In this document: positions 1 through 64,000 of the stretch, in pieces | Layout: every line of letters starts with the position of its first letter | How positions within the stretch are numbered: the first letter of the stretch is position 1 | Assembly (NCBI RefSeq): GCF_963921235.1 | Contig: NC_086124.1 | Span: 27,776,001 to 27,840,000 of the forward strand | Direction of reading: 5' to 3' | Length of the DNA stretch: 64,000 bases | Origin: Mobula hypostoma | Taxonomy: Eukaryota | The notes under the pieces: model-generated | Databases searched by the model: none | The model's input: only the letters and a program-made list of their open reading frames with translations | What the model was told of the DNA's origin: nothing | Program-made: the position numbers and the translations under genes

Positions 1-689
1 TATGGAAGGGTATAAGCAGTCAAGACTTTGGGACAAGAGGGTCTTAGTCCATGTGGTTGACTGTTTATTTCCCTACACAAATGATGCCGAACTTGCTGAG
101 TTCCTGCAGCATTTTGCGTGTTGTCCTGGATTTCCAGCATCTGCAGGATCTAATTATGAGGAATTTTGCAGATGCTGGAAATCCAAAGCAACACGTACAA
201 GTCCTGAAGCAGCATCGATTGAGGGGATGAATGAACTAGTCCTGGTGATGAGACCCGGCCTGAAACTAAGACTGTTTCTTCATTTTCAGAGGTGCTGCCT
301 GACCTGTTGAGTTCCTGCAGCATTTTGTGTGTGTTACTCCCGCAGAATCTTTTGTGTTTACAATCTCAGCTGGTGAAAGTCCCATTCGTATTTCTGACTA
401 ACAAACATCAAGCGATGTGAAGCATCTGGGCGTAACGGTTACAGTGTCAGTGATCCGAAGATTGGGGTTCAATTCCCGTCACAGTCTGTATGGAGTTCTC
501 CCCGTGTGTCTCTTCCCATTTCCTTCCATGTTCCAAAGATGTACAAGGTAGGGTTAGTGAGTTATGGGGATGGTATATCGGTGCCAGAATCACAGTGACG
601 CTTGAGGGCTTCCCTGTGTACAATCCTCACTTATTTGATTCCATGCAAAAACGATGTATTTCTCTGTATGTTTCAATATACACTGATAT

Positions 690-1234
690 GTATTTGCACC
701 TCTTTCACCTCAGACAGTTGAGGAAGTTTGGTATGGGTCCCCAAATCCTAAGAACTTTCTACAAGGGCACAACTGAGAGCATCTTGACTGGCTGCATCAC
801 TGCCTGGTATGGGAACTGTACTTCCCTCAATCGCAGGGTTCTGCAGAGAGTGGTGCGGACAGCCCAGCGCATCTGTACTTGTGAACTCCCATGATTCAGG
901 ACATTTGCAAAGATAGGTGTATAAAAAGGGCCCGAAGGATCGCTAGGGACCCGAGTCACCCAAACTGTTCCAGCTGCTACCATCCGGGAAATGGTACCAC
1001 AGCATAAATGCCAGGATCAACAGGCTCCGGGACAGTTTCTTCCACCAGGCCATCAGACTGATGTACTCAGGCTGATTTGAGTGTATTTCTATGTAACATT
1101 GACGATTCTATTTATTATAAGTTATTGTAAATTACTATGATTACACACAGCACATTTAGACAGAGACATAATGTAAAGATTTTTACTCATGTATGTGTAG
1201 GGCAAGACAAGATGTAAGAAATAAAGTCAATTCA
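690..1234 (+). mobile_element. Rex1/Babar-type LINE, 3' fragment
   Basis: Frame reads TFYKGTTESILTGCITAWYGNCTSLNRRVLQRVVRTAQRI, the C-terminal ORF2 motif of this family; related fragments recur across the window. Boundaries approximate. Confidence 0.7.
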
Positions 1235-1368
1235 NNNNNNNNNNNNNNNNNNNNNNNNNNNNNNNNNNNNNNNNNNNNNNNNNNNNNNNNNNNNNNNNNN
1301 NNNNNNNNNNNNNNNNNNNNNNNNNNNNNNNNNNNNNNNNNNNNNNNNNNNNNNNNNNNNNNNNNNNN
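1235..1368. other. Assembly gap (134 N)
   Basis: Run of N in the sequence. Confidence 1.
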
Positions 1369-2170
1369 TTGGGCACCCCGGTCAAAATTTCTGTTACTGT
1401 GAATAGCTAAGTGAGTAAAAGATGAACTGATTTCCAAAAGGCATAAAGTTAAAGATGACATATTTCTTTAATATTTTAAGCAAGAAAACGTTTTTATTTC
1501 CATTTTTTACAGTTTCAAAATAACAAAAAAGGAAAAGGGCCCAAGCAAAAGTTTGGGCACCCTGCATCGTCAGTACTTAGTAACACCCCTTTTGGCAAGT
1601 ATCACAGCTTGTAAACGCTTTCTGTACCAGCTAAGAGTCTTTCAATTCTTGTTTGGGGGATTTTCGTCCATTCTTCCTTGCAAAAGGCTTCTAGTTCTGT
1701 GAGATTATTGGGTCGTCTTGCATGCACTGCTCTTTTGAGGTCTATCCACAGATTCTCGATGATGTTTAGGTCAGGGGACTGTGAGGGCCATGGCAAAACC
1801 TTCAGCTTGTGCCTCTTGAGGTATTCCATTGTGGATTTTGAGGTGTGTTTAGGACCGTTATCAGCCATCCTCTTTTCATCTCCGGCTTTTTTTACAGATG
1901 GTGTGATGTTTGCTTCCAGAATTTGCTGGTATTTAATTGAATTCATTCTTCCCTCTACCAGTAAATGTTCCCCGTGCCACCGACTGCAACACAAGCCCAA
2001 AGCATGATCAATCCACCCCTGTGCTTAACAGTCGGAGAGGTGTCCTTTTCATGAAATTCTGCACTCCTTTTTCTCCAAACATACCTTTGCTCATTGCGGC
2101 CAAGAAGTTGTATTTTAACTTCATCAGACAACAGAACTTGTTTCCAAAATGCATCAGGCTTGTTTAGATG
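1369..2170 (-). mobile_element. Tc1-family DNA transposon, 3' part (DDE transposase remnant)
   Basis: ORF 1602-2000(-) has DNGPKHTSK...WPSQSPDLNIIENLW...CKEEW, the Tc1 catalytic C-terminus. Truncated by the gap. Confidence 0.9.
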
Positions 2171-3239
2171 TTCCTTTGAACAAGTTAGTCAGGGGATTGA
2201 GTTCAATTGAGCCGCAACATAATGTTCTAGCTCTAAAAAACCTCACTTGGAATATTGTGCTCTCTTCTCTTTGCCTCATTGGAGAAAGGAAGTGGAAGCT
2301 TTTTTTTAGAGAGGGTGCAGAGGAGATTTACCGGGAAACTGCCTGGATTAGGGAGCATGTCTTATGATGATAAACTGAATTCGCTAGGGCTTTTCTCTTT
2401 GCAGTGAAGGAGGATAAAAGGTGACTTAATAGAATTGTACAAGATGATAAGAGAGATTGATCGAGTGGACAGTCAGCATCTTTTTCCCAGGAAAAAGTGG
2501 CTAATACGAAGGGGCATAATTTTAAGGTGATTGGAGGAAAGTATAGGGGGGATGTCAGGGGTAAGAATGGTGGGTGCATGGTTGTGGTAGAGGCAGATAC
2601 ATTAGGGACATTGAAGGGACTCTTAGATAGGCACATTGAGAAAAAATGGAGGGCTATATGGGAGGGGAGGGATAGATTGATCGTAGAGTAGGTTAAAAGG
2701 TCAGCACAACATTGTGGGCCGAAGGGCCTGTACTGCGTTGGAATGTCCTGCGTTCTATGTTCCCGGAGCACCTGGGAGAAACCTGTCCAGTCAGAGTGAG
2801 ATGGCGTAAAGTACACACTCAAACACTCCGGAGGGCAGGTTTGAACACCCCGGTGCTACGGGGCAGCGGTTCTAATCGGCGTGCAGCCCTGTGCAGGGGA
2901 ACAGCTTCACGAGTGACATCAAAGACACTCGTCCATCTGCGAGGACAAAGGTGTTGACCTTCCTTCCCCCTGAATGACTGGATGCACCCAATGTGTGACT
3001 GCTGGAAACGCGAGCTCACGGTACTGGTAATTCTATCAGCACTGACTGTGAGGTCCCAATGACACACACAAGTGGGTTTCCCTGTCCGGAGAGTTACATA
3101 AACCACTCATTATTTATTTTATATATTATTATTTCTGTATTTTATTTTAACAAATTATTTCCATATTAGAGTTCAAAGTAAATTTATTATCACAGTACAT
3201 ATATGTCACCATTTACAGTAGAACAAAAGTATTTATTTA

Positions 3240-3690
3240 CGGTACTGTGCAAAAGTCTTGGGCTTCCTAGATTTTTTTTTACATACATCTTGTTTTAGAT
3301 GTTTACCTTTTGCCTTCTGCATTAGTCTATTAGTAGAAAAGAGCAAATTTTAGATCTCTAAACACTCAATTTCCAAAGTATTACATGTGACAGAGAAATG
3401 CTTCCATTTTCTTAAAGAAAGTAACATGTTAAGTATTAGAAAGTTTCAAATAAAACCTGATTACTTTGTCAGTATCTATCCCAGTGTCAGGTTGAACAAA
3501 GATAACAGTTGCTAATGATCAATGGTGTAATGAGCTGAATAAACTAAACTGATTATCTGAAACAGAAATGGATGTGGAAGGAATCAAAAGGACAACCAAG
3601 CTAAAAGGTGAGGGTGTGGCAGATCTGTCAATTTAACCTTCAAAGTATCAATTCTTCCACCGCGGCAAGAGTGAAGATAGCAACGAGAGG
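3240..3690 (+). mobile_element. Tc1-like element, 5' end remnant
   Basis: Starts with the terminus GGTACTGTGCAAAAGTCTTGGGC, shared with short palindromic MITEs at about 3920-3990 and 46961/49090; followed by an AT-rich 5' region. Confidence 0.5.
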
Positions 3691-4327
3691 TGGCCCAGTG
3701 ATGGGGTGAATGGAATTGAGTGAAGTTGTCCCCTCTGGTTCAGGGACCTGATGGTCAAGGGGTAACAATGGGTCCTGAACCTGGAGGCTGCTGCACCTTC
3801 TTCCCGATGGCTACAGTGAGACGAGAGCTTGTCCTGGGGAGTGGGGGTCCCTGATGATGGATGCTGCTTTCCTGCAACAGCGCTCTGTGTAGATGTGCTT
3901 GGTGAATATATAAATTACATACGGTACTGTGCAGAGATCTTGGGCACATATATATAACTAGGATGCACTTTTTGCACGGTACTGCATTTTTGCACAGACT
4001 GCACAGTACTGCTTTTGTCAACGTGGAGCGGAGAGTGAGTTTGTAAATCTGGCGGGAGCAAAGAATATTGGGAATGGTAAGGGTGGAGCTCCGCAGGAGG
4101 TGTGTGGGACAGGTGGCAGAGAAGGAGTGCCAGGAGTGGGGGGGCGGTACGGTATCATTTGATTGGTTTATTGATCATTACAGAATACCTCTCTGGTTCT
4201 TCCTGCTCCCTTCCAATTCTACGCTGCCATCATAGAGAGAATGCTTCCATCAGCTACCCATCACACACTGTCAGAACCTTTTCACGGTATATAAAAACTA
4301 CGTGAGCTGTCAGGTCAGGAGAATTGT

Positions 4328-4495
4328 GGGACAATGTAGAGGGAGCTTCACTCTGTGTCTGACCCCGGAAGTGTGTGATGGGACAGTGCGGAGGGAGCTT
4401 CACTCTGTGTCTGACCCCGGGAGTGTGTGATGGGAGAATGCGGAGGGAGCTTCACTCTGTGTCTGACCCCGGGAATGTGTGCGATGGGACTGTGT
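4328..4495 (+). repeat. 52-bp tandem repeat, about 3 copies (inverted copy at about 5030-5120)
   Basis: Unit GGGACAGTGCGGAGGGAGCTTCACTCTGTGTCTGACCCCGGGAGTGTGTGAT starts at 4328, 4380 and 4432. Confidence 0.9.
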
Positions 4496-5656
4496 GTGAA
4501 AAATAATAACAATAATAAATAAATATAAGGAACATGAGATGAAGAGTGCTTGAAAGTGAGTCCATAGGTTGTGGGAACATGTCAGTGATGGGGCAATGGA
4601 ATTATCCACACTGGCTCAGGAGCCTGATGGTTGAGGGGTAATTACTGTTCCTGATCCTGGTGGTGTGAGTCCTGAGGCTCCTGCATCTCCTTCCTGATGG
4701 CAGCAGCGAGAAGAGAGAATGACCTGGGTCACTATAATTGTTAAATGTTGCTGTTTTCTCGTTGAATGTCACGCCCTGATCAACACACCACAGCATCCAG
4801 ACCATCTCCTCTCACAGTCTGCCGGAACCTCAGGTCCCACACCAACAGGTTCAGGAACAGTTATTACCCCTCAACCATCAGGCTCCTGAAGCAGCGTGGA
4901 TAACTTCACTCACCCCATCTCTGAACTGATTCTACAACGAATAGACTCACTTTCAAGTACTCTACAACTCGTGTTCTCAGAATTATTTGTTTGTTTGTTT
5001 AATATTTTGAACTTTGACTACGATTAACGGAGTGAAGCTCCCTCCACTCTGTCCCATTACTCACTCCCGGGGTCAGACACAGAGTGAAACTCCCTCCACA
5101 CCGTCCTATCACACACTCCCGGGCTCTGAGTTTATGAATTTTATACATCTTCATTCCAAACTGGTGTTTAGCTGATGATCCGTGCTCACTTTCCATTTTA
5201 TTTTACTTGGACAATATAAAAACAGTTTCAATTTTGCATTTTCTTTTCACATCATTAATTCTCACCCTCCCAGGTGCAGGTGACAGTGTTTAGAAACTTC
5301 CCTGCAGAAAACGTAAAAGAAAAAGGAAAAGACTGGTTAAACACAGAGTGACTGATAGATGGGTGCAAAGCAAAGTTTTTCACTGCACTTCGAGACGTGA
5401 TAACGATGAACCAATTTTCCTTTGCTGGTTACAGGTCTGTGGGACTGTCAGACAAGACTCAGACTGGAAGGGTGACTTGCTGACTGTGGTAAGACTGGCA
5501 ACACTGCAAAGTCTGACCAATCACTTCAGAAAACGTCAACGGCACTCACCTTCCCCTGGGTTGTCTCCACCTGTCAGGAGGTTACTTACTGCAGAATCTC
5601 CCCGGGCAAACTCCTCCCCGCCTGCAAGAGAACACACCGAAGCTGAAACCCCTGAT

Positions 5657-5675
5657 TCACAAACGTTGGGAAACT
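5657..5675 (-). pseudogene. WA: WA-like cytoplasmic exon, coding part (R)VSQRL*
   Basis: Acceptor cctatttccctag precedes 5675. The phase-2 join to the TM exon gives ...LHK-R-VSQRL-TGA. An alternative acceptor before 5621 would give RRGGVCPGRFCSK*. Confidence 0.55.
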
Positions 5676-6104
5676 CTAGGGAAATAGGGGGATGAGAAGA
5701 TGGATCCGTGGTGGAACCAAAACAAGTGTCGGGGGATGTCAGGAGGTTGTTTTTACTGAGGTGTGGATGAGGATGTTTACACAGAGGCAGGAGATTGAAA
5801 TGGTAGAGCAGACTGGATGGGCCAAATGGCCTCATTTTCCTCCTATGCCTTATGGATGCATGGAAGTCGCTGTCAGGGGTGGTGGTGGATACATTAGGGG
5901 AATTTATGGAACTCTCAGACAGGCAAATGGATAATTGAAAAAATGGAGGGCAATGTGGGAGGGAAGGGTTAAATCGAAGTTGGAGTGGGTTAAGGGGTTA
6001 GTACAACATCTTGGGCTGAAAGGCCTGTACTCTGCTGTAATGGTTGATGTTCTATTTGGGGGACAAGGGGATGGATCCTTCGCAGAGATGAATGAGGTCC
6101 TCAC

Positions 6105-6216
6105 CTTTTGTGCAACGCTCTGCCCAGGTACAGTGTTACCAGCAACCCGATAACTCCCACTATGACTCCGACTGCACAGACAATAATCCCGGATGTGGGC
6201 ACAGGAGGAGGCAGAT
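6105..6216 (-). pseudogene. WA: WA-like connecting peptide and TM exon (intact, 112 nt)
   Basis: ctttaccccacag|...|gtgagg. Translates (D)LPPPVPTSGIIVCAVGVIVGVIGLLVTLYLGRALHK, with the class II alpha TM pattern C-x-x-G-x-x-x-G-x-x-G (compare HLA-DRA VVCALGLTVGLVG). Confidence 0.9.
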
Positions 6217-7621
6217 CTGTGGGGTAAAGTGAGGACGGCAGATTGAGTCCAAATTCGGCACGTCCCTGAGGACTCTGACCAGATTTTTTTTTAGATGTAC
6301 CCCGGATTGCATCCTATCTAGATCACAACACATCAGTGAACCAATATCCTCTCCATGGACTCTTGTCTACACTTTTCGCTGCCTCAGTAAAGCAGCCTGT
6401 ATAATCAAAACCCCCTCCCACCCTGGGCATTCTCTCTTCTCCTCTCCCCCTTTGGGCAGTAGATACAATGGCCTGAAAGCACATCCCACCGGGCCCAAGG
6501 ACAGATTCTACCCGCTTGAAGGGAGCCCTTGCGTGTTAAAGCTCTCCATGTCTCTCGAACTTTATTTGTTAATCTGCTCCGCACTTTCTCTGCAACTGTT
6601 TAAACTATATTCTTTAAAGAATTTATCTTTTTTGGGATATAGCCTGGTACCAGGCCCTTTTAGTACTGGATACTGCTACTGAAGACGGGCGACAGTTTAC
6701 TGGTGGTACATAAAGCAAGAAACACAATGAAATACTTTATTAGTAAGACCTTTTCTGTGGAAAATCGTGGTAAACAGTCGCCGCAAACCATGAAGGGGCA
6801 TGCGGGTGCGATGCAAAGTCGGAGCGAGGTCTAGGTTGGGTAAAGGCTAAAACGTGGGTCCAGGCTCAGAGAGTATTGGCGTGACAGGGCCTGGGTCCTA
6901 GAGAGGGTAAACGCCCCGGTGTTTGGACAATGTGAACGCCAGGCCTGATGGATTGAAAATACAGGGTGTCGGCACCGGAGGTGAGGGTCGGAGCGGTTCT
7001 GCTCACCACCTGGCTACGCTCACTCTGCTCTCTGCTGAGGCCGAGGCTGCGGGCCTACTCCAGGCTTCATGTCCGTGAGCTCCACTGCACGGTCAACTGA
7101 GGCTCTGTGTCTTTCCTTCTAAATGCTGCTGCTTGCTTTTAATCTTTGCACGAATTTTGTCTTCTTTTTTCTTTCTTTGGGTGTTAATTAGCGTTTTGTT
7201 AATGAGTTCTTTTGGGTTTTCTGTTTTGTGGCTGCCTGTAAGGAGACGAATCTCAAGGTTGTATAATTTATACATATTTTGACAACAAATGCACTTTGAA
7301 CTTTGAACTTTGAACGAGCCCATGCTGCCCAATCACAGCAATGTGATCAATTTAACTATTAACTCAGCACCCATGTGACCAATTAGCCGACTGATCTATA
7401 CATCTTTGGGATGTGGGAGAAACGGTTGTATCTAATATTTCAAAGACATTTGAGTAAACTTGAATATATATTGGTTGATGCAGCATTCTTGTTTGTTTAA
7501 ATAATTCATTTTGGGTTATATGTACAAATACGTGAATTGCATACGTCAGCAGGCGACTGTGTGATACGTGCGCGCCTCACTTAAAGTAAACACTAAGTTA
7601 GATCAGTATTTTGGGGAATGC

Positions 7622-8300
7622 ATCGGTATTTACAGGGGGTCCCGCGGAGTGTGTCAGTATTTACCGGGGGTCCCGGGGAGTGTGTCGGTATTTACAGGAG
7701 GTCCCGGGGAGTGTGTCAGTATTTACAGGGGGTACCGCGGACTGCGTCAGTGTTTACAGGGGGTCCCAGGCAGTGTGTCAGTATTTACAGGGGGTCCCGG
7801 GGAGTTTGTCAGTACTTACAGGCGGTCCCAGGGAGTGAGCTGGTATTTACGGGGTGTCCCGGGGAGAGTGTTGGTGTTTACGGGGGTTCCCGGGGAGTGT
7901 GTCAGTATTTACAGGGGGTCCCGGGGAGCGTGTCGGTATTTACAGGGGGTCCCGGGGAGTGTGTCGGTATTTACAGGGGGTACCGCGGAGTGCGTCAGTA
8001 TTTACAGGGGATCCCGGGCAGTGTGTCAGTATTTACAGGGGGTCCCGGGGAGTGGGTCGGTATTTACAGGGGGTCCCAGGGAGTGTGTCAGTATTTACAG
8101 GGGGTCCCGGGGAGTGTGTCAGTATTTACAGGGGGTCCCGGGGTGCGTGTCAGTATTTAAAGGGGGTCCCGGGGAGAGTGTTGGTAATTATGGGGTGTAT
8201 CGGGGAGTTTGTCGGTATTTATAGGGGGTCCCGAGGAGTGTGTTGGTATTTACGGCGTGCCCTGAGCAGAGTGTTGGTATTTAAAGGGGGGTCCCAATGA
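7622..8300 (+). repeat. 31-bp GC-rich minisatellite, about 22 copies
   Basis: Unit about GGTATTTACAGGGGGTCCCGGGGAGTGTGTC; it explains the repetitive ORFs at 7568-8300. Confidence 0.95.
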
Positions 8301-8498
8301 GTGTGTCAGTAGTTCCAGGATCTTTGAACTTGTATCAGGATTTCAGGGGTCTCAGGAATGTTGATAAAATCTAACGGACAGTAAGGCTGTCAGGATTGAG
8401 AGGCCTTGATGTTTACAGTTTTGCTCCGTAACAGAAACCTTGGTTTTAGATACGTGACCCATGCTATTCTCTCCCTGTCGCTTTCCCAGCCAACATAC

Positions 8499-8781
8499 CT
8501 AGTGAGCACCTCAGCCCTTCTTCAAGGCTGACGTGTGCTGCCCGACAGCTGAATGTGTCCCCGCCCTTTGGCTCGATCCCAATGTACTTGCAGACGTTGA
8601 AGGTCCAGTCTGACTCCACCATCAGCTGCGATGATTGGACAGGCCCGGTGAACGGCTGCCTGTTGATCAGGAAGCTGAGCTCGATCTCAAATGGTTAGAA
8701 GTTCTCAGTGTAACACTACAAGGGTGTTCGACTTCTCTGGAGCATAGCCGTCTTCCGTCCAGATGTGGACGGTGGGTTTCT
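8499..8781 (-). pseudogene. WA: WA-like alpha2 exon, b2m-like Ig C1-set domain, disrupted
   Basis: gtgtcccag|...|gtatgt, 283 nt (282+1). Corrected frame reads KPTVHIWTEDGYAPEKSNTL*CYTENF*PFEIELSFLINRQPFTGPVQSSQLMVESDWTFNVCKYIGIEPKGGDTFSCRAAHVSLEEGLRCSL. Both Ig cysteines are present, and SQLMVESDWTF aligns with b2m SDLSFSKDWSF. Confidence 0.92.
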
Positions 8782-8954
8782 CTGGGACACGGAGCAACAG
8801 TCACCGTGAACAGGTCAAAGGTAAATGTCGATGTGGAAAGGTCAGCGTGAATGGGGCAAAAGTAACTGTGAATGTTCACAGGTTTGTCCTGAACACAACC
8901 AAACCTGTCCCTGAAATTCTGGGCAAATCAGGCGTAAGAGGGCCTCAAAGCTTC

Positions 8955-9190
8955 AGAGAAGGGATATATAAAGGTTTAGCGAAAGGGCAAAGGTCAGGGA
9001 TATGGAAAGGTTTAGTGAAAGGGCAAAAATCAGGGATATGGAAAAGTTTAGTGAAAGGTCAAAGATCAGGGATATGTAAAGGTTTAGCGAATGGGCAAAG
9101 ATTAGGGATATGGAAAGGATTAGCGAAAGTGCAAACATCAGGGATATGGAAAGGATTAGTGAAAGGGCAAAGATCAGGCAGATATACGAA
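8955..9190 (+). repeat. 36-bp tandem repeat, about 6.5 copies
   Basis: GGGATAT recurs every 36 nt from 8961; unit about TCAGGGATATGGAAAGGTTTAGTGAAAGGGCAAAGA. Confidence 0.9.
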
Positions 9191-10116
9191 AAGGACAGAA
9201 GTGCAGCTGATAGAGCCACTGCCTCATCCAGCTGACAGAGCCAGAGGATGTGGTGGAGGAGGGTTCTATTGGACTGAAAGACAATTAGACAGGTACACAG
9301 ATAGGCAAGATACATTGGCCAAATGCAGCTGATGGGGTCTAGTTCAGTTCAGAATGGATCACGAGAAGGTTCGAAATGTTTATAAAATTGAAATATTCAC
9401 TAATGTTCACAAGTAAGCGTTGAGTTGTATGAGATGCCGTTGAAACATAGAAACATAGAAAATAGGTGCAGGAGTAGGCCATTCGGCCCTTCGAGCCTGC
9501 ACCGCCATTTATTATGATCATGGCTGATCATCCAACTCAGAACCCTGCACCAGCCTTCCCTCCATACCCCCTGATCCCCGTAGCCACAAGTGCCATATCA
9601 TTGAGGCCTAATTTGGAGCATTGTGTGCATTTCTGGTCACCTGTCTGCAGGAATGATATCAATAAGATTGCAAGAGTGCAGAGAAAACTTATGAGGACTT
9701 GAGGACTTGAGGACCGGAGTTATTGGGAAAGGTTGAATAGGTTAGGACTTTACTCCCCGGAGTGTAGGAGAATGAGGGGAAGATTTGATTGAGATAAACA
9801 AAATTATGAGGGGTGCAGAGAAGCTAAACGCGAACAGGCTTTTTCCGCTGAGGTCGGGCGAGACTGGAGCTGGAGTTTGTGAGTTGAGAGTTAAGGGTGA
9901 AGTGAAAGGGAACCTCAGAGGTGTTGAGAATGTGGAACGAGCTGCCATCGGAAGTGGTGGTTGTAACTTTGATTGCAATATTTAAGAGATGCACCTGGAT
10001 GGGAGGGGCACGGAGGGTGATGGCCCGGGCGCACGCCGATTGGTTGATAGCTCGGCATGGGCTAGATGGGCCGAAGGTCCCGTTTCTGTTCGCTACAACT
10101 CTGCGTGGTGACTCAC

Positions 10117-10389
10117 TTCTCAGGACGCTCGAACTGTTCGTGAACTTCAGCATCTCCTTAGTGATGTCCAGCTGCCAGATCTGGATCCCGGTCGACCTCT
10201 CCTTGAACTGGTTCACCTCATCTTAGCCGAGTTCCTTTACCCTGTCTGTCTCAATTCTCTTGATGAAGAAGGTCTGGCGCTGGTAATCGTGGAAAAGAAG
10301 GGGGGAGGTGTTCGCGTCGAAGACCTTGCCGTTGGTTTCGGAACTCGGGCTGTAGCTGTAATACAGCCTTTCAGAGATGCTTTTAAACA
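10117..10389 (-). pseudogene. WA: WA-like alpha1 exon (273 nt, one in-frame stop)
   Basis: ctttattccaag|...|gtgagt, phase 1/1. Reads VFKSISERLYYSYSPSSETNGKVFDANTSPLLFHDYQRQTFFIKRIETDRVKELG*DEVNQFKERSTGIQIWQLDITKEMLKFTNSSSVLR. It has a C-terminal N-glycan sequon (NSS), as MHC alpha1 domains do, and joins in frame to the alpha2 exon. Confidence 0.8.
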
Positions 10390-10479
10390 CTTGGAATAAA
10401 GTGAGAAAGAAGTTAGGTACAGTATATGCCCACGCTTTCCTCGATCATGTCCAAAATAAATAAATTATCAAAGTACATC

Positions 10480-11050
10480 TACAGTCACTGGCCACGTTAT
10501 TAGGTACACCTGCTCATTAATGCAAATATCTACTCAGCCAATCACGTGGCAGCAGCTCAATGCATAAAAGCATGCAGGCATGGTCAAGACGTTCAGTTGT
10601 TGTTCAGATCAAAAATCGGCATGGGGGAAGAAATGTGATCTAAGTGACCATGGAAAGATTGTTGGTGCCAGACGGGGTGGTTTGAGCATCTGAGAAGCTG
10701 CTGATCTCCTGGGATTTTCACCTGTAACTGTCTCTGGAGCAGTGGTTCCCAACCCTGGGTCCATGGACCTCTTGATTAATGGTTGGGGTCCAATACACAA
10801 AACAGGTTGGGAACCCCCGTTCTAGAGTTTACAGAGAATGGTGTGTAAAAAAAAGCTGAAAAAAAAATCCAGCGAGCAGCAGTTCTGTGGGCAAAAACGG
10901 CTTGTTAATGAGAGAGGTGAGAGGAGAATGGCCAGACTGGTTCAAGCTGACAGGAAGGCGACGGTAACTCAAATAACCACACGTTACAACTGTGGTGTGC
11001 CGAGGAGCATTTCTGAGCACGCAGCACGTTAGAGCTGGTAGTGGCTAGGC
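10480..11050 (+). mobile_element. Tc1-like element remnant (further copies at about 19480-19830 and 39410-39730, - strand)
   Basis: Terminus CACTGGCCACGTTATTAGGTACACC, and a frame GERRMARLVQADRKATVTQITTRYN resembling a Tc1 N-terminal DNA-binding region. Confidence 0.65.
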
Positions 11051-13423
11051 TACAGCAGCACATAAACTTAGTGGCTGTCGTGGAAATATTAACTGGGAGC
11101 ACCTGAGTGACCTTGAGTTTCGTTTTAAGAGTTTATTAACATGATAGCATGGAGGGCCTGCAGCAGTCTCCACCGCCAACAGAGCTCTAACTTTTAGGTT
11201 ATACATAGCTCACCATATACTACCCTGAGATTCATTTTCTTGCAGGCATTCACAGTTTTGTTGAGGCCCTCCGTTGGTCGGGGACAACTCTTATTGCATC
11301 CTAGCGGTCTACATGATATGCAAGCCAGGGCAGTCCGATATGGAGCACAAGCTGTTGCCCCTGTCGCAAGCTTCCCCTCTCCACGCAGCCGGGAATCCAA
11401 AGGAATGGCGGAGACCGATACAGTTTGGCACCAGCCAGTGTTACTCGTGTTGCCAATCAGCATTTAACTCAACGTGGGGACTCCAGCTCCGGATAATTCC
11501 TCGGAGTTTATTCCCGAAGCCTAGCCCATGACTGGGTATAGCCTCAAGGCAGCAGAGGTTTGAGGGCTTTCCTTCTGCAAGATGAGCTGCCAACCACATC
11601 TGCCTGAAGCGACTGGTTTTAAGGTGCCAGTCACCACCTTTGCCCCTTCTCCAATGGGTTTAGTAGCTAAGCCACACGTGAAAGCCAAGAGCTGGACCTG
11701 GTTGTCAGAGGCTATTGGAGGCGCACGCCATTGGGAGCATTTAATAGATAGTGAGAGCTTATTCCCACTACCTCTCCGGGCTATGAGAACTTTAAGGAAC
11801 CTAATGAAAAGCTACAAAGACTTACCAGCAACCAATGTGCAAAAAAGAAAAGTGTGCAAATGCAAAAAAAAGATATATTAGTAAATAAATAATACTGAGA
11901 ACATGTGTAGAGTGAGTCTGTAGGTTGTGGAATCGGTTCAGTGCGGAGGTGAGTGAAGTTCTCCACACAGTGAAGTACCCAGCATGCAGAGTCACACCCA
12001 AATAAACTAAATTCCATTCTTCATACTGTACAGCCCTTGCGGGAGGGACGCTGGCCAAGGACGTTTGCTCCTCTTTCAGCGAAGCCGAACTGTTGTTAGT
12101 CACTCAGGGACCAACAGACATACATTTGGACCAAACTCTGGCCATTCGGCCCATTGAGTCTGCTCTGCCATTCCATTGTGGCTGACTTATTATCCGTCTC
12201 AATCCCATTCTCCGGCCTTCTCCTCGTAACCTTTGACACCCTTGCTAATCAGGCCCCTGGTTTATATATACTCAATGACTTGGCGTCCACAGCCCCATCT
12301 GTGACAATGGATTCCACAGATTCATCACCCTCTGGATAAAGAAATTCCTTTCAATATCCAATAGGTTTCAGTGAGATCTCTCAAAAAACGTCGGACTGTC
12401 TTATGGACTCCAGCTCTGGATTTTCCCCTTGGGGTTTACTCTCCATGAGCGGGTATAGCCCCAAGGCAGCGGAGGTTTGAGATCAGAGTTTTCCTTCTCC
12501 TATACGAGCTTCCAATGACGGCCGATGAACCCCATCTGCCTGATGCAGAGGTAGTTCTAAAAACACAGACTATGGCGGGTGTGTGGAACACCCTGCCAGG
12601 GGCAATCGGAGAGGAAAATTCCTTAGAGACATTTAAGGAACTCAGATGGATGATAGAAACATGGAGGGTTACAGAGAAGAGAAGGGTTAGATTGATCTTA
12701 GAGTAGGTTAAAACGTTGCCACAAAGTTGTACGTCGAAGGACCTGTTCTGTTCTAAGTTCCATTTTCTATGTAAAGATGCTCACGATACTCCAGTTGCAG
12801 TCTGACCAATGCAGATTCAGGCATTGGTCAGACGACACTTGAAGTATCCAGGGAGCCCGAGTTCGATCCTGACCTGAGGTGCTACCTATGTGGAGTTTGC
12901 AAGCTCACTTTGTAAACACTTTGGCTTCTGCAGGATGCTCCAATGTCCCCTGCACGTCCCCAAGCTGTGTTAACGAGCCAATGTAGTATCACGGATCAAT
13001 ATTATTCACTATAGCTATCTGTTAGTCTCGTGAGACCATGGATTTGCGCCTTGGAAGGTCTCCAGGGCACAGACCTGGGTAAGGTTGTATGGGAGACCGG
13101 TAGACCCATGCTGCAAGTCTGCCCAAGTCACACCACCGATGTTATCCAAGGGAAGGGCACTGGAGCCGATGCAGCTTGGCACCGGTGTCGTCGCAGGGCA
13201 ATGTGTGGTTAAGTGCCTTGCTCAAGGAAACAACATAAAGTCATAAATACCAGCATGTATTTACAATGTAAACAGCATTATAAAATTGGTTTGAAGTGTT
13301 TGCAGTGCGGTGATGGAGTAATAGATAGAGGGGGTGGGGGAGGTAACTAGAATGGTTGATCAGATTAACTGCCTGGGGGAAGAAACTTTTAAGATGGCGT
13401 GAACGCTTTGTTTTAATAGCTGT

Positions 13424-16210
13424 AGAGTGCTTTCCACAAGAATAAATTACTGTTTTATTTCTATTCTGACATGTTCCAGCATCTGTGCAACGAACTTTGC
13501 TAATTCCCATGATGTTAATCTTTAGTCTTTCCATTTCATTTATCACATTGTCCAATCTTCCTGCTTGATATAGGGTTCTTACATTCCATTATAATGGGAT
13601 AGGAATTCTTATGGATGAAAACATGGTAAAAATTGTTTTAGGACATTGGACAATATCAGAAAGAGAGCTCCTTGTTAGATTCAGATTTAGCAGTTATACA
13701 GGTATATGGAACAAATGAGGATATACTGTAGATAAATTTGACGAAGAGCTTGAACAAGCAAAGAATGGATGCAAATCTCAAGATATAGTTATTGTCATGG
13801 GAGATCTAAGTGCTAAAGTAGGGCAAGGTGCAGATGGAAATACCATAGGAAAATTTGGACTAGGGAAAAGAAATGAAAGAGGTGAGAAATGGGTAGAATG
13901 GTGCAAGATAAATAATCAGGTCATTATGAACACCTACTTTAAAAACCATCCAAGACGCTTGTGGACCTGGAAAAGTCCAGGTGATAACACCAGAAATCAA
14001 ATTGACTTTGTTACTATAAACCAAAGATTTAGAAACTCAGTGACCCAATGCAAAACATATCCAGGTGCAGTCTGTAACAGTGACCATAACCCAGTAATAT
14101 GTCACGTAAAGGTAAAACTTAAAAAACTAAAGACGCAAAATCCTGAACAATCCCTTGACTGTTTCCTATTAATTAAAGAAGAAACATTAAGACAAAAATT
14201 TACAATTGAAGTAAGGAACAGATTTCATTGTCTAGAAATAGACTCTGTTGAAGATGATCGCCATCATGTAGAAATGAAGTTTAACTCTCCAAAGGATGCC
14301 TTGGTAGAATCAGCAAAGGCAGTGATTCCTAAAAAAAAGAATAAATGGATGACAGATGAAATCAAAAATCTATGGAATGAAGGAGACGGAATAAAGCAAA
14401 AAAAGTTATAAGTTTATGTCAAAAAGCCAAAGAAGAATGGTTAAACTAGAAATGTGAGCAGCTAGAAAGAATCCCTATTACTGATCCAAAAAGGTAACAT
14501 CAACAAATCAAGAATATCACTGGTAAAAAGCTCCTCTGTTCTTCAGGTGGATGTTTGAAAGCAAAGGACGGTACCATTATCATGCAAAAAGATGAGATTA
14601 TGAACAGATGGACTGAGTATATTCAGGAATTGTTTGAAGATGATCCAGAGGAAAAAACAGAAATTAAGAAGAACATGCAAGGTCCAAGTATTTTAAAATC
14701 TGAAGTTCGTAATGCAATAAATAAGATGAAGAAAGGTAAGGCGGCAGGTCCTGATGAATTAGTAATAGAACAAATTATCGCCCTTGGAGATTATAGAATT
14801 GAAAAACTTACTGATTTAATCAATGACATTTATCAGACTGGAATAATAACAGAAGAGATGATAAAATCTGTATTTATCACTCTCCCTAAAAAACCTGGAG
14901 CAATAGAATGTGAATTACATAGAACCATAAGTTTAATGAGTCATATCACCAAGATAATTCTAAGAATTTTGATGACAAGAGGTAAAAATAAGATACAAGC
15001 TGAAATAGGTAAAGAACAATGTGGTTTTGTGAAAGATAAAGGTACAAGAAACGCGATATTGATGTTAAGGATACTATCAGAACGAGCTATTCAAGTGCAA
15101 AAAGATTTGTTTGTTTGTTTTATTGACTGCACCAAAAAATTGATAAAGTAAAGCACAATAAGTTATTTGAAATATTACAGAAAACTCTAAATCTAGATTC
15201 AAAAGTCCTCCGCCTAATCAGAAATCTGTACTGGGAGCAAACTGCCGCTGTAAGAATAGATGGTGAAGTAACTCAGTTTACACAAATCAAGAGAGGCATT
15301 AGACAGGGGTGTGTTTTCTCCCCTGATTTGATTAATGTGTACAGTGAAACAATATTACAAAAAATGAGACGTCTTGGGAATCAAAGTTGGCAGTGAAAAC
15401 ATCAATAATTTCAGATATGCGGATGACATTATGTTAATTGCAAGTACTGAGGAAGAACTACAAAACTTAATTAATATAGTTGTTGAAGAAAGTGCAAAAA
15501 TGGGTCTATCTATCAATTGCAAAAAGACAGAATGTATGGTGATATCCAAAAAGAAGGAGAATCCTATCTGCAGGCTGAGAATAAATGGGGAAGACATAAA
15601 ACAAGTATATAACTTTTGCTACTTTGGAAGCTGGGTGACATCAGATGGCAGGTGTGACATGGACGTCAAAAGGAGAATAGGGATGGCAAAAGACACCTTT
15701 ACAAGAATGAAGAGTACACTGACCAATACTAAACTAGGCATGACAACCCGCTTCAGAGCACTGAAATGTTACGTTTATCCAGTTACGTTATGTGACTCAG
15801 AATGTTGGACAATATCTAGTAATATGAAGAAACGAATTGAAGCAGCACAGATGTGGTTTCTGAAGAGGATGCAAATAATATCATGGATGAAACGAATATC
15901 TAACGAGGATGTCATGAACAGAGCAAGCACAAAAAGAGAAATAATGTATGAGAACATGAAAAGGCAAGGTGCCTTCATTGTACATGTGATTCGGAAAGAG
16001 GAGTTAGAATGCACGGTAATTATGGGAAAGATTGAAGGGAAGAAAGCAAGAGGAAGACAAAGACAAATGATGATGGAGACAGCAGCCAGAGAACTGGAAA
16101 TGAATACCAATGAATTGATCCACTTGACCCGAAACAGGAATATGTGGGCCATGGCAGTCAAAGCTCAAACTGGGCTCGGCACCTGATGATGATGATGAGA
16201 GCGCTTTCCA
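13424..16210 (+). mobile_element. RTE-clade LINE (APE + RT, decayed) with inverted 5' segment, (TGA)n tail and 13-bp TSD
   Basis: ORFs 13797-14411 (APE: GDLSAKVG...NQIDFV...SDHNPV), 14555-15151 and 15374-16186 (RT: RYADD). Segment 13437-13590 encodes the APE N-terminus on the - strand. TSD AGAG(T/C)GCTTTCCA at 13424-13436 and 16198-16210. Confidence 0.92.
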
Positions 16211-19200
16211 GAGGGGAGTGTCCGCGATGATTTTTCCTGCACACTTCTTTGTCCTGGACACGCACAAGTCCTGCAGTGATGGTAAACTGCAGCCAATGCA
16301 GGGCACTGCCCTCGCAGTTCACTGTAGTTTTCGTCTACTGTGCGCGGATACAGTGAGATGATTGCTGTTTTCTTAGGAGGTTAAGGAAATTCTGCTCGTC
16401 ACTGACCATCCTAACTTCTGTCGAGAGTGTCCTGGCTGGTTACATCATGGCTTGCATGCGCAGGAATAGAAGGAGCTGCAGTATTAGTGGACTCAGGCCA
16501 ATGCATCACAGTCCCACCCCTTCTCACCATCAGTAGTGTTTGCCTCAGGAAAGCAACATCAAAGATTGCTGACCACTCAGGGCCACACCATCACTGCGCA
16601 GCTCCCATCGGTACAGGAGCCTGAAGTCCCACCCCACCAGGTTCAGAATCATCGACTTCCCTTCAACCATTCGGTTCTGCAACTGACCGGCACAACTCTA
16701 ATCACTACCTCGGTACAGTAACTCACCTTGATTACCGCTGGATCATGGTGTAGAAATATCTCTATTTTTCCCTTTCAGGGTTCTTTTGAAGACGCTGACC
16801 TGGAGTTACATGCTGACTTCAGTTCCTTGCGGGAATGGGACCCGCTCTCGGGGTCTCACGACTGGCCGTTATTCGTTATGCCAAGGACGCGGCCTAGAAG
16901 ACGCGCGAGCCTTCAGGGTTCTGGGATTTTGTGGCTCTGGAGGCGTGCGGACTCGAGGTCGGTGCCTCAGCAGGAATTTGGTGTGCCGTAGCAGCAGAGA
17001 GCTGGCTGCTAGCTGTGTGCCCAGAGACCCGAGATCTTTGGGCACAGAGCTCGGAAAAAGCGACGCAACAGACTTTTAACACCGTGAATCAGCGAGTGGC
17101 TTTGTTATGTCTCCTCTCTCGCTGTGAAACAGGGACATCTCTTTTTCCCTCATTTGGGAGAGAGAGAGAGAGCCCATGGTATGTTGAATACCGGGTGAAG
17201 GAGTAGTCTTTGGGCTACTACAAGTCTGTCTGTTTATTGATGCTTTGCTGTACGCTGGAGTGCTTGGTGAGGTGTGCAGCTGCTTTTTCGCTGGTGGGGA
17301 GGGGGTCATTGCTTTGCTGCTGCTTGTGCGTAGGAGGGGGAGCTGGGGGCGGGGCTTTGGAGTTCCTCCGTATTCGTTGATGTTTGCGAAGAAAAAGATA
17401 TTCAGGATTTATATTATATACATTTCTCTGACATTAAATGTACCTTTGAGAATTGCTACCTTTCTTGTATTTCCCTTGTAGTTTAACATTCTTGAGCTTG
17501 CCTTTTACATAATCACCTGTTCAGTGATTTTTCCAGCAATTACAGTATAGTGTTTCTCTATTTTTCTGGAAGCTTCTTATTTTGTCATGCCGCTTGAATC
17601 CAGCTATTTTTAGGTTGTTATCTCCAGTCTGAGTATGTCCTTTGTTCTATGGAATGCTGAAAGGCCTCGACAGAGTGGGTGTGGAGAGGATGTTTCCAAT
17701 GGTGGGGAGAGTCTAAGACCAAAGCACACAGCTTCAGATTGGAGGGGCATCCTTTTAGAACAGAGATGTGGAGCAATTTCTTTAGCCAGAGAGTGGTGAG
17801 TCTGTGGAATTTTTTGCCACAGGCGGCTGTGGAGGCAAACTCATTGGGTGTGTTTAAGGCAGAGGTTGATAGGTTCCTGATTAGTCAGGGCATGAAGACA
17901 GGAGACTGGGGCTGAGAGGGAAATGGATCGGCCATGGTGAAATGGCGGAGCAGACTCGATGAGCCAAATGGCCTAATTCTGCTCCAATATCTTATGGTCT
18001 TTATTAGGTATGCCTGCTTGATAATACAAATATCTAATCAGCCAATCGTGTGGCAGCAGCTCACTGCATTAAAAAGTATTTTTCATAAAAGTATTTCAAC
18101 ACACTGCTTTTCAAGATACTTTTTCGAACAAGCTAGTGTAAGTTTTCTTCTGTCCTGTTACACTGAAGGACTTTGAGTCAAGGCAAACTATTTATTTGAC
18201 TTTACCAGGAGTGACAGAAGGGTGTTGCAGGGTTGCCAGGGCTCCCTAGCTGTAGAGGAGAAAAGCTTAGATCAGATTATTTTGAGATTAAAAGCAAGTA
18301 ATGCTCAGGCTTTAGAAGGCATTGGTCAGACCACACTTGGAGCATTGTGAACAGTTTCAGGTCCCTTAGGTGTTGGCATTAGAGAAGGTCGAGAGGAGAA
18401 TGGTCCTGGGAATGAGAGGGTTAATAGATGAGGAGCATTTGATGGCTCAGGGATGTACTTGCTGGTGGTTAGAAGAATGATGGGGGATTCTCAATGACAC
18501 CTATTGAATATTGAAAGTCTTAGATAATGGATGTGGAGAGGATGTTTCCAATGGTGCAGGAGTCTAGGACCACAGGGCATAGAAGAAAAGAGACACTTTA
18601 GAACAGAGATGAGGAGGAATTTCTTTAGGCAGAGGGTGGTGAATCTGCAGAATTCATTGCCACAGATGACCGTGGAGGCAGAGTCACTGGGTGGATTTAA
18701 AGTGGGGGTTGATAGGTTGTTGTTTAGTAACGGCATTAACGGTTACGAGGAGAAGGCAGGAGAATGGGGTTGAGAGAGTAATAAAAAGGCCAATCGAATG
18801 GCAGAGAAAATCCGATGGGCTGAATGGCCAATTGGTCTTAAATCAGCCATTATTGTATGGAGACTCAATGGGCCCAATTCTGCTCCTCTGCCTTACAGTC
18901 TTATTGCCACCACTCAGCCAACTATGTAATGCAAGTCCCTTCAACATCAATAAGTTCCAAGTTACCCCCATTGACAAAGCACTCACCAATTTCCTCTCCC
19001 GTTACCATGGGAAATAGCAGGGCCATTAAGAAGCCGAAGAGGTCCATGTCTGTGGATGGCTCCTCTCTCCAGGAGCAATAAAAAGATGTGAACTGGGACT
19101 GTCCTGTTTATGAACGGGGCTTAGATTTTTGCTGACTACACAAGCCATGGTGAAGTAATTCAACTCCGCTGCTAGCGTGTCGATTTTATGAGTAACATTA

Positions 19201-21114
19201 ACTTGACAGCTACAGTAACAATCGTTAACAGGCAGTAGTTCAACTCTCAAACCGTTCTTCCCGAAGTAGCACGTTTCAATATACTTTCAGGAAATTTTAG
19301 ACCACACAGCACAGAGCAGTTATTGAAAGTGGCGATTTTGTCAAGTTAAAGTGTTTTGTGAAGTCTGTGTTTGGATTTACTTCACAGGATGGCTGATTTT
19401 GTAATGGAATTAAATCATGCCACATTCCAATTGACTTATCACGTGTGCATTGAAACATTACTCAATGGCTACTTTATTAGATACCTGCTGAAGTGTTTGT
19501 TTGTGGTCTTCTGCTGATGTTGCCCACCCTCTTCAAGGTTCAACATGTTGTGCATTCAGAGATGCTCCTCAGCACACCACTGTTGTAACGTGTGGTTATT
19601 TGAGTTGCTGTCGCCTTCCTGTCAGCTTGAACCAGTCTGGCCGTTCTCCTCTGACCTCTCTCATTAACGAGGCGCTTTCGCCCACCGAGCTGCCGCTCTG
19701 TGGATGTCTTTTTGTTTTTCACACCATTCTCTGTTAACTCTAGAGACAGTTGTGCATGAAAATCCCAGGAGATCAGCGGTCTTTGAGATACCCAAATCGT
19801 AACCGTCTGGCACCAACGGTCATTCCACAGTCAAGTAGTAATTTAGATTACATGTATTTCAAGATCGGCCCTTCCTGCCCTTTCGAGCCGCACCACCCAG
19901 CAACGCCCGATTTAACTCTGGCCTAATCGCAGGATAATTTGCAATGGCCAATTAACCTATTGACTAGTAGGTCTTTTGACTGTGGGAGGTAACCAGAGCA
20001 TTGGGAGGAAGCCCACGTGGTCACGGCGAGAACGTACAAACTCCTTACCGGCAGCGGCGGAAATTGAACCCGGGTCGCTGGTACCGTAAAGCGTTGCGCA
20101 GGCAGACTTCGTCCACTGAGTTTGGGCGAGACTAGAATTAGATATCGTGAGCTGCGGGTTGAAACATTTAAGCGGAACGAGGGGGGGGATCCTCTTCACT
20201 CAGAGGGTGGTGAAAGCGTGGAACGATCTGCCAGCAGGAGTGGTGGGCGTGGGTTTGGTTGCAACACTTGGGAAATTTGGGTGGGTATATGGACGGCAGG
20301 GGTAATGGAGGGCCAAGGTCCAGGTGCAGGTTGTTTGGGCTAGGCAGAATAACAGCTCGGCATGGACTAGATGGTCCAAAGAGCCTATTTCTGTACTGGA
20401 TGATCACCTGTCATCCAGAACATCTTCAAGAGGTGGTGACTCAAGAAGTTGGCATCTGTTGCCACTCTCTGGGACGTGCCCTCTTCTTGTTCGTACCATT
20501 GGGGAGGAGATACAGGAGCTGAAAACACACACTCAATGATTCACAAACTTCTTCCCCTCTGTCACTGGAGTTCTGAATGGACATTGAACCCGTGAACAGC
20601 ACCTCATTATTCCCTTGTCTGTTTTTTTGCACTGGGGATGGTGGTAGAGTCAGATACATGAGGGACATTTAACACAAAGACACATGGATAAAAGAAACAT
20701 GGAGGGGCGTGTGGGAGACAAGGGTTAAGTTGACCTTGGAGTGGTTTGTAAGGTCAGCCCAACAATATTCACAGTACATTTATTATCAAAGTATATGTAT
20801 ACTTTATACAACCTTGAGATTCGTCTCCTTATCGGCAGCCACAGAACAAAGAAACCCCAAAAAACAAATTTAAAGCAAAAGACCGACAAACACCCAATGT
20901 GGTGAGAGAATAAAAATAACAAATTGTGCAAACGATAGAAGTAAGTAAATAGCACTTAGAATGAAAGTAAGTCCTCAGGGACGAAGCCCAGCCATTTGGC
21001 CCATCGGGTCTACTTTGTCATTCAAGCCTAGCTAATTTAGCATGTCTCTCAACCCCATTCTCCTGCCTTCTCCCCGTAACCTTTAATGTCCTTACCCATC
21101 GAGAATTTTTCTAA

Positions 21115-21290
21115 CTCGGCACGGTAGTATAGCGGTTAGCGCGACACTTTACAGAACCAGTGACCCGGGTTCAATTCCCGCTGCTGTCTGTGAGGAGTTT
21201 ATACGTTCTCCCCATGACTGCATGGTTTTCCTCCGGGTGCTCTGGTTACCTCCCACCATCCAAAGATGCACCAGTTGGTAGCTTGATTGG
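21115..21290 (+). mobile_element. tRNA-derived SINE (elasmobranch HE1-like); many further copies in the window
   Basis: A-box and B-box-like head GGCACGGTAGTATAGCGGTTAGC...GGGTTCAATTCCC, followed by the TGTGAGGAGTTT..CGTTCTCCCC body that recurs at about 430, 20000(-), 22000(-), 28300, 50550(-) and 58850. Confidence 0.65.
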
Positions 21291-22204
21291 TCATTGGGCT
21301 AGGATTAAGTCATGGGGCTACAGGGTGCAGTGGTTTGAGGGCCAGAAAAGCATGTTCCACTCTGAATTTCAACCTCCGATTAAAAATTACATATCAACCT
21401 CCGCTTTAAATGACTGTATGTGGCAACAAATTCCACAGATTTACCACCCTCCAGCTAAACCAAATCCTCCTCATCTCTGTTCTAAAGGGGTGTCCTTCTA
21501 TTCTGTGAACCTAGACTTCCCTCCCCCACCCCGACATTGGAAACATGCTCTCCACGTCCACTCTGTCTAGGCCTTTTAATATTTGATAGGTTTCAATGAG
21601 ACCCCCCCCTCATTCTTCTAAACTCCAGCAAGTGCAGGCCCAAAGCCATCGAGCGCTCCTCATGGTTAACCCTTGCAATCCCAGGATCATTCTCGTGAAC
21701 ATCCTCTGGAGCCTCTCCAAGGCCAGCACATCCTTTCTTAAATAAGGGACCCAAAACTGCAAGTTCGGTCTGACCAGTGCCTTGTAAAGCGTCAGCATTA
21801 CATTCTTCCTTTAATATTCTAGTCCTCTCGAAATGAATGAATGAATGAACTATTATTATTGAAATACAGTGTGGAATATACTGCTCGTGAACCCCCATAT
21901 TTCATCCTACCCTAATCACAGGACAATCTACAAAGACCAATTAACCTACCAACTGGAACGTCTTTGCAACGTGGCAAGGAATTGGAGCATCCAGAGGAAA
22001 ATCACACGGTCACGGGTAGAATGCACGAACGCCTTACTGGCAACAGCGGGAATCGAACCTGGGTCACCTATACTGTAAAGTGTTTTGCTAACCACTACGC
22101 TACCAGGCTGTGTATGTAACACACATTTTCCTTCCTCACCCTGCAAGTTAACGTTTAGGGAACACCTAATTTCTGAATTTGCTCTCACCGCTTAGAAAAT
22201 AGTC

Positions 22205-22713
22205 TACGAAGGGTGATTGATAAGTTCGTGGCTAGAAGGAGAAAATTTTAGAAAACCTAGCACATTCATTTTTCCTACATTTACACACTTAGTCCAGCGG
22301 CCGTGGAGCATACGGATCCCTTCTTTGTAGAAGTCAGTGTCTTGGATCTCCAGAAAGTGGTCCACAGCAGGGATCATTGATAAGTTCATGGACTAAGGTA
22401 GAAGGAGATGAGTTATTAACTTCAAACTTTCTGCATAATCACTCAAAGAGTTGAGCTGCACATGCATGTAACGAGAGCTGTATAACTCATCTCCTTTCAC
22501 CCTAGGCCACAAACTTATCAATCACCCCTGCTGTGGACCATTTTCTGGAGGTTTGAGACGCCGATTTCTACAAAGAAGGGATCCGTATGCTCCACGACCG
22601 CTGGACTAAGTGTGTACGTGTAGAAGGGGACTATGTTGAAAAATAAATGTGCTAGGTTTTCTAAAATTGACTCCTTCTACCTTAGGCCACAGACTTATCA
22701 ATCACCCCTCGTA
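22205..22713. mobile_element. Mariner-derived palindromic MITE
   Basis: TA-flanked TIRs TACGAAGGGTGATTGATAAG / CTTATCAATCACCCCTCGTA. Both arms carry the transposase end FYKEGIRMLH(G/D)RWTKCV in opposite orientation. Confidence 0.85.
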
Positions 22714-23009
22714 TGTCTTTATTCCTTCTGCCAAAGTGCAGGACCATACACTTCCACTAGACTATACTTCATCTGCCTCTTCTTTGCAACCTCCACTTTA
22801 TATATACCCGATCCTGGAACATTTTAGGCACAGAACGCCAGATAGAAGTATACAAAGGAAGGGAAATAAACACTTGAAGTCATTAGGAGACAAGCAGGAG
22901 GCTGGTACAGCCTGCTCCCAGTGGGTGGAGTCAGGTGAAGTCCAAGGAATCCAGAACAGGTTTGCTCAGTACAATTGCTCAGCTGGTCCACCTCACTTCA
23001 AATACTCAC

Positions 23010-23028
23010 CTGTTTCGCTCAGACGCAT
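23010..23028 (-). pseudogene. WA: Candidate WA first (leader) exon, 3' part
   Basis: Strong phase-1 donor ACAG|GTGAGT at 23010/23009, compatible with the alpha1 exon. The nearest ATG (23028) gives only MRLSET; the open upstream frame reads LEVIVGSLMRLSET without an ATG. Confidence 0.45.
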
Positions 23029-23054
23029 CAGAGAGCCCACTATTACCTCCAAAG

Positions 23055-23121
23055 ATGAGCGTTTGCTGCAGGTTGGCCTTCGCGGCTCTCCTAGTGGTCT
23101 CTGTCGCGGCCACCCAGAGCG
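23055..23121 (+). CDS. WB: WB-like exon 1, signal peptide MSVCCRLAFAALLVVSVAATQS
   Basis: ATG in AAAGATGA context, hydrophobic core, donor G|GTAAGT. Confidence 0.9.
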
Positions 23122-26100
23122 GTAAGTTGGCTCAAATCCTCTGGCACGCCACCGGACTGTCTTCCCGTAGGTCTGCGCCTCGGACCGTCTCCTAGCACAG
23201 GCTGTGAGGAGGAATTGGGGAGCTCTGAGCCACACCAGATTGGGGGCGGGGGGCGGGGGGCAGGGGATTGGTTAGAAGCTGTTCAAAGTTAGGAGAGACT
23301 TTGATAATGTTCATGGTGGGAAGCTGTTCTCACAACCCGGTGATTCAGTCAGAAAGAAACAGGGAAAGGTAAACTAGAAACTGGTAAAGAAAAAAAAATA
23401 TGATTCTATATTGTCTCTCTTTTAAACCAGATTTCTGGAGACAGATAGACAGGAAGGGTATCACACACAAAGAACTCAGATGATCGAGATGGCGCAGGCG
23501 GCAATTTGCGGGCGGCTCAGAAAACTTCTAGATATACAATGTTTCTTCTGAAGTGTTATCACTGCAGTCTGCAGCCTGTAATTTCTTTTTTAGGTTGTTA
23601 GTTGTTTTGTTTTGCATTTGCAGTTTACCTTCTTTGCCTGTCTTTAGCTTGTGTGTAGTTTTTCATTGATTCCTTTGTGTTTGACTGCGAATACCCGCAA
23701 GGAAATGAATCTCAGGGTGGTACGACGTAGATGTACTTTGATAAATAACTTACTTTGACGTCTGGTGGAGAGAAATAACCTGCTGATGTTTCAGGCTGTG
23801 ATGATGACAGCAGTGTGTGTGTGTGTGTGTGTGTGTACAGGGTCTGCATTTCCAGCACCTACAGGGTCTCGTGTCAGGAAGGGTCCTCACAAAGATCTCA
23901 CTCTGGGTATAATGGTGCCCGTGGCCTGTACAGGCTCACCCTCTGGGTAAAATGATCTCTGTGGTGTGTACAGGCGCACCCCCTGGGTAAGACGATCCCC
24001 ATGGGGTGCAGACATCCCACCCTGCAAAAACTGATTTCAGAGAGGTAGCATCATCAATTTGCGGGAGTCTTCCGGAAGAGGTGGGATGTCTGCAATAGAG
24101 TAGCTCCTTAGCAGCCAGCCAGCTAGTTTAAATAAGGTTAGCTATGCTAATGAACGAATGACACCTGTTAAACTCACCTCAACTTGTCTTTTACAGTCTT
24201 AACCCACCATGGGCAATAGAAAAGTCACTGTTGCAAACAGTGCAGCGAGCAACACTGTCGTTATTTTTTACCCCTATTAGGCAGGGGTACACTTTAGTGT
24301 AGTCTGGGGTGACGCACGTTTTATATTTTCTTTCTTTGGAACACTCTGCCATGGTGCGCTCTCGCTGTCTCTCTTGTGCTCTCGCTTGCTTGCTCTCTCG
24401 CGCGCTCTCGCTTGCTTGCTCTCGCGCGCTTTCTCTCTCGCTCACTCTCAAAAAACTTGATTTCTGTGATATTGTATATAATTTGCGGGCATCAGGGAGC
24501 CACTATTCATATGCAGGAGACTCCCGGAACTTCCGGGAGAGGTGGGATGTCTGGGTGTGTACAGGCCTACCCTCTGGGTAAAACGATCCCTGTGGAGTGT
24601 ACAGACCCACCCTCTGGGTAAAACGATGCCCGTGAAATATACAGGCCCACCCTCTGGGTAAAACGATCCCTGTGGTGTGTACAGGCCCATCCTCTGAGTA
24701 AAACGATCCCTGTGGTGTATACAGACCCACCCTCTGGGTAAAACGATACCCATGAAATATACAGGCCCATCCTCTGGGTAAAACGATCCCTGTGGTGTGT
24801 ACAGACCCACCCTCTGGGTAAAACGATACCCGTGAAATATACAGGCCCACCCTCTGGGTAAAACGATCCCTGTGGTGTATACAGACCCACCCTCTGGGTA
24901 AAACGATCCCTGTGGTGTATACAGACCCACCCTCTGGGTAAAACGATACCCGTGAAATATACAGGCCCACCCTCTGGGTAAAACGATCCCTGTGGTGTAT
25001 ACAGACCCACCCTCTGGGTAAAACGATCCCTGTGGTGTATACAGACCCACCCTCTGGGTAAAACGATCCCTGTGGTGTATACAGACCCACCCTCTGGGTA
25101 AGACGATACCCATGAAATATACAGGCCCACCCTGTGGGTAAAACGATGCTGCGAAGTGTCTAACAATGGGTTGTTATTGCTTCTTTTAGATATGCACCTC
25201 TTTCACGTCCAGTGTGAGTGCCTCTTCCGTGGCCTTGAAGTGGACGACATACGCTTGCGTTACGCCTATGATGGTGTTACTATCATGTACTACAACACGG
25301 AGATTAAGAGGTATGTTGCAGCCCAGCCCATGGCACAGGCTGAGGTAGACAGGCGGAACTCGGAGCACGACTATGTTACATCGGTGCCTCACCGAATTGA
25401 GAGCATCTGCGATGAGATCAAGCAGGCGGTCAGATCAAGCAACATCACCCTGGAAAACATGGGTAAGATAGTTTAAAATTTACGATCACGTGTATGTCAA
25501 AACACCTTGTGTGCATTAACCATCAATACATCCCAGTGTGTGCTGGGGGCAGCCCGCCAGGGTCACCACACAATCCGCTGCCAAGATAGCACGCCTACAA
25601 TACTCCAGCGAACCCGGACACCATCGGGCTTTGACCTCTCCAATGGACTCACAGATTTGGCTCCTGCGGACGGGCCTTGACTTTCGAACCCTGACCCTGG
25701 GACACACTGATCACCGAACACCTGGCCTTGAAATCCAGACTCGCCAATGATGGGACCTCGAACTCCGCACCACGTCTGCGTCGCTGGTCTTCGAGCTTCA
25801 CATCAGTAGATAGGTCAAACACAGCACCATTGACCCAACTTCTCCCCACCCATCAAAGGGCCAAAATCAAGGCGGACCCCCTTGGTGGCCTTTGGTCCCT
25901 ATCCCTGGAAAGCTTTCCTAGCTAAACTTAGCTGTTCATTCAGGGCCTCGAGCAGTCCCTCCAGGTGAGGCAACACCTCACCTGCAAATCTTCTGGGGTC
26001 ATTCCACTGTGTCTGGGCCTCCTTGATGTTGGTGAGACCCACCATAAATTGGGGGGTCAGCTTCATCGAGTACCTCCGCACCATCCGCCACCAGTGGGAT

Positions 26101-29100
26101 TTCCCGGTGGCTAAACGTTATAATCCCGATTCCCGTTCTGACGCGTCTGTCCGTGGCCTCCTCTCGTAGCAAGGTGAGGTCACCCTCAGGGCGGAGGAAC
26201 ACTACCTTATATTCCATCAGGGTAGCCTCTAACCTGATGGCATGAATACCGATTTCCCCTTCTGGTGAACAAATTTCTACCCTTCCCCTTCTCTATTCCC
26301 CACTGACCTTTCACTTCTTCTCACCTGCCTATTAATTCCCCCATTTCCCTCCTCCTTCCTTTTCTCCAATTGTTCACTCACCTCTCCTATCCGATTCTTT
26401 CTCCAGCCCTTTCCCACTCACCTGGCTTCACCTATCACCTTCCAGCTAGCCTCTTATCCCATTCCCCCGCCCCCAACATTTTTATTCTGGCATCTTCCCC
26501 CTTCCTTCTCAGACCTGATGAAGGGTCTCAGCCTGAAACGTCAACTGTTTAGTCTTTTCCATCGTTGCTGCCTGATTTGCTGAGCTCCTCAGTTTTGTGT
26601 GTGTGTTGCTTTGGATTTCTAGCATCTGCAGACTTTGATGCGTTAGCTTACTTACTGTCCGTTACTCCACTGGCATCTGGGGCAGCAATGAGGGTCCTCC
26701 ATCTCTGGAGTTCAAGCCTTCCTTCATCGTGTCAGTAGCTCCCTCTCGGTTTTCACTGCTGTCACTGTCACGCAAGTCCTGGGCGTTGACACAGGAATAC
26801 CGCCGGACTCAGATGCAAAAACATTCTTCATTGCTGTTTCCTTAACGGTTTTGTTTAACCAGTCAACCCTGAGCTGAACCCCCCCAAACCCGGAGGACCA
26901 GTGGACCAGTCTTGATCTGGGCTCTACCCTTTGACCTTACCAAATGTCACGATGGTCGGATATGGCCCAAGTGCGGAGAGCGAGAGATACTGAGGCGAGT
27001 CCACAGGACCATAAATCATAGGAGCAGAATTAGGCCATCTGGCCCATTGAATCAGCTGCACCATTCAATCATGGCTGGTCCTTTCTTTTTAATATCCTCC
27101 TCAACCCCAGTTCCCAGCCTTCTCCCCATAACCTTTGATGCTATATCTAATCAAGAACCGATCAATCTCTGCCCAACGACTTGACCTCCACAGCAGCATG
27201 TGGCAACAAATTCCACAAATTCACCACCCTCTGCCTAAAGAAATTTCTCCCCATCTGTGTTTCGAAAGGGCGCCCCTCTTTCCTGAGGCTGTGCCCCCTT
27301 GTCCTAGACTCTCCTACCACGAGAAACATCCTTTCCACATCTACTTCGTCAAGGCCTTTCAACATTCGAAAGGTTTCAATGAGATTCCCCCCTCATCCTT
27401 CTGAATTCCAGCGAGTACAGACCCAGAGCCATCAAACGTTCCTCATAGATAACTCTTTCATTCCTGGAATCATCCTTGTGAAACTCGTCTGGACCCTCTC
27501 CGAAGATGAGGGGCCCTAAGATGAGGCAGCCAAACGTTGGTGTGCTTTGCTCAAGTCTTGATATGCGCTACGACCAAAAGGATACTGTCACAATGATTAA
27601 TAATTAGCTGACACGTGCACATTCGCGGGGCAATTGCCGAATCCGCTGCGCTGCTGATTCAGTGGTTGTGACACCAAGAGCCAAAGCACAAAGGCCTGAC
27701 GCCAGCCAGCCATTGCTCTCTGGGTCATGGAGACATAGCCCCCAAACCCAAAGGCAAGGCTGTGGGCCTCTTGCAGGTTTGCACTGATCCAAATGTCTTT
27801 TGAATCTCCGGTTAGTACCTTAGTAATAAAATGACTTTGAACATTGTTATTGTACCTGCCTCAGGCACATACGTGCTCTGCACACAGAAGTTGAACGATA
27901 GCACCTTGTAAATTTTCAAGTCTTCCCTTAAAGCCTCTACCCTCCGGATTCAAGATCCCAAAGGTGGTGTGTGTTCAGCCCATCTTCGATCCTCATGATT
28001 TTCTAGTGTATATCTATAAATTCATCCCTCTAACTTCTGCGTTTCATAGAAACATAGAAATCTACGGCCCACAATGTCCAGCCGACCATATGACCCACTC
28101 TAGAAGCTGCCTAGAATTTCCCTACCGCACAGCCCTCTATTTTTCCAAGCTCCATGTACCTAACTACCTTTTCAGGGTGGAAAGTTTTGGCCCACCCAGC
28201 CTGTCCTCGAGTCCTGGCAGCATTCTCACATTTCTTCCCTGCGCTCCTTCCGGTTTAATTGCGTCTTCCCTCGGGCGCGTCAGCGAAGTAACCGGGAGGC
28301 ACGTTAGCGCAGCCGTTTAGAGCGTCCCAATCGCCGATCGGGGTTCGATTCCCACCGCCGTCTGTAAGGAGTTTGTACGCTCCCCGATGACCACGTGGGT
28401 TTCCTCCGGGTGCTCCGGTTTGCCCAACGTTCCAACGGTGTGCGGGTTACGGTGAGTGAGTGGTGGGCGTCTTACTTAGGCACCGGCAACGTGGCGTCCC
28501 CAGCAGGCTTCTCACCAATTTGATGCAAAAATGCGTGATAATCTATTTAATTTAAAAAAAACTTCAGCTCCGTACAACACAGTGTGGCAAAGCGATTCAG
28601 GGGAAAATGAGTTTTGAGGTTCGCATGGAGAAATTGTAAAACAAGTTTTGGAAGAAATCGCCTTTAGAGTCCTGCAGCACAGAAACCGGCCTTATGGCTC
28701 AGATTTATTATATGCTCACCGGAACAGAATGAGGCCATTCGGCCCGTCGAGTCTGCTCCACCATCCCACCATGGCTGATTTATTATCCCTCTCAACCGTG
28801 ATGTCCTCCTATTCTGAGGCTGTGCCCTCTAGCCCGAGACAGTCTGACTATTGGAAACATGCTCCCCACGCCCTCTCTATCTGGACCTTTCAACGTCTTT
28901 GATAGACGGCAGGCCCAGGGGCCGCCAAACGCTCCTCATCCATTAACCCTTTCATTGCCGGGATCCCGAGACTTGTTTCGGGGCGGTAGTACAGTGCAAT
29001 ACGTAAAGTGCGGTGTAGTTATCTCCTTTGGCTGTATTCATGTTTGTGTTTGAATGGCTTTAAACAGTAGTATTAAAGAAGGGAGCAAAATCGGGAAGTA

Positions 29101-32100
29101 GCGTGTGTTCATGACGCGTTAAGAAATCTGTCGGTGGAGGGGAAGAAGCTGTTCCTTAAACGCCGAGTGTGTGTCTTCAGTGAATCTGTGCGTCTTCTTC
29201 TATTTCCGGCAGTTTAGACGCGTATTACAGCCCTCCGCAGGATGTATAATTAATTATAGAACTTCAAGGAACTCAAATTCTCGAATACAACCTAGTCTCA
29301 CGTATAAACTGAATAATAGACTCTTCAATCAGATGTTGATTCTCTTAATGGCCAAACAAAGATTGAATAGAAAACCAAAATAAATTTAAGCCAAGAAGCC
29401 TCTTGAACAACATGCTTGTTTCAATTTTGTATCGATTACAGCTCAGCAGAACATGCTGGACTGTCTCTGGACTACCACAGTCACATAATCCAGTAGGATG
29501 TTTTCCTATTATCTTTAAATAATAATTTAGTCCACAATGCCCCAACCTAAGTCTTGTAAATTTCACCATATCTCTACGACTTAAAAGGTAACAGTCTGAG
29601 ACCTTTTTAACTCGTGGGTGACTAGAAAAATAATGCCTGCCCCTCAATTCATTTTTCCAATCCTCCTGCCACTTCTTCTCTATACCTTTTTAAATCCTAC
29701 TTCTCAATTCTGCTCTGCCTAGGGGAACTCTAATTTCTACTTGCCTGTTCTGTAAGGAAGACTTTGCAATGCCATCCACAATTTCATTTCCCTCCACCCC
29801 AGCATGCCCAGGTATCCATGAAAATCTAACCGCACAACCCATCTTCCCTACTCTAAACAGCACTAAGAGGATCTCAATAACTATGTCAGGACGAGCTTTT
29901 GATTTACTCCCTTTTATAGACTCGAAGGCAGCAGCAGAATCCGAACAGATGATAACCCTACGAGTGAATCTGCGCTGACCACCGAGTCCCCGTTTATACT
30001 AATCCTATTCTCAGTCACCTACACGTTGGATGCTCTGTAACTTCGAAACGTTAAACTAAGTTAAAGGAAGACACAGGGGTCCGAAATACGGATCTAACTT
30101 CGACTTCACTTCAAACCAGGCGCACAGGCATCACGTGGCAGCGTGATGACGCGAGCAATTTATGTATTTATACGTAAACCGCAGTGAATTATTTAAACGA
30201 ACAAGAATGCTTAATCAAACTATATATAATCTCCTGTATATATATATAAACCATGTATATGTGTGTGTGTGTATATATATATACCTCCTGTTCAGCTATA
30301 CTCAAAACTCAAGATAGAATGCGTCTCAACTATATACACCATATTATACAATTAGTGTACAGACTTTATATACAATTTTAATATTGTCCCATTCAGCCCT
30401 AAATATTTAATCTCTGTGGGGATTTCTTACTCCTGTAATGTATGGATCTATTTCTTTTAGAGCAATGATTCCCTCCCTCCCCCGCGCTGCAACGTGAATA
30501 CACTAGTTCAAGTCATCTCCCTCGGGCGTGCTTTTATTTGATATGTAATCGTGCACAGACACGAGTAGGAACCTGAATGTCAGAGAAAATCGCGAACTGG
30601 ACCAACAGTTACGGGACGAGACGGCGCAAGAAGTCCGTCACAGACACTAACAAACGCGTGACAGTGAAGGACGCGCTGAGTTTAAAGTGAAAATGGCTTC
30701 AGCCGGGAGAATTGATGAATTTGATCTCGCTAATGAGGCCGGGGGTCGTATATCGAGAGGGCTGAAACGCCAACAGCGTGGAGGAGCAAAAGAAAGCCCC
30801 TGCGCTTCTTTCTTCATGGGCCCAAGCAGGGGCGCAGTGCTAATCTTTTAGGTGCCGGAGCTGACAAAATGCTTGCCATTCCCTATATCCTCTCTCTGTA
30901 TATGTCACACCCAATTTGTGTACCTGCTCATTTCATGTACTGGGCAACTTCCTGACCCCATTCATGTAATGAGCAGGTACACAAATTGGGTGTGACATAT
31001 ATATATGAATGGGGCTTCTTATAATGTCAAGCACTAAACCAAGATGAAAGAAATAAATGATTTCCAGAGCTCCACAGAAATATAGCGATAGTTAAGACAT
31101 TAACAAGATTATAGCCTATCACTACATTTCAGTGTACAACTGGTACAAGAAAGCATATAATCCTTAATTTAATAATATGACAAAGTACTGCATGGTTAGA
31201 CTCACTAATTATCATAAAATATAATTATCAAGCAAGTAAAGAAAAAGATGGTAATCATGTGTTTTACCAATTTAAAAGTAATTACCTACTTACCAAATGC
31301 CACCAATGAGAAGTTTCACAATAATTTCCACAAAGGGTCAGGAGTAATATATGGTCAGAGGTCTGAAACATCTCTTGTCCTGGTGTCATCTGCTGATCTG
31401 TGGTACCACAGCGGTGATGCGACATACGGCTCAGGATTCCACTGAACTAGAGGAGGTCCGTGTAGTTTAACAAACATAAGTGATGATACATGATTTATGA
31501 GAATTCTTGAGCATGTTGATATTATCAAGTTCATGTGACTGAATCCTCTCTCACACTCAGCAGTACTAATAGGAATAGCTTGTGAACAGCTCAGTAATGG
31601 GCATAAATCTTGGGGGATGTGGCATCCACGATCCTCCACATAATCTCTGAAGGCGTTTATTACAGAGGAAGAAGAAAGCTTAAACCTCTTACAGAGAGAA
31701 GATATTGCAGCTTCTCCATAATCAGGGTTCCGGCCCGAAACATTGACTGATCTTTTCCACGGATGCTGCCCGACCTGCTGAGTTCCTCCAGCGTGTTGTG
31801 AGTGTTCCATAATCAGGCGGTATTTCAGCAGGCCAGTTATCTTTATCAAGGACACACATTTCATTTATCAGGGATTTATAAATACTTTGAGGTTTAGAAG
31901 TTTGAGAACCTTTCAAGGATGTTGCCATGAACATACAGTGCTGCAAATTGTTTATAAGACTAGTAAGAAACTGTAGATAATTAATGGAGACAATTTTGTT
32001 GTTGCTTGTTAAGGGAATTTCTCCAAACTTCCCCTTTTCAACTGCCTCTTGAGCTTCTAGAGTTTTTGTACCAGGTTGCTCTTTCAGTCCACGCAGTGAT

Positions 32101-35100
32101 CTTATGCTCCGTTAGATCAATTTGTCTGCATAAACAATCATAGTAGTGCGTTTCTGTAAACACTCTGACAGTAAACCAAGTTCATACAATGTATCATACA
32201 TTAGAGCTAAGTCCAATAGAAACTGTCCTGAAGGGAGTCTTTTCAACAGACCTTCATAAGTTTTTCTGTCACTCCCAGATCTTGTTTCATCCTTCATTGC
32301 TTTTCCAAAATGAAAACACAGTGCTTCATAATTTTGCCACACTGCTGAAACTGTTCGAAATGAGCTAGCTACCCACCTGGTGCCCAGAACACGGCCTATT
32401 TTGCAAATTTGTTGTTGTAGTTGAGAGACACATTCAGATAGTTCCTTTTGATTTAGAGGTGATCTCCCGTAAACAGAGTACAATTTGTCCGTAAATGATT
32501 GAAAATGATTTATTCCATGAACCTCTCTCACCGAATCACCTACTGCAAGTTCTAATCTGTGATTAAGACAGTGCCAAATTATCACGTCAGGGTAATGTTC
32601 CCTGAGGATTGTAGCAACACCAGATTTGACGCCAAGCATTACACTTGCCCCATCACTAGCAAATGCTACAAGGCTCTGTTTCAAGTAAGAGTCATGAAAC
32701 CCATGGTTATTGAGACAGTTCAATAGATGCTAATCAATAGTTGCAACTTTCTGATCAGGCAGTTCAATTAGATCTGAAAACATAAAATGGGGATCACCTT
32801 GCTTATCACTTTCACATTTTAAATAAATTATTAGGGCAGTCTTAATGCTCAGGCTTGTTGATTCATCAATGAGAACAGAAAATTTGCCATTTATCTGCTT
32901 GATATGCTGGCAAATTTTCTTATTCATATTAATGGCTATGTGATTATCTCTGTAGCACTATTGCGGTAATGCAGTCTAATTCCAATGTCAATACCATTTT
33001 TTTTTGAAGTTCCAATAAGCCAAAGTGATCAGAGTATGGTCTGTCATTCTGAGCTAAATGATATGCAGAACAAAAAATTGAACAAGTTGCCTTTAGAGTT
33101 TCATTGTACCTATATATAATGACAATAAATATCATTCAACTCAATTCAGTAGATGCGAAGCATTCATGGTGTCACATACTTTTCCAAGAGCATCTTCACT
33201 ATCGATATTTTCAACACTTAGAGCAGCAGTGTGAGCTTTTGATAGTTTGTGATCAACAATTTTTTTTCTGAGCGACTTCAAGCGTGTACTTCAATCAGCC
33301 CCCATAATAGGATACTTGGTACATCTGCTGTTCATTTGACAGCCTCAAACTCTTAGAAGTGAAAAGTGTCCGATTGCGTTTGTTTGCACATAGTTTACAC
33401 CCAAGTTTATCATCCCTGAAGTCTAACGAAGGATAAGTTTCCTTCTTTTTCTTCCACATTTCTTCAGTCCAAACATCTGAACAGGGATACAAGCCTGACT
33501 TCGAAGGACCATTACTTTCAGAACTGCATTTGGACCCGGTTAGAAAATTTGAACTAGAAGCAGGCAAAACGCAGCTTTTGTCACTTTTACTGTTATCAGT
33601 CTCTTGTACGTTATTCTTGTTACACTCCTCAGCTTGTTTACGAAAGAAAGAAGTTAACGTTGTTTGCTTAGAAACCATAGGGTTGTTAATGAGAAAAATT
33701 TACTTTAGTATCCATGGACCACCACAGATGTAGCCTTACTAAGTATTTTTTCACGCATAATTTTGCCATCAACAGGGATATGCTTCTGTGACACGTCCTC
33801 TAGCCACACACTTAATGCTTTCTCACTCTTTGCAAGCACTTTATCACGAACCAGAGAGACCATTTTTGGCCTTGTAGGGGTAGCGCTAACACTTCCACGA
33901 ATTTCAGCTTCTTTCTGCTTTATTGTGTGAAAGCTCGATTCGTTCTCACCGACCTTACTGCCCACTTCAGCAAGCGACGTGCCACTTTTCAAAAGATCCG
34001 AGGTTTTTATTTTCTCAGTGAACAATGCTCAAACAGCGAGTGTTGGACAGAAACTGAGGATCTGTGAAATGGCGGGAGGCTACAGCAGGGTATGCTAGGA
34101 GAACGGGTCGAGTGAGGAGGAATTTCACAAATACCTAAAGAAAAAACTGTCACAGCTCCAGGATTTCACCAAAAATGATCAAATAGGAACAACACCTTAT
34201 ATTCCATCTGGGTAGCCACCAACCTGATAGCATGAATATTGACTTCTCTAACTTCTGTTAATGCCCGTCCTCCCCTTCACCCGCCGCCCTTTATTTATTT
34301 ATATATATATATATATATTTATTTACTATTTTAAATATATTTTTTATTTTTTCCCCCTTTTATTTTCTCTCTCTCTTTTTTCTCCCTCTCACTATAACTC
34401 CTTGCCTGCTCTCCACCCTACTGGCTCCCCTTCCCACTTTTCTTTCTCCCCAGGCTTCCTGTCCCATGATCCTCTCCCTTCTCCAGCCTGGTATCCCTTT
34501 TGCCAGTCACCTTTCCAGCTCTTAGATCCACCCCTCCCCTCCTGTCTTCTCCGATCATTTTGGATCTCCCCCTCCCCCTCCCACTTTCAAATCTCTTACT
34601 ATCTCTTCTTTCCGTTAGTCCTGACGAAGGGTCCCGGTCTGAAACGTCGACTGTACCTCTTCCTATAGATGCTGCCTGGCCCGCTTTGTTCCACCAGCAT
34701 TTTGTGTGTGTTGCTTGAATTTCCAGCATCTGCAGATTTCCTCGTGTCTGCAAATATCCTAATGTTATTAGTGGTACTTTCCCCACCAGCCACCACCCCC
34801 TCTCCCCAACCCCCACTTCCGTAAAATTCCCTCTATTTAATATGTGGCTGCTGTTAAATTCCCCACTTGTTTATTTTGACTTTTTTTTTCAGAGGTGCCA
34901 GAGCAGTGTTCAGGTGAGCTCTGGTAGCACTGCACCCCTGGGCCCAAGGGTGTACGGTCTGTTACACAGTTTACTAACTCCTGCAAAGCCAGCAAGCAAG
35001 ACGTTTGATGAAATTACAATTTTACAAAATCACTTGAGCCTTAAACCACTGGTAATAGCTGAGAGATTTAGATTTTACAAAAGGACCCAGTCAAAAGATA

Positions 35101-38100
35101 AAAGCCTTTCTGAATACATTGCAGAACTGCACGAACTTTCCCAGTACTGTGACTTTAGAGAGGGACTTTCTGATGCATCAAGGGACAGGCTTGTATGTGG
35201 CAGGCATGGTCAAAGCACCCAAATGGGGCTACTGGCAGAAATGGACCTACCCTCAGAACAGGTATTGACCATTGCGATATCTTTAGAGACTGCAGCAAAG
35301 GAGTTTAGAATGTGAAATGTTTAAAATGTCCTTGAAATGTGCAGAAAGCCAGAATTGTTATCAATGTGGCAAATCCTCCCATGATACACACACAAAATGC
35401 TGGAGGAGTTCAGCAGCCCAGGCAGTAACTATAGAAAAGAATACAGTCGATGCGGCGTCAGAGGAAGAAAGTGGAGGGAGGGGAGGAAGACATACAAGGT
35501 GATAGGTGAAACCGGGCTGGTTGGGGTGGGGGGGGGGGGAATGAAACAGAAGGTGATAGATGAAACTGGAAGTGAGGTGGGGTGGTGAAGTAAGGAGCTG
35601 GGAAGTTGGTTGGTGGAGGAGATACAGGACTGGAGAAGGGGAAATCTGACGGGAGAGGACAGAAGACCATGGAAGAAAGAAAAGAGGGAGGAGCACCAGA
35701 GGGAGGTGATAAGCAGGTAAGAAGGTGAGATGGAAAAGGGAAATGGGAATGGAAAATAGTGGTGAGGAAGTCTGAGAAATCGATATTCATGCCATCAGGT
35801 TGGAGGCTACCCAGATGGAATATAAGGTGTTCCCCCTCACTGTAACAGTAGAGGAGGCCATGGAATGACATGCTGGAAAGGGAAGTGGAGTTAAAAATGG
35901 GTGGCCACTGGGAAATCCCGGCTTTTTCTGGCAGAGGGAGGTGCTTGGCAAAGCAGTCTCCCAACCTGCGGCAGATCTCACCAATGTAAAGGAGGCCACA
36001 CTGGGAGAACCGCATACGGTAGATTGACCCCAAAAGACACAGGTGAAGTGTTGCCTCATCTGCAAGGACTGTTTGTGACCTTGGGTGGTAGGGAGGGAGG
36101 AGGTGTAGGGGCGGGTGTAGCACTCATTCCACTTGCAAGGATAAGTGCCAGGTGGGAGATCAGTTGGGAGGGGCAAATGGACAAAAGAGTTGCATAGGAA
36201 ATGATCCCTGCGAAAGCAGAAAGTAGGTGGGGTGAGGGAAAGAGGTGCTTGTTGGTGGGATCCCGTTGGAGATGGCGGAAGTTATGGAGAATTACGTGCT
36301 GGATATGGAGGCTGGTGGGGTGGTAGGTGAGGACAAGAGGAACCTATCCCTGGTAGGGTGGGGTGAGGGCAGATGTGTGCGAAATGGTGGAGGAAAGGAA
36401 GACCCTTATTTTAAAGAAGGAGGTCACCTTTGTTCTGGGATAAAAAGCCTCATCCTGAGAGCAGATGTGGCAGAGAAGAGGAATTGAGAGAAGGGGAAGG
36501 CATTTTTACAAGTAACAGGGTGGGAAGAGGGGATTGTCCATGTAGCTGTCAAGAGTCAGGGGGTTTATAGTCGGTATCAGTAGATAAGCTGTCTTAAGAG
36601 ATATGGACAGAGGGAAATGGATGAGGTAAATTCGAGGGCAGGGTGGAAGTGGAGGCGAAGTTGATGAAGTCAACGACCTCAGCACAGGTGCAGGAAGCAG
36701 CACCAATGCAGTCATCGATGTAGTGTAGGAAAAGTTGGGGAGTAAAAGTTTCCCTTTGCATCGTCTCTGTTGTAATAACGAGACTTTTGATTTGTGTTAG
36801 GGAGAATACGTTAAGAGGAGTGTCCTTTTTCGTAAATTTTTCTGGTACTTCTGAGAAAATTAAAGAAATTTGGCCTGTCCCCTAAAACCCTCACTAATCT
36901 TTATAGATGCACCGTAGAAAGCATTCTTCTAGGGTGCATCACAACCTGGTATGGAAGTTGTCCTGTCCAAGACCGGAAGAAGCTGCAGAAGATCGTGAAC
37001 ACGGCGCAGCACATCACACAAACCAACCTTCCGTCCTTGGACTCACTTCACACCGCACGCTGTCGGAGCAGTGCTGCCAGGATAATCAAGGACACGACCC
37101 ACCCAGCCAACAAACTTTTCATCCCTCTTCCCTCCGGGAGAAGGATCAGGAGCTTGAAGACTCGTACGGCCAGATTTGGGAACAGCTTCTTTCCAACTGT
37201 GATAAGACTGCTGAACGGATCCTGACCCGGATCTGGGCCGTACCCTCCAAATATCTGGACCTGCCTCTCGGTTTTTTTTGCACTACCTTACTTCCCATTT
37301 TTCTGTTTTCTATTTATGATTTATAATTTAATTTTTTGATATTTACTATCGATTTGTAATTCAGGGAGCGGGAAGCGCAGAATCAAATATCGCTGTGATG
37401 ATTGTACGTTCTAGTGTCAATTGTTTGGCGACAATAAAGTATAAAGTATAAAGTATACTTCCTTTTCCAAGGGCAAAGGGGACAATCCATGATTAGTCAT
37501 CCTCTTGAATTCGACCTTGCAACTGTGTCCTCCAAGAAACGGGGCCCATCTCTGCATTTGTGCTGCTGCTGGTGGAACACCCTCGATGATCAGTAACTAG
37601 GGTAAGCCCTCTCCCACACAAATGTTGAAATGTTTCACACCTCAAAGCAGATTCAAGGTCCCTCTGTCAATCTGTGTGCAATTTTTCTCTGCACCTATAC
37701 CAAAAGGCAAGGCACCACAGGCAAGATTCACTGGACTATGTGGATTGTAATGTGTGACTACAGTGTCTGACGCTACCATTTCCTTTAGCTTTTTGAAAGC
37801 AACCAAGCACTGCTTCCTGCAGGAATGAGTTGGAAGGGTGGAACACAATAGCCAGGTTTGGCAGGAACCAGTTACTGTAGTTGATGAATCCTAAAAGGAC
37901 CAAAACTGTGACACATCCTTTCACCTTGGGGCATTCTCCACTGCTTCAATTTTCTCAGCACCCTTGTGCAATCTTAGAGTGTCAGTGTTTGATCGCAGTA
38001 AGTGATGCTTGGTTTTAAAAATTCGTGCTTGTCGCACTGTGCTCTGAGCCCATAATCTTCTAATCTTTTTAACACTCTCTTCAGGATTTGGACATGTTCC

Positions 38101-41100
38101 TGTTATACTTACCGGTAACAATGATGTCATCCAGGTAACACCGAGTGCTTGGACAACCTTGCAGTATCTGGTTCATGGCTCTCTGCCAGAGTGCAGCTGC
38201 AGATGGCACTCCAAAAATAAGCCTATTATAGTGATAAAGCCCTTTGTGAGTGTTTATGGTGAGAAAGACTTTGGAGTCATCTTCTATCTCTGTCTGCAGG
38301 TAGGCCTCAGGTAAGTCCACTTTGCTGAAGTGTTTTCCTCCAGAAGGGTTTGTAAAGATATCCTCCATCCTAGGCAGAGGGTATTGATCTACTTTCAGTT
38401 CTTGGTTGATGGTGACCTTAAAATCACCACAGATCCTGACAGACCCATTATTCTTGTCTACTCGGACCACTAGCGTTGCCATGGGCTCCACTCAACCTTG
38501 GAAAGAATTCCTTCAGCTTCCATGTGATCCAGTTCACTGGTGCTTCATCACGGATGGTAGAAGCAAGTGGACGGGCCTTGCAAAACTTGGGCGTGACATT
38601 TTCATTTAACACTATTTTATCCCTGATATGTTTGAGTTTTCCAATCCCATCCTTGTCACCAATGTTATGCTTTGTATCTTCAAAGCCTTAAACTAATTGA
38701 AAGAAAGACATGCGTGTCTAACTTCGAGTTTACTTCAATCAAGGCACGCGTGAACCACGTGGTAGTGTGATTGCGCATGCAGTTAGCGTGTTTATACATG
38801 AAACAGTCTGGTTTCCTCAGTCTAAGCAAGACAATCTCCGGCCCCGCCAAATGTCTGCGACTGAGTCACGAGCCCACCCCGTAACTTCCTGTTCATGGGG
38901 GGGTGGATGCTGTGTAATTCATTACCCTGTCACAAATGAGAGCCACAGAATGACAGACAGTACACTGTATACTTCATATAGGCTTTGTATTTATCATATC
39001 ATTCCTGCTTTTACTATATGTTAGTGTTATTTATTTTCGATTTTATGTGTTATTTGGTATGATTTGGTAGGTTATTTTTTGGGTCTGGGAACGCTCAAAA
39101 GTTTTTCCCATATAAATTAATGGTAATTGCTTCTTCACTTCACACCACTTTGGCACGAAAGGTTTCATAGGAACGCTCTACCTTAGTGGGGGAAATACGG
39201 GACAAGGGCAGTCCCATATGGGACAAACCAAATTAGCCCAATATACGAGATGTCCCGGTAAATACGGGACTGTATTTGACCCTATGTTCAAGTTCAACAG
39301 TGCGTGACAGGGAATGAGGAAAGGTGCAGCTGACTCATATCGTTTCCTCACGGCCCGGTAGCACATGCTTTGTGGCCCGGTACCAGTCCGTGGCCCGGTA
39401 GTTGGGGACCGCTGCTATAGCCCATCCACTTCAAGGTTCAACATGTTGTGCGTTCAGAGATGCTCTTCTGCACACCACTGTTGTTACATGTGGTTATTTG
39501 AATTACTGTTGCCTTCCTGTCAGCTTGAACCAGTCTGGCCATTCTCCTCTGACCTCTCTCATCAACAAGGCATCTTCACCCACAGAACTGCCGTTCTCTG
39601 GATGTTTTTTGTTTTTCACACCAATCTCTGTAGACCGTTGAACATGAAAATCCCAAGAGACCAGCAGTTTCTGAGGTACTCAAGCCACCCCGTCTGGCAC
39701 CAACAATCATTCCACGGTCAAAGTCACTTAAAGCATTAACAGAATGCAGAATAATGTGTTACAGTCACAAGGACAGTGCCGAGCAGGGAAACAATAAGCT
39801 GCAAAGCCACAATGAGGTAGATTGTGAGGTCAAGAGTCCATCTTATCATACTAGGGATCCGGTCATTAGTCTTAACGCAGTGGGATAGAGTGCCTGATGG
39901 GCGGGGGAGATTATGTTGGCTGCTTCACCAAGGCAGTGAGTATCTTCTGCCATTGGGGAGGAGCTGCAGGAGCTGAGGATATAAATGAATACCTCCAGAT
40001 GTCACAGAGATACGATGAGTGGAGAACTTGCATTTAAAACAGAAAATTGTTGGGATTTTCATGGAAATAAAACTCACCGAATGTTCCCGAGATGTCGGAG
40101 TCCAGCTTTGCATTCTGTGAAGGAAGAACAAATGAGATTAAATATTGAGATTACTGTGATTTAAAAAAAAAACATGAAACATTTCACAATGTGTTTGGTG
40201 GAGAAGATGCTGAGCAAGGATTCTCAGGTGCGGAGTGCCGATTAAAAGTTCACGGTCAAGGGAGGAATGTTGTCCAAGTTCCCTAGCAGATTCTGTTGTT
40301 ACTCACAATGCTTTCAGGAATTTGGTTTCAAGCTGGTTTTTCATGTGAAAGATAATATCGGGAACCATGGAAAACTCTCTCTCTTGAGAGAAAGTCTGTC
40401 AATTTAGTCCACATTCCATCAGTCTCAATCACATTCCATCAGTTTCATCCATATTCCAGCAGTCTAATCCAAATTCTGTTAGTGTAGTTCATGTTCTATC
40501 AATCTCGTCTAGTCTGCATATAGTCAGTCTGATCTAAATTCCATTAGCCTGGTCCACACTTCATGAGAATCAGATGAATCAGGTTTGTTATCAGCGGCAT
40601 GTGACGTGAAATTTGTTAACTTAGCAGCAGCAGTTTAATACAATACATAATCCAGCAGCGAGGGAGAAAAAATAATAATAAATAAAAATAAAACATAATA
40701 AACTAACAAGTAAATCAATTATGTATATTGAATAGATTATTTAAAAAATGTGAAGAAACAGAAATACTGTGTATTAAAAAAAAGTGAGGTTGTGTCCAAA
40801 GCTTCAATGTCCATCTAGGAATCGGATGGCAGAGGGGAAGAAGCTGTTCCTGAATCGCTGAGTGTGTGCCTTCAGGCTTCTGTATCTCCTACCTGATGGT
40901 AACAGTGAGAAAAGCACATGCCCTGGGTGCTGGAGGTCTTTAATAATGGATGCTGCCTTTCTGAGACACCGCTCCCTAAAGATGTCCTGGATACCTTGTA
41001 GGCTAGGGGGCTAGTGCCCAAGATGGAGCTGACTAGATTTACAACCTTCTGCAGCTTCTTTCGGTCCTGTGCAGTAGCCCCTCCATACCAGACAGTGATG

Positions 41101-44100
41101 CAGGCTATCAGAATGCTCTCTACGGTACAACTGTAGAAGTTCTTGAGTGTATTTGCTGACATGCCAAATCACTTCAAACTCCAAATTCTATCAGTCTGGT
41201 CCACGTACCATCAATCTAGAATATGTTCCATCAATCAGTCACCGCTGATTAACAGAAACCCTTTCTCCAGTCCTGCTGAAGGGTTTTGGCCCGAAATGTC
41301 GACTGTACTTTTTTCCATAGATGCTGCCTGGCCTGCTGAGCTCCTCCAGCATTTTGTATGGGTTGCTCGTATTTCTAGCATCTGCAGATTTTCTCTTGTT
41401 TGTGATTCAATAACTTGCAGTGTTCTGTTCTCCAATTCCTTCACAGCTCCTACCCATACCAGAGCCTTCATGCAGAAGAAACGGGGTCAAATGTACCTGG
41501 TGTGCACGGCCAGGAACTTCTTCCCCCGGGACATTAAAGTGCACTGGGTCAGAAACGGGGAAGTCGCTGACAATGGATCAGACACGACCAACGTTGTCCC
41601 TCAAAGCAATGGAGCCTTTCAAGTTAGGAGCGTCCGCCCCCTGGATGGAGACAGCTGGGGGTACGTCTGTCAGGTGGAACACGAGGCAGTTGATGGGAAG
41701 TTGCAGATACCTCTTGGTAAGAACAGCGAGTTGGGGAAATGTCGACTGATGTGATAAAAAACATTGATATCTACTTGATGACACAGAATCCCTCATCGTC
41801 CCTTTCTGTCCCCAAGTAAGTCCCAATAGCTTGAGACCTCTCTCATTGTCTATGCTACTGGCAATTATTATCATCAAGTCATACAGCTGAATACAAGGCC
41901 ATTCAGCCCAACACATCCATACTAACTAACAATCACCAGTACACACCGACTCTCCTCACTGAGGCTCATCCCCTTTTTTGGCGGAGAATCTTGTGAGATC
42001 CTGAGATTCTGAGAGCGATGTCGGTGGGAGCTTGGCTCCTGGTAGGGTCACCCATTGTGGTGAGGGTGGGGGGAGATTCCAGATAAGTGGCAGATGGAGT
42101 TTAACCCAGCTTGATGTGAGGTATTGCATCTTGGTAGGGCAAATGTAAGGCGACAGTACACCGTGTTGCTGAGTAGAGAGATCTTGGGATTCAAGTTCTT
42201 AGGACTTTGAAAGTGACTACACAGGTGGTTACGAAGGCTTATGGAATGCTTGCTTTTATTAGTCAAGACATTGAGTTCAAAGGTCAAGAGGTTATGTTGC
42301 ATAAACTCTGGTTAGGCCACATCTGGACTACCGCATACAGATCTCATCATCAGGAAAGATGTTGAGGCTTTGGAGAGGGTGCAGAAGAGGTTTACCAGAA
42401 TGCCGCCTGGTTTAGAGAGCATGTGCTATCATGGAAAGCTGGGCAAACTTGGGTTGTTTTCTCTGGAGTAGCAGAGGCTGAGGGGAGATCTGAGAGAGGT
42501 TTACAAGATTATGAGCAGCAGAGATGGAGTGGACGGGGGGGGGGGGATGAGTACCTGTTTCCCAGGGTTGAAATGTCTAATTCCAGAGGGCATGCATTGT
42601 AGGTGAGAGGGGCTAGGTTCACGGGGGATATGAGGGGTAGTGTTTTACTCAGAGTTGTGGACGCCTGGAATGCGCTGCCTGGTATGGGGGTAGAGGCAAA
42701 TACATTAGAGGCTTTTAAGAGATGTTTGGAGAGGCACATGGATGTAATGGAGATAGAAGGATATGGACATGGTATAGGTCGGAGGGATTAGTGTTTGATG
42801 TGCTTTTTAGTTGGTTCAGCACAACATTGTGGGCCAAAGGGCCTGTTACTGTACTGTCCTATGTTCTAAAGAGCATTTCAACTGAGATCTCAGTGGTGGA
42901 GCTGGCGGAAGATGATAACACATGGCAGCAGCAATGAAGGCGGGGGAAGGCTGCAGTGGTGAAGGATCCCCAGTCGTTTTGCATTCCAGGCCACGGGACC
43001 CTGACCCCGATCTGTCAAGGACCATGTGGTGGCTGCCAGTGCATCAGCCTCCCCACACAGAGCCACTCCTAGATGATCTCCTTTAGACCATAAGACAAAG
43101 GAGCAGAAGTCGGCCATTCGGCCCATCGGGTCTGCTCCACCATTTTATCATGAGCTGATCCATTCTCCCATTTAGTCCCACTCCCCCGCCTTCTCATCAT
43201 AACCTTTGATGCCCTGGCTACTCGGATACCTATCAATCTCTGCCTTAAATACACCCAATGACTTGGCCTCCACTGCTGCCCATGGCAACAAATTCCATAG
43301 ATTCACCACCCTCTGACTAAAAAAATTTCTTCGCATTTCTGTTCTGAATAGGCGCCCTTCAATCCTGAAGTCATGCCCTCTCGTACTAGACTCCTCCATC
43401 ATGGGAAACAACTTTACCACAACCACACTGTCCATGCCTTTCACCATTGGAAATGTTTCTATGAAGTCTCCCCTCGTTCTTCGAAACTCCAAGGAGTACA
43501 GTCCAAGAGCGGACAAACGTTCCTCACATGTTAACCCTCTCATTCCCGGAATCATTCTAGTGAATCTTCTCTGTACCCTCTCCAACGTCAGCACATCCTT
43601 TCTTAAATAAGGAGACCAAAAATGCCCACAGCACTCCAAGTGAGGTCTCACCAGCGCCTTATAGAGCCTCAGCATCACATCCCTGCTCCTATACTCTATT
43701 CCTCTAGAAATGAATGCCAACATTGCATTCGCCTTCTTCACTACCGACTCAACCTGGAGATTAACCTTAAGGGTATCCTGCACGAGGACTCCCAAGTCCC
43801 GTTGCATCTCAGAACTTTGAATTCTCTCCCCATTTAAATAATAGTCTGCCCGTTTATTTTTTCTGCCGAAGTGCATAACCATACACTTTCCAACATTGTA
43901 CTTCATTTGCCACTTCTCTGCCCATTCTTCCAATCTATCCAAGTCTCTCTGCAGACTCTCCGTTTCCTCAGCACTACCGGCCCCTCCACCTATCTTCATA
44001 TCGTCAGCAAACTTAGTCACAAAGCCATCTATTCCATAATCCAAATCGTTGATGTACAATGTAAAAAGAAGCGGCCCCAACACGGACCCCTGTGGAACAC

Positions 44101-47100
44101 CACTGGTAAATGTCAGCCAACCAGAATAGGATCCCTTTATTCCCACCCTCTGTTTCCTGCCAATCAGCCAACGCTCTATCCACGTATGTAACTTTCCCGT
44201 AATTCCATGGGCTCTTATCTTGTTAAGTAGCCTCATATGTGGCACCTTGTCAAAGGCCTTCTGAAAATCCAAATATACAACATCCACTGCATCTCCCTTG
44301 TCTAGCCTACCGGTAGAGAGAACAACTTTGAGAGAACAACCACTTGAGGGAACATCTTACTTGACTCGAGTGATTACCCTTCTACCAATTCTCTTTACAG
44401 GGATTTGGATCGTAGCCTCCTATGTCTTGCCAACTCAGATGCAATCGGTACAAAGTTATCGTCACTTGAATGAGCCAATCCCTCCTGCCTTGTGAGAAAC
44501 ACACGAGGGAAATTAAATTTTACAACAGTCTCATTGGAGACTGGATAATTTCCCCACCCCCAAGTGGAAATGGACAATGCTCCTGCTCTCCCCTCTCTAA
44601 CTCAAACACGTCTAGCACATCAGCCATCTTGTCAGCAGAATAAGAACCTAGAACCTAGTGGGACTAGGTGAGAGTAAGAGTTCGGCACGGACTAGAAGGG
44701 CCGAGATGGCCTGTTTCCATGCTGTAATTGTTATGTGGTTAAAATCAATCCAACCCTTCCCTTTCACAGAGCCCTCCATTTTACTATCATCTATGCGCCG
44801 ATTTAAGACTCCTAAATGCTCCTAATGTATCTGCCTCTACTACCACCCCATGCACAAACACTCTCTGTGTAAAAAGTCTCACCTCTGACACTCCCCTATA
44901 CTTTTCTCCAATCACCTTCAAGTTGTGCCTCCTCATAGTAGCCAGTTCCACCTTGGCTACTCGATCTAGGCCTCTTATCACCATATACGCCTCTACACCT
45001 CTTCTCCTCCTTTGCTCCAAAGAGAAAACCCTGAGATTGCTCAGCCTATCCTCAGAAGGTATGCCCTCCAATCTGGGCAGCATCCTGGTAAATCTCCTCT
45101 GCACCCTCTCTAAAGCTTCCACACCCCTTCAGTGTTCAGTGACTGGAACCGAACACAATACTCCAAAATTAAGATTATTGTGCATCATATTGAACTGAGT
45201 CACAGTGTAATCCCCTTGTCTGTGCAATTGTTTGCATCTCCCTATGGTTCAACACCAAACTGCGCTGAGACAGATTAACAGAGTTTTATTGTACATACAG
45301 ACACACCTAGGATGGTGGGGTGGATGTATGTCTCTGCCAAAGGAGGTGTGAGACAGTCCTTCCCTCTGCTAGTCTGCAGGTCACCCTTGGGCAAATGTAG
45401 CATCTGCTTAGCCCCCCGATCAGGGTCACGTGAAACCATGGGAGCAGGTGGTGGATGGTTGTGTGAAAAGCCAGTGCAGATCACAAGTCCTGGTTATGCA
45501 ACCACTGACACCAGGCAGACACTCTCTGAAGAGTACTGATAATGGCTGGGGTCACTCGTCTTGTAAAGACAATAAGAAACCGCTTCTGTAGAAATATTTG
45601 CCAAGAGCGATTGTGGTCATGAAAGGGCCATGATTGCCCACGTCATACGACACGGCACATAACGAACAGACAGTCCCATCAGAATTATTTTGGCATTAGA
45701 CGATACATTGGGGAACAGTGCTGCTAGATTTTCAGAAAAATTACCCAGACATCGCAAAATCTCCAACGTTTTCTCCTCAGAACACAACGCACTGGTTGAG
45801 AATGAAGATTTGATCATTGTTGGAGTTGTTCTGGGGGTACTCGGGCTGTGCGCAATGGTGGTGACTGGAAGCTTGTACTACTGCTCCTCAGAGGGTAAGT
45901 GGCTGCAAGACTTACAGAGAGACTCAGGGAACAGTCACCGGACTGTTTTCTGCTAAAGTGCTTCAAGAAAGGATCAAACTTGTTTTTGATGAACCACCGG
46001 GGAGCCACTCCCATGGAGCACCTTCTCTGGGTCCATCACCAGAGGCAGGGTTTCCCAGTGGCCACCCATTTCAATCCCACTTCCCATTCGGACTTCCTCC
46101 CATCTAGAGCGGAGAGCTGACCAGCTGCATCACGGCCTGGCGTGGAAACCCCAGTGCCCAGGACTGGAGAGGCCAACAGAACGAGGAGGATACAGCCCAG
46201 TGGTTCCTTAAGGTTGCCATAGCCGGGGTGGGCCAAGGTGGGGATGAGCTCCCACTACCCATTACGTGGCCTCAGTCATGGCGAAGACTAGGCCGGAAGC
46301 CACAGTGTCACCTGTTAGCAGCTGCCCAGGGGGAGTGTCCATGATGGGGTGTCTATGCTTGAGTCAGGGTTGCCATCCCCTCCCCCCTTTCCCCATCCCT
46401 CCTGCACATCCCCAGTGATTTTTGGACAGAAGACAAGCCATACTGTACTCGACTGCAGACTGCTGCAATGTTCATGGACCCAGGGGCTTGGACTACCCTT
46501 TTTGGGTGATTGTATTTTACTGCTATCTTACGGTACTGTGAAAAAGCCCTCGGCACGTATAGGCGCGGAAGACGTTTGCACGGTGGATTTGTCAATGTGG
46601 AGTGGACAGCGAGTTTGTAAATCTGGCGGGAGCAAAGGATGTTGGGAGTGGTGAGGGTGGCGTGTGGGACAGGTGGCAGAGAAGGAGTTGCCAGGGGAGG
46701 GAGAGGGGTGGCATGGATGCAGACACACCCAGCCCTGAGACACCAGGCAAGGTTATTTGATTCTAAACAATTGGTTTATTTATCATTACAGAACGACTCT
46801 CCTGTGCTTCCCGCTCCCTCCCCTCTCCCTTCCCCTTTCCCCAACCATGATTCCCCTCTCCCCGTCCCCTTCCCACTCTCACTCCACAATAGAGATCCAC
46901 ATCAGAATTATGAAATCATGTCATGAAATTATATTTTTTTGCAGCAATATATAAAATTACTACAGTACTGTGCAAATGTCTTAGGCACTCTAGCGATATA
47001 TATGAGTGATTCTTCAATTAGCGGCCCTTTTGACTACTTGAAATTCTGAAAAATGAAATTTCTGGAAACTCTGTTTGCTTTATATTATAATCTTTATTTT

Positions 47101-50100
47101 AGGCTCTGGAATGAAGACCTGACCTTGGCATTGATCAACCTTTAAGAGAACTTTTCTATTTTAAGGGTTTTTTGCAGAGTTTTCATGCATGCGTGTCATT
47201 ATCATCACACCCTCAAAATTTAAAACAAAATGACATCAGATTTCAAAGTCAATCCTGCACCTAAAAAACATGCTCTTTAATAAGTTTGTTTTAATTAATT
47301 GCTCAGTACATTCGGTATATACTTTTGAGATATATTTTCCTATATATATTTTCCTTGACTGAACAATGAAACATTTGCTCACTAATTAGACTTTCGGGAT
47401 TATAACAGAATGCTGATTTTGGCACCAATGCACTTGACTGCAGCAAATAACTTCAGTTACTAAACAAAACTTTATTTCCATATCAAAATACGTTTTGTGA
47501 TGGTAATGAGAAAATACTTTTGACATTGATAAAGAATGGTTTTAGTTTAACATTATCTCTGACAAAACATCTGTCCAACTGGAATAAACAACACATAATT
47601 AAAACGACATCTGTACAGTCTGCACTTTTTAACAAAATTACGTAAGAGATCAGTTTCTAAGGCAGACAGCTAGAGAAATTTGTTAAAAACACCCACATGA
47701 AAAATGAGCATAGGCAGTCCAGCTAATCTAGGAATTGTTAGGTGTTGTTTAAAAAAAAACACAATAATACTTATAAAGCATCTGCTGAACTCTCCCCAAC
47801 TCTGGAATAAGCAACAATTTGAGCTTCAAACAGATTATACAGATCATTATTTTACAACGGGCCATACGAGAGAACACTTTTTTTTAACATTGACAAAACA
47901 CTTACTCAACCCTCTACACACTTCTTTTTATCAGTAAAACTTATGAAACATTCACAGAAATCTCAACAACTCTGAAAAAAGCAACACTTGGAATTTAAAG
48001 GATCTTCTTATAGTCCCCATTAGTGCATAGGTGAAGCCTCAGGAAGACGGAGGTCATTTTGTTCTTGTTGCTGGCCTGCTGGAGATTTTGGCGGGGTATT
48101 CCCTGCTACAAAACTTTGTACTGCCTGTCTTTTCTTATCAGCAGCCCTTTTGAATCTTTGATTAACTCTCCACTGTCATCTCTTCAGTCTCTGCTTTGGT
48201 AATTGTGAGATGATCTTAAGTTTTGCTGTCTCCCTTTTTTTTTGTACCTTTCTCCTTCTCTTTCAAGGGACTGCTGATATATCACTAGATCTTTAATTGT
48301 CTCTGTATTATTTTTTGATTGCTCTGCTGATGATTTTGAGGCCATCTTGAAAACTTCACCGCCAGTTGCGTGATGGTAATGACGGCTCTCACTTTCTAAA
48401 GAAAACGTTGACCGAGTCTCACACTTGCTAACTCGACTGGATAGATAGCTTGTAAACATAATTTAAATATGCAGAAATAAATGAAGCTTTTATTTCCCAG
48501 TTAAAACATTGAAATAGTAACTTGCTTGGTAATTACACATAATAAAAATACACTCAGATCAGGAGGTATAAATCCTTAAATTACTCTTACTTCTGCCATG
48601 ACTGTCACTTCTCATTTCCATGGCAGTTGTTTGAAAGAACTTGGCTGGTCTCTAAAATGTATTGCGTGTTGGTAATGACAGAAGTGTTGGGGCCAGTGGT
48701 CCTTTGTCATAAGAAATGTACGAATTGTATAAAAAATTAACCCACATGAATTTGACATCTGTTTTCAAAGTTCTGGTGAGAAAATACAAACTAAAAGTTT
48801 CATGAATTTAATACTTATTATTACTTTATTTTGAAGACAAGGGTTACAAAGTCTGGTAGGGGACATGTCCAAAATAGTGAAATTCTTGCACATTCAAGTT
48901 TTTAAAAATTAAGAAAATATTGTTTATGAAGCATACTGAAAAAGTTTAGAATTACCGTCACCTAACTTTTAAAACCACAGCACTCGTTTTTTTTAAAACT
49001 ATTTTTTTCTTGAAAATCTACCCCAGGGACAGAAAAGTTACTCTAATTAAGGAATCACCCACGTACCTAAAACTTTTGCACAGTACTGTATATGTGCTAT
49101 ATGTACCTTGGGCTGCGTACGACTGTTGGTGCTATGTTTTGCACCTTGGATCCAGGGTAACGCTGTTTCGTCTGGCTGTATTGACGTATGGTTGAATGAC
49201 AATTCAACTTGAACTTGAAATGCTCCCAGTGGTGTGTGTCTGAAGTAGCCTCTGACATTCAGCTCCAGCTCCCGGCCTTCCTGTGTGGCTTAGCTACTAA
49301 GCCCAGTGGAACCATTTTTACTGACAGCAGAAGGGGCAAAGGCGGGTTGCTGGCGCCTGAAAACTGGTTGCTCTAGGCTTGTCAGCCATGGCTGGCAGCT
49401 CATCTAGGAGAAGGAAAACTCTGATCTTAAACCTCTGCTGTACCCACTCACCAGGAAGGAAGGCTTTGGGAGTAAACTCCCGAGGAAAAATCTGGAGCTG
49501 GAGTCATCGTGGCAGTCCTATGTTGAGTTCAATAACGACTGTGATATCACTGGTGCCAAAACATATCGGTCTCTACTGTTCCCTTGGATTCACCCGCTGC
49601 ATGGGAGGGGAGGAGAGCCTGCTGCACAGGCAACAACTTGCTCTCCATATCGTACTGCCCTGGGTTGTCCATCTAGGACACAAAGTCAATGGTCGATCCC
49701 AAAGAAACGAGGGCCTCCCATAGCCCAGTCCATCGCAGGATAGGCCCTCCCCAGCATCGAACACATTTACAAGGAGTGCTAGCACAAATAAGCAGCATCC
49801 ATTATCAAGGATCCCCACCATCCAGGCCACGTTCTCTTCTTGCTGCTGATATTGGGAATGAGCCTCAGGACCCACACCACCAGGTTCAGGGACAGTTGTT
49901 AACCCCTCAGCCATCAGGCTCCCGAACCAGTGTGGAAAACTTCATTCACCTCAGCGCTGAACTGATCACTGAACACGGATCTGTGGACTCACGCTCAAGG
50001 AGTCTACAGCTCATGTTCTCAGTATTACTTATTTGTTTGTTGTGTGGCCCTCATTGTTTACTGCTATTGTGTGGTGCCTTTGGGATGACACCATTTGTAG

Positions 50101-53100
50101 TGTGAACATTATCGGGACATGGGTGGAGTGGTGGTACAGATTCGATGAGCCAACTGGCCTCATTCTGCTCCTATACCTTATGGTATAACTTCTCCACACA
50201 GAAAGGGTGGTGGGTATACGAAACGAGCTGCCAGGTGATGCTGTAGAGGTGGCTACATTTGCAATGTCTAAAATGCATGGACAGGAAAGGTTTGGATCAA
50301 CGTTGGCCAAACACAGGCAAGTGGGACGAGCTTACATAGACAATTGGTTGGCATGGATGAGTGGGGCCAAAGGACCTGTTCCTATGGGATATAAATCTAC
50401 GACTCGATCGATGTATGGTTTATTTTTTTTTATATTTAGAGATACAACATGGTAACAGGCCCGTGCTGCCCAAATGCACCAAGTGACCAATTAACCTGCT
50501 AACCTGTATCTGTTTGGGTTTTGGGAGGATACCTGAGCACCTGGAGGAAACCATGTGGTCACGGGGAGAAGGTACAAACTTCTTGCAGACAGTGGCGGGA
50601 ATTGAACCCGGGTCACTGGCGCTGTAATGGCATTACATTAACCATTATGCCACTATGCCACTCCAGTGTAGCAAAGAGCTTCGTATTTTCAGTGCTAAAG
50701 GTAGGAAAATCTTTAAAAAAGCAATAATTTAGATGAAAGAAATTGACATTTTTGGTTGACGTATTGAACATAGAACAATGCAGGCCCTTACAGAAGTGAT
50801 CGAAACAAGAGATATCCAGACAGAGTGCAAAGTGGGAGGGTGTTCCCATTGTCAGCAGGGTCAAAGTTCAGAGGTCACATGGATACAACATAAGGAGAAG
50901 AGAATTCAGGAGAAATTTTTCCACATGGTGTGGTCAGAATCTCGAAGGCTCTGTCAGCAGGTGCGGTGGAGGTGAGCACCACTGGGGCTTTGGAGGGCGA
51001 ATTGGATAAGGACGTGTTAGAAAAATGTGCCGTGGGGAGATGGGGTGGAGTTGGGGAAGTTCTCTGGCAGAGAGCGGTCAAAGACATGATGGGATGGCAA
51101 GCCCTGTTTTTCTGCTGGAACTACTCTGATTTTTCTTTTCAGGCTTGTTGTCAACCATCTGATCTCTTGTTTCTCCCACAGGGGCAAAAGTGCTGAACTC
51201 TCAGCAGACAGGTGAGAAAAATCAATGCTGGTCTCGGGACGGGACGGGACGGGGGGGCACGGAAATCTCCAAAATGTCTATGTGGTGAAGGAACTTAGAT
51301 CAATATTACATTAGATTATGAGGACACGCAGTCCTCTTTTATTGTCATTTAGTAATGCATGCATTAAGAAATGATACAATGTTCCTCCAGAATGATATCA
51401 CAGAAACACAAGACAAACCAAAACTGAAAAACTGACAAAAACCACATAATTATAATATATAGTTACAACAGTGCAAAGCAATACCGTAATTTGATAAGAA
51501 CAGACCATGGGCACTGTAAAAAGAAGTCTCAAAGTCTCTAGAAAGTTCCATCATCTCACGCAGACAGTAGAAGGAAGAGAAACTCTCCCTACCATGAACC
51601 TCCAGCGCCGCAAACTTGCCGATGCAGCATCCTGGAAGCACCCGACCACAGCTGACTCTTGAGTCCGTCCGAAAACTTCGAGCCTCTGACCAGCCCTCCG
51701 ACACGGAGCACCGAGCACCATCACTGCCCAGCGCTTCGACCCCGGCCCCAGCAACAGGCAACAGGCAATAGGCAAAGCCGAGGATTTGGGGCCTTCCCTT
51801 CCGGAGATTCTCAATTGCACAGTAGCAGCGGCAGCGAAGCGGGCATTTCAGAAGTTACTCCAGTGTTCCTCCGCACTTCTTACGTCTGTCTCCATCAAAT
51901 CAGGATTGTGCACTGCCCCTAGTTACAAATACGATATCATTTCGGAGTGGCCGCGCGCGCTGCGTCACGCCGCCATCTTCTCCTCCCCTCCCCATACATT
52001 CGCTGGTATTCAGAAGAATGAGAGGGAATCTTATAGAAAGATGCATATAAAGTTATGAAAGGAGAAGATAAGACAGAGGCATAAGACCATAAGACAACGG
52101 AGCAGAATTAGGACATTTGGCCCATTGAGAGTCTGCTCCACCATTCCGTCACGGCTGATTTATTATCGCTCTCAATCCTGTTCTCCTGCCTTTTCCCTGT
52201 AACCTTTGGTGCCATTACTAATCAAGAACCTGTTGACCTCCATATTAAATATATGCGTGACTTGCACACATGGTGACGAAAAGTTTACATCCTTTGATGA
52301 TAATAAATTTGCTTTGAACTGGCACGGAGGAGAGGAGAGGAGGTGTGGGGTAGATCAGCCATGACTGACAGGGCAGAATTGAGGGGCCGAGTGGCCTACC
52401 TGTGCTCTTTGTCTTGATGTAATTGCCATGGGTGTCGGGGTGGAGATACATCTCTACCAACGGTGGTGTAAGGTGCTCCTTCCCTCCGCTGGCCGGCAGG
52501 GCACCCTTGGGCAAGGTGTAGCACCTGCTTAGCCCCCGATCAGGGTCCTGTGAAGCCATGGGAGCAGGTGGTGGACGGTCATATGAGCAACTGGCGCATA
52601 TCACAAGTCTTGGTTGTGTGACCACTGATGCCAGGCAGACAATCTCTGAAGCGTATTGGTGGGGCGGGGGGGGGTGGTCACCCGTCTTGTAAAGACACTG
52701 CCCAGAAAGCGGCAATGGCAAAGCACGTCTGTAGAAAAATTTGCCAAGAACAATCACGATCATGGAAAGTTCCACCTCATCTGACACAGCACATAACGAA
52801 TGAACGATTCACTTTGCAGGGCTCAGGAGGGCTTATTGCTAACCTGAGCCTTCTACTACAGCAGCGTGACCCTTCCAAGGGTCAAAGAGTTGTCACTGAT
52901 GAAGTTAAACTTTGAACCAACATTTCTTGCTCAGCCTCTTGTAAACAAGGAACAATGGAGTCCACGTTGGCCTAGTGATTGAAGAATAGGAATTTATTTA
53001 ATCTGTGGGACTCATTGCTACTGATGGCTGTGGAGACCAAACTTTGGGCATATTTAAAGTGGAGGTTTGATAGGTTGGGCATGTGGCCAAGTGGTTAAGG

Positions 53101-55498
53101 CATTTGTCTAGTGATTTGAAGGTTGCTAGTTTGAGCCTCAGCTGTGGCAGCATGTTTGTGTCCTTGAGCAAGGCACTTAACCACACATTGCTCTAGTGTC
53201 TGTACGAGGAGTGGCGCCCCACACAGACTTCCAATCTGCACCTCGAAAGGCATGAAAATGCCCGACACAGGCCTCTCATGGTCTGAGTCAACGTTCCCTC
53301 CCTCCCTCCCCGCCTTTGATAGGTTCTTGATTAGTAAGGGTGTCAAGACTGCAGCTAGCGGGGCACTATCTACGCCACCCCGAGCTACCTGCCAGCCTAG
53401 TCATCATATGGGAGCCCAAGCATGGGAGGATGAACCCTGGGCGCCCTCCCAAGACTATGGTCAACATGCTCCTGGAAGAGAGCGGCACGGCTAATGTAGA
53501 TGAACTGAACACACTGATGAAGGAGAGGGAGAAGTGGAGGGTTCGTCATCGTGCCTGATGCCGGCCCCTTAGGCCTGAGTGGACGTAGTAGTAGTAGTAA
53601 GGGCATCGAAGGTCACGGGGAGAATGGGGTTCAGAAGGATGAAAATCAGCCAGTTGGTCTGAAATCCTCTGTCTTATGGTGGTATGGTTTTATGGCAGGG
53701 TGTTGTTCGATTTCATGCCCTATGGCGCATTGGGCGGCATTTTTGGCGTTTCCGTAGCATTTGACTATTTTTTTGCGAGGCAGAGTTGGCGGCTCGACAC
53801 AGAAAGTGTGTAAAGAGCTGGCCGGATTTGAACTCAGGACCATTCGCCTCGAAGTCCAGTGCTGATGCCAGTACACCACTGGCCAGCTTTTATGGCAGGA
53901 TGATACAAGCCTAGGACAAGAGGGATCTTGGGGATACTTACCTCAGATAGGGCTTAAAGTTTTGACTTAAGTTTGGAGCTTAACAGCACACAATATCACT
54001 GCATCCTACAAGATGTCTGTTCTCTCTCTCTCTGTGCAGCAAAGTTCAATAACCAGCGGGGGCTGTGCCGGTTGAACACGTGCAACACGAGCGTTCGGTC
54101 CAGTGACTCTGGCGTCTCCAATTCCAGCGCCAGCTCAGGTACCAGTGTGCTTGTAAACCAGCCTACTCAGTGACCGGCTCCTCCAGTTCAGCCAAACCAC
54201 CATCACCGGCACTCACCCTCTTCAGCCTGCTCTCGAGATGGGCATGGAGGTTGACGGAGTTGGGGGGAAGTAGGGGTTGCGGATGAGGGGGAAGGAGGAG
54301 GAACTGGTTTCTACCTCAGTTTGTGGCAGCTGAGGGCCGGGGTGGGTAGGGTGCGAAGTGGACGGGGAGGGAAGAGAGGGTCAGGGAGGTGAAGGAGGAG
54401 GAGCTGGATTCCATGCTCAGGTAATGGTGTCTGGATGGTTGGGGGCGAGGAGGGGGAGGAATGGAGATTGATGGTGGAGGAGCTCATTCCCTACCCCAGG
54501 TAGTGGCGGCTGGGAGGAAAGGTAGAGGAGGCGATGGTTGGGGGGGAGAAGGAGCTCGTTCCCTCTCTCAGGTAGTGGTGGTTTGGTGGATGGAGGTGGA
54601 AGGGAGGGAGACAGAGGGGGTGAGGCGGAGATTGGGGGCTGGCTGAGTAAGTAGTGGCAGCTGGGGGGGTGGGGTAGAGGGCAGAGGGGGAAGAGGTGGA
54701 CAGGAGGGGAAGGTTAGCGGGGAGGGGTGGGAGTTTCTTCCCTCCTTCAGGTAATCCCAACTGGGGGGAGACGGGGAGGGGGACAGGTGGAGGGAGGGAG
54801 AGGTGGAGGGGAAGTTTGATTCCTACCTCTGTGTTGCTGGCTGGTTGGGGGGAGGAAGGGGGTGGTTAGAGAAGGGGGGAGAGGCTGATTTTCTACCTCA
54901 AGAATTGGAAGCTGGGTGGGCAGGGAAGGGGAGAGGTGGAGGAAGAGGACGAGCGGCTCTCTTCCTCAGATAATGGCTGATTGGGAGGACTGAGTGGGGG
55001 GCGGGTGATGGAGGTTACAACAAGGGGTTTGGGGATTTAGATCGGACCGCACTCTCCACCCACCCCACCAGCTTGTAGTCACGGTCAGGGGCCAGAGGCG
55101 GATGATGCTCCCGCTACCCCCCCCCGGTGTGGTCCAGCGGCCAAGGCACACTGCGCCAACGTCCAGAGGAGAGGGAGAGCTGGGGCGAGAGGGAGACCTT
55201 AACGCCTGCAGACTCCGGAGTCTGGAGCAACAAACAATCTGCTGGAGGAGCAGGACAGCATCCGAGGGAGGAAAGAGGTTCCTTGAAGTTTCGGGTCTCG
55301 GCTCAAAGCGCCAAGAATTCCTTTCCTTCCACAGATGCTGCTCAGCCGGTTGTGATCTTCCAGCACATTGTCTGTGGCTGAGGGAACAAGACTTCATCGA
55401 CCCTTTGCATCTTGCCCGTCTGTCGCGAGAGTTTCCGATCCACCGGCCATTGTATGTTCTTCTTTTCAGGTGATGGACTGACGAAACCTTCCTCTTAA
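23055..55498 (+). CDS. WB: MHC W-category beta chain (WB-like), about 293 aa; join(23055-23121, 25190-25462, 41447-41716, 45781-45894, 51182-51211, 54040-54138, 55470-55498)
   Basis: All junctions are GT-AG and phase 1. Summed length is 882 nt with no internal stop. Domain order is leader, beta1, Ig-C1, TM, tail, with class I-like YAYDG and PxxxGxFQ motifs in a class II-type two-domain chain. The three tail exons are less certain than the first four. Confidence 0.85.
23236..23275. promoter_or_regulatory. Two CCAAT boxes (ATTGG on +) flanking tandem GC boxes; candidate shared promoter element
   Basis: CAGATTGGGGGCGGGGGGCGGGGGGCAGGGGATTGGTT, in a CpG-rich patch about 210 bp upstream of the candidate WA first exon and inside WB intron 1. 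Confidence 0.5.
24009..24553 (-). mobile_element. Internally deleted hAT-like element (545 bp) with BED-finger remnant
   Basis: Perfect 13-bp TIRs CAGACATCCCACC / GGTGGGATGTCTG. The - frame has KYKT...YPCL...ARCTVCNSDFSIAHGG. No clear 8-bp TSD. Confidence 0.7.
24554..25146 (+). repeat. 40-bp minisatellite, about 15 copies, two interspersed variants
   Basis: ACAG(A/G)CCCACCCTCTGGGTAAAACGAT followed by CCCTGTGGTGT(A/G)T or ACCCGTGAAATAT. Degenerate units continue at about 23890-24008. Confidence 0.95.
25190..25462 (+). CDS. WB: WB-like exon 2, beta1 membrane-distal domain (273 nt)
   Basis: gcttcttttag|...|gtaaga. Reads DMHLFHVQCECLFRGLEVDDIRLRYAYDGVTIMYYN...ESICDEIKQAVRSSNITLENM, with a Cys11-Cys74 pair and an NIT sequon. 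Confidence 0.9.
26040..26630 (+). mobile_element. Penelope-like element, 3' fragment (related pieces at about 1-360, 34190-34750, 41270-41400, 60680-61290)
   Basis: Decayed GIY-YIG C-terminus (EEHYLIF...QPDGMN) followed by the pyrimidine-rich tract and the GATGCTGCCTGACCTGCTGAGTTCCTCCAGC-type end shared by all copies. Confidence 0.65.
29340..29975 (-). mobile_element. I-clade (Nimb-like) LINE fragment with RNase H and C-terminal Cys/His motif
   Basis: The - strand reads ICSDSAAA...FSWIPGHAGVEGNEIVD (RNase H) and RLRLGHCGLN...CDCGSPETVQHVLLSC. Confidence 0.8.
30827..34940 (-). mobile_element. hAT DNA transposon, both ends intact (4114 bp), decayed transposase
   Basis: 16-bp TIRs CAGGGG(C/T)GCAGTGCTA and 8-bp TSD GGCCCAAG (30819-30826, 34941-34948). 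Transposase pieces: FSVLIDES, SDGASVM, WHCLNHRLELAV, PISTAECERGFS. Confidence 0.95.
33705..34025 (-). mobile_element. Tigger/pogo-like transposase fragment (CENP-B-type HTH) inside the hAT element
   Basis: LLKSGTSLAEVG...EKALSVWLEDVSQKHIPVDGKIMREK. Confidence 0.7.
35385..36740 (-). mobile_element. Penelope-like element, RT C-terminus plus GIY-YIG endonuclease, decayed
   Basis: The - strand has YIDDCIGAASC (RT) and CGLLYIGEICRRLGDCFAKHL...HLIFHLGSLQPDGMNIDFS. Confidence 0.85.
36895..37455 (+). mobile_element. Rex1/Babar-type LINE, 3' end with (TAAAGTA)n tail
   Basis: HITQTNLPSLDSLHTARCRSSAARIIKDTTHP...LPSGRRIRSLKTRTARFGNSFFP, tail ATAAAGTATAAAGTATAAAGTA. Confidence 0.75.
37640..38660 (-). 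mobile_element. Gypsy pol remnant (RT and RNase H start)
   Basis: GSVRICGDFKVTIN...YPLPRMEDIF...FSKVDL...RCYLDDIIVTG. Confidence 0.9.
40570..41175 (-). mobile_element. Rex1/Babar-type LINE, 3' fragment (similar copy at about 55830-56440)
   Basis: FYSCTVESILIACITVWYGGATAQDRKKLQKVV. Confidence 0.7.
41447..41716 (+). CDS. WB: WB-like exon 3, beta2 Ig C1-set domain (270 nt)
   Basis: ttccttcacag|...|gtaaga. Reads APTHTRAFMQKKRGQMYLVCTARNFFPRDIKVHWVRNG...VVPQSNGAFQVRSV...YVCQVEHEAVDGKLQIPL, with canonical C-W-C. Confidence 0.95.
43085..44310 (-). mobile_element. CR1-clade LINE, 5'-truncated, with open 371-aa RT ORF (43172-44287)
   Basis: DVVYLDFQKAFDKVPH...[13 protein letters not shown]...FADD...LVRPHLECC. 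Many shorter CR1 pieces occur elsewhere. Confidence 0.95.
45781..45894 (+). CDS. WB: WB-like exon 4, connecting peptide and TM (114 nt)
   Basis: ttttctcctcag|...|gtaagt. Reads EHNALVENEDLIIVGVVLGVLGLCAMVVTGSLYYCSSE, with class II beta-type spaced glycines. Confidence 0.92.
47004..49060. mobile_element. Unclassified 2.06-kb AT-rich TIR element inserted in a palindromic Tc1-type MITE (46961-47003 and 49061-49090)
   Basis: Imperfect 20-bp TIRs GAGTGATTCTTCAATTAGCG / rc GGGTGATTCCTTAATTAGAG (16/20). Host halves are TACAGTACTGTGCAAATGTCTTAGG and CCTAAAACTTTTGCACAGTACTGTA. Confidence 0.65.
51182..51211 (+). CDS. WB: WB-like exon 5, cytoplasmic micro-exon (G)AKVLNSQQT
   Basis: ctcttgtttctcccacag|30 nt|gtgaga, phase 1/1. 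Confidence 0.6.
53075..53320 (+). mobile_element. tRNA-derived SINE with CORE/V-like central domain
   Basis: Head GGGCATGTGGCCAAGTGGTTAAGGC and central GTGTCCTTGAGCAAGGCACTTAACC. Confidence 0.6.
53345..53598 (+). mobile_element. RTE-like LINE, 3' end with (GTA)n tail
   Basis: RLQLAGHYLRHPELPASLVIIWEPKHGRMNPGRP, then GTAGTAGTAGTAG. Confidence 0.65.
54040..54138 (+). CDS. WB: WB-like exon 6, Ser-rich cytoplasmic exon (99 nt)
   Basis: tctctctctctctgtgcag|...|gtacca. Reads (A)KFNNQRGLCRLNTCNTSVRSSDSGVSNSSASS, phase 1/1. Confidence 0.7.
54250..55010 (+). repeat. G-rich degenerate tandem array (about 9 units of 70-100 bp)
   Basis: Recurrent core about GAGCTC(A/G)TTCCCT(A/C)CCTCAGGTAGTGG, separated by GGG/GAGG tracts. 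Confidence 0.65.
55470..55498 (+). CDS. WB: WB-like exon 7, last coding exon (G)DGLTKPSS*
   Basis: gttcttcttttcag|GTGATGGACTGACGAAACCTTCCTCTTAAG|gtaaaa; the stop lies 1 nt before a donor. Confidence 0.6.
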
Positions 55499-58400
55499 GG
55501 TAAAAAAATCTGTGAATTGTATCTAGTATTTCAGCTCTGATGTTTATATTAGAGAGAGAAAAAAAATCCCAAGTTTGGCCGGAAGGTGAACAAACTGGTG
55601 GAAATGGGCTCACTAAAAGTTAGCTCAGAATTTTCCAAACAGAAGGTGATTAGTTCATTGTGCATTGTACAGCACAGTACAGGCTACAATTTTGTGCCGA
55701 TTTTTAGTCTGCTCCACGATTAATCTAACACTTCCTTCCTGCCTAGCCTTCAACTTTTTTAAAATCCATGTGCCTATTTATACCTCTATCGGCCTCAAGT
55801 TTGTTCACTCCCAAAGCAATTTTCAGAATCAGAATTAGGTTTATCACTGGCATGAAATTTAGCAGCAGCAGTTCAATGCAGTACATAATATAGAAGAAAA
55901 TAATAATAATAATAAATAAACCAATTACAGGATATGTATATTGAATAGATTAAAAATCGTGAAAAGCAGAAATAATATTTAAAAAAAGTGAGGTAGTGTT
56001 CACGGGTTCAATGTCCGTTTATGAATCGGGGAAGAAGCTGTTCCTGAATCGCTGAGTGTGTGCCTTCAGGCTTCTGTCTCTCCTACCTGATGGTAACGAT
56101 GAGAAGAGGGCATGCCTGCGTGGTGGGGGTCCTTAATAATGGACGCTGCCTTTCTGAGACAAGGCTCTTTGAAGATGTCCTGGGTACTTTGTAGGCTCAT
56201 ACCCAAGATGGAGCTGACTAAATTTACAACCCTATGCAGCTTCTTTCGGTCCTGTGCAGTAGCGCCCCCCCCCCTCACACCCCCCAGATGCAGCCTGTCA
56301 GAATGCCCTCCACGGTACATCTATAGCAGTTTTTGAGTGTATTTGTTGACATACCAAATCTCTTCAAACTCCTAATGAAGTATAGTCGCTGTCTTGCCTT
56401 ATTTATAGCTGCATTGATATGTCGGGACCAGGTTAGGTCCTCAGAGTTGGTTTAAAAGTAAGCCACATCTTCCCTGTAAAGCTGTGGCTCCCACCATTCA
56501 AACCATGCTCTCGTCTTGCCTCTACCATTGGGCAGGGGGTATAGGAGCCCTGAGTCCCTCACTACCAGGTTCAAGAACAGTTATTACCCTTCAACCAGTG
56601 TGGATAACTTCACTCTCCTCAACACGGAACTGACTCCACAACGTACACACTCAACTTCCAGGTCTCTGGAACTCATGTCCTCAGTATTCTTCATTCATTT
56701 CCATTTGCACAATAGTTGTTTATGTGTAGTTTTTCATAAATTCTACTATTTCCCTATTTTCCCATATATGTCTGTAGGAAGGGTCTTTCCTGTGTTGTAC
56801 TGCTCTATGTTCCATGTGTTTGGGTGCCTTTGATTGGCTTTTTACCAAGTTTGGCACATCATTGTGGCCAAACCCTGTGCAGTACTGTTCTACAAAAATG
56901 AATGTCAGTGCAGTTTATGGTGAGATATATAGACCTCAACAATGAACATACTTTGAGCTCAGAGGAATATAAACTCCACTCTTATCGACTCTTGTCTTGT
57001 AGACTCCTGACCTGATCCTGTACATGGAAAATCAGCTTGAAACCAAACTTCTTTGTCCAGTTACTCTTTAAATACCTCACAGCAACTTGGACAACGTTCT
57101 TGCATTGACCGTGAACTCTTAAACAACAACTTCGTCTGAGAATTGTGAAGCATTTCATGTCTTTTTTTTTAACATCAGAGTTATCTCAGTATTTAATCTC
57201 ATCTGCTCTTCCTTCACAGAATGCGAAGCTGGACTCCAACATCTTGGGAACATTCGATGAGTTTTATTTCCATGAAAAGACCAATTTCCTGTTTTGAACT
57301 GGTCTAAGGGGGAGTTTTCCCCTCGTTGTATCTCTGTGACATCTCCCCCTCACCACTCCCCCCTTTGCGATTGAGATCAGTCACTAACATTGTGCTGTGG
57401 AATTATATCATTTCTGAGAAAGCTGCTGGTCCATTTTGAGCCAAGCCTTATTATAAACAGACCTTTTGGGTTTGCCCAGAAATATCGACCAGGATTTTAG
57501 ATATTTAACCCAGTTATATAAAAGTAAGAAAGAATGGGAGCTCATTAACCCTAAAAGTTCTGGTTCCCATTCACTCTCCCCATTTGTAACATGGTAACAG
57601 GTTCAAGGTTCCAGTGAGCGAACCAGACAACACAGATTGTGCGTGAATATGTTAACTATTTATAAATACATTGAAAGTGAAACACTAAACCAGGCATCTA
57701 ACGAAACAAGTGCTTGTCTAAACTACCTTAAACCACAAAGGGCCACAATATGAAACATTTAGAAACTTTTACTCCAATAAATCTCCCCAACCAAGCATGC
57801 TACAAATGAGTACTTAACTAAACAAAAGTGGGGACCTGTCTCTGTCTGCAACACTCTTTCCTAATGATCCTTCAGTGCTGGTCGTGACTTCAGCCTGAAG
57901 CGAGCCCCTGAAGACAGAGGAAAGGGAGTGAGTCTCTCGCATGTGCCATTCTTAAACCCCTAAGCCTCCCGGAACCAGAAACCGGTGCCACGGCGCACAA
58001 GGCAACCAATGGAGAAGAACTGCCACATCCTTTGAATGGACCTATCAATGACGGGCACGGCAGAAGGAGCTTTTGACAGGTTAATAAGCCAACTCCTCTC
58101 ATGACAACAATTCTTGAATACTCTGTCTTCTGTCCAAACTAATTTATGTGCCTCATTAAGATACTGAGACAGCCTTTAACAATCAGAAGCATTACAAATT
58201 AATACTACATATTTAAAACATAGAGACATAGAGATGCTTAAAGCAATTAAAATGTTTAAATTAATAATAAAACACGTATATTCAGTTATTAAAAAAAAGA
58301 TACTGAGACAGCTTTCTTTGACCGACCCATGACAACTGTTGACTAATAATGTGAGGCCAATGTTCCTACTCTTGGACCAGTCTCTTTGTGAGCGATGGGG

Positions 58401-61319
58401 TGGGGGTTCTGAAACAGAGCTGGTTCAGTACATGGGTAGGACGGGTTCTGTGGGACATGTACCAAGTGGCATAAACTTAGTGGGCACTATGGTTGGTACA
58501 GATATGTTGGGCCGAGGTGCCTATTTCTGTGTTGTATTAATCCATGACCTCTATTAGTTCATTAGATCAATAAAAAGAAATGGATGAAAGCTTTTTGAGT
58601 GTGAATTTCTCATCTTATATCATGGAGCCATGGAACTTGATGGCTGAAGGGTAATACCTGTTCCTAAACCTGCTGGTGTGGGACTTAAGGCTCCTGCACA
58701 TCCTTCTCGAAGGTGGTAGTGAGAAGTAGGGGTCGCTGATGCTGGATGCTCACTGGGTGGTGAAGGTGGTGTTTGGCATGCTGGCCTCCAGCAGTCAGGG
58801 AACGGTGTAGAGGAGCAGGGACATGACGTGCATTTGTCCAGCGATCACGACCAGGGTTCGAACCCCATCACTGTCAGCAAGTTCACCCACGACTGCGTGG
58901 GTTTCCTCCGAGCACTCCAGTTTCCTGCCACACTCCAAACACGCTGCAGACTTGGGTTCAAGAGCCACAGGGTGATGTTGCAGCTCTATTAAATCCTGGT
59001 TAGACCAAACTTGGAACAGTGTATTCAGTTGTGATCTCCTCATTACAGGAAGGATGTGGAAGCTTTAGAAGGGGTTCAAGTTAGATTTGCTGCCTGGATT
59101 AGAGAGAGTGCCTTACGAGGATAGGATAAGCGAACTATGGCTATTTTCTTTAGAGTGAAGAAGAATTAGAGGTGGTGTTAAAGATGATAAGCAGTATTGA
59201 TTGGACAGGAAAATAACCATATTCGATGGATTTCATTAAGATTCCCCACCTCAGGCCGGCTGGTGGCGCAATGACATTAGCGCCAGACCTCAGAACGGAG
59301 GTTCCCGGATTTGAACCCAGTCCAAGCTGCTCCCCAGTACGCTTTCCATCCATGCCAGGTTGAGTGATGCTGGGATATACAACTCCCTATCTCACCGAGG
59401 GTTTCAGACCCATCGGCTACCCTCACCTGGTTTAGCCGTTGCCCGGGGTGTGGCTGCGGTCACATGCAAACAGCTATGAGGAGCCACAGGTGAGAGCTGA
59501 GTGCCAGGTGGGGACCAAAGGTGGACTAATGACCTTGAAAATGACGCGACATGTTCCCCCACAAGAGGTGATACCCCTCCCTGACACCCCATACACTCCA
59601 AAAGCTGTATAAAGTCACCCTTAAGTTGAGTTACTGTTGTCACATGCACCAAAGCACATAACAAACGTTCATGCAGATCACATGCAGATTGAGGTAGAAC
59701 AAGGTAAAATAAGAAAAGAATTCAGAATAAAATGTCACAGCAACAGAGAATGTTTTGCGGGATAGGGAATAAGGTTGAGATGGACCACTCTCCAGGGATC
59801 TGAATAAAGGTGGCTGTAGAGATCGTGGAGACATTAATCATGACCCTTCAAGAATCTCTAGATTTATGAATGGTTCTGGAGTACTGGAAAATTGCAAATG
59901 TCACTCCACTCTTCAAGAAGGGAGAGAGGCAAAAGAAAGGAAATGGTAGGCCAGTTAGTCTGAATGCAGTGGTTGGGAAGATGTTGGAGCCGATTGTCAA
60001 GGAAGAGGTTTTGTGGTACTTAGAGACACGTGATAAAATAGGCCATGGTTTCCTTAAGGAGATATCTTGCCTGACAAAGCTGTTGGAATTCATTGAGGAA
60101 ATAACAGGCAGGGTAGACAAAGGAGAGTCAGTGGGTTTTGTGCACTTCGATCTTCAGAAGACCTTTGACAAGTTGCCGCACATAAAGCTGCTTAACAAGA
60201 TAAGAGCCTGTGGTTTTACAGGAAAGATACTCGTGTTACGCTCGGTTCGGTGAGCAGCTTACTGTCCGGAAAGACACCTCCGGTCCGGCCCAAACTTGAG
60301 AAACTTTGTTTTTGTGGGTGCTGCATGGTGTTCCCCTGTTACAAATTAGTACCACAAAATAACAAACAGTACACAATATGCAATTAAACGATTGAGCTTC
60401 ATAATTCTTAATTTGACTATGGGGTTAGTAAAGAAACAAAAATGAGAGAAAGGACCATTCTCATGAACCAGTCTATTTTACAGCATTGGAGCTCACGGTT
60501 TTCCCGTCGGTTCGTTCTCCCTAGATTTTCTCCCCGGGCGTCGACTCCCGACCCCATTCCAAGTCTATGACCTCCCCGTTCTGGCATCTTCTCTCTCCAC
60601 CTTCCACCAAACAAAAAAACCGCGAATCCCTTCTCTCAGCCCCACAAGAAAGAAGCAACATGCCTCTCATTGATACAAAATAGTCGCAGATGCTGGGGTC
60701 AAAGCAACACTCACAACACACTGGAGGAACTCAGCAGGTCAGGCAGCTCCGCTCCGTCCACCACAACAGACAGGATCTCCCAGTAGCCACCCACTCCAAC
60801 TCTGCTTCCCATTCCCATTCAGATATGTCCGTACATGGCCTCCTCTACTGCATGATGAGGCTAAACTCAGGTTGGAGGAGCAACACCTCATATACCGTCT
60901 AGGTAGTCTCCAGCCCCCTGGTATGAACATTGAATTCTCCAACTTCCGGTAATTCCCTCCCCCTCCCTTCCCCCATCCCAGTTTCACTCGGTCCCCTCCC
61001 CCAGCTGCCTATCACCTCCCTCATGGATCTGCCTCTTTCTACTACCCGTTGTGTTTTCCTCTATTCCTTCTTCACCTTTCCTGCCTATCACCTCCCTGCC
61101 TTCCCTCCCCCACCCCTTTGTCTTTTCCCTTACTGGTTTTTCACCTGGAAACTACCAGCATTCTCCTTCCCACCCTCCCCCCAACTTCTTTATCGGGCCT
61201 CTGCCCCTTCCCCCTACAGTCCTGATGAAGGGTTCCGGCCCGAAATGTCGACTGATTGTTTCCACAGATGCTGCCCATACTGGATTGCTCTATGTCTCTC
61301 TGAAACTCTATGATATGAG

Positions 61320-63150
61320 GTAGAAGCTCACGAGGTTGAAAACCCCAAGGCATTCTACCAGTATGTGAAGAGCGAGAGGATAAGGCGTGAGAGAATAGGA
61401 CCAATCAGGTGTGACAGTGGAAAAGTGTGTATGGAACTGGAGGAGATAGCAGAGGTACTTAATGAATACTTTGCTTCAGTATTCACTATGGAAAGGGATC
61501 TTGGCGATTGTAGGGATGACTTGCAGCGGACTGAAAAGCTTGAGCATGTAGATATTAAGGAAGAGGATGTGTTAGGGCTTTTGGAAAGCATCAAGTTGGA
61601 TAAGTCACCGGGACCAGACGAGATGTACCCCAAGTTACTGTGGGAAGCAAGGGAGGAGATTGCTGAGCCTCTGGTGATAATCTTTGAATCATCAATGAGG
61701 ACGGGAGAGGTTCCAGAGGATTGGAGGGTTGCGGATTTTGTTCCCTTATTCAAGAAACTAAGTAGGGATAGCCCATGAAATTAGAGACCAGTGAGTCTTA
61801 CTTCAGTGTTTGGTAAGTTGGTGGAGAAGATCCTGAGAGACAGGACTTATGAACATTTGGAGAGACATAATGTGATTAGGAGTAGTCAGCATGGCTTTAT
61901 GAAAGGTAGGTCGTGCCTTACAAGTCTGATTGAATTGTTTGATGATGTGACTAGACACATTGATGAAGGTATAGCAGTAGATATAGTGTATATGGATTTC
62001 AGCAAGGTATTTGATGAGGTTTGACCCCATGCAAGGCTTATTGAGAAAGTAAGGAGGCATGGGATCCAAGGGGACATTGCTTTGTGGATCCAGAACTGGC
62101 TTGCCCATAGAAGGCGAAGAGTAGTTGTAGACGGGTCATATTCTGCATGGAGGCTGGTCACCAGCGGTGTGCCTCAGGGATCTGTTCTGGGACCCCTGCT
62201 CTTCGTGAGTTTTACAAATGACCTGGATGAAGAAGTGGAGGGAATGGGTTAGTAAATTTGCTAATGACACAAAGATTAGGGGTGTTGTGAATAGTGTGGA
62301 GGGCTGTCAAAAGTTACAGCGGGACATTGATAGGATGCAAAACTGGGCTGAGAAGTTGCAGATGGAGTTCAACCCAGATAAGTGTGAGGTGGTTCATTTT
62401 GGTAGGCCAAATATGATGGCAGAATATCGTATTAATGATAAGACTCTTGGCAGTGTGGATGATCAGAGGGCTCTTGGGGACACTCAAAGCTGCTGCACAG
62501 GTTGACTCTGTGGTTAAGAAAGCATACAGTGCATTGGCCTTTATCAATCATAGGACTGAGTTTAGGAGCCAAGAGGAAATGTTGCAGCTATATACTGTAG
62601 GATCCTGGTCAGACTTGGAGTACTGTGCTCAGTTCTGGTCGCCTCACTGTAGGATGGATGTGGAAACCATAGAACGGGTGCAGAAGAGATTTACAAGGAT
62701 GTTACCTGGATTGGGGAGCATGCTTTATGAGAATAGGTTGAGTGAACTCGGCCTTTTCTCCTTGGAGTGACGGAGGATGAGAGATGTCCTGATAGAGGTG
62801 TATAAAATGATGAGAGGCATTGATTGTGTGGATAGTCAGAGGCCTTTTCCCAGGGCTGAAATGGCTAGCATGAGAGGGCACGGTTTTAAGGTGCTTGGAA
62901 GTAGGTACAGAGGAGATGTCAGGGGTAGGTTTTTTATGCAGAGAGTAGTGAGTGCGTGGAATGGGCTGCCGGTGATGGTGGTGGAGACGGATACAATAGG
63001 GTCTTTTAAGAGATTCCTGGACAGGTACATGGAGCTCAGAAAAATAGAGGGCTATGTATAACCCTAGGTAACTTCTAAGGTAAGGACATGTTCGGCACAG
63101 CTTTGTGGGCCGACTGGCTTGTATTGTGCTGTAGGTTTCCTATGTTTCTA
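61320..63150 (+). mobile_element. CR1-clade LINE, ORF2 fragment with frameshifts and 3' tail
   Basis: ORFs 61365-61778, 61791-62024, 62218-62505, 62435-62770 and 62777-63061 give consecutive CR1 RT motifs (KSPGPD, GFMKGRSCLT, FAND). Tail TTCCTATGTTTCTATG. Confidence 0.9.
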
Positions 63151-64000
63151 TGGTTCTATTCTCCTTCACCTTGTCTTCTAGGGCAACTTCATGCCTTCTT
63201 TTAGCCCTCCTGATTAATTTCTTAAGTGTTCTCTTGCTTTTCTTATACCCCATAAGCACCTCATTTGTCCCAACCTGCCTATACCTGCCATGCACCTCCT
63301 TTTTCTCTTAACCAAGGCCTCATTATCTCTTGAAAACTAAGCTTCCCTCTACTTGTTACCTTTACCTTTTATTCTGACACATTCTCAAAACGCTTTGTAC
63401 TCTCAAAATTTCACTTGTGAAGGTCTTCCACTTACCAAGTGCACCTGTGCCAGAAAACAGTTTGTCCCAGTCCACTTCTGATACTATCAGAATTGGTCCT
63501 TCACCAATTTAGAATCTCAACCCGCAGACCAGACCTATCATTTTGCATATTTACTTTCAACCTAATTGGATTGTGATCACAAGATGCAAAGTGTTCACCT
63601 GCACCAGTGATTCCCAACGGGGAGGGGGATGTTATGTGATTTAAGAGGCCATTAGAGGAAATGGAAGTCAGCCGGGGGCATTCAAGATTCTTGGGGGTGG
63701 GGGGAGGACAGTAAGTGCAACCTAACTCGAGGCTCGAGACCTGACCAACCGTTAGTAGAGCAGGCACTTCCGAAAAAGAGGATGAGGCACTGGAACACAG
63801 GAAGAACCACAGCTCAGCAGGCAGTGAGCACCTGTCATCACAACATGTCAGAAATTCGACAGTCTCATCCGACCTTCCTAACCAAGCAGACATTATTGGG
63901 GATGCATAATTTAGCAACCAGGGTGTCCAACAGTTGCCCTTGACTCGTGACATGGAACGAGTTCATGCAATTTAACAGTTGATAAGTCAAGTACACCCTC

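Follow-up and report, generated by a model that had tools for sequence, protein, structure and literature searches.

A probable head-to-head MHC W-category gene pair in the ray Mobula hypostoma, with an intact, expressed beta gene and an alpha pseudogene

The 64,000 nt stretch of Mobula hypostoma DNA analysed here (the window) very probably contains one head-to-head MHC W-category pair of the WA_DS5-like/WB_Nds5-like type, combining an intact, expressed beta gene (WB) with an alpha gene (WA) that is a pseudogene; the probability assigned to this reading is about 85%. The two start codons are located at 19047 on the minus strand (alpha) and at 23055 on the plus strand (beta), a head-to-head arrangement that is itself a W-category trait and that had been correctly predicted. 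The 4,007 nt intergenic region between them (19048 to 23054) is conserved with M. birostris and Hemitrygon in both collinear and promoter-region alignments, and the same WA/WB layout is found in Hemitrygon, M. birostris and Hypanus. The pair is a new member of an already described family, not a discovery; its novelty is low because WA_DS5-like/WB_Nds5-like pairs have already been published for sharks, together with fragments from a batoid, the little skate. The original prediction described a pair of two-domain membrane-protein genes, and all of its exons exist, on both strands, including the 273 nt beta1 and alpha1 exons, the Ig-C1 domains and the TM exons; the beta gene is intact and every alpha exon was found, but the alpha gene is not open. 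Both chains have a class II-type architecture (signal peptide, membrane-distal domain, Ig-C1 domain and CP/TM/CY region) with one exon per domain.

The WB gene has seven exons on the plus strand, from 23055 to 55498, which total 882 nt (293 codons and a stop) and exactly match an NCBI protein (P0001). In particular, exon 1 (23055 to 23121) carries the start codon and signal peptide, matches residues 1-22 of P0001 at 100% and ends in a phase-1 donor; exon 2 (25190 to 25462, 273 nt) encodes the beta1 domain with the motifs HLFHVQCEC and YAYDG, matching P0001 at 100% and the WB Nds5L rows of Dataset S1 of Okamura et al.; and exon 3 (41447 to 41716) encodes the beta2 Ig-C1 domain with P57 and G61 (Pfam C1-set, E = 8.7e-16). 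The length of exon 3 is 270 nt because of a 4-residue beta2 deletion that is common to the WB Nds5L rows. Exon 4 (45781 to 45894) encodes the connecting peptide and a TM segment with a GxxxG motif (GVVLG), again matching P0001 at 100% and the WB Nds5L rows, here of Dataset S3. The remaining exons map exactly from P0001: exon 5 (51182 to 51211, 30 nt) and exon 6 (54040 to 54138) are cytoplasmic with AG/GT borders, and exon 7 (55470 to 55498) supplies the C-terminus and a TAA stop. The gene encodes a type I membrane chain with the layout of a class II beta chain and interdomain residues of the class I type. As P0001 is a Mobula hypostoma protein, its 100% match to the beta translation agrees with the ray origin that had been proposed; the suspected mislabelling as class II is also real, with NCBI naming the product 'SLA class II ... 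DQ haplotype C beta chain-like'. The database names of WB orthologues vary between class II-, class I-, FcRn- and zinc-alpha-2-glycoprotein-like, and automatic annotation spreads W genes over all four kinds of name.

The alpha gene has five exons on the minus strand, from 19047 down to 5582. Exon 1 (19047 to 18987), with the start codon, signal peptide and a GTGAGT donor, was located by alignment to the annotated starts of the orthologues in M. birostris (P0072; L002 10001) and Hemitrygon (L001 5831). A candidate alpha leader beside the beta leader, in a minus-strand GTG open reading frame at 22990-23280, is ruled out by the orthologue start codons; the alpha coding sequence extends to 5582, beyond the 5657 of the original prediction. 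Exon 2 (10389 to 10117, 273 nt) encodes alpha1 and matches the WA DS5-like rows of Dataset S1; exon 3 (8781 to 8499, 283 nt) encodes the alpha2 Ig-C1 domain, whose distal piece is recognised by the Pfam C1-set; exon 4 (6216 to 6105) encodes the connecting peptide and a TM segment with a CxxGxxxGxxG motif, contains IVCAVGVIVGVIG and has 3 mismatches to M. birostris over 131 nt; and exon 5 (5621 to 5582), the homologue of the final P0072 exon, encodes the cytoplasmic tail and a TAA stop.

Four lesions contradict the claim that the alpha gene is open. The alpha1 exon contains an in-frame TAA at 10225-10223, which is CAA in both the M. birostris and Hemitrygon orthologues; the 283 nt of the alpha2 exon are 282 nt and one T inserted near 8720; and when alpha2 is read in its ancestral frame, a TAG (8718-8716) and a TAA (8697-8695) each take the place of a conserved Tyr codon. 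Neither M. birostris (L002) nor Hemitrygon (L001) has any of the four in its syntenic gene, the annotated products there being 255 and 254 residues long, and WA would have been disabled after the split from M. birostris. As read from the assembly, the alpha gene is thus a pseudogene. Moreover, substitutions have accumulated in the two dead alpha exons 4-5 times faster than in the adjoining introns of the gene: along the M. hypostoma branch, 40 changes fall in 556 alpha exon nt, compared to 1.4% in the flanking introns, with an alpha dN of 0.087 and dS of 0.062, while the M. birostris branch has a dN of 0.004 and a dS of 0.091. Since the excess of substitutions is limited to the exons, simple neutral decay is insufficient as a full account. 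CpG decay covers only 7 of the 40 changes, and the elevation of dS as well makes positive selection an unlikely sole cause. Conversion from a second WA_DS5L lineage, with the Hypanus copy as a proxy, is not supported, as derived sites are shared at 0 of 14 positions in alpha2 and 4 of 23 in alpha1.

The confinement of the excess to the exons, the sole parts common to paralogues, is what would be expected if alpha were functional in the species and its lesions had arisen from paralogous reads during assembly or consensus calling. Because the lesions are read from one assembly, they could also represent a null allele of the sequenced haplotype, or an error of consensus building among the members of a multicopy family. 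A functional alpha gene is nevertheless unlikely: there are four independent lesions accompanied by about 27 amino-acid replacements, many of them at residues invariant in 22 WA sequences; the inserted T lies outside any long homopolymer; and at 90% identity, the cluster of the M. birostris orthologue includes no protein from M. hypostoma. A profile search for WA returned no M. hypostoma WA protein.

The evidence for a working WB gene comes from both RNA and divergence. In each of four RNA runs, single contigs of 2.06-2.29 kb start at 22962-23027, span WB exons 1 and 2 with zero mismatches and lack 23122-25189, joining 23121 to 25190 across a GT..AG intron; in one run, a contig passes from 25462 into letters identical to 41447-41476, the start of exon 3. 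The RNA mapping that had been proposed as a check therefore favours the beta gene model. The beta1 exon is present at a share of 1.00 in the four runs, RNA depth in the WB intron is about zero outside repeats, and a search of the RNA runs with a 4.7-kb intron-rich stretch as the query yielded repeat-level shares only. Further, identity to M. birostris is 97-98.5% in the beta exons, compared to about 93-96% in flanking DNA, the dN/dS of WB between the two species is 0.32, and only about one nonsynonymous change falls on the M. hypostoma branch; by these sequence comparisons, WB is evidently under purifying selection. These properties make it quite unlikely that both genes are on their way out, with beta as an expressed relic that has no partner and has not yet been lesioned, even though the neighbouring partner is dead and, in the tiger salamander, the one species in which a WA/WB heterodimer was shown to reach the cell surface, WA and WB each require the other for glycan maturation and surface expression (PMC8713811). 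Under the preferred reading of a maintained WB, the salamander interdependence and the dead neighbouring WA together suggest that the Mobula chain would have to pair with another WA, encoded elsewhere in the cluster. One tentative scenario, possible but doubtful, is that a WA copy that had long been dead, either a genomic paralogue or a processed pseudogene, replaced the alpha1 and alpha2 exons and nothing else, while beta has stayed under selection and pairs in trans with the WA of a neighbouring pair. If true, such exon overwriting and trans pairing would amount to a re-sorting of partners after tandem duplication.

The assignment to the W category follows from hallmark residues, from matches to Okamura Datasets S1-S3 (the WB exons to WB Nds5L rows and the alpha exons to WA DS5-like rows) and from nesting in a domain tree, all of which agree with what had been predicted. 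The alpha2 domain carries the name-giving W-category tryptophan, W61 (ESDWTF, aligned with 22 WA sequences), as well as L55, and has F37 (ELSFL) in place of the Ig-core W37, a column where class II alpha has W. Its position 57 is V, where the W-category feature is F/Y57; V57 occurs in every DS5-like alpha2, including the Triakis sequences called 'MHC class II alpha chain like protein'. At position 8, the M. hypostoma alpha2 has W (HIWTED) where all 22 other WA sequences, both orthologues included, have Y, the W-category partner of beta2 P57 (PMC8713811); judged from this alignment, the Y8 to W replacement is a derived change in the pseudogene. The beta2 domain combines P57 and G61 and lacks the class II W61 (VVPQSNGAFQ, compared to VVPSGDGTYQ in class I and LLQNGDWTFQ in class II). 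The beta1 domain has the class I alpha2-type residues A32 and G35 (YAYDG), with T at position 37 and H at position 6, where the W category has D37 and Q6; the published Nds5L rows have the same two residues.

The domain tree, a check named beforehand, includes a single class II alpha2 and a single class I alpha3, and leaves out beta-2-microglobulin. Within that set, alpha2 falls in the WA clade (98/95), which includes Ambystoma and Danio WA and leaves the class II alpha2 outside, and is nested in the WA_DS5L clade (100/97); beta2 is nested in the WB_Nds5L clade (100/99), and WB joins class I alpha3, not class II beta2. Neither of the outcomes named in advance as refuting the W-category reading occurred. 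Ambystoma WA_02, Danio WA_01/03 and the Triakis sequences are among the named alpha2 relatives. In a search of solved structures with the intact Hemitrygon alpha2, beta-2-microglobulin heads the matches and the best 60 include no class II alpha chain; with beta2, antibody constant domains occupied the list. The reading given by the automatic annotation, a class II alpha/beta pair of the conventional kind (classical or nonclassical), is extremely improbable. The class II exon layout, the TM glycine motifs, the head-to-head arrangement and the NCBI class II name are all in keeping with that identity; against it, beta2 has G at the invariant W61, alpha2 has F at the invariant W37 and a W61 in addition, and the tree sets both domains apart from class II. 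The Pfam profiles also speak against it, as MHC_II_beta scores 14.5 bits on beta1, below its cut-off of 20.9 and tied with MHC_I at 14.9 bits, and MHC_II_alpha has no match to the alpha1 pieces.

What is gained is a fully resolved, RNA-supported WB_Nds5-like gene model with a dead WA_DS5-like partner from a myliobatiform ray, and an example from nature in which the beta chain of a W pair outlives its adjacent alpha gene, of use in probing the strictness of WA/WB pairing. The Mobula pair leaves knowledge on the origin of the MHC classes unchanged.

Okamura et al. (2021, PNAS; PMC8713811) described the WA_DS5-like/WB_Nds5-like pair in the great white shark and other sharks, with WA_DS5L paired with WB_Nds5L in the great white shark as well. 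Their batoid W-category sequences come only from the little skate, several of them partial, and comprise WA DS5-like, WA DS10-like, WB DS1-like and WB Nds5L. The Mobula pair shares with the shark pairs the head-to-head layout, the class II-type exon plan, alpha2 F37, L55 and W61, beta2 P57 and G61, and near-identical alpha1, alpha2, beta1, beta2 and TM motifs, including the 4-residue beta2 deletion; it differs in belonging to a new species, a myliobatiform ray, and in having a WA pseudogene with the Y8 to W change and several other invariant residues replaced. With conventional class II, it has in common two chains, an exon per domain, paired divergent genes and TM glycine motifs, but class II has W37 in alpha2, W61 in beta2 and no beta-2-microglobulin-like W61 in alpha2, and the Mobula domains cluster apart from it. 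The likeness to class I lies in an alpha2 that resembles beta-2-microglobulin, in beta2 P57 and G61 as in alpha3, and in the AYDG motif of beta1, which is of the class I alpha2 type; in contrast to class I, the domains are distributed over two membrane-anchored chains, with neither a three-domain heavy chain nor a soluble light chain. A further comparison is with the syntenic orthologues in M. birostris (P0072 for WA and P0002 for WB) and Hemitrygon akajei (P0003 for WB and its 254-residue neighbour), where the proposed synteny check finds collinear loci with the same exon borders and DNA identities of 91-96% and about 82-85%, respectively. The annotation cuts the M. birostris WB model to 172 residues, even though the gene keeps an intact leader exon and an intact beta1 exon. 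Unlike in M. hypostoma, the WA genes of both species are open.

The locus is a head-to-head W-category pair of an already described type in a new host; one of its genes is dead, and the living partner is mislabelled. On the beta side, a protein search with the beta2 exon found a 293 aa NCBI protein of Mobula hypostoma (P0001) with 100% identity to that exon, and seven plus-strand exons take up the whole of P0001 without a mismatch: 23055-23121, 25190-25462 (beta1), 41447-41716 (beta2), 45781-45894 (transmembrane), 51182-51211, 54040-54138 and 55470-55498. The beta half of the original prediction therefore holds, end coordinate included, and the gene is already annotated; the suggestion that it might be unannotated or mislabelled stands only in its second part, and the names on WB orthologues span class II beta to FcRn and zinc-alpha-2-glycoprotein. 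In M. birostris, the WB gene has intact leader and beta1 exons (L002:3870-4142 and 5954-6026, minus strand), and the public protein model of this gene (P0002, 172 aa, ‘FcRn large subunit-like’) begins only in beta2; judged from these exons, the model looks under-called.

The beta gene is expressed: the complete beta1 exon is present in four RNA runs from the same organism, which were aligned to positions 22000-25700. Each run yielded one contig of 2.06-2.29 kb with its 5′ start at 22962-23027, zero mismatches in exons 1 and 2, and a skip over 23122-25189, which has GT..AG borders and an RNA depth of about zero in its non-repeat part. The contig of run X3 runs beyond 25462, and the 30 letters that follow are those of 41447-41476, so that two of the proposed splice junctions (exons 1-2 and 2-3) are directly seen.

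The predicted alpha1 (273 nt, 10389-10117), Ig-C1 alpha2 (8781-8499) and transmembrane (6216-6105, containing IVCAVGVIVGVIG) exons were all found on the minus strand, together with a final coding exon at 5621-5582. A candidate leader at 19047-18987, with an ATG, a hydrophobic stretch and GTGAGT, was confirmed by alignment with two orthologues at their annotated start codons. Overlapping 5′ ends of the two genes at 22990-23280 are at odds with this position. By its sequence, the alpha gene in the M. hypostoma assembly is broken. In particular, alpha1 carries an in-frame TAA at 10225-10223; alpha2 is 283 rather than 282 nt long because one T was inserted near 8720; and in its ancestral frame a TAG (8718-8716) and a TAA (8697-8695) each replace a conserved tyrosine codon. 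In the proposed synteny comparison, the loci of Hemitrygon akajei (L001) and M. birostris (L002) are each collinear with the window. In both, CAA stands in place of the alpha1 stop, the extra T is absent and both tyrosine codons read TAC; alpha1 and alpha2 of Hemitrygon translate without interruption, and the annotated alpha products have 254 (Hemitrygon) and 255 (M. birostris) residues. Since the lesions are absent in both, inactivation would postdate the split from M. birostris.

Identity between M. hypostoma and M. birostris is 97.1% in beta1, 98.5% in beta2 and 98.2% in the beta transmembrane exon, and 89.4% in alpha1 and 91.5% in alpha2. Nei-Gojobori estimates give a dN/dS of 0.32 for beta. 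For alpha, they indicate constraint on the M. birostris branch (dN 0.004, dS 0.091) and its absence on the M. hypostoma branch (dN 0.087, dS 0.062).

With changes polarised by Hemitrygon as the outgroup, alpha1 and alpha2 (556 nt) acquired 40 changes on the M. hypostoma branch and 12 on the M. birostris branch. On the former, the flanking introns have 24 changes in 1,763 nt and all non-coding blocks have 102 in 5,811 nt, making lineage-specific substitutions in the exons at 8499-8781 and 10117-10389 4-5 times as frequent as in the flanking introns (Poisson P about 1e-13 or lower; Fisher p = 3e-6). The excess affects synonymous and nonsynonymous sites alike and spares the transmembrane exon; CpG transitions make up only 7 of the 40 changes, and several of the changes lie in clusters. 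Decay in place would be expected to give equal rates in exons and introns. One possibility is an artefact of assembly caused by paralogous reads; our best guess is gene conversion confined to the exons, with an old dead copy as donor.

A second, unannotated WA_DS5-like copy in Hypanus sabinus (L004:4028-5458, minus strand) lies head-to-head with a ‘zinc-alpha-2-glycoprotein-like’ WB gene (P0004). Apart from a ~28 nt deletion, its alpha2 is nearly identical to that of the other Hypanus WA gene, and its alpha1 is very different and of another lineage; the pattern resembles concerted evolution of a single exon, and supports conversion within the WA_DS5L family. With the Hypanus copy as proxy, this second lineage is not supported as the source: it carries 0 of 14 derived M. 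hypostoma states in alpha2 and 4 of 23 in alpha1.

The alpha intron 3 contains a minisatellite (7626-8319, 22 copies of 31 nt) with an array also in Hemitrygon (L001, about 1010-2813), and beta intron 1 contains another (24554-25147, 15 copies of 40 nt); long spurious ORFs arise from both. In alpha intron 1, a stretch of about 7 kb (11618-18741) with reverse-transcriptase ORFs at 13797-16186 is missing in Hemitrygon and mostly shared by M. birostris. Pfam identified retroelement reverse-transcriptase ORFs in beta introns (43172-44287 and 38081-38491, minus strand) and a DDE_3 transposase fragment near the window start (1602-2000, minus strand). Beta intron 2 also carries a series of long ORFs of 127-203 aa (31355-33678, minus strand), which had no Pfam match and may be a decayed transposase. 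Directly 5′ of the two start codons, 22720-23054 and 19048-19330 are strongly conserved from Mobula to Hemitrygon.

The predicted W-category identity was upheld by hallmark residues, dataset matches and clade membership. According to the defining features of Okamura et al. (2021), alpha2 has the name-giving W61 (ESDWTF), L55, and F37 in place of the W of Ig domains and class II alpha; beta2 has P57 and G61 (VVPQSNGAFQ), the latter at the site of the invariant W of class II beta; and beta1 has A32 and G35 (YAYDG), which are class I alpha2-type. Some positions depart from these features: alpha2 has V at position 57, which is common to all DS5-like sequences; beta1 has T37 and H6, which recur in published Nds5L rows; and the alpha2 change of Y8 to W occurs only in the M. 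hypostoma pseudogene. In Datasets S1-S3 of that study, WA DS5-like rows match alpha1 and alpha2, and WB Nds5L rows match beta1, beta2 and the transmembrane segment, sharing the 4-residue deletion that makes the beta2 exon 270 nt long.

Further, among 1.84 billion representative proteins, the distal 65 residues of alpha2 matched elasmobranch WA_DS5-like proteins best, followed by clusters with deposited Ambystoma WA_02 and Danio WA_01/03. Against solved structures, intact Hemitrygon alpha2 found beta-2-microglobulin first (E down to 3e-22), then class II beta chains, with no class II alpha chain among the top 60; beta1 weakly matched class I alpha2 and class II beta1 domains alike. The suggested domain phylogeny, built by maximum likelihood from 43 Ig-like domains, places the window’s alpha2 beside M. 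birostris within WA_DS5L (support 100/97), with all WA sequences in a single clade (98/95), and beta2 beside M. birostris within WB_Nds5L (100/99), which joins class I alpha3, not class II beta2 (99/85, long branches). Class II alpha2 and class I alpha3 are represented by a single sequence each and beta-2-microglobulin by none, so the tree shows WA and WB membership, not deeper relationships.

In the literature collection searched, no paper treats the Mobula MHC, and two papers later than Okamura et al. (2021) mention the W-category only in passing. Because of the salamander experiment in that study (PMC8713811), WB would be expected to require a WA partner in Mobula. Its supporting information (PMC8713811) gives WA DS5-like and partial WB Nds5L sequences for little skate, and three head-to-head pairs for great white shark, one of which is WA_DS5L/WB_Nds5L and thus the same pair type, in the same orientation, as the Mobula locus.

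Follow-up and report, generated by a model that had tools for sequence, protein, structure and literature searches.

Here, we identify in the devil ray Mobula hypostoma a head-to-head pair of W-category MHC genes in which the alpha gene, WA-psi, carries three stop codons and a frameshift, while the beta gene, WB, has an intact frame and is transcribed. We consider it likely that WA-psi is a dead duplicate and that WB is a working gene, the most likely partner of which is a second, surviving WA (WA2) in a multi-copy W cluster. The simplest account of this situation is ordinary birth-and-death evolution of a tandem multigene W cluster.

Structure and decay of WA-psi

The window, i.e., the whole 64-kb stretch of M. 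hypostoma DNA that was analysed, contains one W-category pair, with WA on the minus strand and WB on the plus strand (Table 1). The start codons at 19047 (-) and 23055 (+) lie 4.0 kb apart in head-to-head orientation; WA-psi extends over five exons from 19047 to 5582 and WB over seven exons from 23055 to 55498. Searches of the window by tblastn with WA and WB proteins, including a divergent beta1 type of Hypanus, returned no further W exons. In M. hypostoma, NCBI has no gene called within 10 kb of WB and none that is coding at WA-psi. In Hemitrygon, Hypanus and Pristis, an intact WA (254-255 aa) lies about 4 kb from the WB orthologue in head-to-head orientation. In the Pristis stretch examined, one called WA accompanies two WB-type genes, one of them without a modelled beta1, and unequal numbers of alpha and beta genes therefore seem common. 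The alpha1-alpha2 intron of Pristis WA also holds an extra alpha2-like fragment (L002:14407-14550) that is 59% identical to residues 104-150 of Pristis WA. An arrangement of the M. hypostoma pair with overlapping 5' ends at 22990-23280 was rejected, given the WA-psi leader at 19047 and an RNA depth of zero over 23176-23551. A Y-box/CCAAT-like motif, GATTGGTTA, lies at 23260-23280 in WB intron 1, directly after a G-rich run; RNA depth over this motif is zero.

Table 1. Features of the WA-psi/WB locus, in window positions
Feature	Position	Strand	Remarks
WA-psi last coding exon	5582..5621	-	RGGVCPGRFCSK, then TAA
WA-psi CP/TM exon	6105..6216	-	Open; 35/38 residues identical to M. birostris WA
WA-psi alpha2 exon	8499..8781	-	b2m-like C1-set; 283 nt, i.e., 282 plus one inserted base
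WA-psi lesion, Tyr140 to TAA	8697-8695	-	In alpha2
WA-psi lesion, Tyr133 to TAG	8718-8716	-	In alpha2
WA-psi lesion, one extra base	8719-8721	-	In alpha2; frameshift
WA-psi alpha1 exon	10117..10389	-	273 nt; codon 76 is TAA, Gln in intact WA
WA-psi lesion, Gln76 to TAA	10225-10223	-	In alpha1
WA-psi leader exon	18987..19047	-	ATG at 19047; 18/20 residues identical to M. birostris WA
Intergenic region between WA-psi and WB starts	19048..22961	.	About 4 kb; spacing matches Hemitrygon, Hypanus and Pristis
WB exon 1, 5'UTR and leader	22962..23121	+	ATG at 23055; RNA contigs start at 22962-23027
WB beta1 exon	25190..25462	+	Class I alpha2-like; AYDG motif
WB beta2 C1-set exon	41447..41716	+	Pro57 and Gly61, no Trp61
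WB connecting peptide/TM exon	45781..45894	+	
WB cytoplasmic exon 5	51182..51211	+	
WB cytoplasmic exon 6	54040..54138	+	
WB last coding exon with stop	55470..55498	+	

WA-psi has the architecture of a class II alpha gene, with leader, alpha1, C1-set alpha2 and CP/TM/CY on separate exons, and the interval 8499-10389 reaches from the 3' end of its alpha2 to the 5' end of its alpha1. The alpha2 piece matches the C1-set domain with E=2.9e-8, and C1-set domains are the only ones that Pfam detects in WA and WB. Lesions were called by aligning WA-psi with the intact WA of M. birostris, Hypanus sabinus, Hemitrygon akajei and Pristis pectinata. In this alignment to four intact ray proteins, WA-psi has exactly four lesions, in agreement with the first-pass annotation, which had listed a TAA in alpha1 and a +1 insertion, a TAG and a TAA in alpha2. 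Once the extra base is removed, WA-psi reads as 255 codons plus stop, equal in length to M. birostris WA. The splice sites, Ig cysteines and TM exon had been described as preserved, and indeed all splice dinucleotides are canonical (8/8), the TM and tail exons are open, and the second Ig cysteine and the W61 tryptophan are retained. In addition to the lesions, alpha2 shows a Tyr8 to Trp substitution and a Tyr to Cys change. With three stops, one frameshift and a rate that is relaxed relative to its sister sequence, WA-psi has the features of a non-processed duplicated pseudogene.

In the alpha1-alpha2 intron of WA-psi, we noted a 36-nt (or 108-nt) tandem repeat at 8960-9186 and an interspersed repeat of very high copy number at 9435-10124, for which the contig depth in runs of two species is as high as millions (DNA) and hundreds of thousands (RNA). 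The alpha2-TM intron contains a 31-nt minisatellite of about 22 copies with 82% match (7626-8319), and intron 1 contains a LINE-type element on the plus strand (13719-16183) with long open frames that are endonuclease- and reverse-transcriptase-like.

Support for the lesions in sequencing data was sought in Logan contigs rather than raw reads, and in these contigs paralogues are mixed at 88% likeness. A DNA contig of run X1 spans 10105-10238, including the alpha1 TAA, with no differences from the assembly. The sole X1 contig across 8715-8720 has the extra base, while this base is missing (as a 1-nt deletion at 8720) in X5 contigs, which come from a related species, and in X14 contigs of an expressed paralogue. 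At the level of assembled contigs, the alpha1 stop and the extra base are supported, and the two alpha2 stops are incompletely supported. At position 8715, the same X1 contig has C for A, which on the minus strand changes the first Ig Cys to Gly; to judge from this combination with the frameshift, the contig probably represents a second WA-psi haplotype with extra damage.

The first-pass annotation had taken the preserved features of WA-psi as a sign of recent inactivation. Several lines of evidence contradict this idea. A maximum-likelihood tree places WA-psi and M. birostris WA in one clade (support 95/91), with the WA proteins of stingrays as its sister group, and the two Mobula WA copies therefore go back to a duplication within the Mobula lineage or were homogenised later. 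The branch leading to WA-psi is about sevenfold longer than that of its sister (0.14 vs 0.021, ratio 6.7), and in a Tajima relative-rate test with Hypanus as outgroup, 28 private replacements fall on WA-psi vs 5 on the sister (p=6.6e-5), an asymmetry with which three other outgroups agree. If neutral, these 28 replacements correspond to about 39 substitutions, a drift of 0.051 per site, at which 1.4 stops would be expected (3 are observed, P=0.16) and all 16 splice bases would remain unhit with P=0.44; therefore, the preserved splice sites and cysteines are no argument for recent inactivation. The predicted chain-contact positions of WA-psi, Tyr8 among them, are changed at 14/63 vs 19/125 elsewhere. 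To judge from the sequence, the interface positions are not spared and have changed no less often than the other positions.

In a related species (organism B), contigs diverge from the WA-psi intron by roughly 2-8% and are without the extra base and several WA-psi-specific changes; part of the WA-psi decay is therefore specific to M. hypostoma. In RNA run X14, contigs on the WA exons came from the paralogue and none from WA-psi, an observation on one run in which contigs drop rare variants. Pairwise dN/dS between WA-psi and Pristis WA is 0.26-0.28, which does not differ from the value for WB (0.23-0.28). This measure was rejected as a test of WA decay, since most of the long branch separating the two sequences was functional, and we therefore relied on the relative-rate tests.

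Membership in the W category

The pair had been assigned to the W category, and the residues that characterise this category bear out the assignment, i.e., the b2m-like Trp61 in WA and Pro57 together with Gly61 in WB. Trp61 in the b2m-like alpha2 domain of WA, together with Leu55, is the name-giving feature of the W category (PMC8713811). WA-psi retains this feature in SSQLMVESDWTF, with the motif SDWTF, which aligns with Triakis WA. Tyr8 in WA alpha2 forms a bond to Pro57 of WB beta2 (PMC8713811); here, WA-psi has Trp (HIWTE) vs Tyr (HIYTE) in all intact WA. This loss of Tyr8 fits decay of what would be a former member of the category rather than non-membership. The nearest published relatives of WA-psi are, in the same tree, the Triakis scyllium 'MHC class II alpha chain like protein' (WA), and WA is 52-60% identical to Triakis scyllium WA. 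The N-terminus of WA alpha1 matches the 'DS5-like' sequences in the SI of PMC8713811.

In WB, the beta2 stretch VVPQSNGAFQ contains Pro165 (Pro57) and Gly169 (Gly61), and the Trp61 of class II is absent. The first half of beta1 has a RYAYDG motif that is class I alpha2-like (A32, G35), with Thr in place of Asp37, and the best two-domain matches of WB in the PDB are alpha2-alpha3 chains of class I. On sequence grounds, the pair is of the WA_DS5-like/'next-to-DS5' WB type.

The shark WA_DS5-like/WB_Nds5-like pair (PMC8713811) shares with the Mobula pair the head-to-head orientation, Tyr8 and Trp61 in WA, Pro57 and Gly61 in WB, and a location in a multi-copy cluster. It differs in that we describe a batoid copy with a pseudogenised WA beside an active WB; the main text of PMC8713811 describes neither ray clusters nor dead alpha genes. 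Copy numbers vary in sharks: the houndshark has three WA_DS5 loci and two WB_DS1 loci with one possible pseudogene, and the great white shark has three WA/WB pairs (Okamura et al. 2021, PMC8713811 SI).

Transcription of and constraint on WB

The joined WB exons give an uninterrupted frame of 882 nt, as the first-pass annotation had stated, and the translation equals XP_062890962.1 (293 aa), which carries the NCBI name 'SLA class II ... DQ beta chain-like' and to which the beta2 exon is 100% identical. WB is also expressed. All sampled words of the beta1 exon are present in each of four M. hypostoma RNA samples, and in every sample (4/4) a single contig, 2.1-2.3 kb long, passes directly from 23121 to 25190, skipping a GT..AG intron, with zero mismatches and extends into the first 30 bases of the beta2 exon. 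Within WB intron 1, a repeat at 23928-24585 is heavily represented in RNA contigs of 4/4 samples, and the rest of the intron has depth zero. In an RNA run of organism B, only 0.07 of the WB beta1 exon words are present.

A measurement of dN/dS, one of the checks that had been proposed, gave 0.23-0.28 for WB against its orthologue in the sawfish Pristis, a distant outgroup that is blind to recent relaxation; by domain, the values are 0.15-0.20 for beta1 and 0.25 for beta2. With the sawfish as outgroup, the relative rate gives 13 private replacements in Mobula WB vs 20 in Hemitrygon WB (p=0.30). WB therefore shows no sign of relaxation or rate acceleration compared to Hemitrygon WB, which has an intact WA next to it.

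Two WB gene models in related rays are unusual. The M. birostris model XP_072102616.1 starts inside beta2 and is without leader and beta1. The Hypanus sabinus model XP_059805721.1 has a VDGYDGETIVYY-type beta1 that is about 40% identical to M. hypostoma WB beta1, together with a beta2/TM close to the M. hypostoma WB type and no gene called within 10 kb; from its sequence, it may represent a second lineage of WB beta1 or be a chimeric gene model.

WA2 and the partner of WB

The locus had been interpreted as that of an orphaned W beta chain. That the adjoining WA is dead and WB intact stands; the orphan status is not supported, because a spliced WA paralogue is expressed in RNA of the same species. 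In RNA run X14 of M. hypostoma, a WA contig of 788 nt has the alpha2 exon directly joined to the alpha1 exon, and the transcript is therefore spliced. This contig has 48 differences from WA-psi and is free of the extra base, and 14 of the 15 listed non-synonymous differences convert the WA-psi residue to that of M. birostris WA (XP_072102696.1). M. hypostoma therefore expresses a second WA, WA2, and does so in the same RNA as WB. Judged by this partial list of contig differences, WA2 is the orthologue of the intact 255-aa XP_072102696.1, the gene for which spans 11.7 kb in M. birostris with no called neighbour within 10 kb. Among the protein-search matches for the Rhinoraja WA and M. birostris WA queries, there was no M. 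hypostoma WA protein, and NCBI may therefore not model WA2 as coding in this assembly.

Modelling of the complex had been suggested as a further check. The predicted complex of the ectodomains of WB and M. birostris WA, used for the paralogue, scores 0.79 vs 0.21 for the best control; this mark is reached by 51/78 solved complexes and 2/108 mismatched pairs, and the score reports likeness to known MHC dimers, may reflect MHC structures known to the model and does not single out one WA member. At least 93% of contacts are shared among the three runs, and the pLDDT of the partner is 80. In the model, WB Pro165 contacts WA Tyr119 and WB Ala48 contacts WA Trp170, which are class I-like contacts described for the W family (PMC8713811). 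Of the three options that the first-pass annotation had put forward, pairing of WB with a WA paralogue elsewhere is favoured, since an expressed WA2 was found. With a second expressed WA, WB is probably not orphaned, and the modelling is consistent with WA2 as its most likely alpha partner.

In an alternative scenario, WB would be decaying with a lag after losing its sole functional partner, such that its frame and its transcription are residual. The death of the cognate head-to-head WA would fit this scenario, as would the 7/172 residues at which WB differs between M. hypostoma and M. birostris, a number that is not very low for close species, and the M. birostris WB model without leader and beta1. 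However, we consider it unlikely, because WB is correctly spliced with zero mismatches in all four RNA samples, because neither the comparison with Hemitrygon (13 vs 20) nor the dN/dS of 0.23-0.28 indicates decay, and because an expressed WA paralogue is present. Moreover, without a partner, WB would have been exposed to decay for as long as WA-psi, which has drifted by about 5%, and yet it has 0 lesions in 882 nt. Alternatively, the WA null could be a polymorphic haplotype or an assembly artefact, with functional alleles of the same locus pairing with WB. Null alleles of class II alpha genes do segregate in other species, the two alpha2 stops are incompletely covered by contigs, and contigs of a related species are without the extra base. 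By contrast, four independent lesions and 28 private replacements imply long drift rather than a young null allele, the X1 DNA contig is identical across the alpha1 TAA region, and the other X1 contig, with its Cys to Gly change, looks like a haplotype that shares the frameshift. NCBI, too, is without a coding gene at WA-psi. These observations make a polymorphic or artefactual null very unlikely. One such null is that of mouse H2-Ea, the null haplotypes of which have a promoter deletion and are a young polymorphism beside an intact H2-Eb. The mouse locus is similar to the Mobula locus in having a dead class II alpha gene beside an intact, transcribed beta gene, the product of which sometimes pairs with the alpha chain of another isotype, but WA-psi, unlike the mouse null, is an old duplicate that has drifted heavily and has an intact paralogue.

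It had also been speculated that WB has switched to free beta-2-microglobulin (b2m) as its partner, in a parallel to the proposed origin of class I; in a wider form of this idea, WB would dispense with WA altogether and reach the surface with b2m, alone or as a homodimer. If true, WB with b2m or alone would represent an extant intermediate step between the class II and class I types of subunit arrangement. In favour of the idea are the best alignment of WB beta1-beta2 to class I alpha2-alpha3 chains in the PDB, the retention of Pro57 and Gly61, which face b2m in class I, and the b2m-like alpha2 domain of WA. However, the class I-like residues are shared by the W category in general, in which they function in WA/WB pairing (PMC8713811), and the WA paralogue that is expressed retains both Tyr8 and Trp61 and gives a good model with WB. 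In class II architecture, the membrane-distal platform is built from alpha1 and beta1, and with b2m as partner the alpha1 half would be missing. A b2m partner for WB is unsupported and, given WA2, not needed, and we regard a WB that works without any WA as extremely improbable. By the refutation rule that the first-pass annotation had set, the idea of a switch to a non-WA partner is refuted if an intact WA paralogue is the usual partner of WB, as is likely.

Returning to the likely scenario of a dead WA-psi and a WB partnered by WA2, we suggest the following course of events. Duplication of WA in the Mobula lineage would have given rise to WA-psi as a non-processed duplicated copy, which would then have drifted almost neutrally by about 5% per site. 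During this drift, WA-psi would have gained three stops, one frameshift and many replacements, including those of contact residues (Tyr8 to Trp; loss of Tyr133 and Tyr140). WB, in turn, would have stayed a working gene that is transcribed, correctly spliced and under constraint. The functional heterodimer would combine the chains that survive in two neighbouring pairs, or one WA would serve several WB, as with DRA and DRB. In HLA-DR, one DRA serves several DRB genes, and DRB pseudogenes are present. HLA-DR is similar to the W cluster in that working alpha and beta genes are unequal in number in a tandem cluster, duplicates are pseudogenised and one alpha chain plausibly serves several beta chains; it is unlike the W cluster in belonging to another MHC category and in that the dead member of the Mobula pair is an alpha gene located head-to-head with a live beta gene.

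The finding does not have the bearing on the origin of class I that had been hoped for. It documents the W category in a devil ray, in which working alpha and beta genes are unequal in number. If WB pairs with the WA of a neighbouring pair, this would be a natural re-pairing between duplicated MHC heterodimer genes, and such a re-pairing would help to address how closely the alpha and beta chains of the W category co-evolve.

Follow-up and report, generated by a model that had tools for sequence, protein, structure and literature searches.

The closest described relatives of the locus reported here are the W-category MHC genes, for which cDNAs of the banded houndshark were the founding material (Okamura et al. 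2021, PNAS, PMC8713811). The alpha2 domain of the W-category alpha chain (WA) has in common with β2-microglobulin (b2m) the residues W61, L55, F/Y57 and Y8 and the lack of an Ig-core Trp at position 37; W61 is the residue that gave the category its name. Position 8 of WA alpha2 is aromatic (Y, rarely F) and is the partner of P57 in the beta2 domain of the beta chain (WB), whose published signature is W37, P57 and G61. Conventional class II chains have W at position 37 in the alpha2 and beta2 rows of the available portion of Dataset S2, and their beta2 domains always carry W at the position of the W in DWTF, a motif discussed below. A head-to-head arrangement of WA and WB genes has been published as well, and for the clustering of WA apart from other MHC chains, relative to b2m and class II, we rely on the same study (PMC8713811).

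We analyzed a stretch of 64,000 nucleotides from contig NC_086124.1 of the devil ray Mobula hypostoma, hereafter the window. The exon at 8499–8781 on its minus strand very probably encodes the alpha2 domain, an Ig C1-set domain of b2m-like type, of a pseudogenised WA gene of the DS5-like lineage. The position that the initial annotation gave for this exon is supported by AG/GT boundaries, with the acceptor AG at 8783–8782 and the donor GT at 8498–8497, and the exon is entered in phase 1. Its length is 283 nt, compared with 282 nt (94 residues, without indels) in all 19 intact relatives. Because the domain takes 282 nt in all of these indel-free relatives, the window exon contains one extra base. 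The resulting frameshift lies within GTAG at 8716–8719 (minus strand), between NTL and CYTENF, where relatives have Y or F; counting one or another of these bases as extra makes the site read V, E or a TAG stop. The exon reads KPTVHIWTEDGYAPEKSNTL in one frame and continues, after the one-base shift, into CYTENF. It then meets an in-frame TAA at 8695–8697 (minus strand), where relatives carry Y, H or F (FYP, FHP or FFP), followed by an open run of 65 residues, PFEIELSFLINRQPFTGPVQSSQLMVESDWTFNVCKYIGIEPKGGDTFSCRAAHVSLEEGLRCSL. All three of these strings are found in the exon. Its string 'NTL*CYTENF*P' has the right letters but is not a single reading: two frames were merged, with NTL in one and CYTENF in the next.

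To place the domain in a family, the 65-residue open piece was searched with phmmer, exhaustively, against 1.84 billion proteins. The best matches are full-length elasmobranch WA proteins of 244–263 residues (E=3.5e-20 to 2.4e-10), led by a skate WA protein at E=3.5e-20; conventional class II beta chains come next. The names of the top matches in NCBI and UniRef vary between class II alpha-chain-like and beta-chain-like. A second search, started from the skate protein, returned 18 relatives, two of which (P0040 and P0042) are entered as 'MHC class II alpha chain like protein [Triakis scyllium]'. Closest among intact proteins is the WA of Mobula birostris (P0037), to which the window gene is identical at 81/92 residues in alpha2 (88%), 70/89 in alpha1 (79%) and 34/37 in the TM exon; identity of alpha2 to the houndshark cDNA products is 59–60%. 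In the available part of Dataset S2, the 'WA DS5' rows align with the N-terminal half of alpha2 at every residue, and those of Dataset S3 align with the TM exon (PMC8713811). In a maximum-likelihood tree, the window copy is sister to P0037 (support 96/84), within a clade of rays that includes Hypanus and Pristis. The open alpha2 piece also matches the Pfam C1-set family at E=2.9e-8; this match, the phmmer score and the identity to the M. birostris protein together argue that the exon is not a chance resemblance. Pfam gave no family match for the alpha1 pieces, and in the window gene it found C1-set only and no class II alpha or beta domain. Since the intact P0037 likewise shows C1-set alone, the W-category alpha1 domain is not modelled by Pfam. 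Among the relatives, the annotated model P0038 of Carcharodon carcharias (391 aa) fuses a DS10-like WA alpha2 domain (LSFGEDWRF), which retains F at the position of b2m F56, to a full DS5-like WA; the model probably reads through from one WA gene into its neighbour.

A hydrophobicity scan and tblastn with the relatives placed the rest of the gene, giving five WA exons on the minus strand. The leader exon at 18987–19047, encoding MDLFGFLMALLFPMVTGEEI and a split codon, is intact, has a GT donor and is identical to residues 1–20 of P0037 at 18 of 20 positions. The alpha1 exon at 10117–10389 (273 nt, phase 1) encodes no cysteines; it is interrupted at 10223–10225 by an in-frame TAA (KELG*DEV), where relatives mostly have Q and a few have E or R. 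The two exons downstream of alpha2, both intact, encode the connecting peptide and TM segment (6105–6216, LPPPVPTSGIIVCAVGVIVGVIGLLVTLYLGRALHK) and the cytoplasmic tail (5582–5621, R-RGGVCPGRFCSK followed by a TAA stop). The TM exon carries the glycine motif CAVGVIVGVIG of class II alpha type, and the glycine pattern of the helix is SGIIVCAVGVIVGVIGLLVTLYL in the window and SGIIVCAVGVITGVIGLLIGLYL in the houndshark sequence of Dataset S3 (PMC8713811). All WA splice junctions are AG/GT, entry into the alpha1, alpha2 and TM exons is in phase 1, and the codons split at the four junctions encode V, K, D and R, the same as in P0037. The alpha2 domain is thus spliced to a TM exon, as the initial annotation proposed: the phase-1 G joins the AT that starts 6216–6105 to give D-LPPPVPTSGIIVCAVGVIVGVIGLLVTLYLGRALHK. 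A b2m-like C1-set domain on a membrane-anchored, class II-type chain is therefore correct in kind, being the alpha2 domain of WA, although this copy is dead and nothing is actually tethered. Such a domain has been the published hallmark of WA since 2021 (PMC8713811) and is not new; what we describe is one more member, a broken one, of a known family. A search of the literature gave no publication on W genes in Mobula.

Several other features of the region were recorded. Minisatellites lie in the WA introns on both sides of the alpha2 exon, at 7626–8319 and 8960–9186; one repeats a 31-bp unit 22 times with 82% matches, and the other repeats a 36-bp unit 6 times or, described differently, a 108-bp unit twice. 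Long ORFs listed at these two places are repeat artefacts. A run of 134 N at 1235–1368 marks an assembly gap or a masked stretch.

On the plus strand, at 23055–55498, we find an intact W-category beta-chain gene (WB, Nds5-like) of seven exons: 23055–23121, 25190–25462, 41447–41716, 45781–45894, 51182–51211, 54040–54138 and 55470–55498. Its spliced translation is exactly the M. hypostoma protein P0050 (293 aa), with GT-AG at every junction and a second intron of 16 kb. The beta2 domain has the W37, P57 and G61 of the WB signature and is similar to the 'WB Nds5L' rows in the accessible portion of Dataset S2. The start codons of the two genes, at 19047 on the minus strand for WA and 23055 on the plus strand for WB, are 4.0 kb apart. 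The locus is a head-to-head WA/WB pair in which the alpha gene is dead and the beta gene is intact. A minus-strand leader at 22990–23010 (ORF MRLSETG), adjoining the WB leader, was considered and rejected: it has no signal peptide, and a leader resembling that of P0037 is present at 19047–18987. With 4 kb between the WA leader and the start codon of WB, the 5' coding ends of the two genes do not overlap near 22990–23280. With its WA dead, the intact WB has no partner in cis. As a tentative and rather unlikely proposal, it might pair in trans with the WA of a neighbouring pair in the same cluster, or act without an alpha chain, or the haplotype may be a segregating null.

By descent the window gene belongs to the WA family, but it is a pseudogene and not a working member. 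Three lesions were read, in one assembly, in two exons: the TAA in alpha1, and the extra base and TAA in alpha2. The reading frame, which would be open in a functional WA, thus contains two in-frame stops and one frameshift. Could the gene nevertheless be alive, the lesions having entered through faulty assembly or sequencing, or marking a null allele that segregates with functional ones? In favour of this, no splice site is damaged, three of the five exons are intact, as is the partner WB, and the decay is modest. We consider a live gene very improbable, however, because the three lesions are independent and two of them are base substitutions, not homopolymer indels. The pattern of replacements argues in the same direction. 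Of the 38 sites at which the other full-length proteins of the family do not vary, the window copy differs at four (G49R, Y98W, A115T and G131R, numbered on the conceptual translation), whereas the M. birostris and Hypanus proteins differ at none. A Tajima-type relative-rate count with Hypanus as outgroup gives 26 private replacements in the window copy versus 5 in P0037 (chi-square 14.2, p=1.6e-4), and the same count with Pristis as outgroup gives 21 versus 5 (p=0.0017); the two copies compared are sisters in the tree, with P0037 an orthologue or a recent paralogue. Radical changes at four family-invariant sites and an excess of 26 over 5 would not come from sequencing errors. The terminal branch in the maximum-likelihood tree is 0.15 for the window copy and 0.02 for P0037, and the excess of replacements together with the long branch would fit relaxed constraint. 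The private changes include Y8W, a G-to-R change in a conserved NG turn and an A-to-T change in CYAE. The inactivation of this WA copy is fairly recent, since no splice site has been lost and the leader, TM and tail exons remain intact.

Residues of the domain were equated with those of b2m through HMMER alignments of the 65-residue piece and of a 19-sequence family profile to bovine, mouse and human b2m. In these alignments, the assignments made in the initial annotation hold: the L of the window corresponds to b2m L54, the W of DWTF to W60, a Val to F56, and the W of HIW to Y10. We looked for an alignment in which DWTF would not occupy b2m D59–F62; against the mammalian b2m sequences the register was kept. 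In the numbering of PMC8713811, the window alpha2 domain carries the diagnostic W61, L55 and F37. W61 (in ESDWTF) is invariant in the 19 intact relatives and is the residue aligned to b2m W60. L55 and V57 are both present in QLMVESDW, and position 37 is F (IELSFLIN), as in houndshark WA DS5 in the part of Dataset S2 available. The initial annotation had also stated that class II alpha2 domains do not have this Trp-based contact set, in agreement with PMC8713811, where they show no conserved W61 or F57.

The two departures from the b2m contact set, V57 and W8, have different histories. The initial annotation asked whether the change from F to V at the b2m F56 position occurs in functional relatives or arose after pseudogenisation. 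It occurs in the relatives: V is present at this position in 18 of 19 intact DS5-like alpha2 domains, among them the published houndshark cDNA products P0040 and P0042, and the one exception has F. V57 is thus the norm of the lineage and predates the decay of the window copy, so the idea that it arose after pseudogenisation can be set aside. V at the b2m F56 position is thus ancestral for the elasmobranch DS5-like lineage as a whole, the expressed houndshark genes included. F or Y is seen at 57 in DS10-like, teleost and salamander WA; the 'F/Y57' wording of PMC8713811 is therefore too narrow, as its own houndshark DS5 proteins (P0040/P0042) have V. Position 8, in contrast, is W in the window (HIWT) versus Y in all 19 intact DS5-like relatives, and F in houndshark DS10. 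The W at this position, equivalent to b2m Y10, is private to the window copy. We asked if W8 and V57 together could reflect functional re-tuning of the contact set at a time when the gene was still alive in the devil-ray lineage. Trp is still aromatic, and the WB beta2 domain retains P57. Re-tuning is highly improbable, though, as V57 is common to the intact relatives and not specific to the lineage, and Y8 is invariant in all of them, including the sister M. birostris protein. Moreover, W8 counts among the 26 private changes of a copy that also has three disabling lesions, and the step from TAY to TGG takes two base changes. That the invariant Tyr8 is altered only in a dead copy fits its proposed role at an Ig–Ig interface. 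If the lesions instead mark a null haplotype beside functional alleles, Y8W may have been tolerated in a working molecule.

When matched with the 65-residue piece, class II beta2 domains score E of about 6e-7 and b2m 5e-8 to 1e-6, and the profile of 19 family sequences gives 78 bits for class II beta2 and 74 bits for free b2m. DWTF alone is not specific to b2m, as class II beta2 carries DWTF too. A fold comparison meant to separate b2m from class II domains did not do so: an AlphaFold model of the P0037 alpha2 domain (pLDDT 92), superposed with Foldseek, matches b2m, class II beta2 and class II alpha2 equally well, at a TM score of about 0.90 for all. The domain family is equally near to class II beta2 and to b2m in profile score and in fold. 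Because profile and fold searches alone do not separate the two, the 'b2m-like' label depends on particular positions and on the phylogeny published earlier. An origin of the exon in a conventional class II beta chain (as beta2) or in a true b2m gene has a negligible probability: class II beta2 with GDWTF/Y does score as well as b2m with both piece and profile and superposes equally well (TM 0.90–0.91), but the window has F37 where the class II beta2 and alpha2 rows in the accessible portion of Dataset S2 always have W, the exon upstream encodes an alpha1 domain with no cysteine and 79% identity to WA alpha1, the TM exon has the alpha-type motif CAVGVIxGVIG common to houndshark WA, and true b2m has neither an alpha1 nor a TM exon, so that the gene model refutes both sources. 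F37 excludes a beta chain in particular, as do the lack of cysteine in alpha1, the glycine motif of alpha type in the TM exon and the level of identity to WA proteins.

From homology and the published work (Okamura 2021, PMC8713811), a mode of action can be proposed for intact WA. The C1-set domain would sit under the platform formed by alpha1 and WB beta1, beside WB beta2, in the position that b2m takes. It would use the same contact set as b2m in class I, with Leu55, the hydrophobic residue 57 (V57) and Trp61 packing into the platform, and the aromatic residue 8 would be placed against Pro57 of the WB beta2 Ig domain. Unlike b2m, WA would be held in the membrane by its own TM helix of class II alpha type, which is proposed to pair with the TM helix of WB through class II-type glycine motifs (PMC8713811). 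For the window copy, translation is predicted to stop in alpha1, and no alpha2 domain would be made.

The W-category matters for the origin of the class I/class II split. WA alpha2 is the closest known relative of b2m that is still on a membrane-anchored chain, a point already made in 2021 (PMC8713811). What this locus adds is small: a devil ray with a recently inactivated WA beside an intact WB, together with the findings on V57 and Tyr8 given above.

Comparing the window gene with the known systems shows that it is nearest to the DS5-like lineage of WA (houndshark WA_DS5 and P0037). It shares with that lineage the exon architecture, phase-1 splicing, W61, L55, V57 and F37, the alpha-type TM glycine motif and the head-to-head pairing with WB. 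It differs in being dead, with a TAA in alpha1 and an extra base and a TAA in alpha2, and in its private replacements, including Y8W and the G-to-R change in the NG turn. The likeness to b2m lies in the C1-set fold (Foldseek TM 0.90, rmsd 1.3–1.5 Å for the family model), the equivalents of L54 and W60, the DW(S/T)F motif in register, and the absence of an Ig-core Trp, which is L in b2m and F in the window. Identity is about 32%, however, and the window has V at F56 and W at Y10. Where b2m is a soluble, single C1-set domain, the window domain is coded between alpha1 and TM exons, in a gene model that matches full-length WA. With class II alpha chains the window gene shares the architecture of leader, alpha1, alpha2, TM and tail and the TM glycine motif, whereas their alpha2 domain, in the material available from PMC8713811, keeps the Ig-core W37 and does not have conserved W61 and F57 contacts. 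Class II beta chains have GDWTF/Y at the same position, an equal gap-free length and equal HMM and fold scores. They differ in a beta2 domain that keeps W37, a disulfide-bonded beta1 and a different TM motif, whereas the window has F37 and an upstream domain without cysteine.
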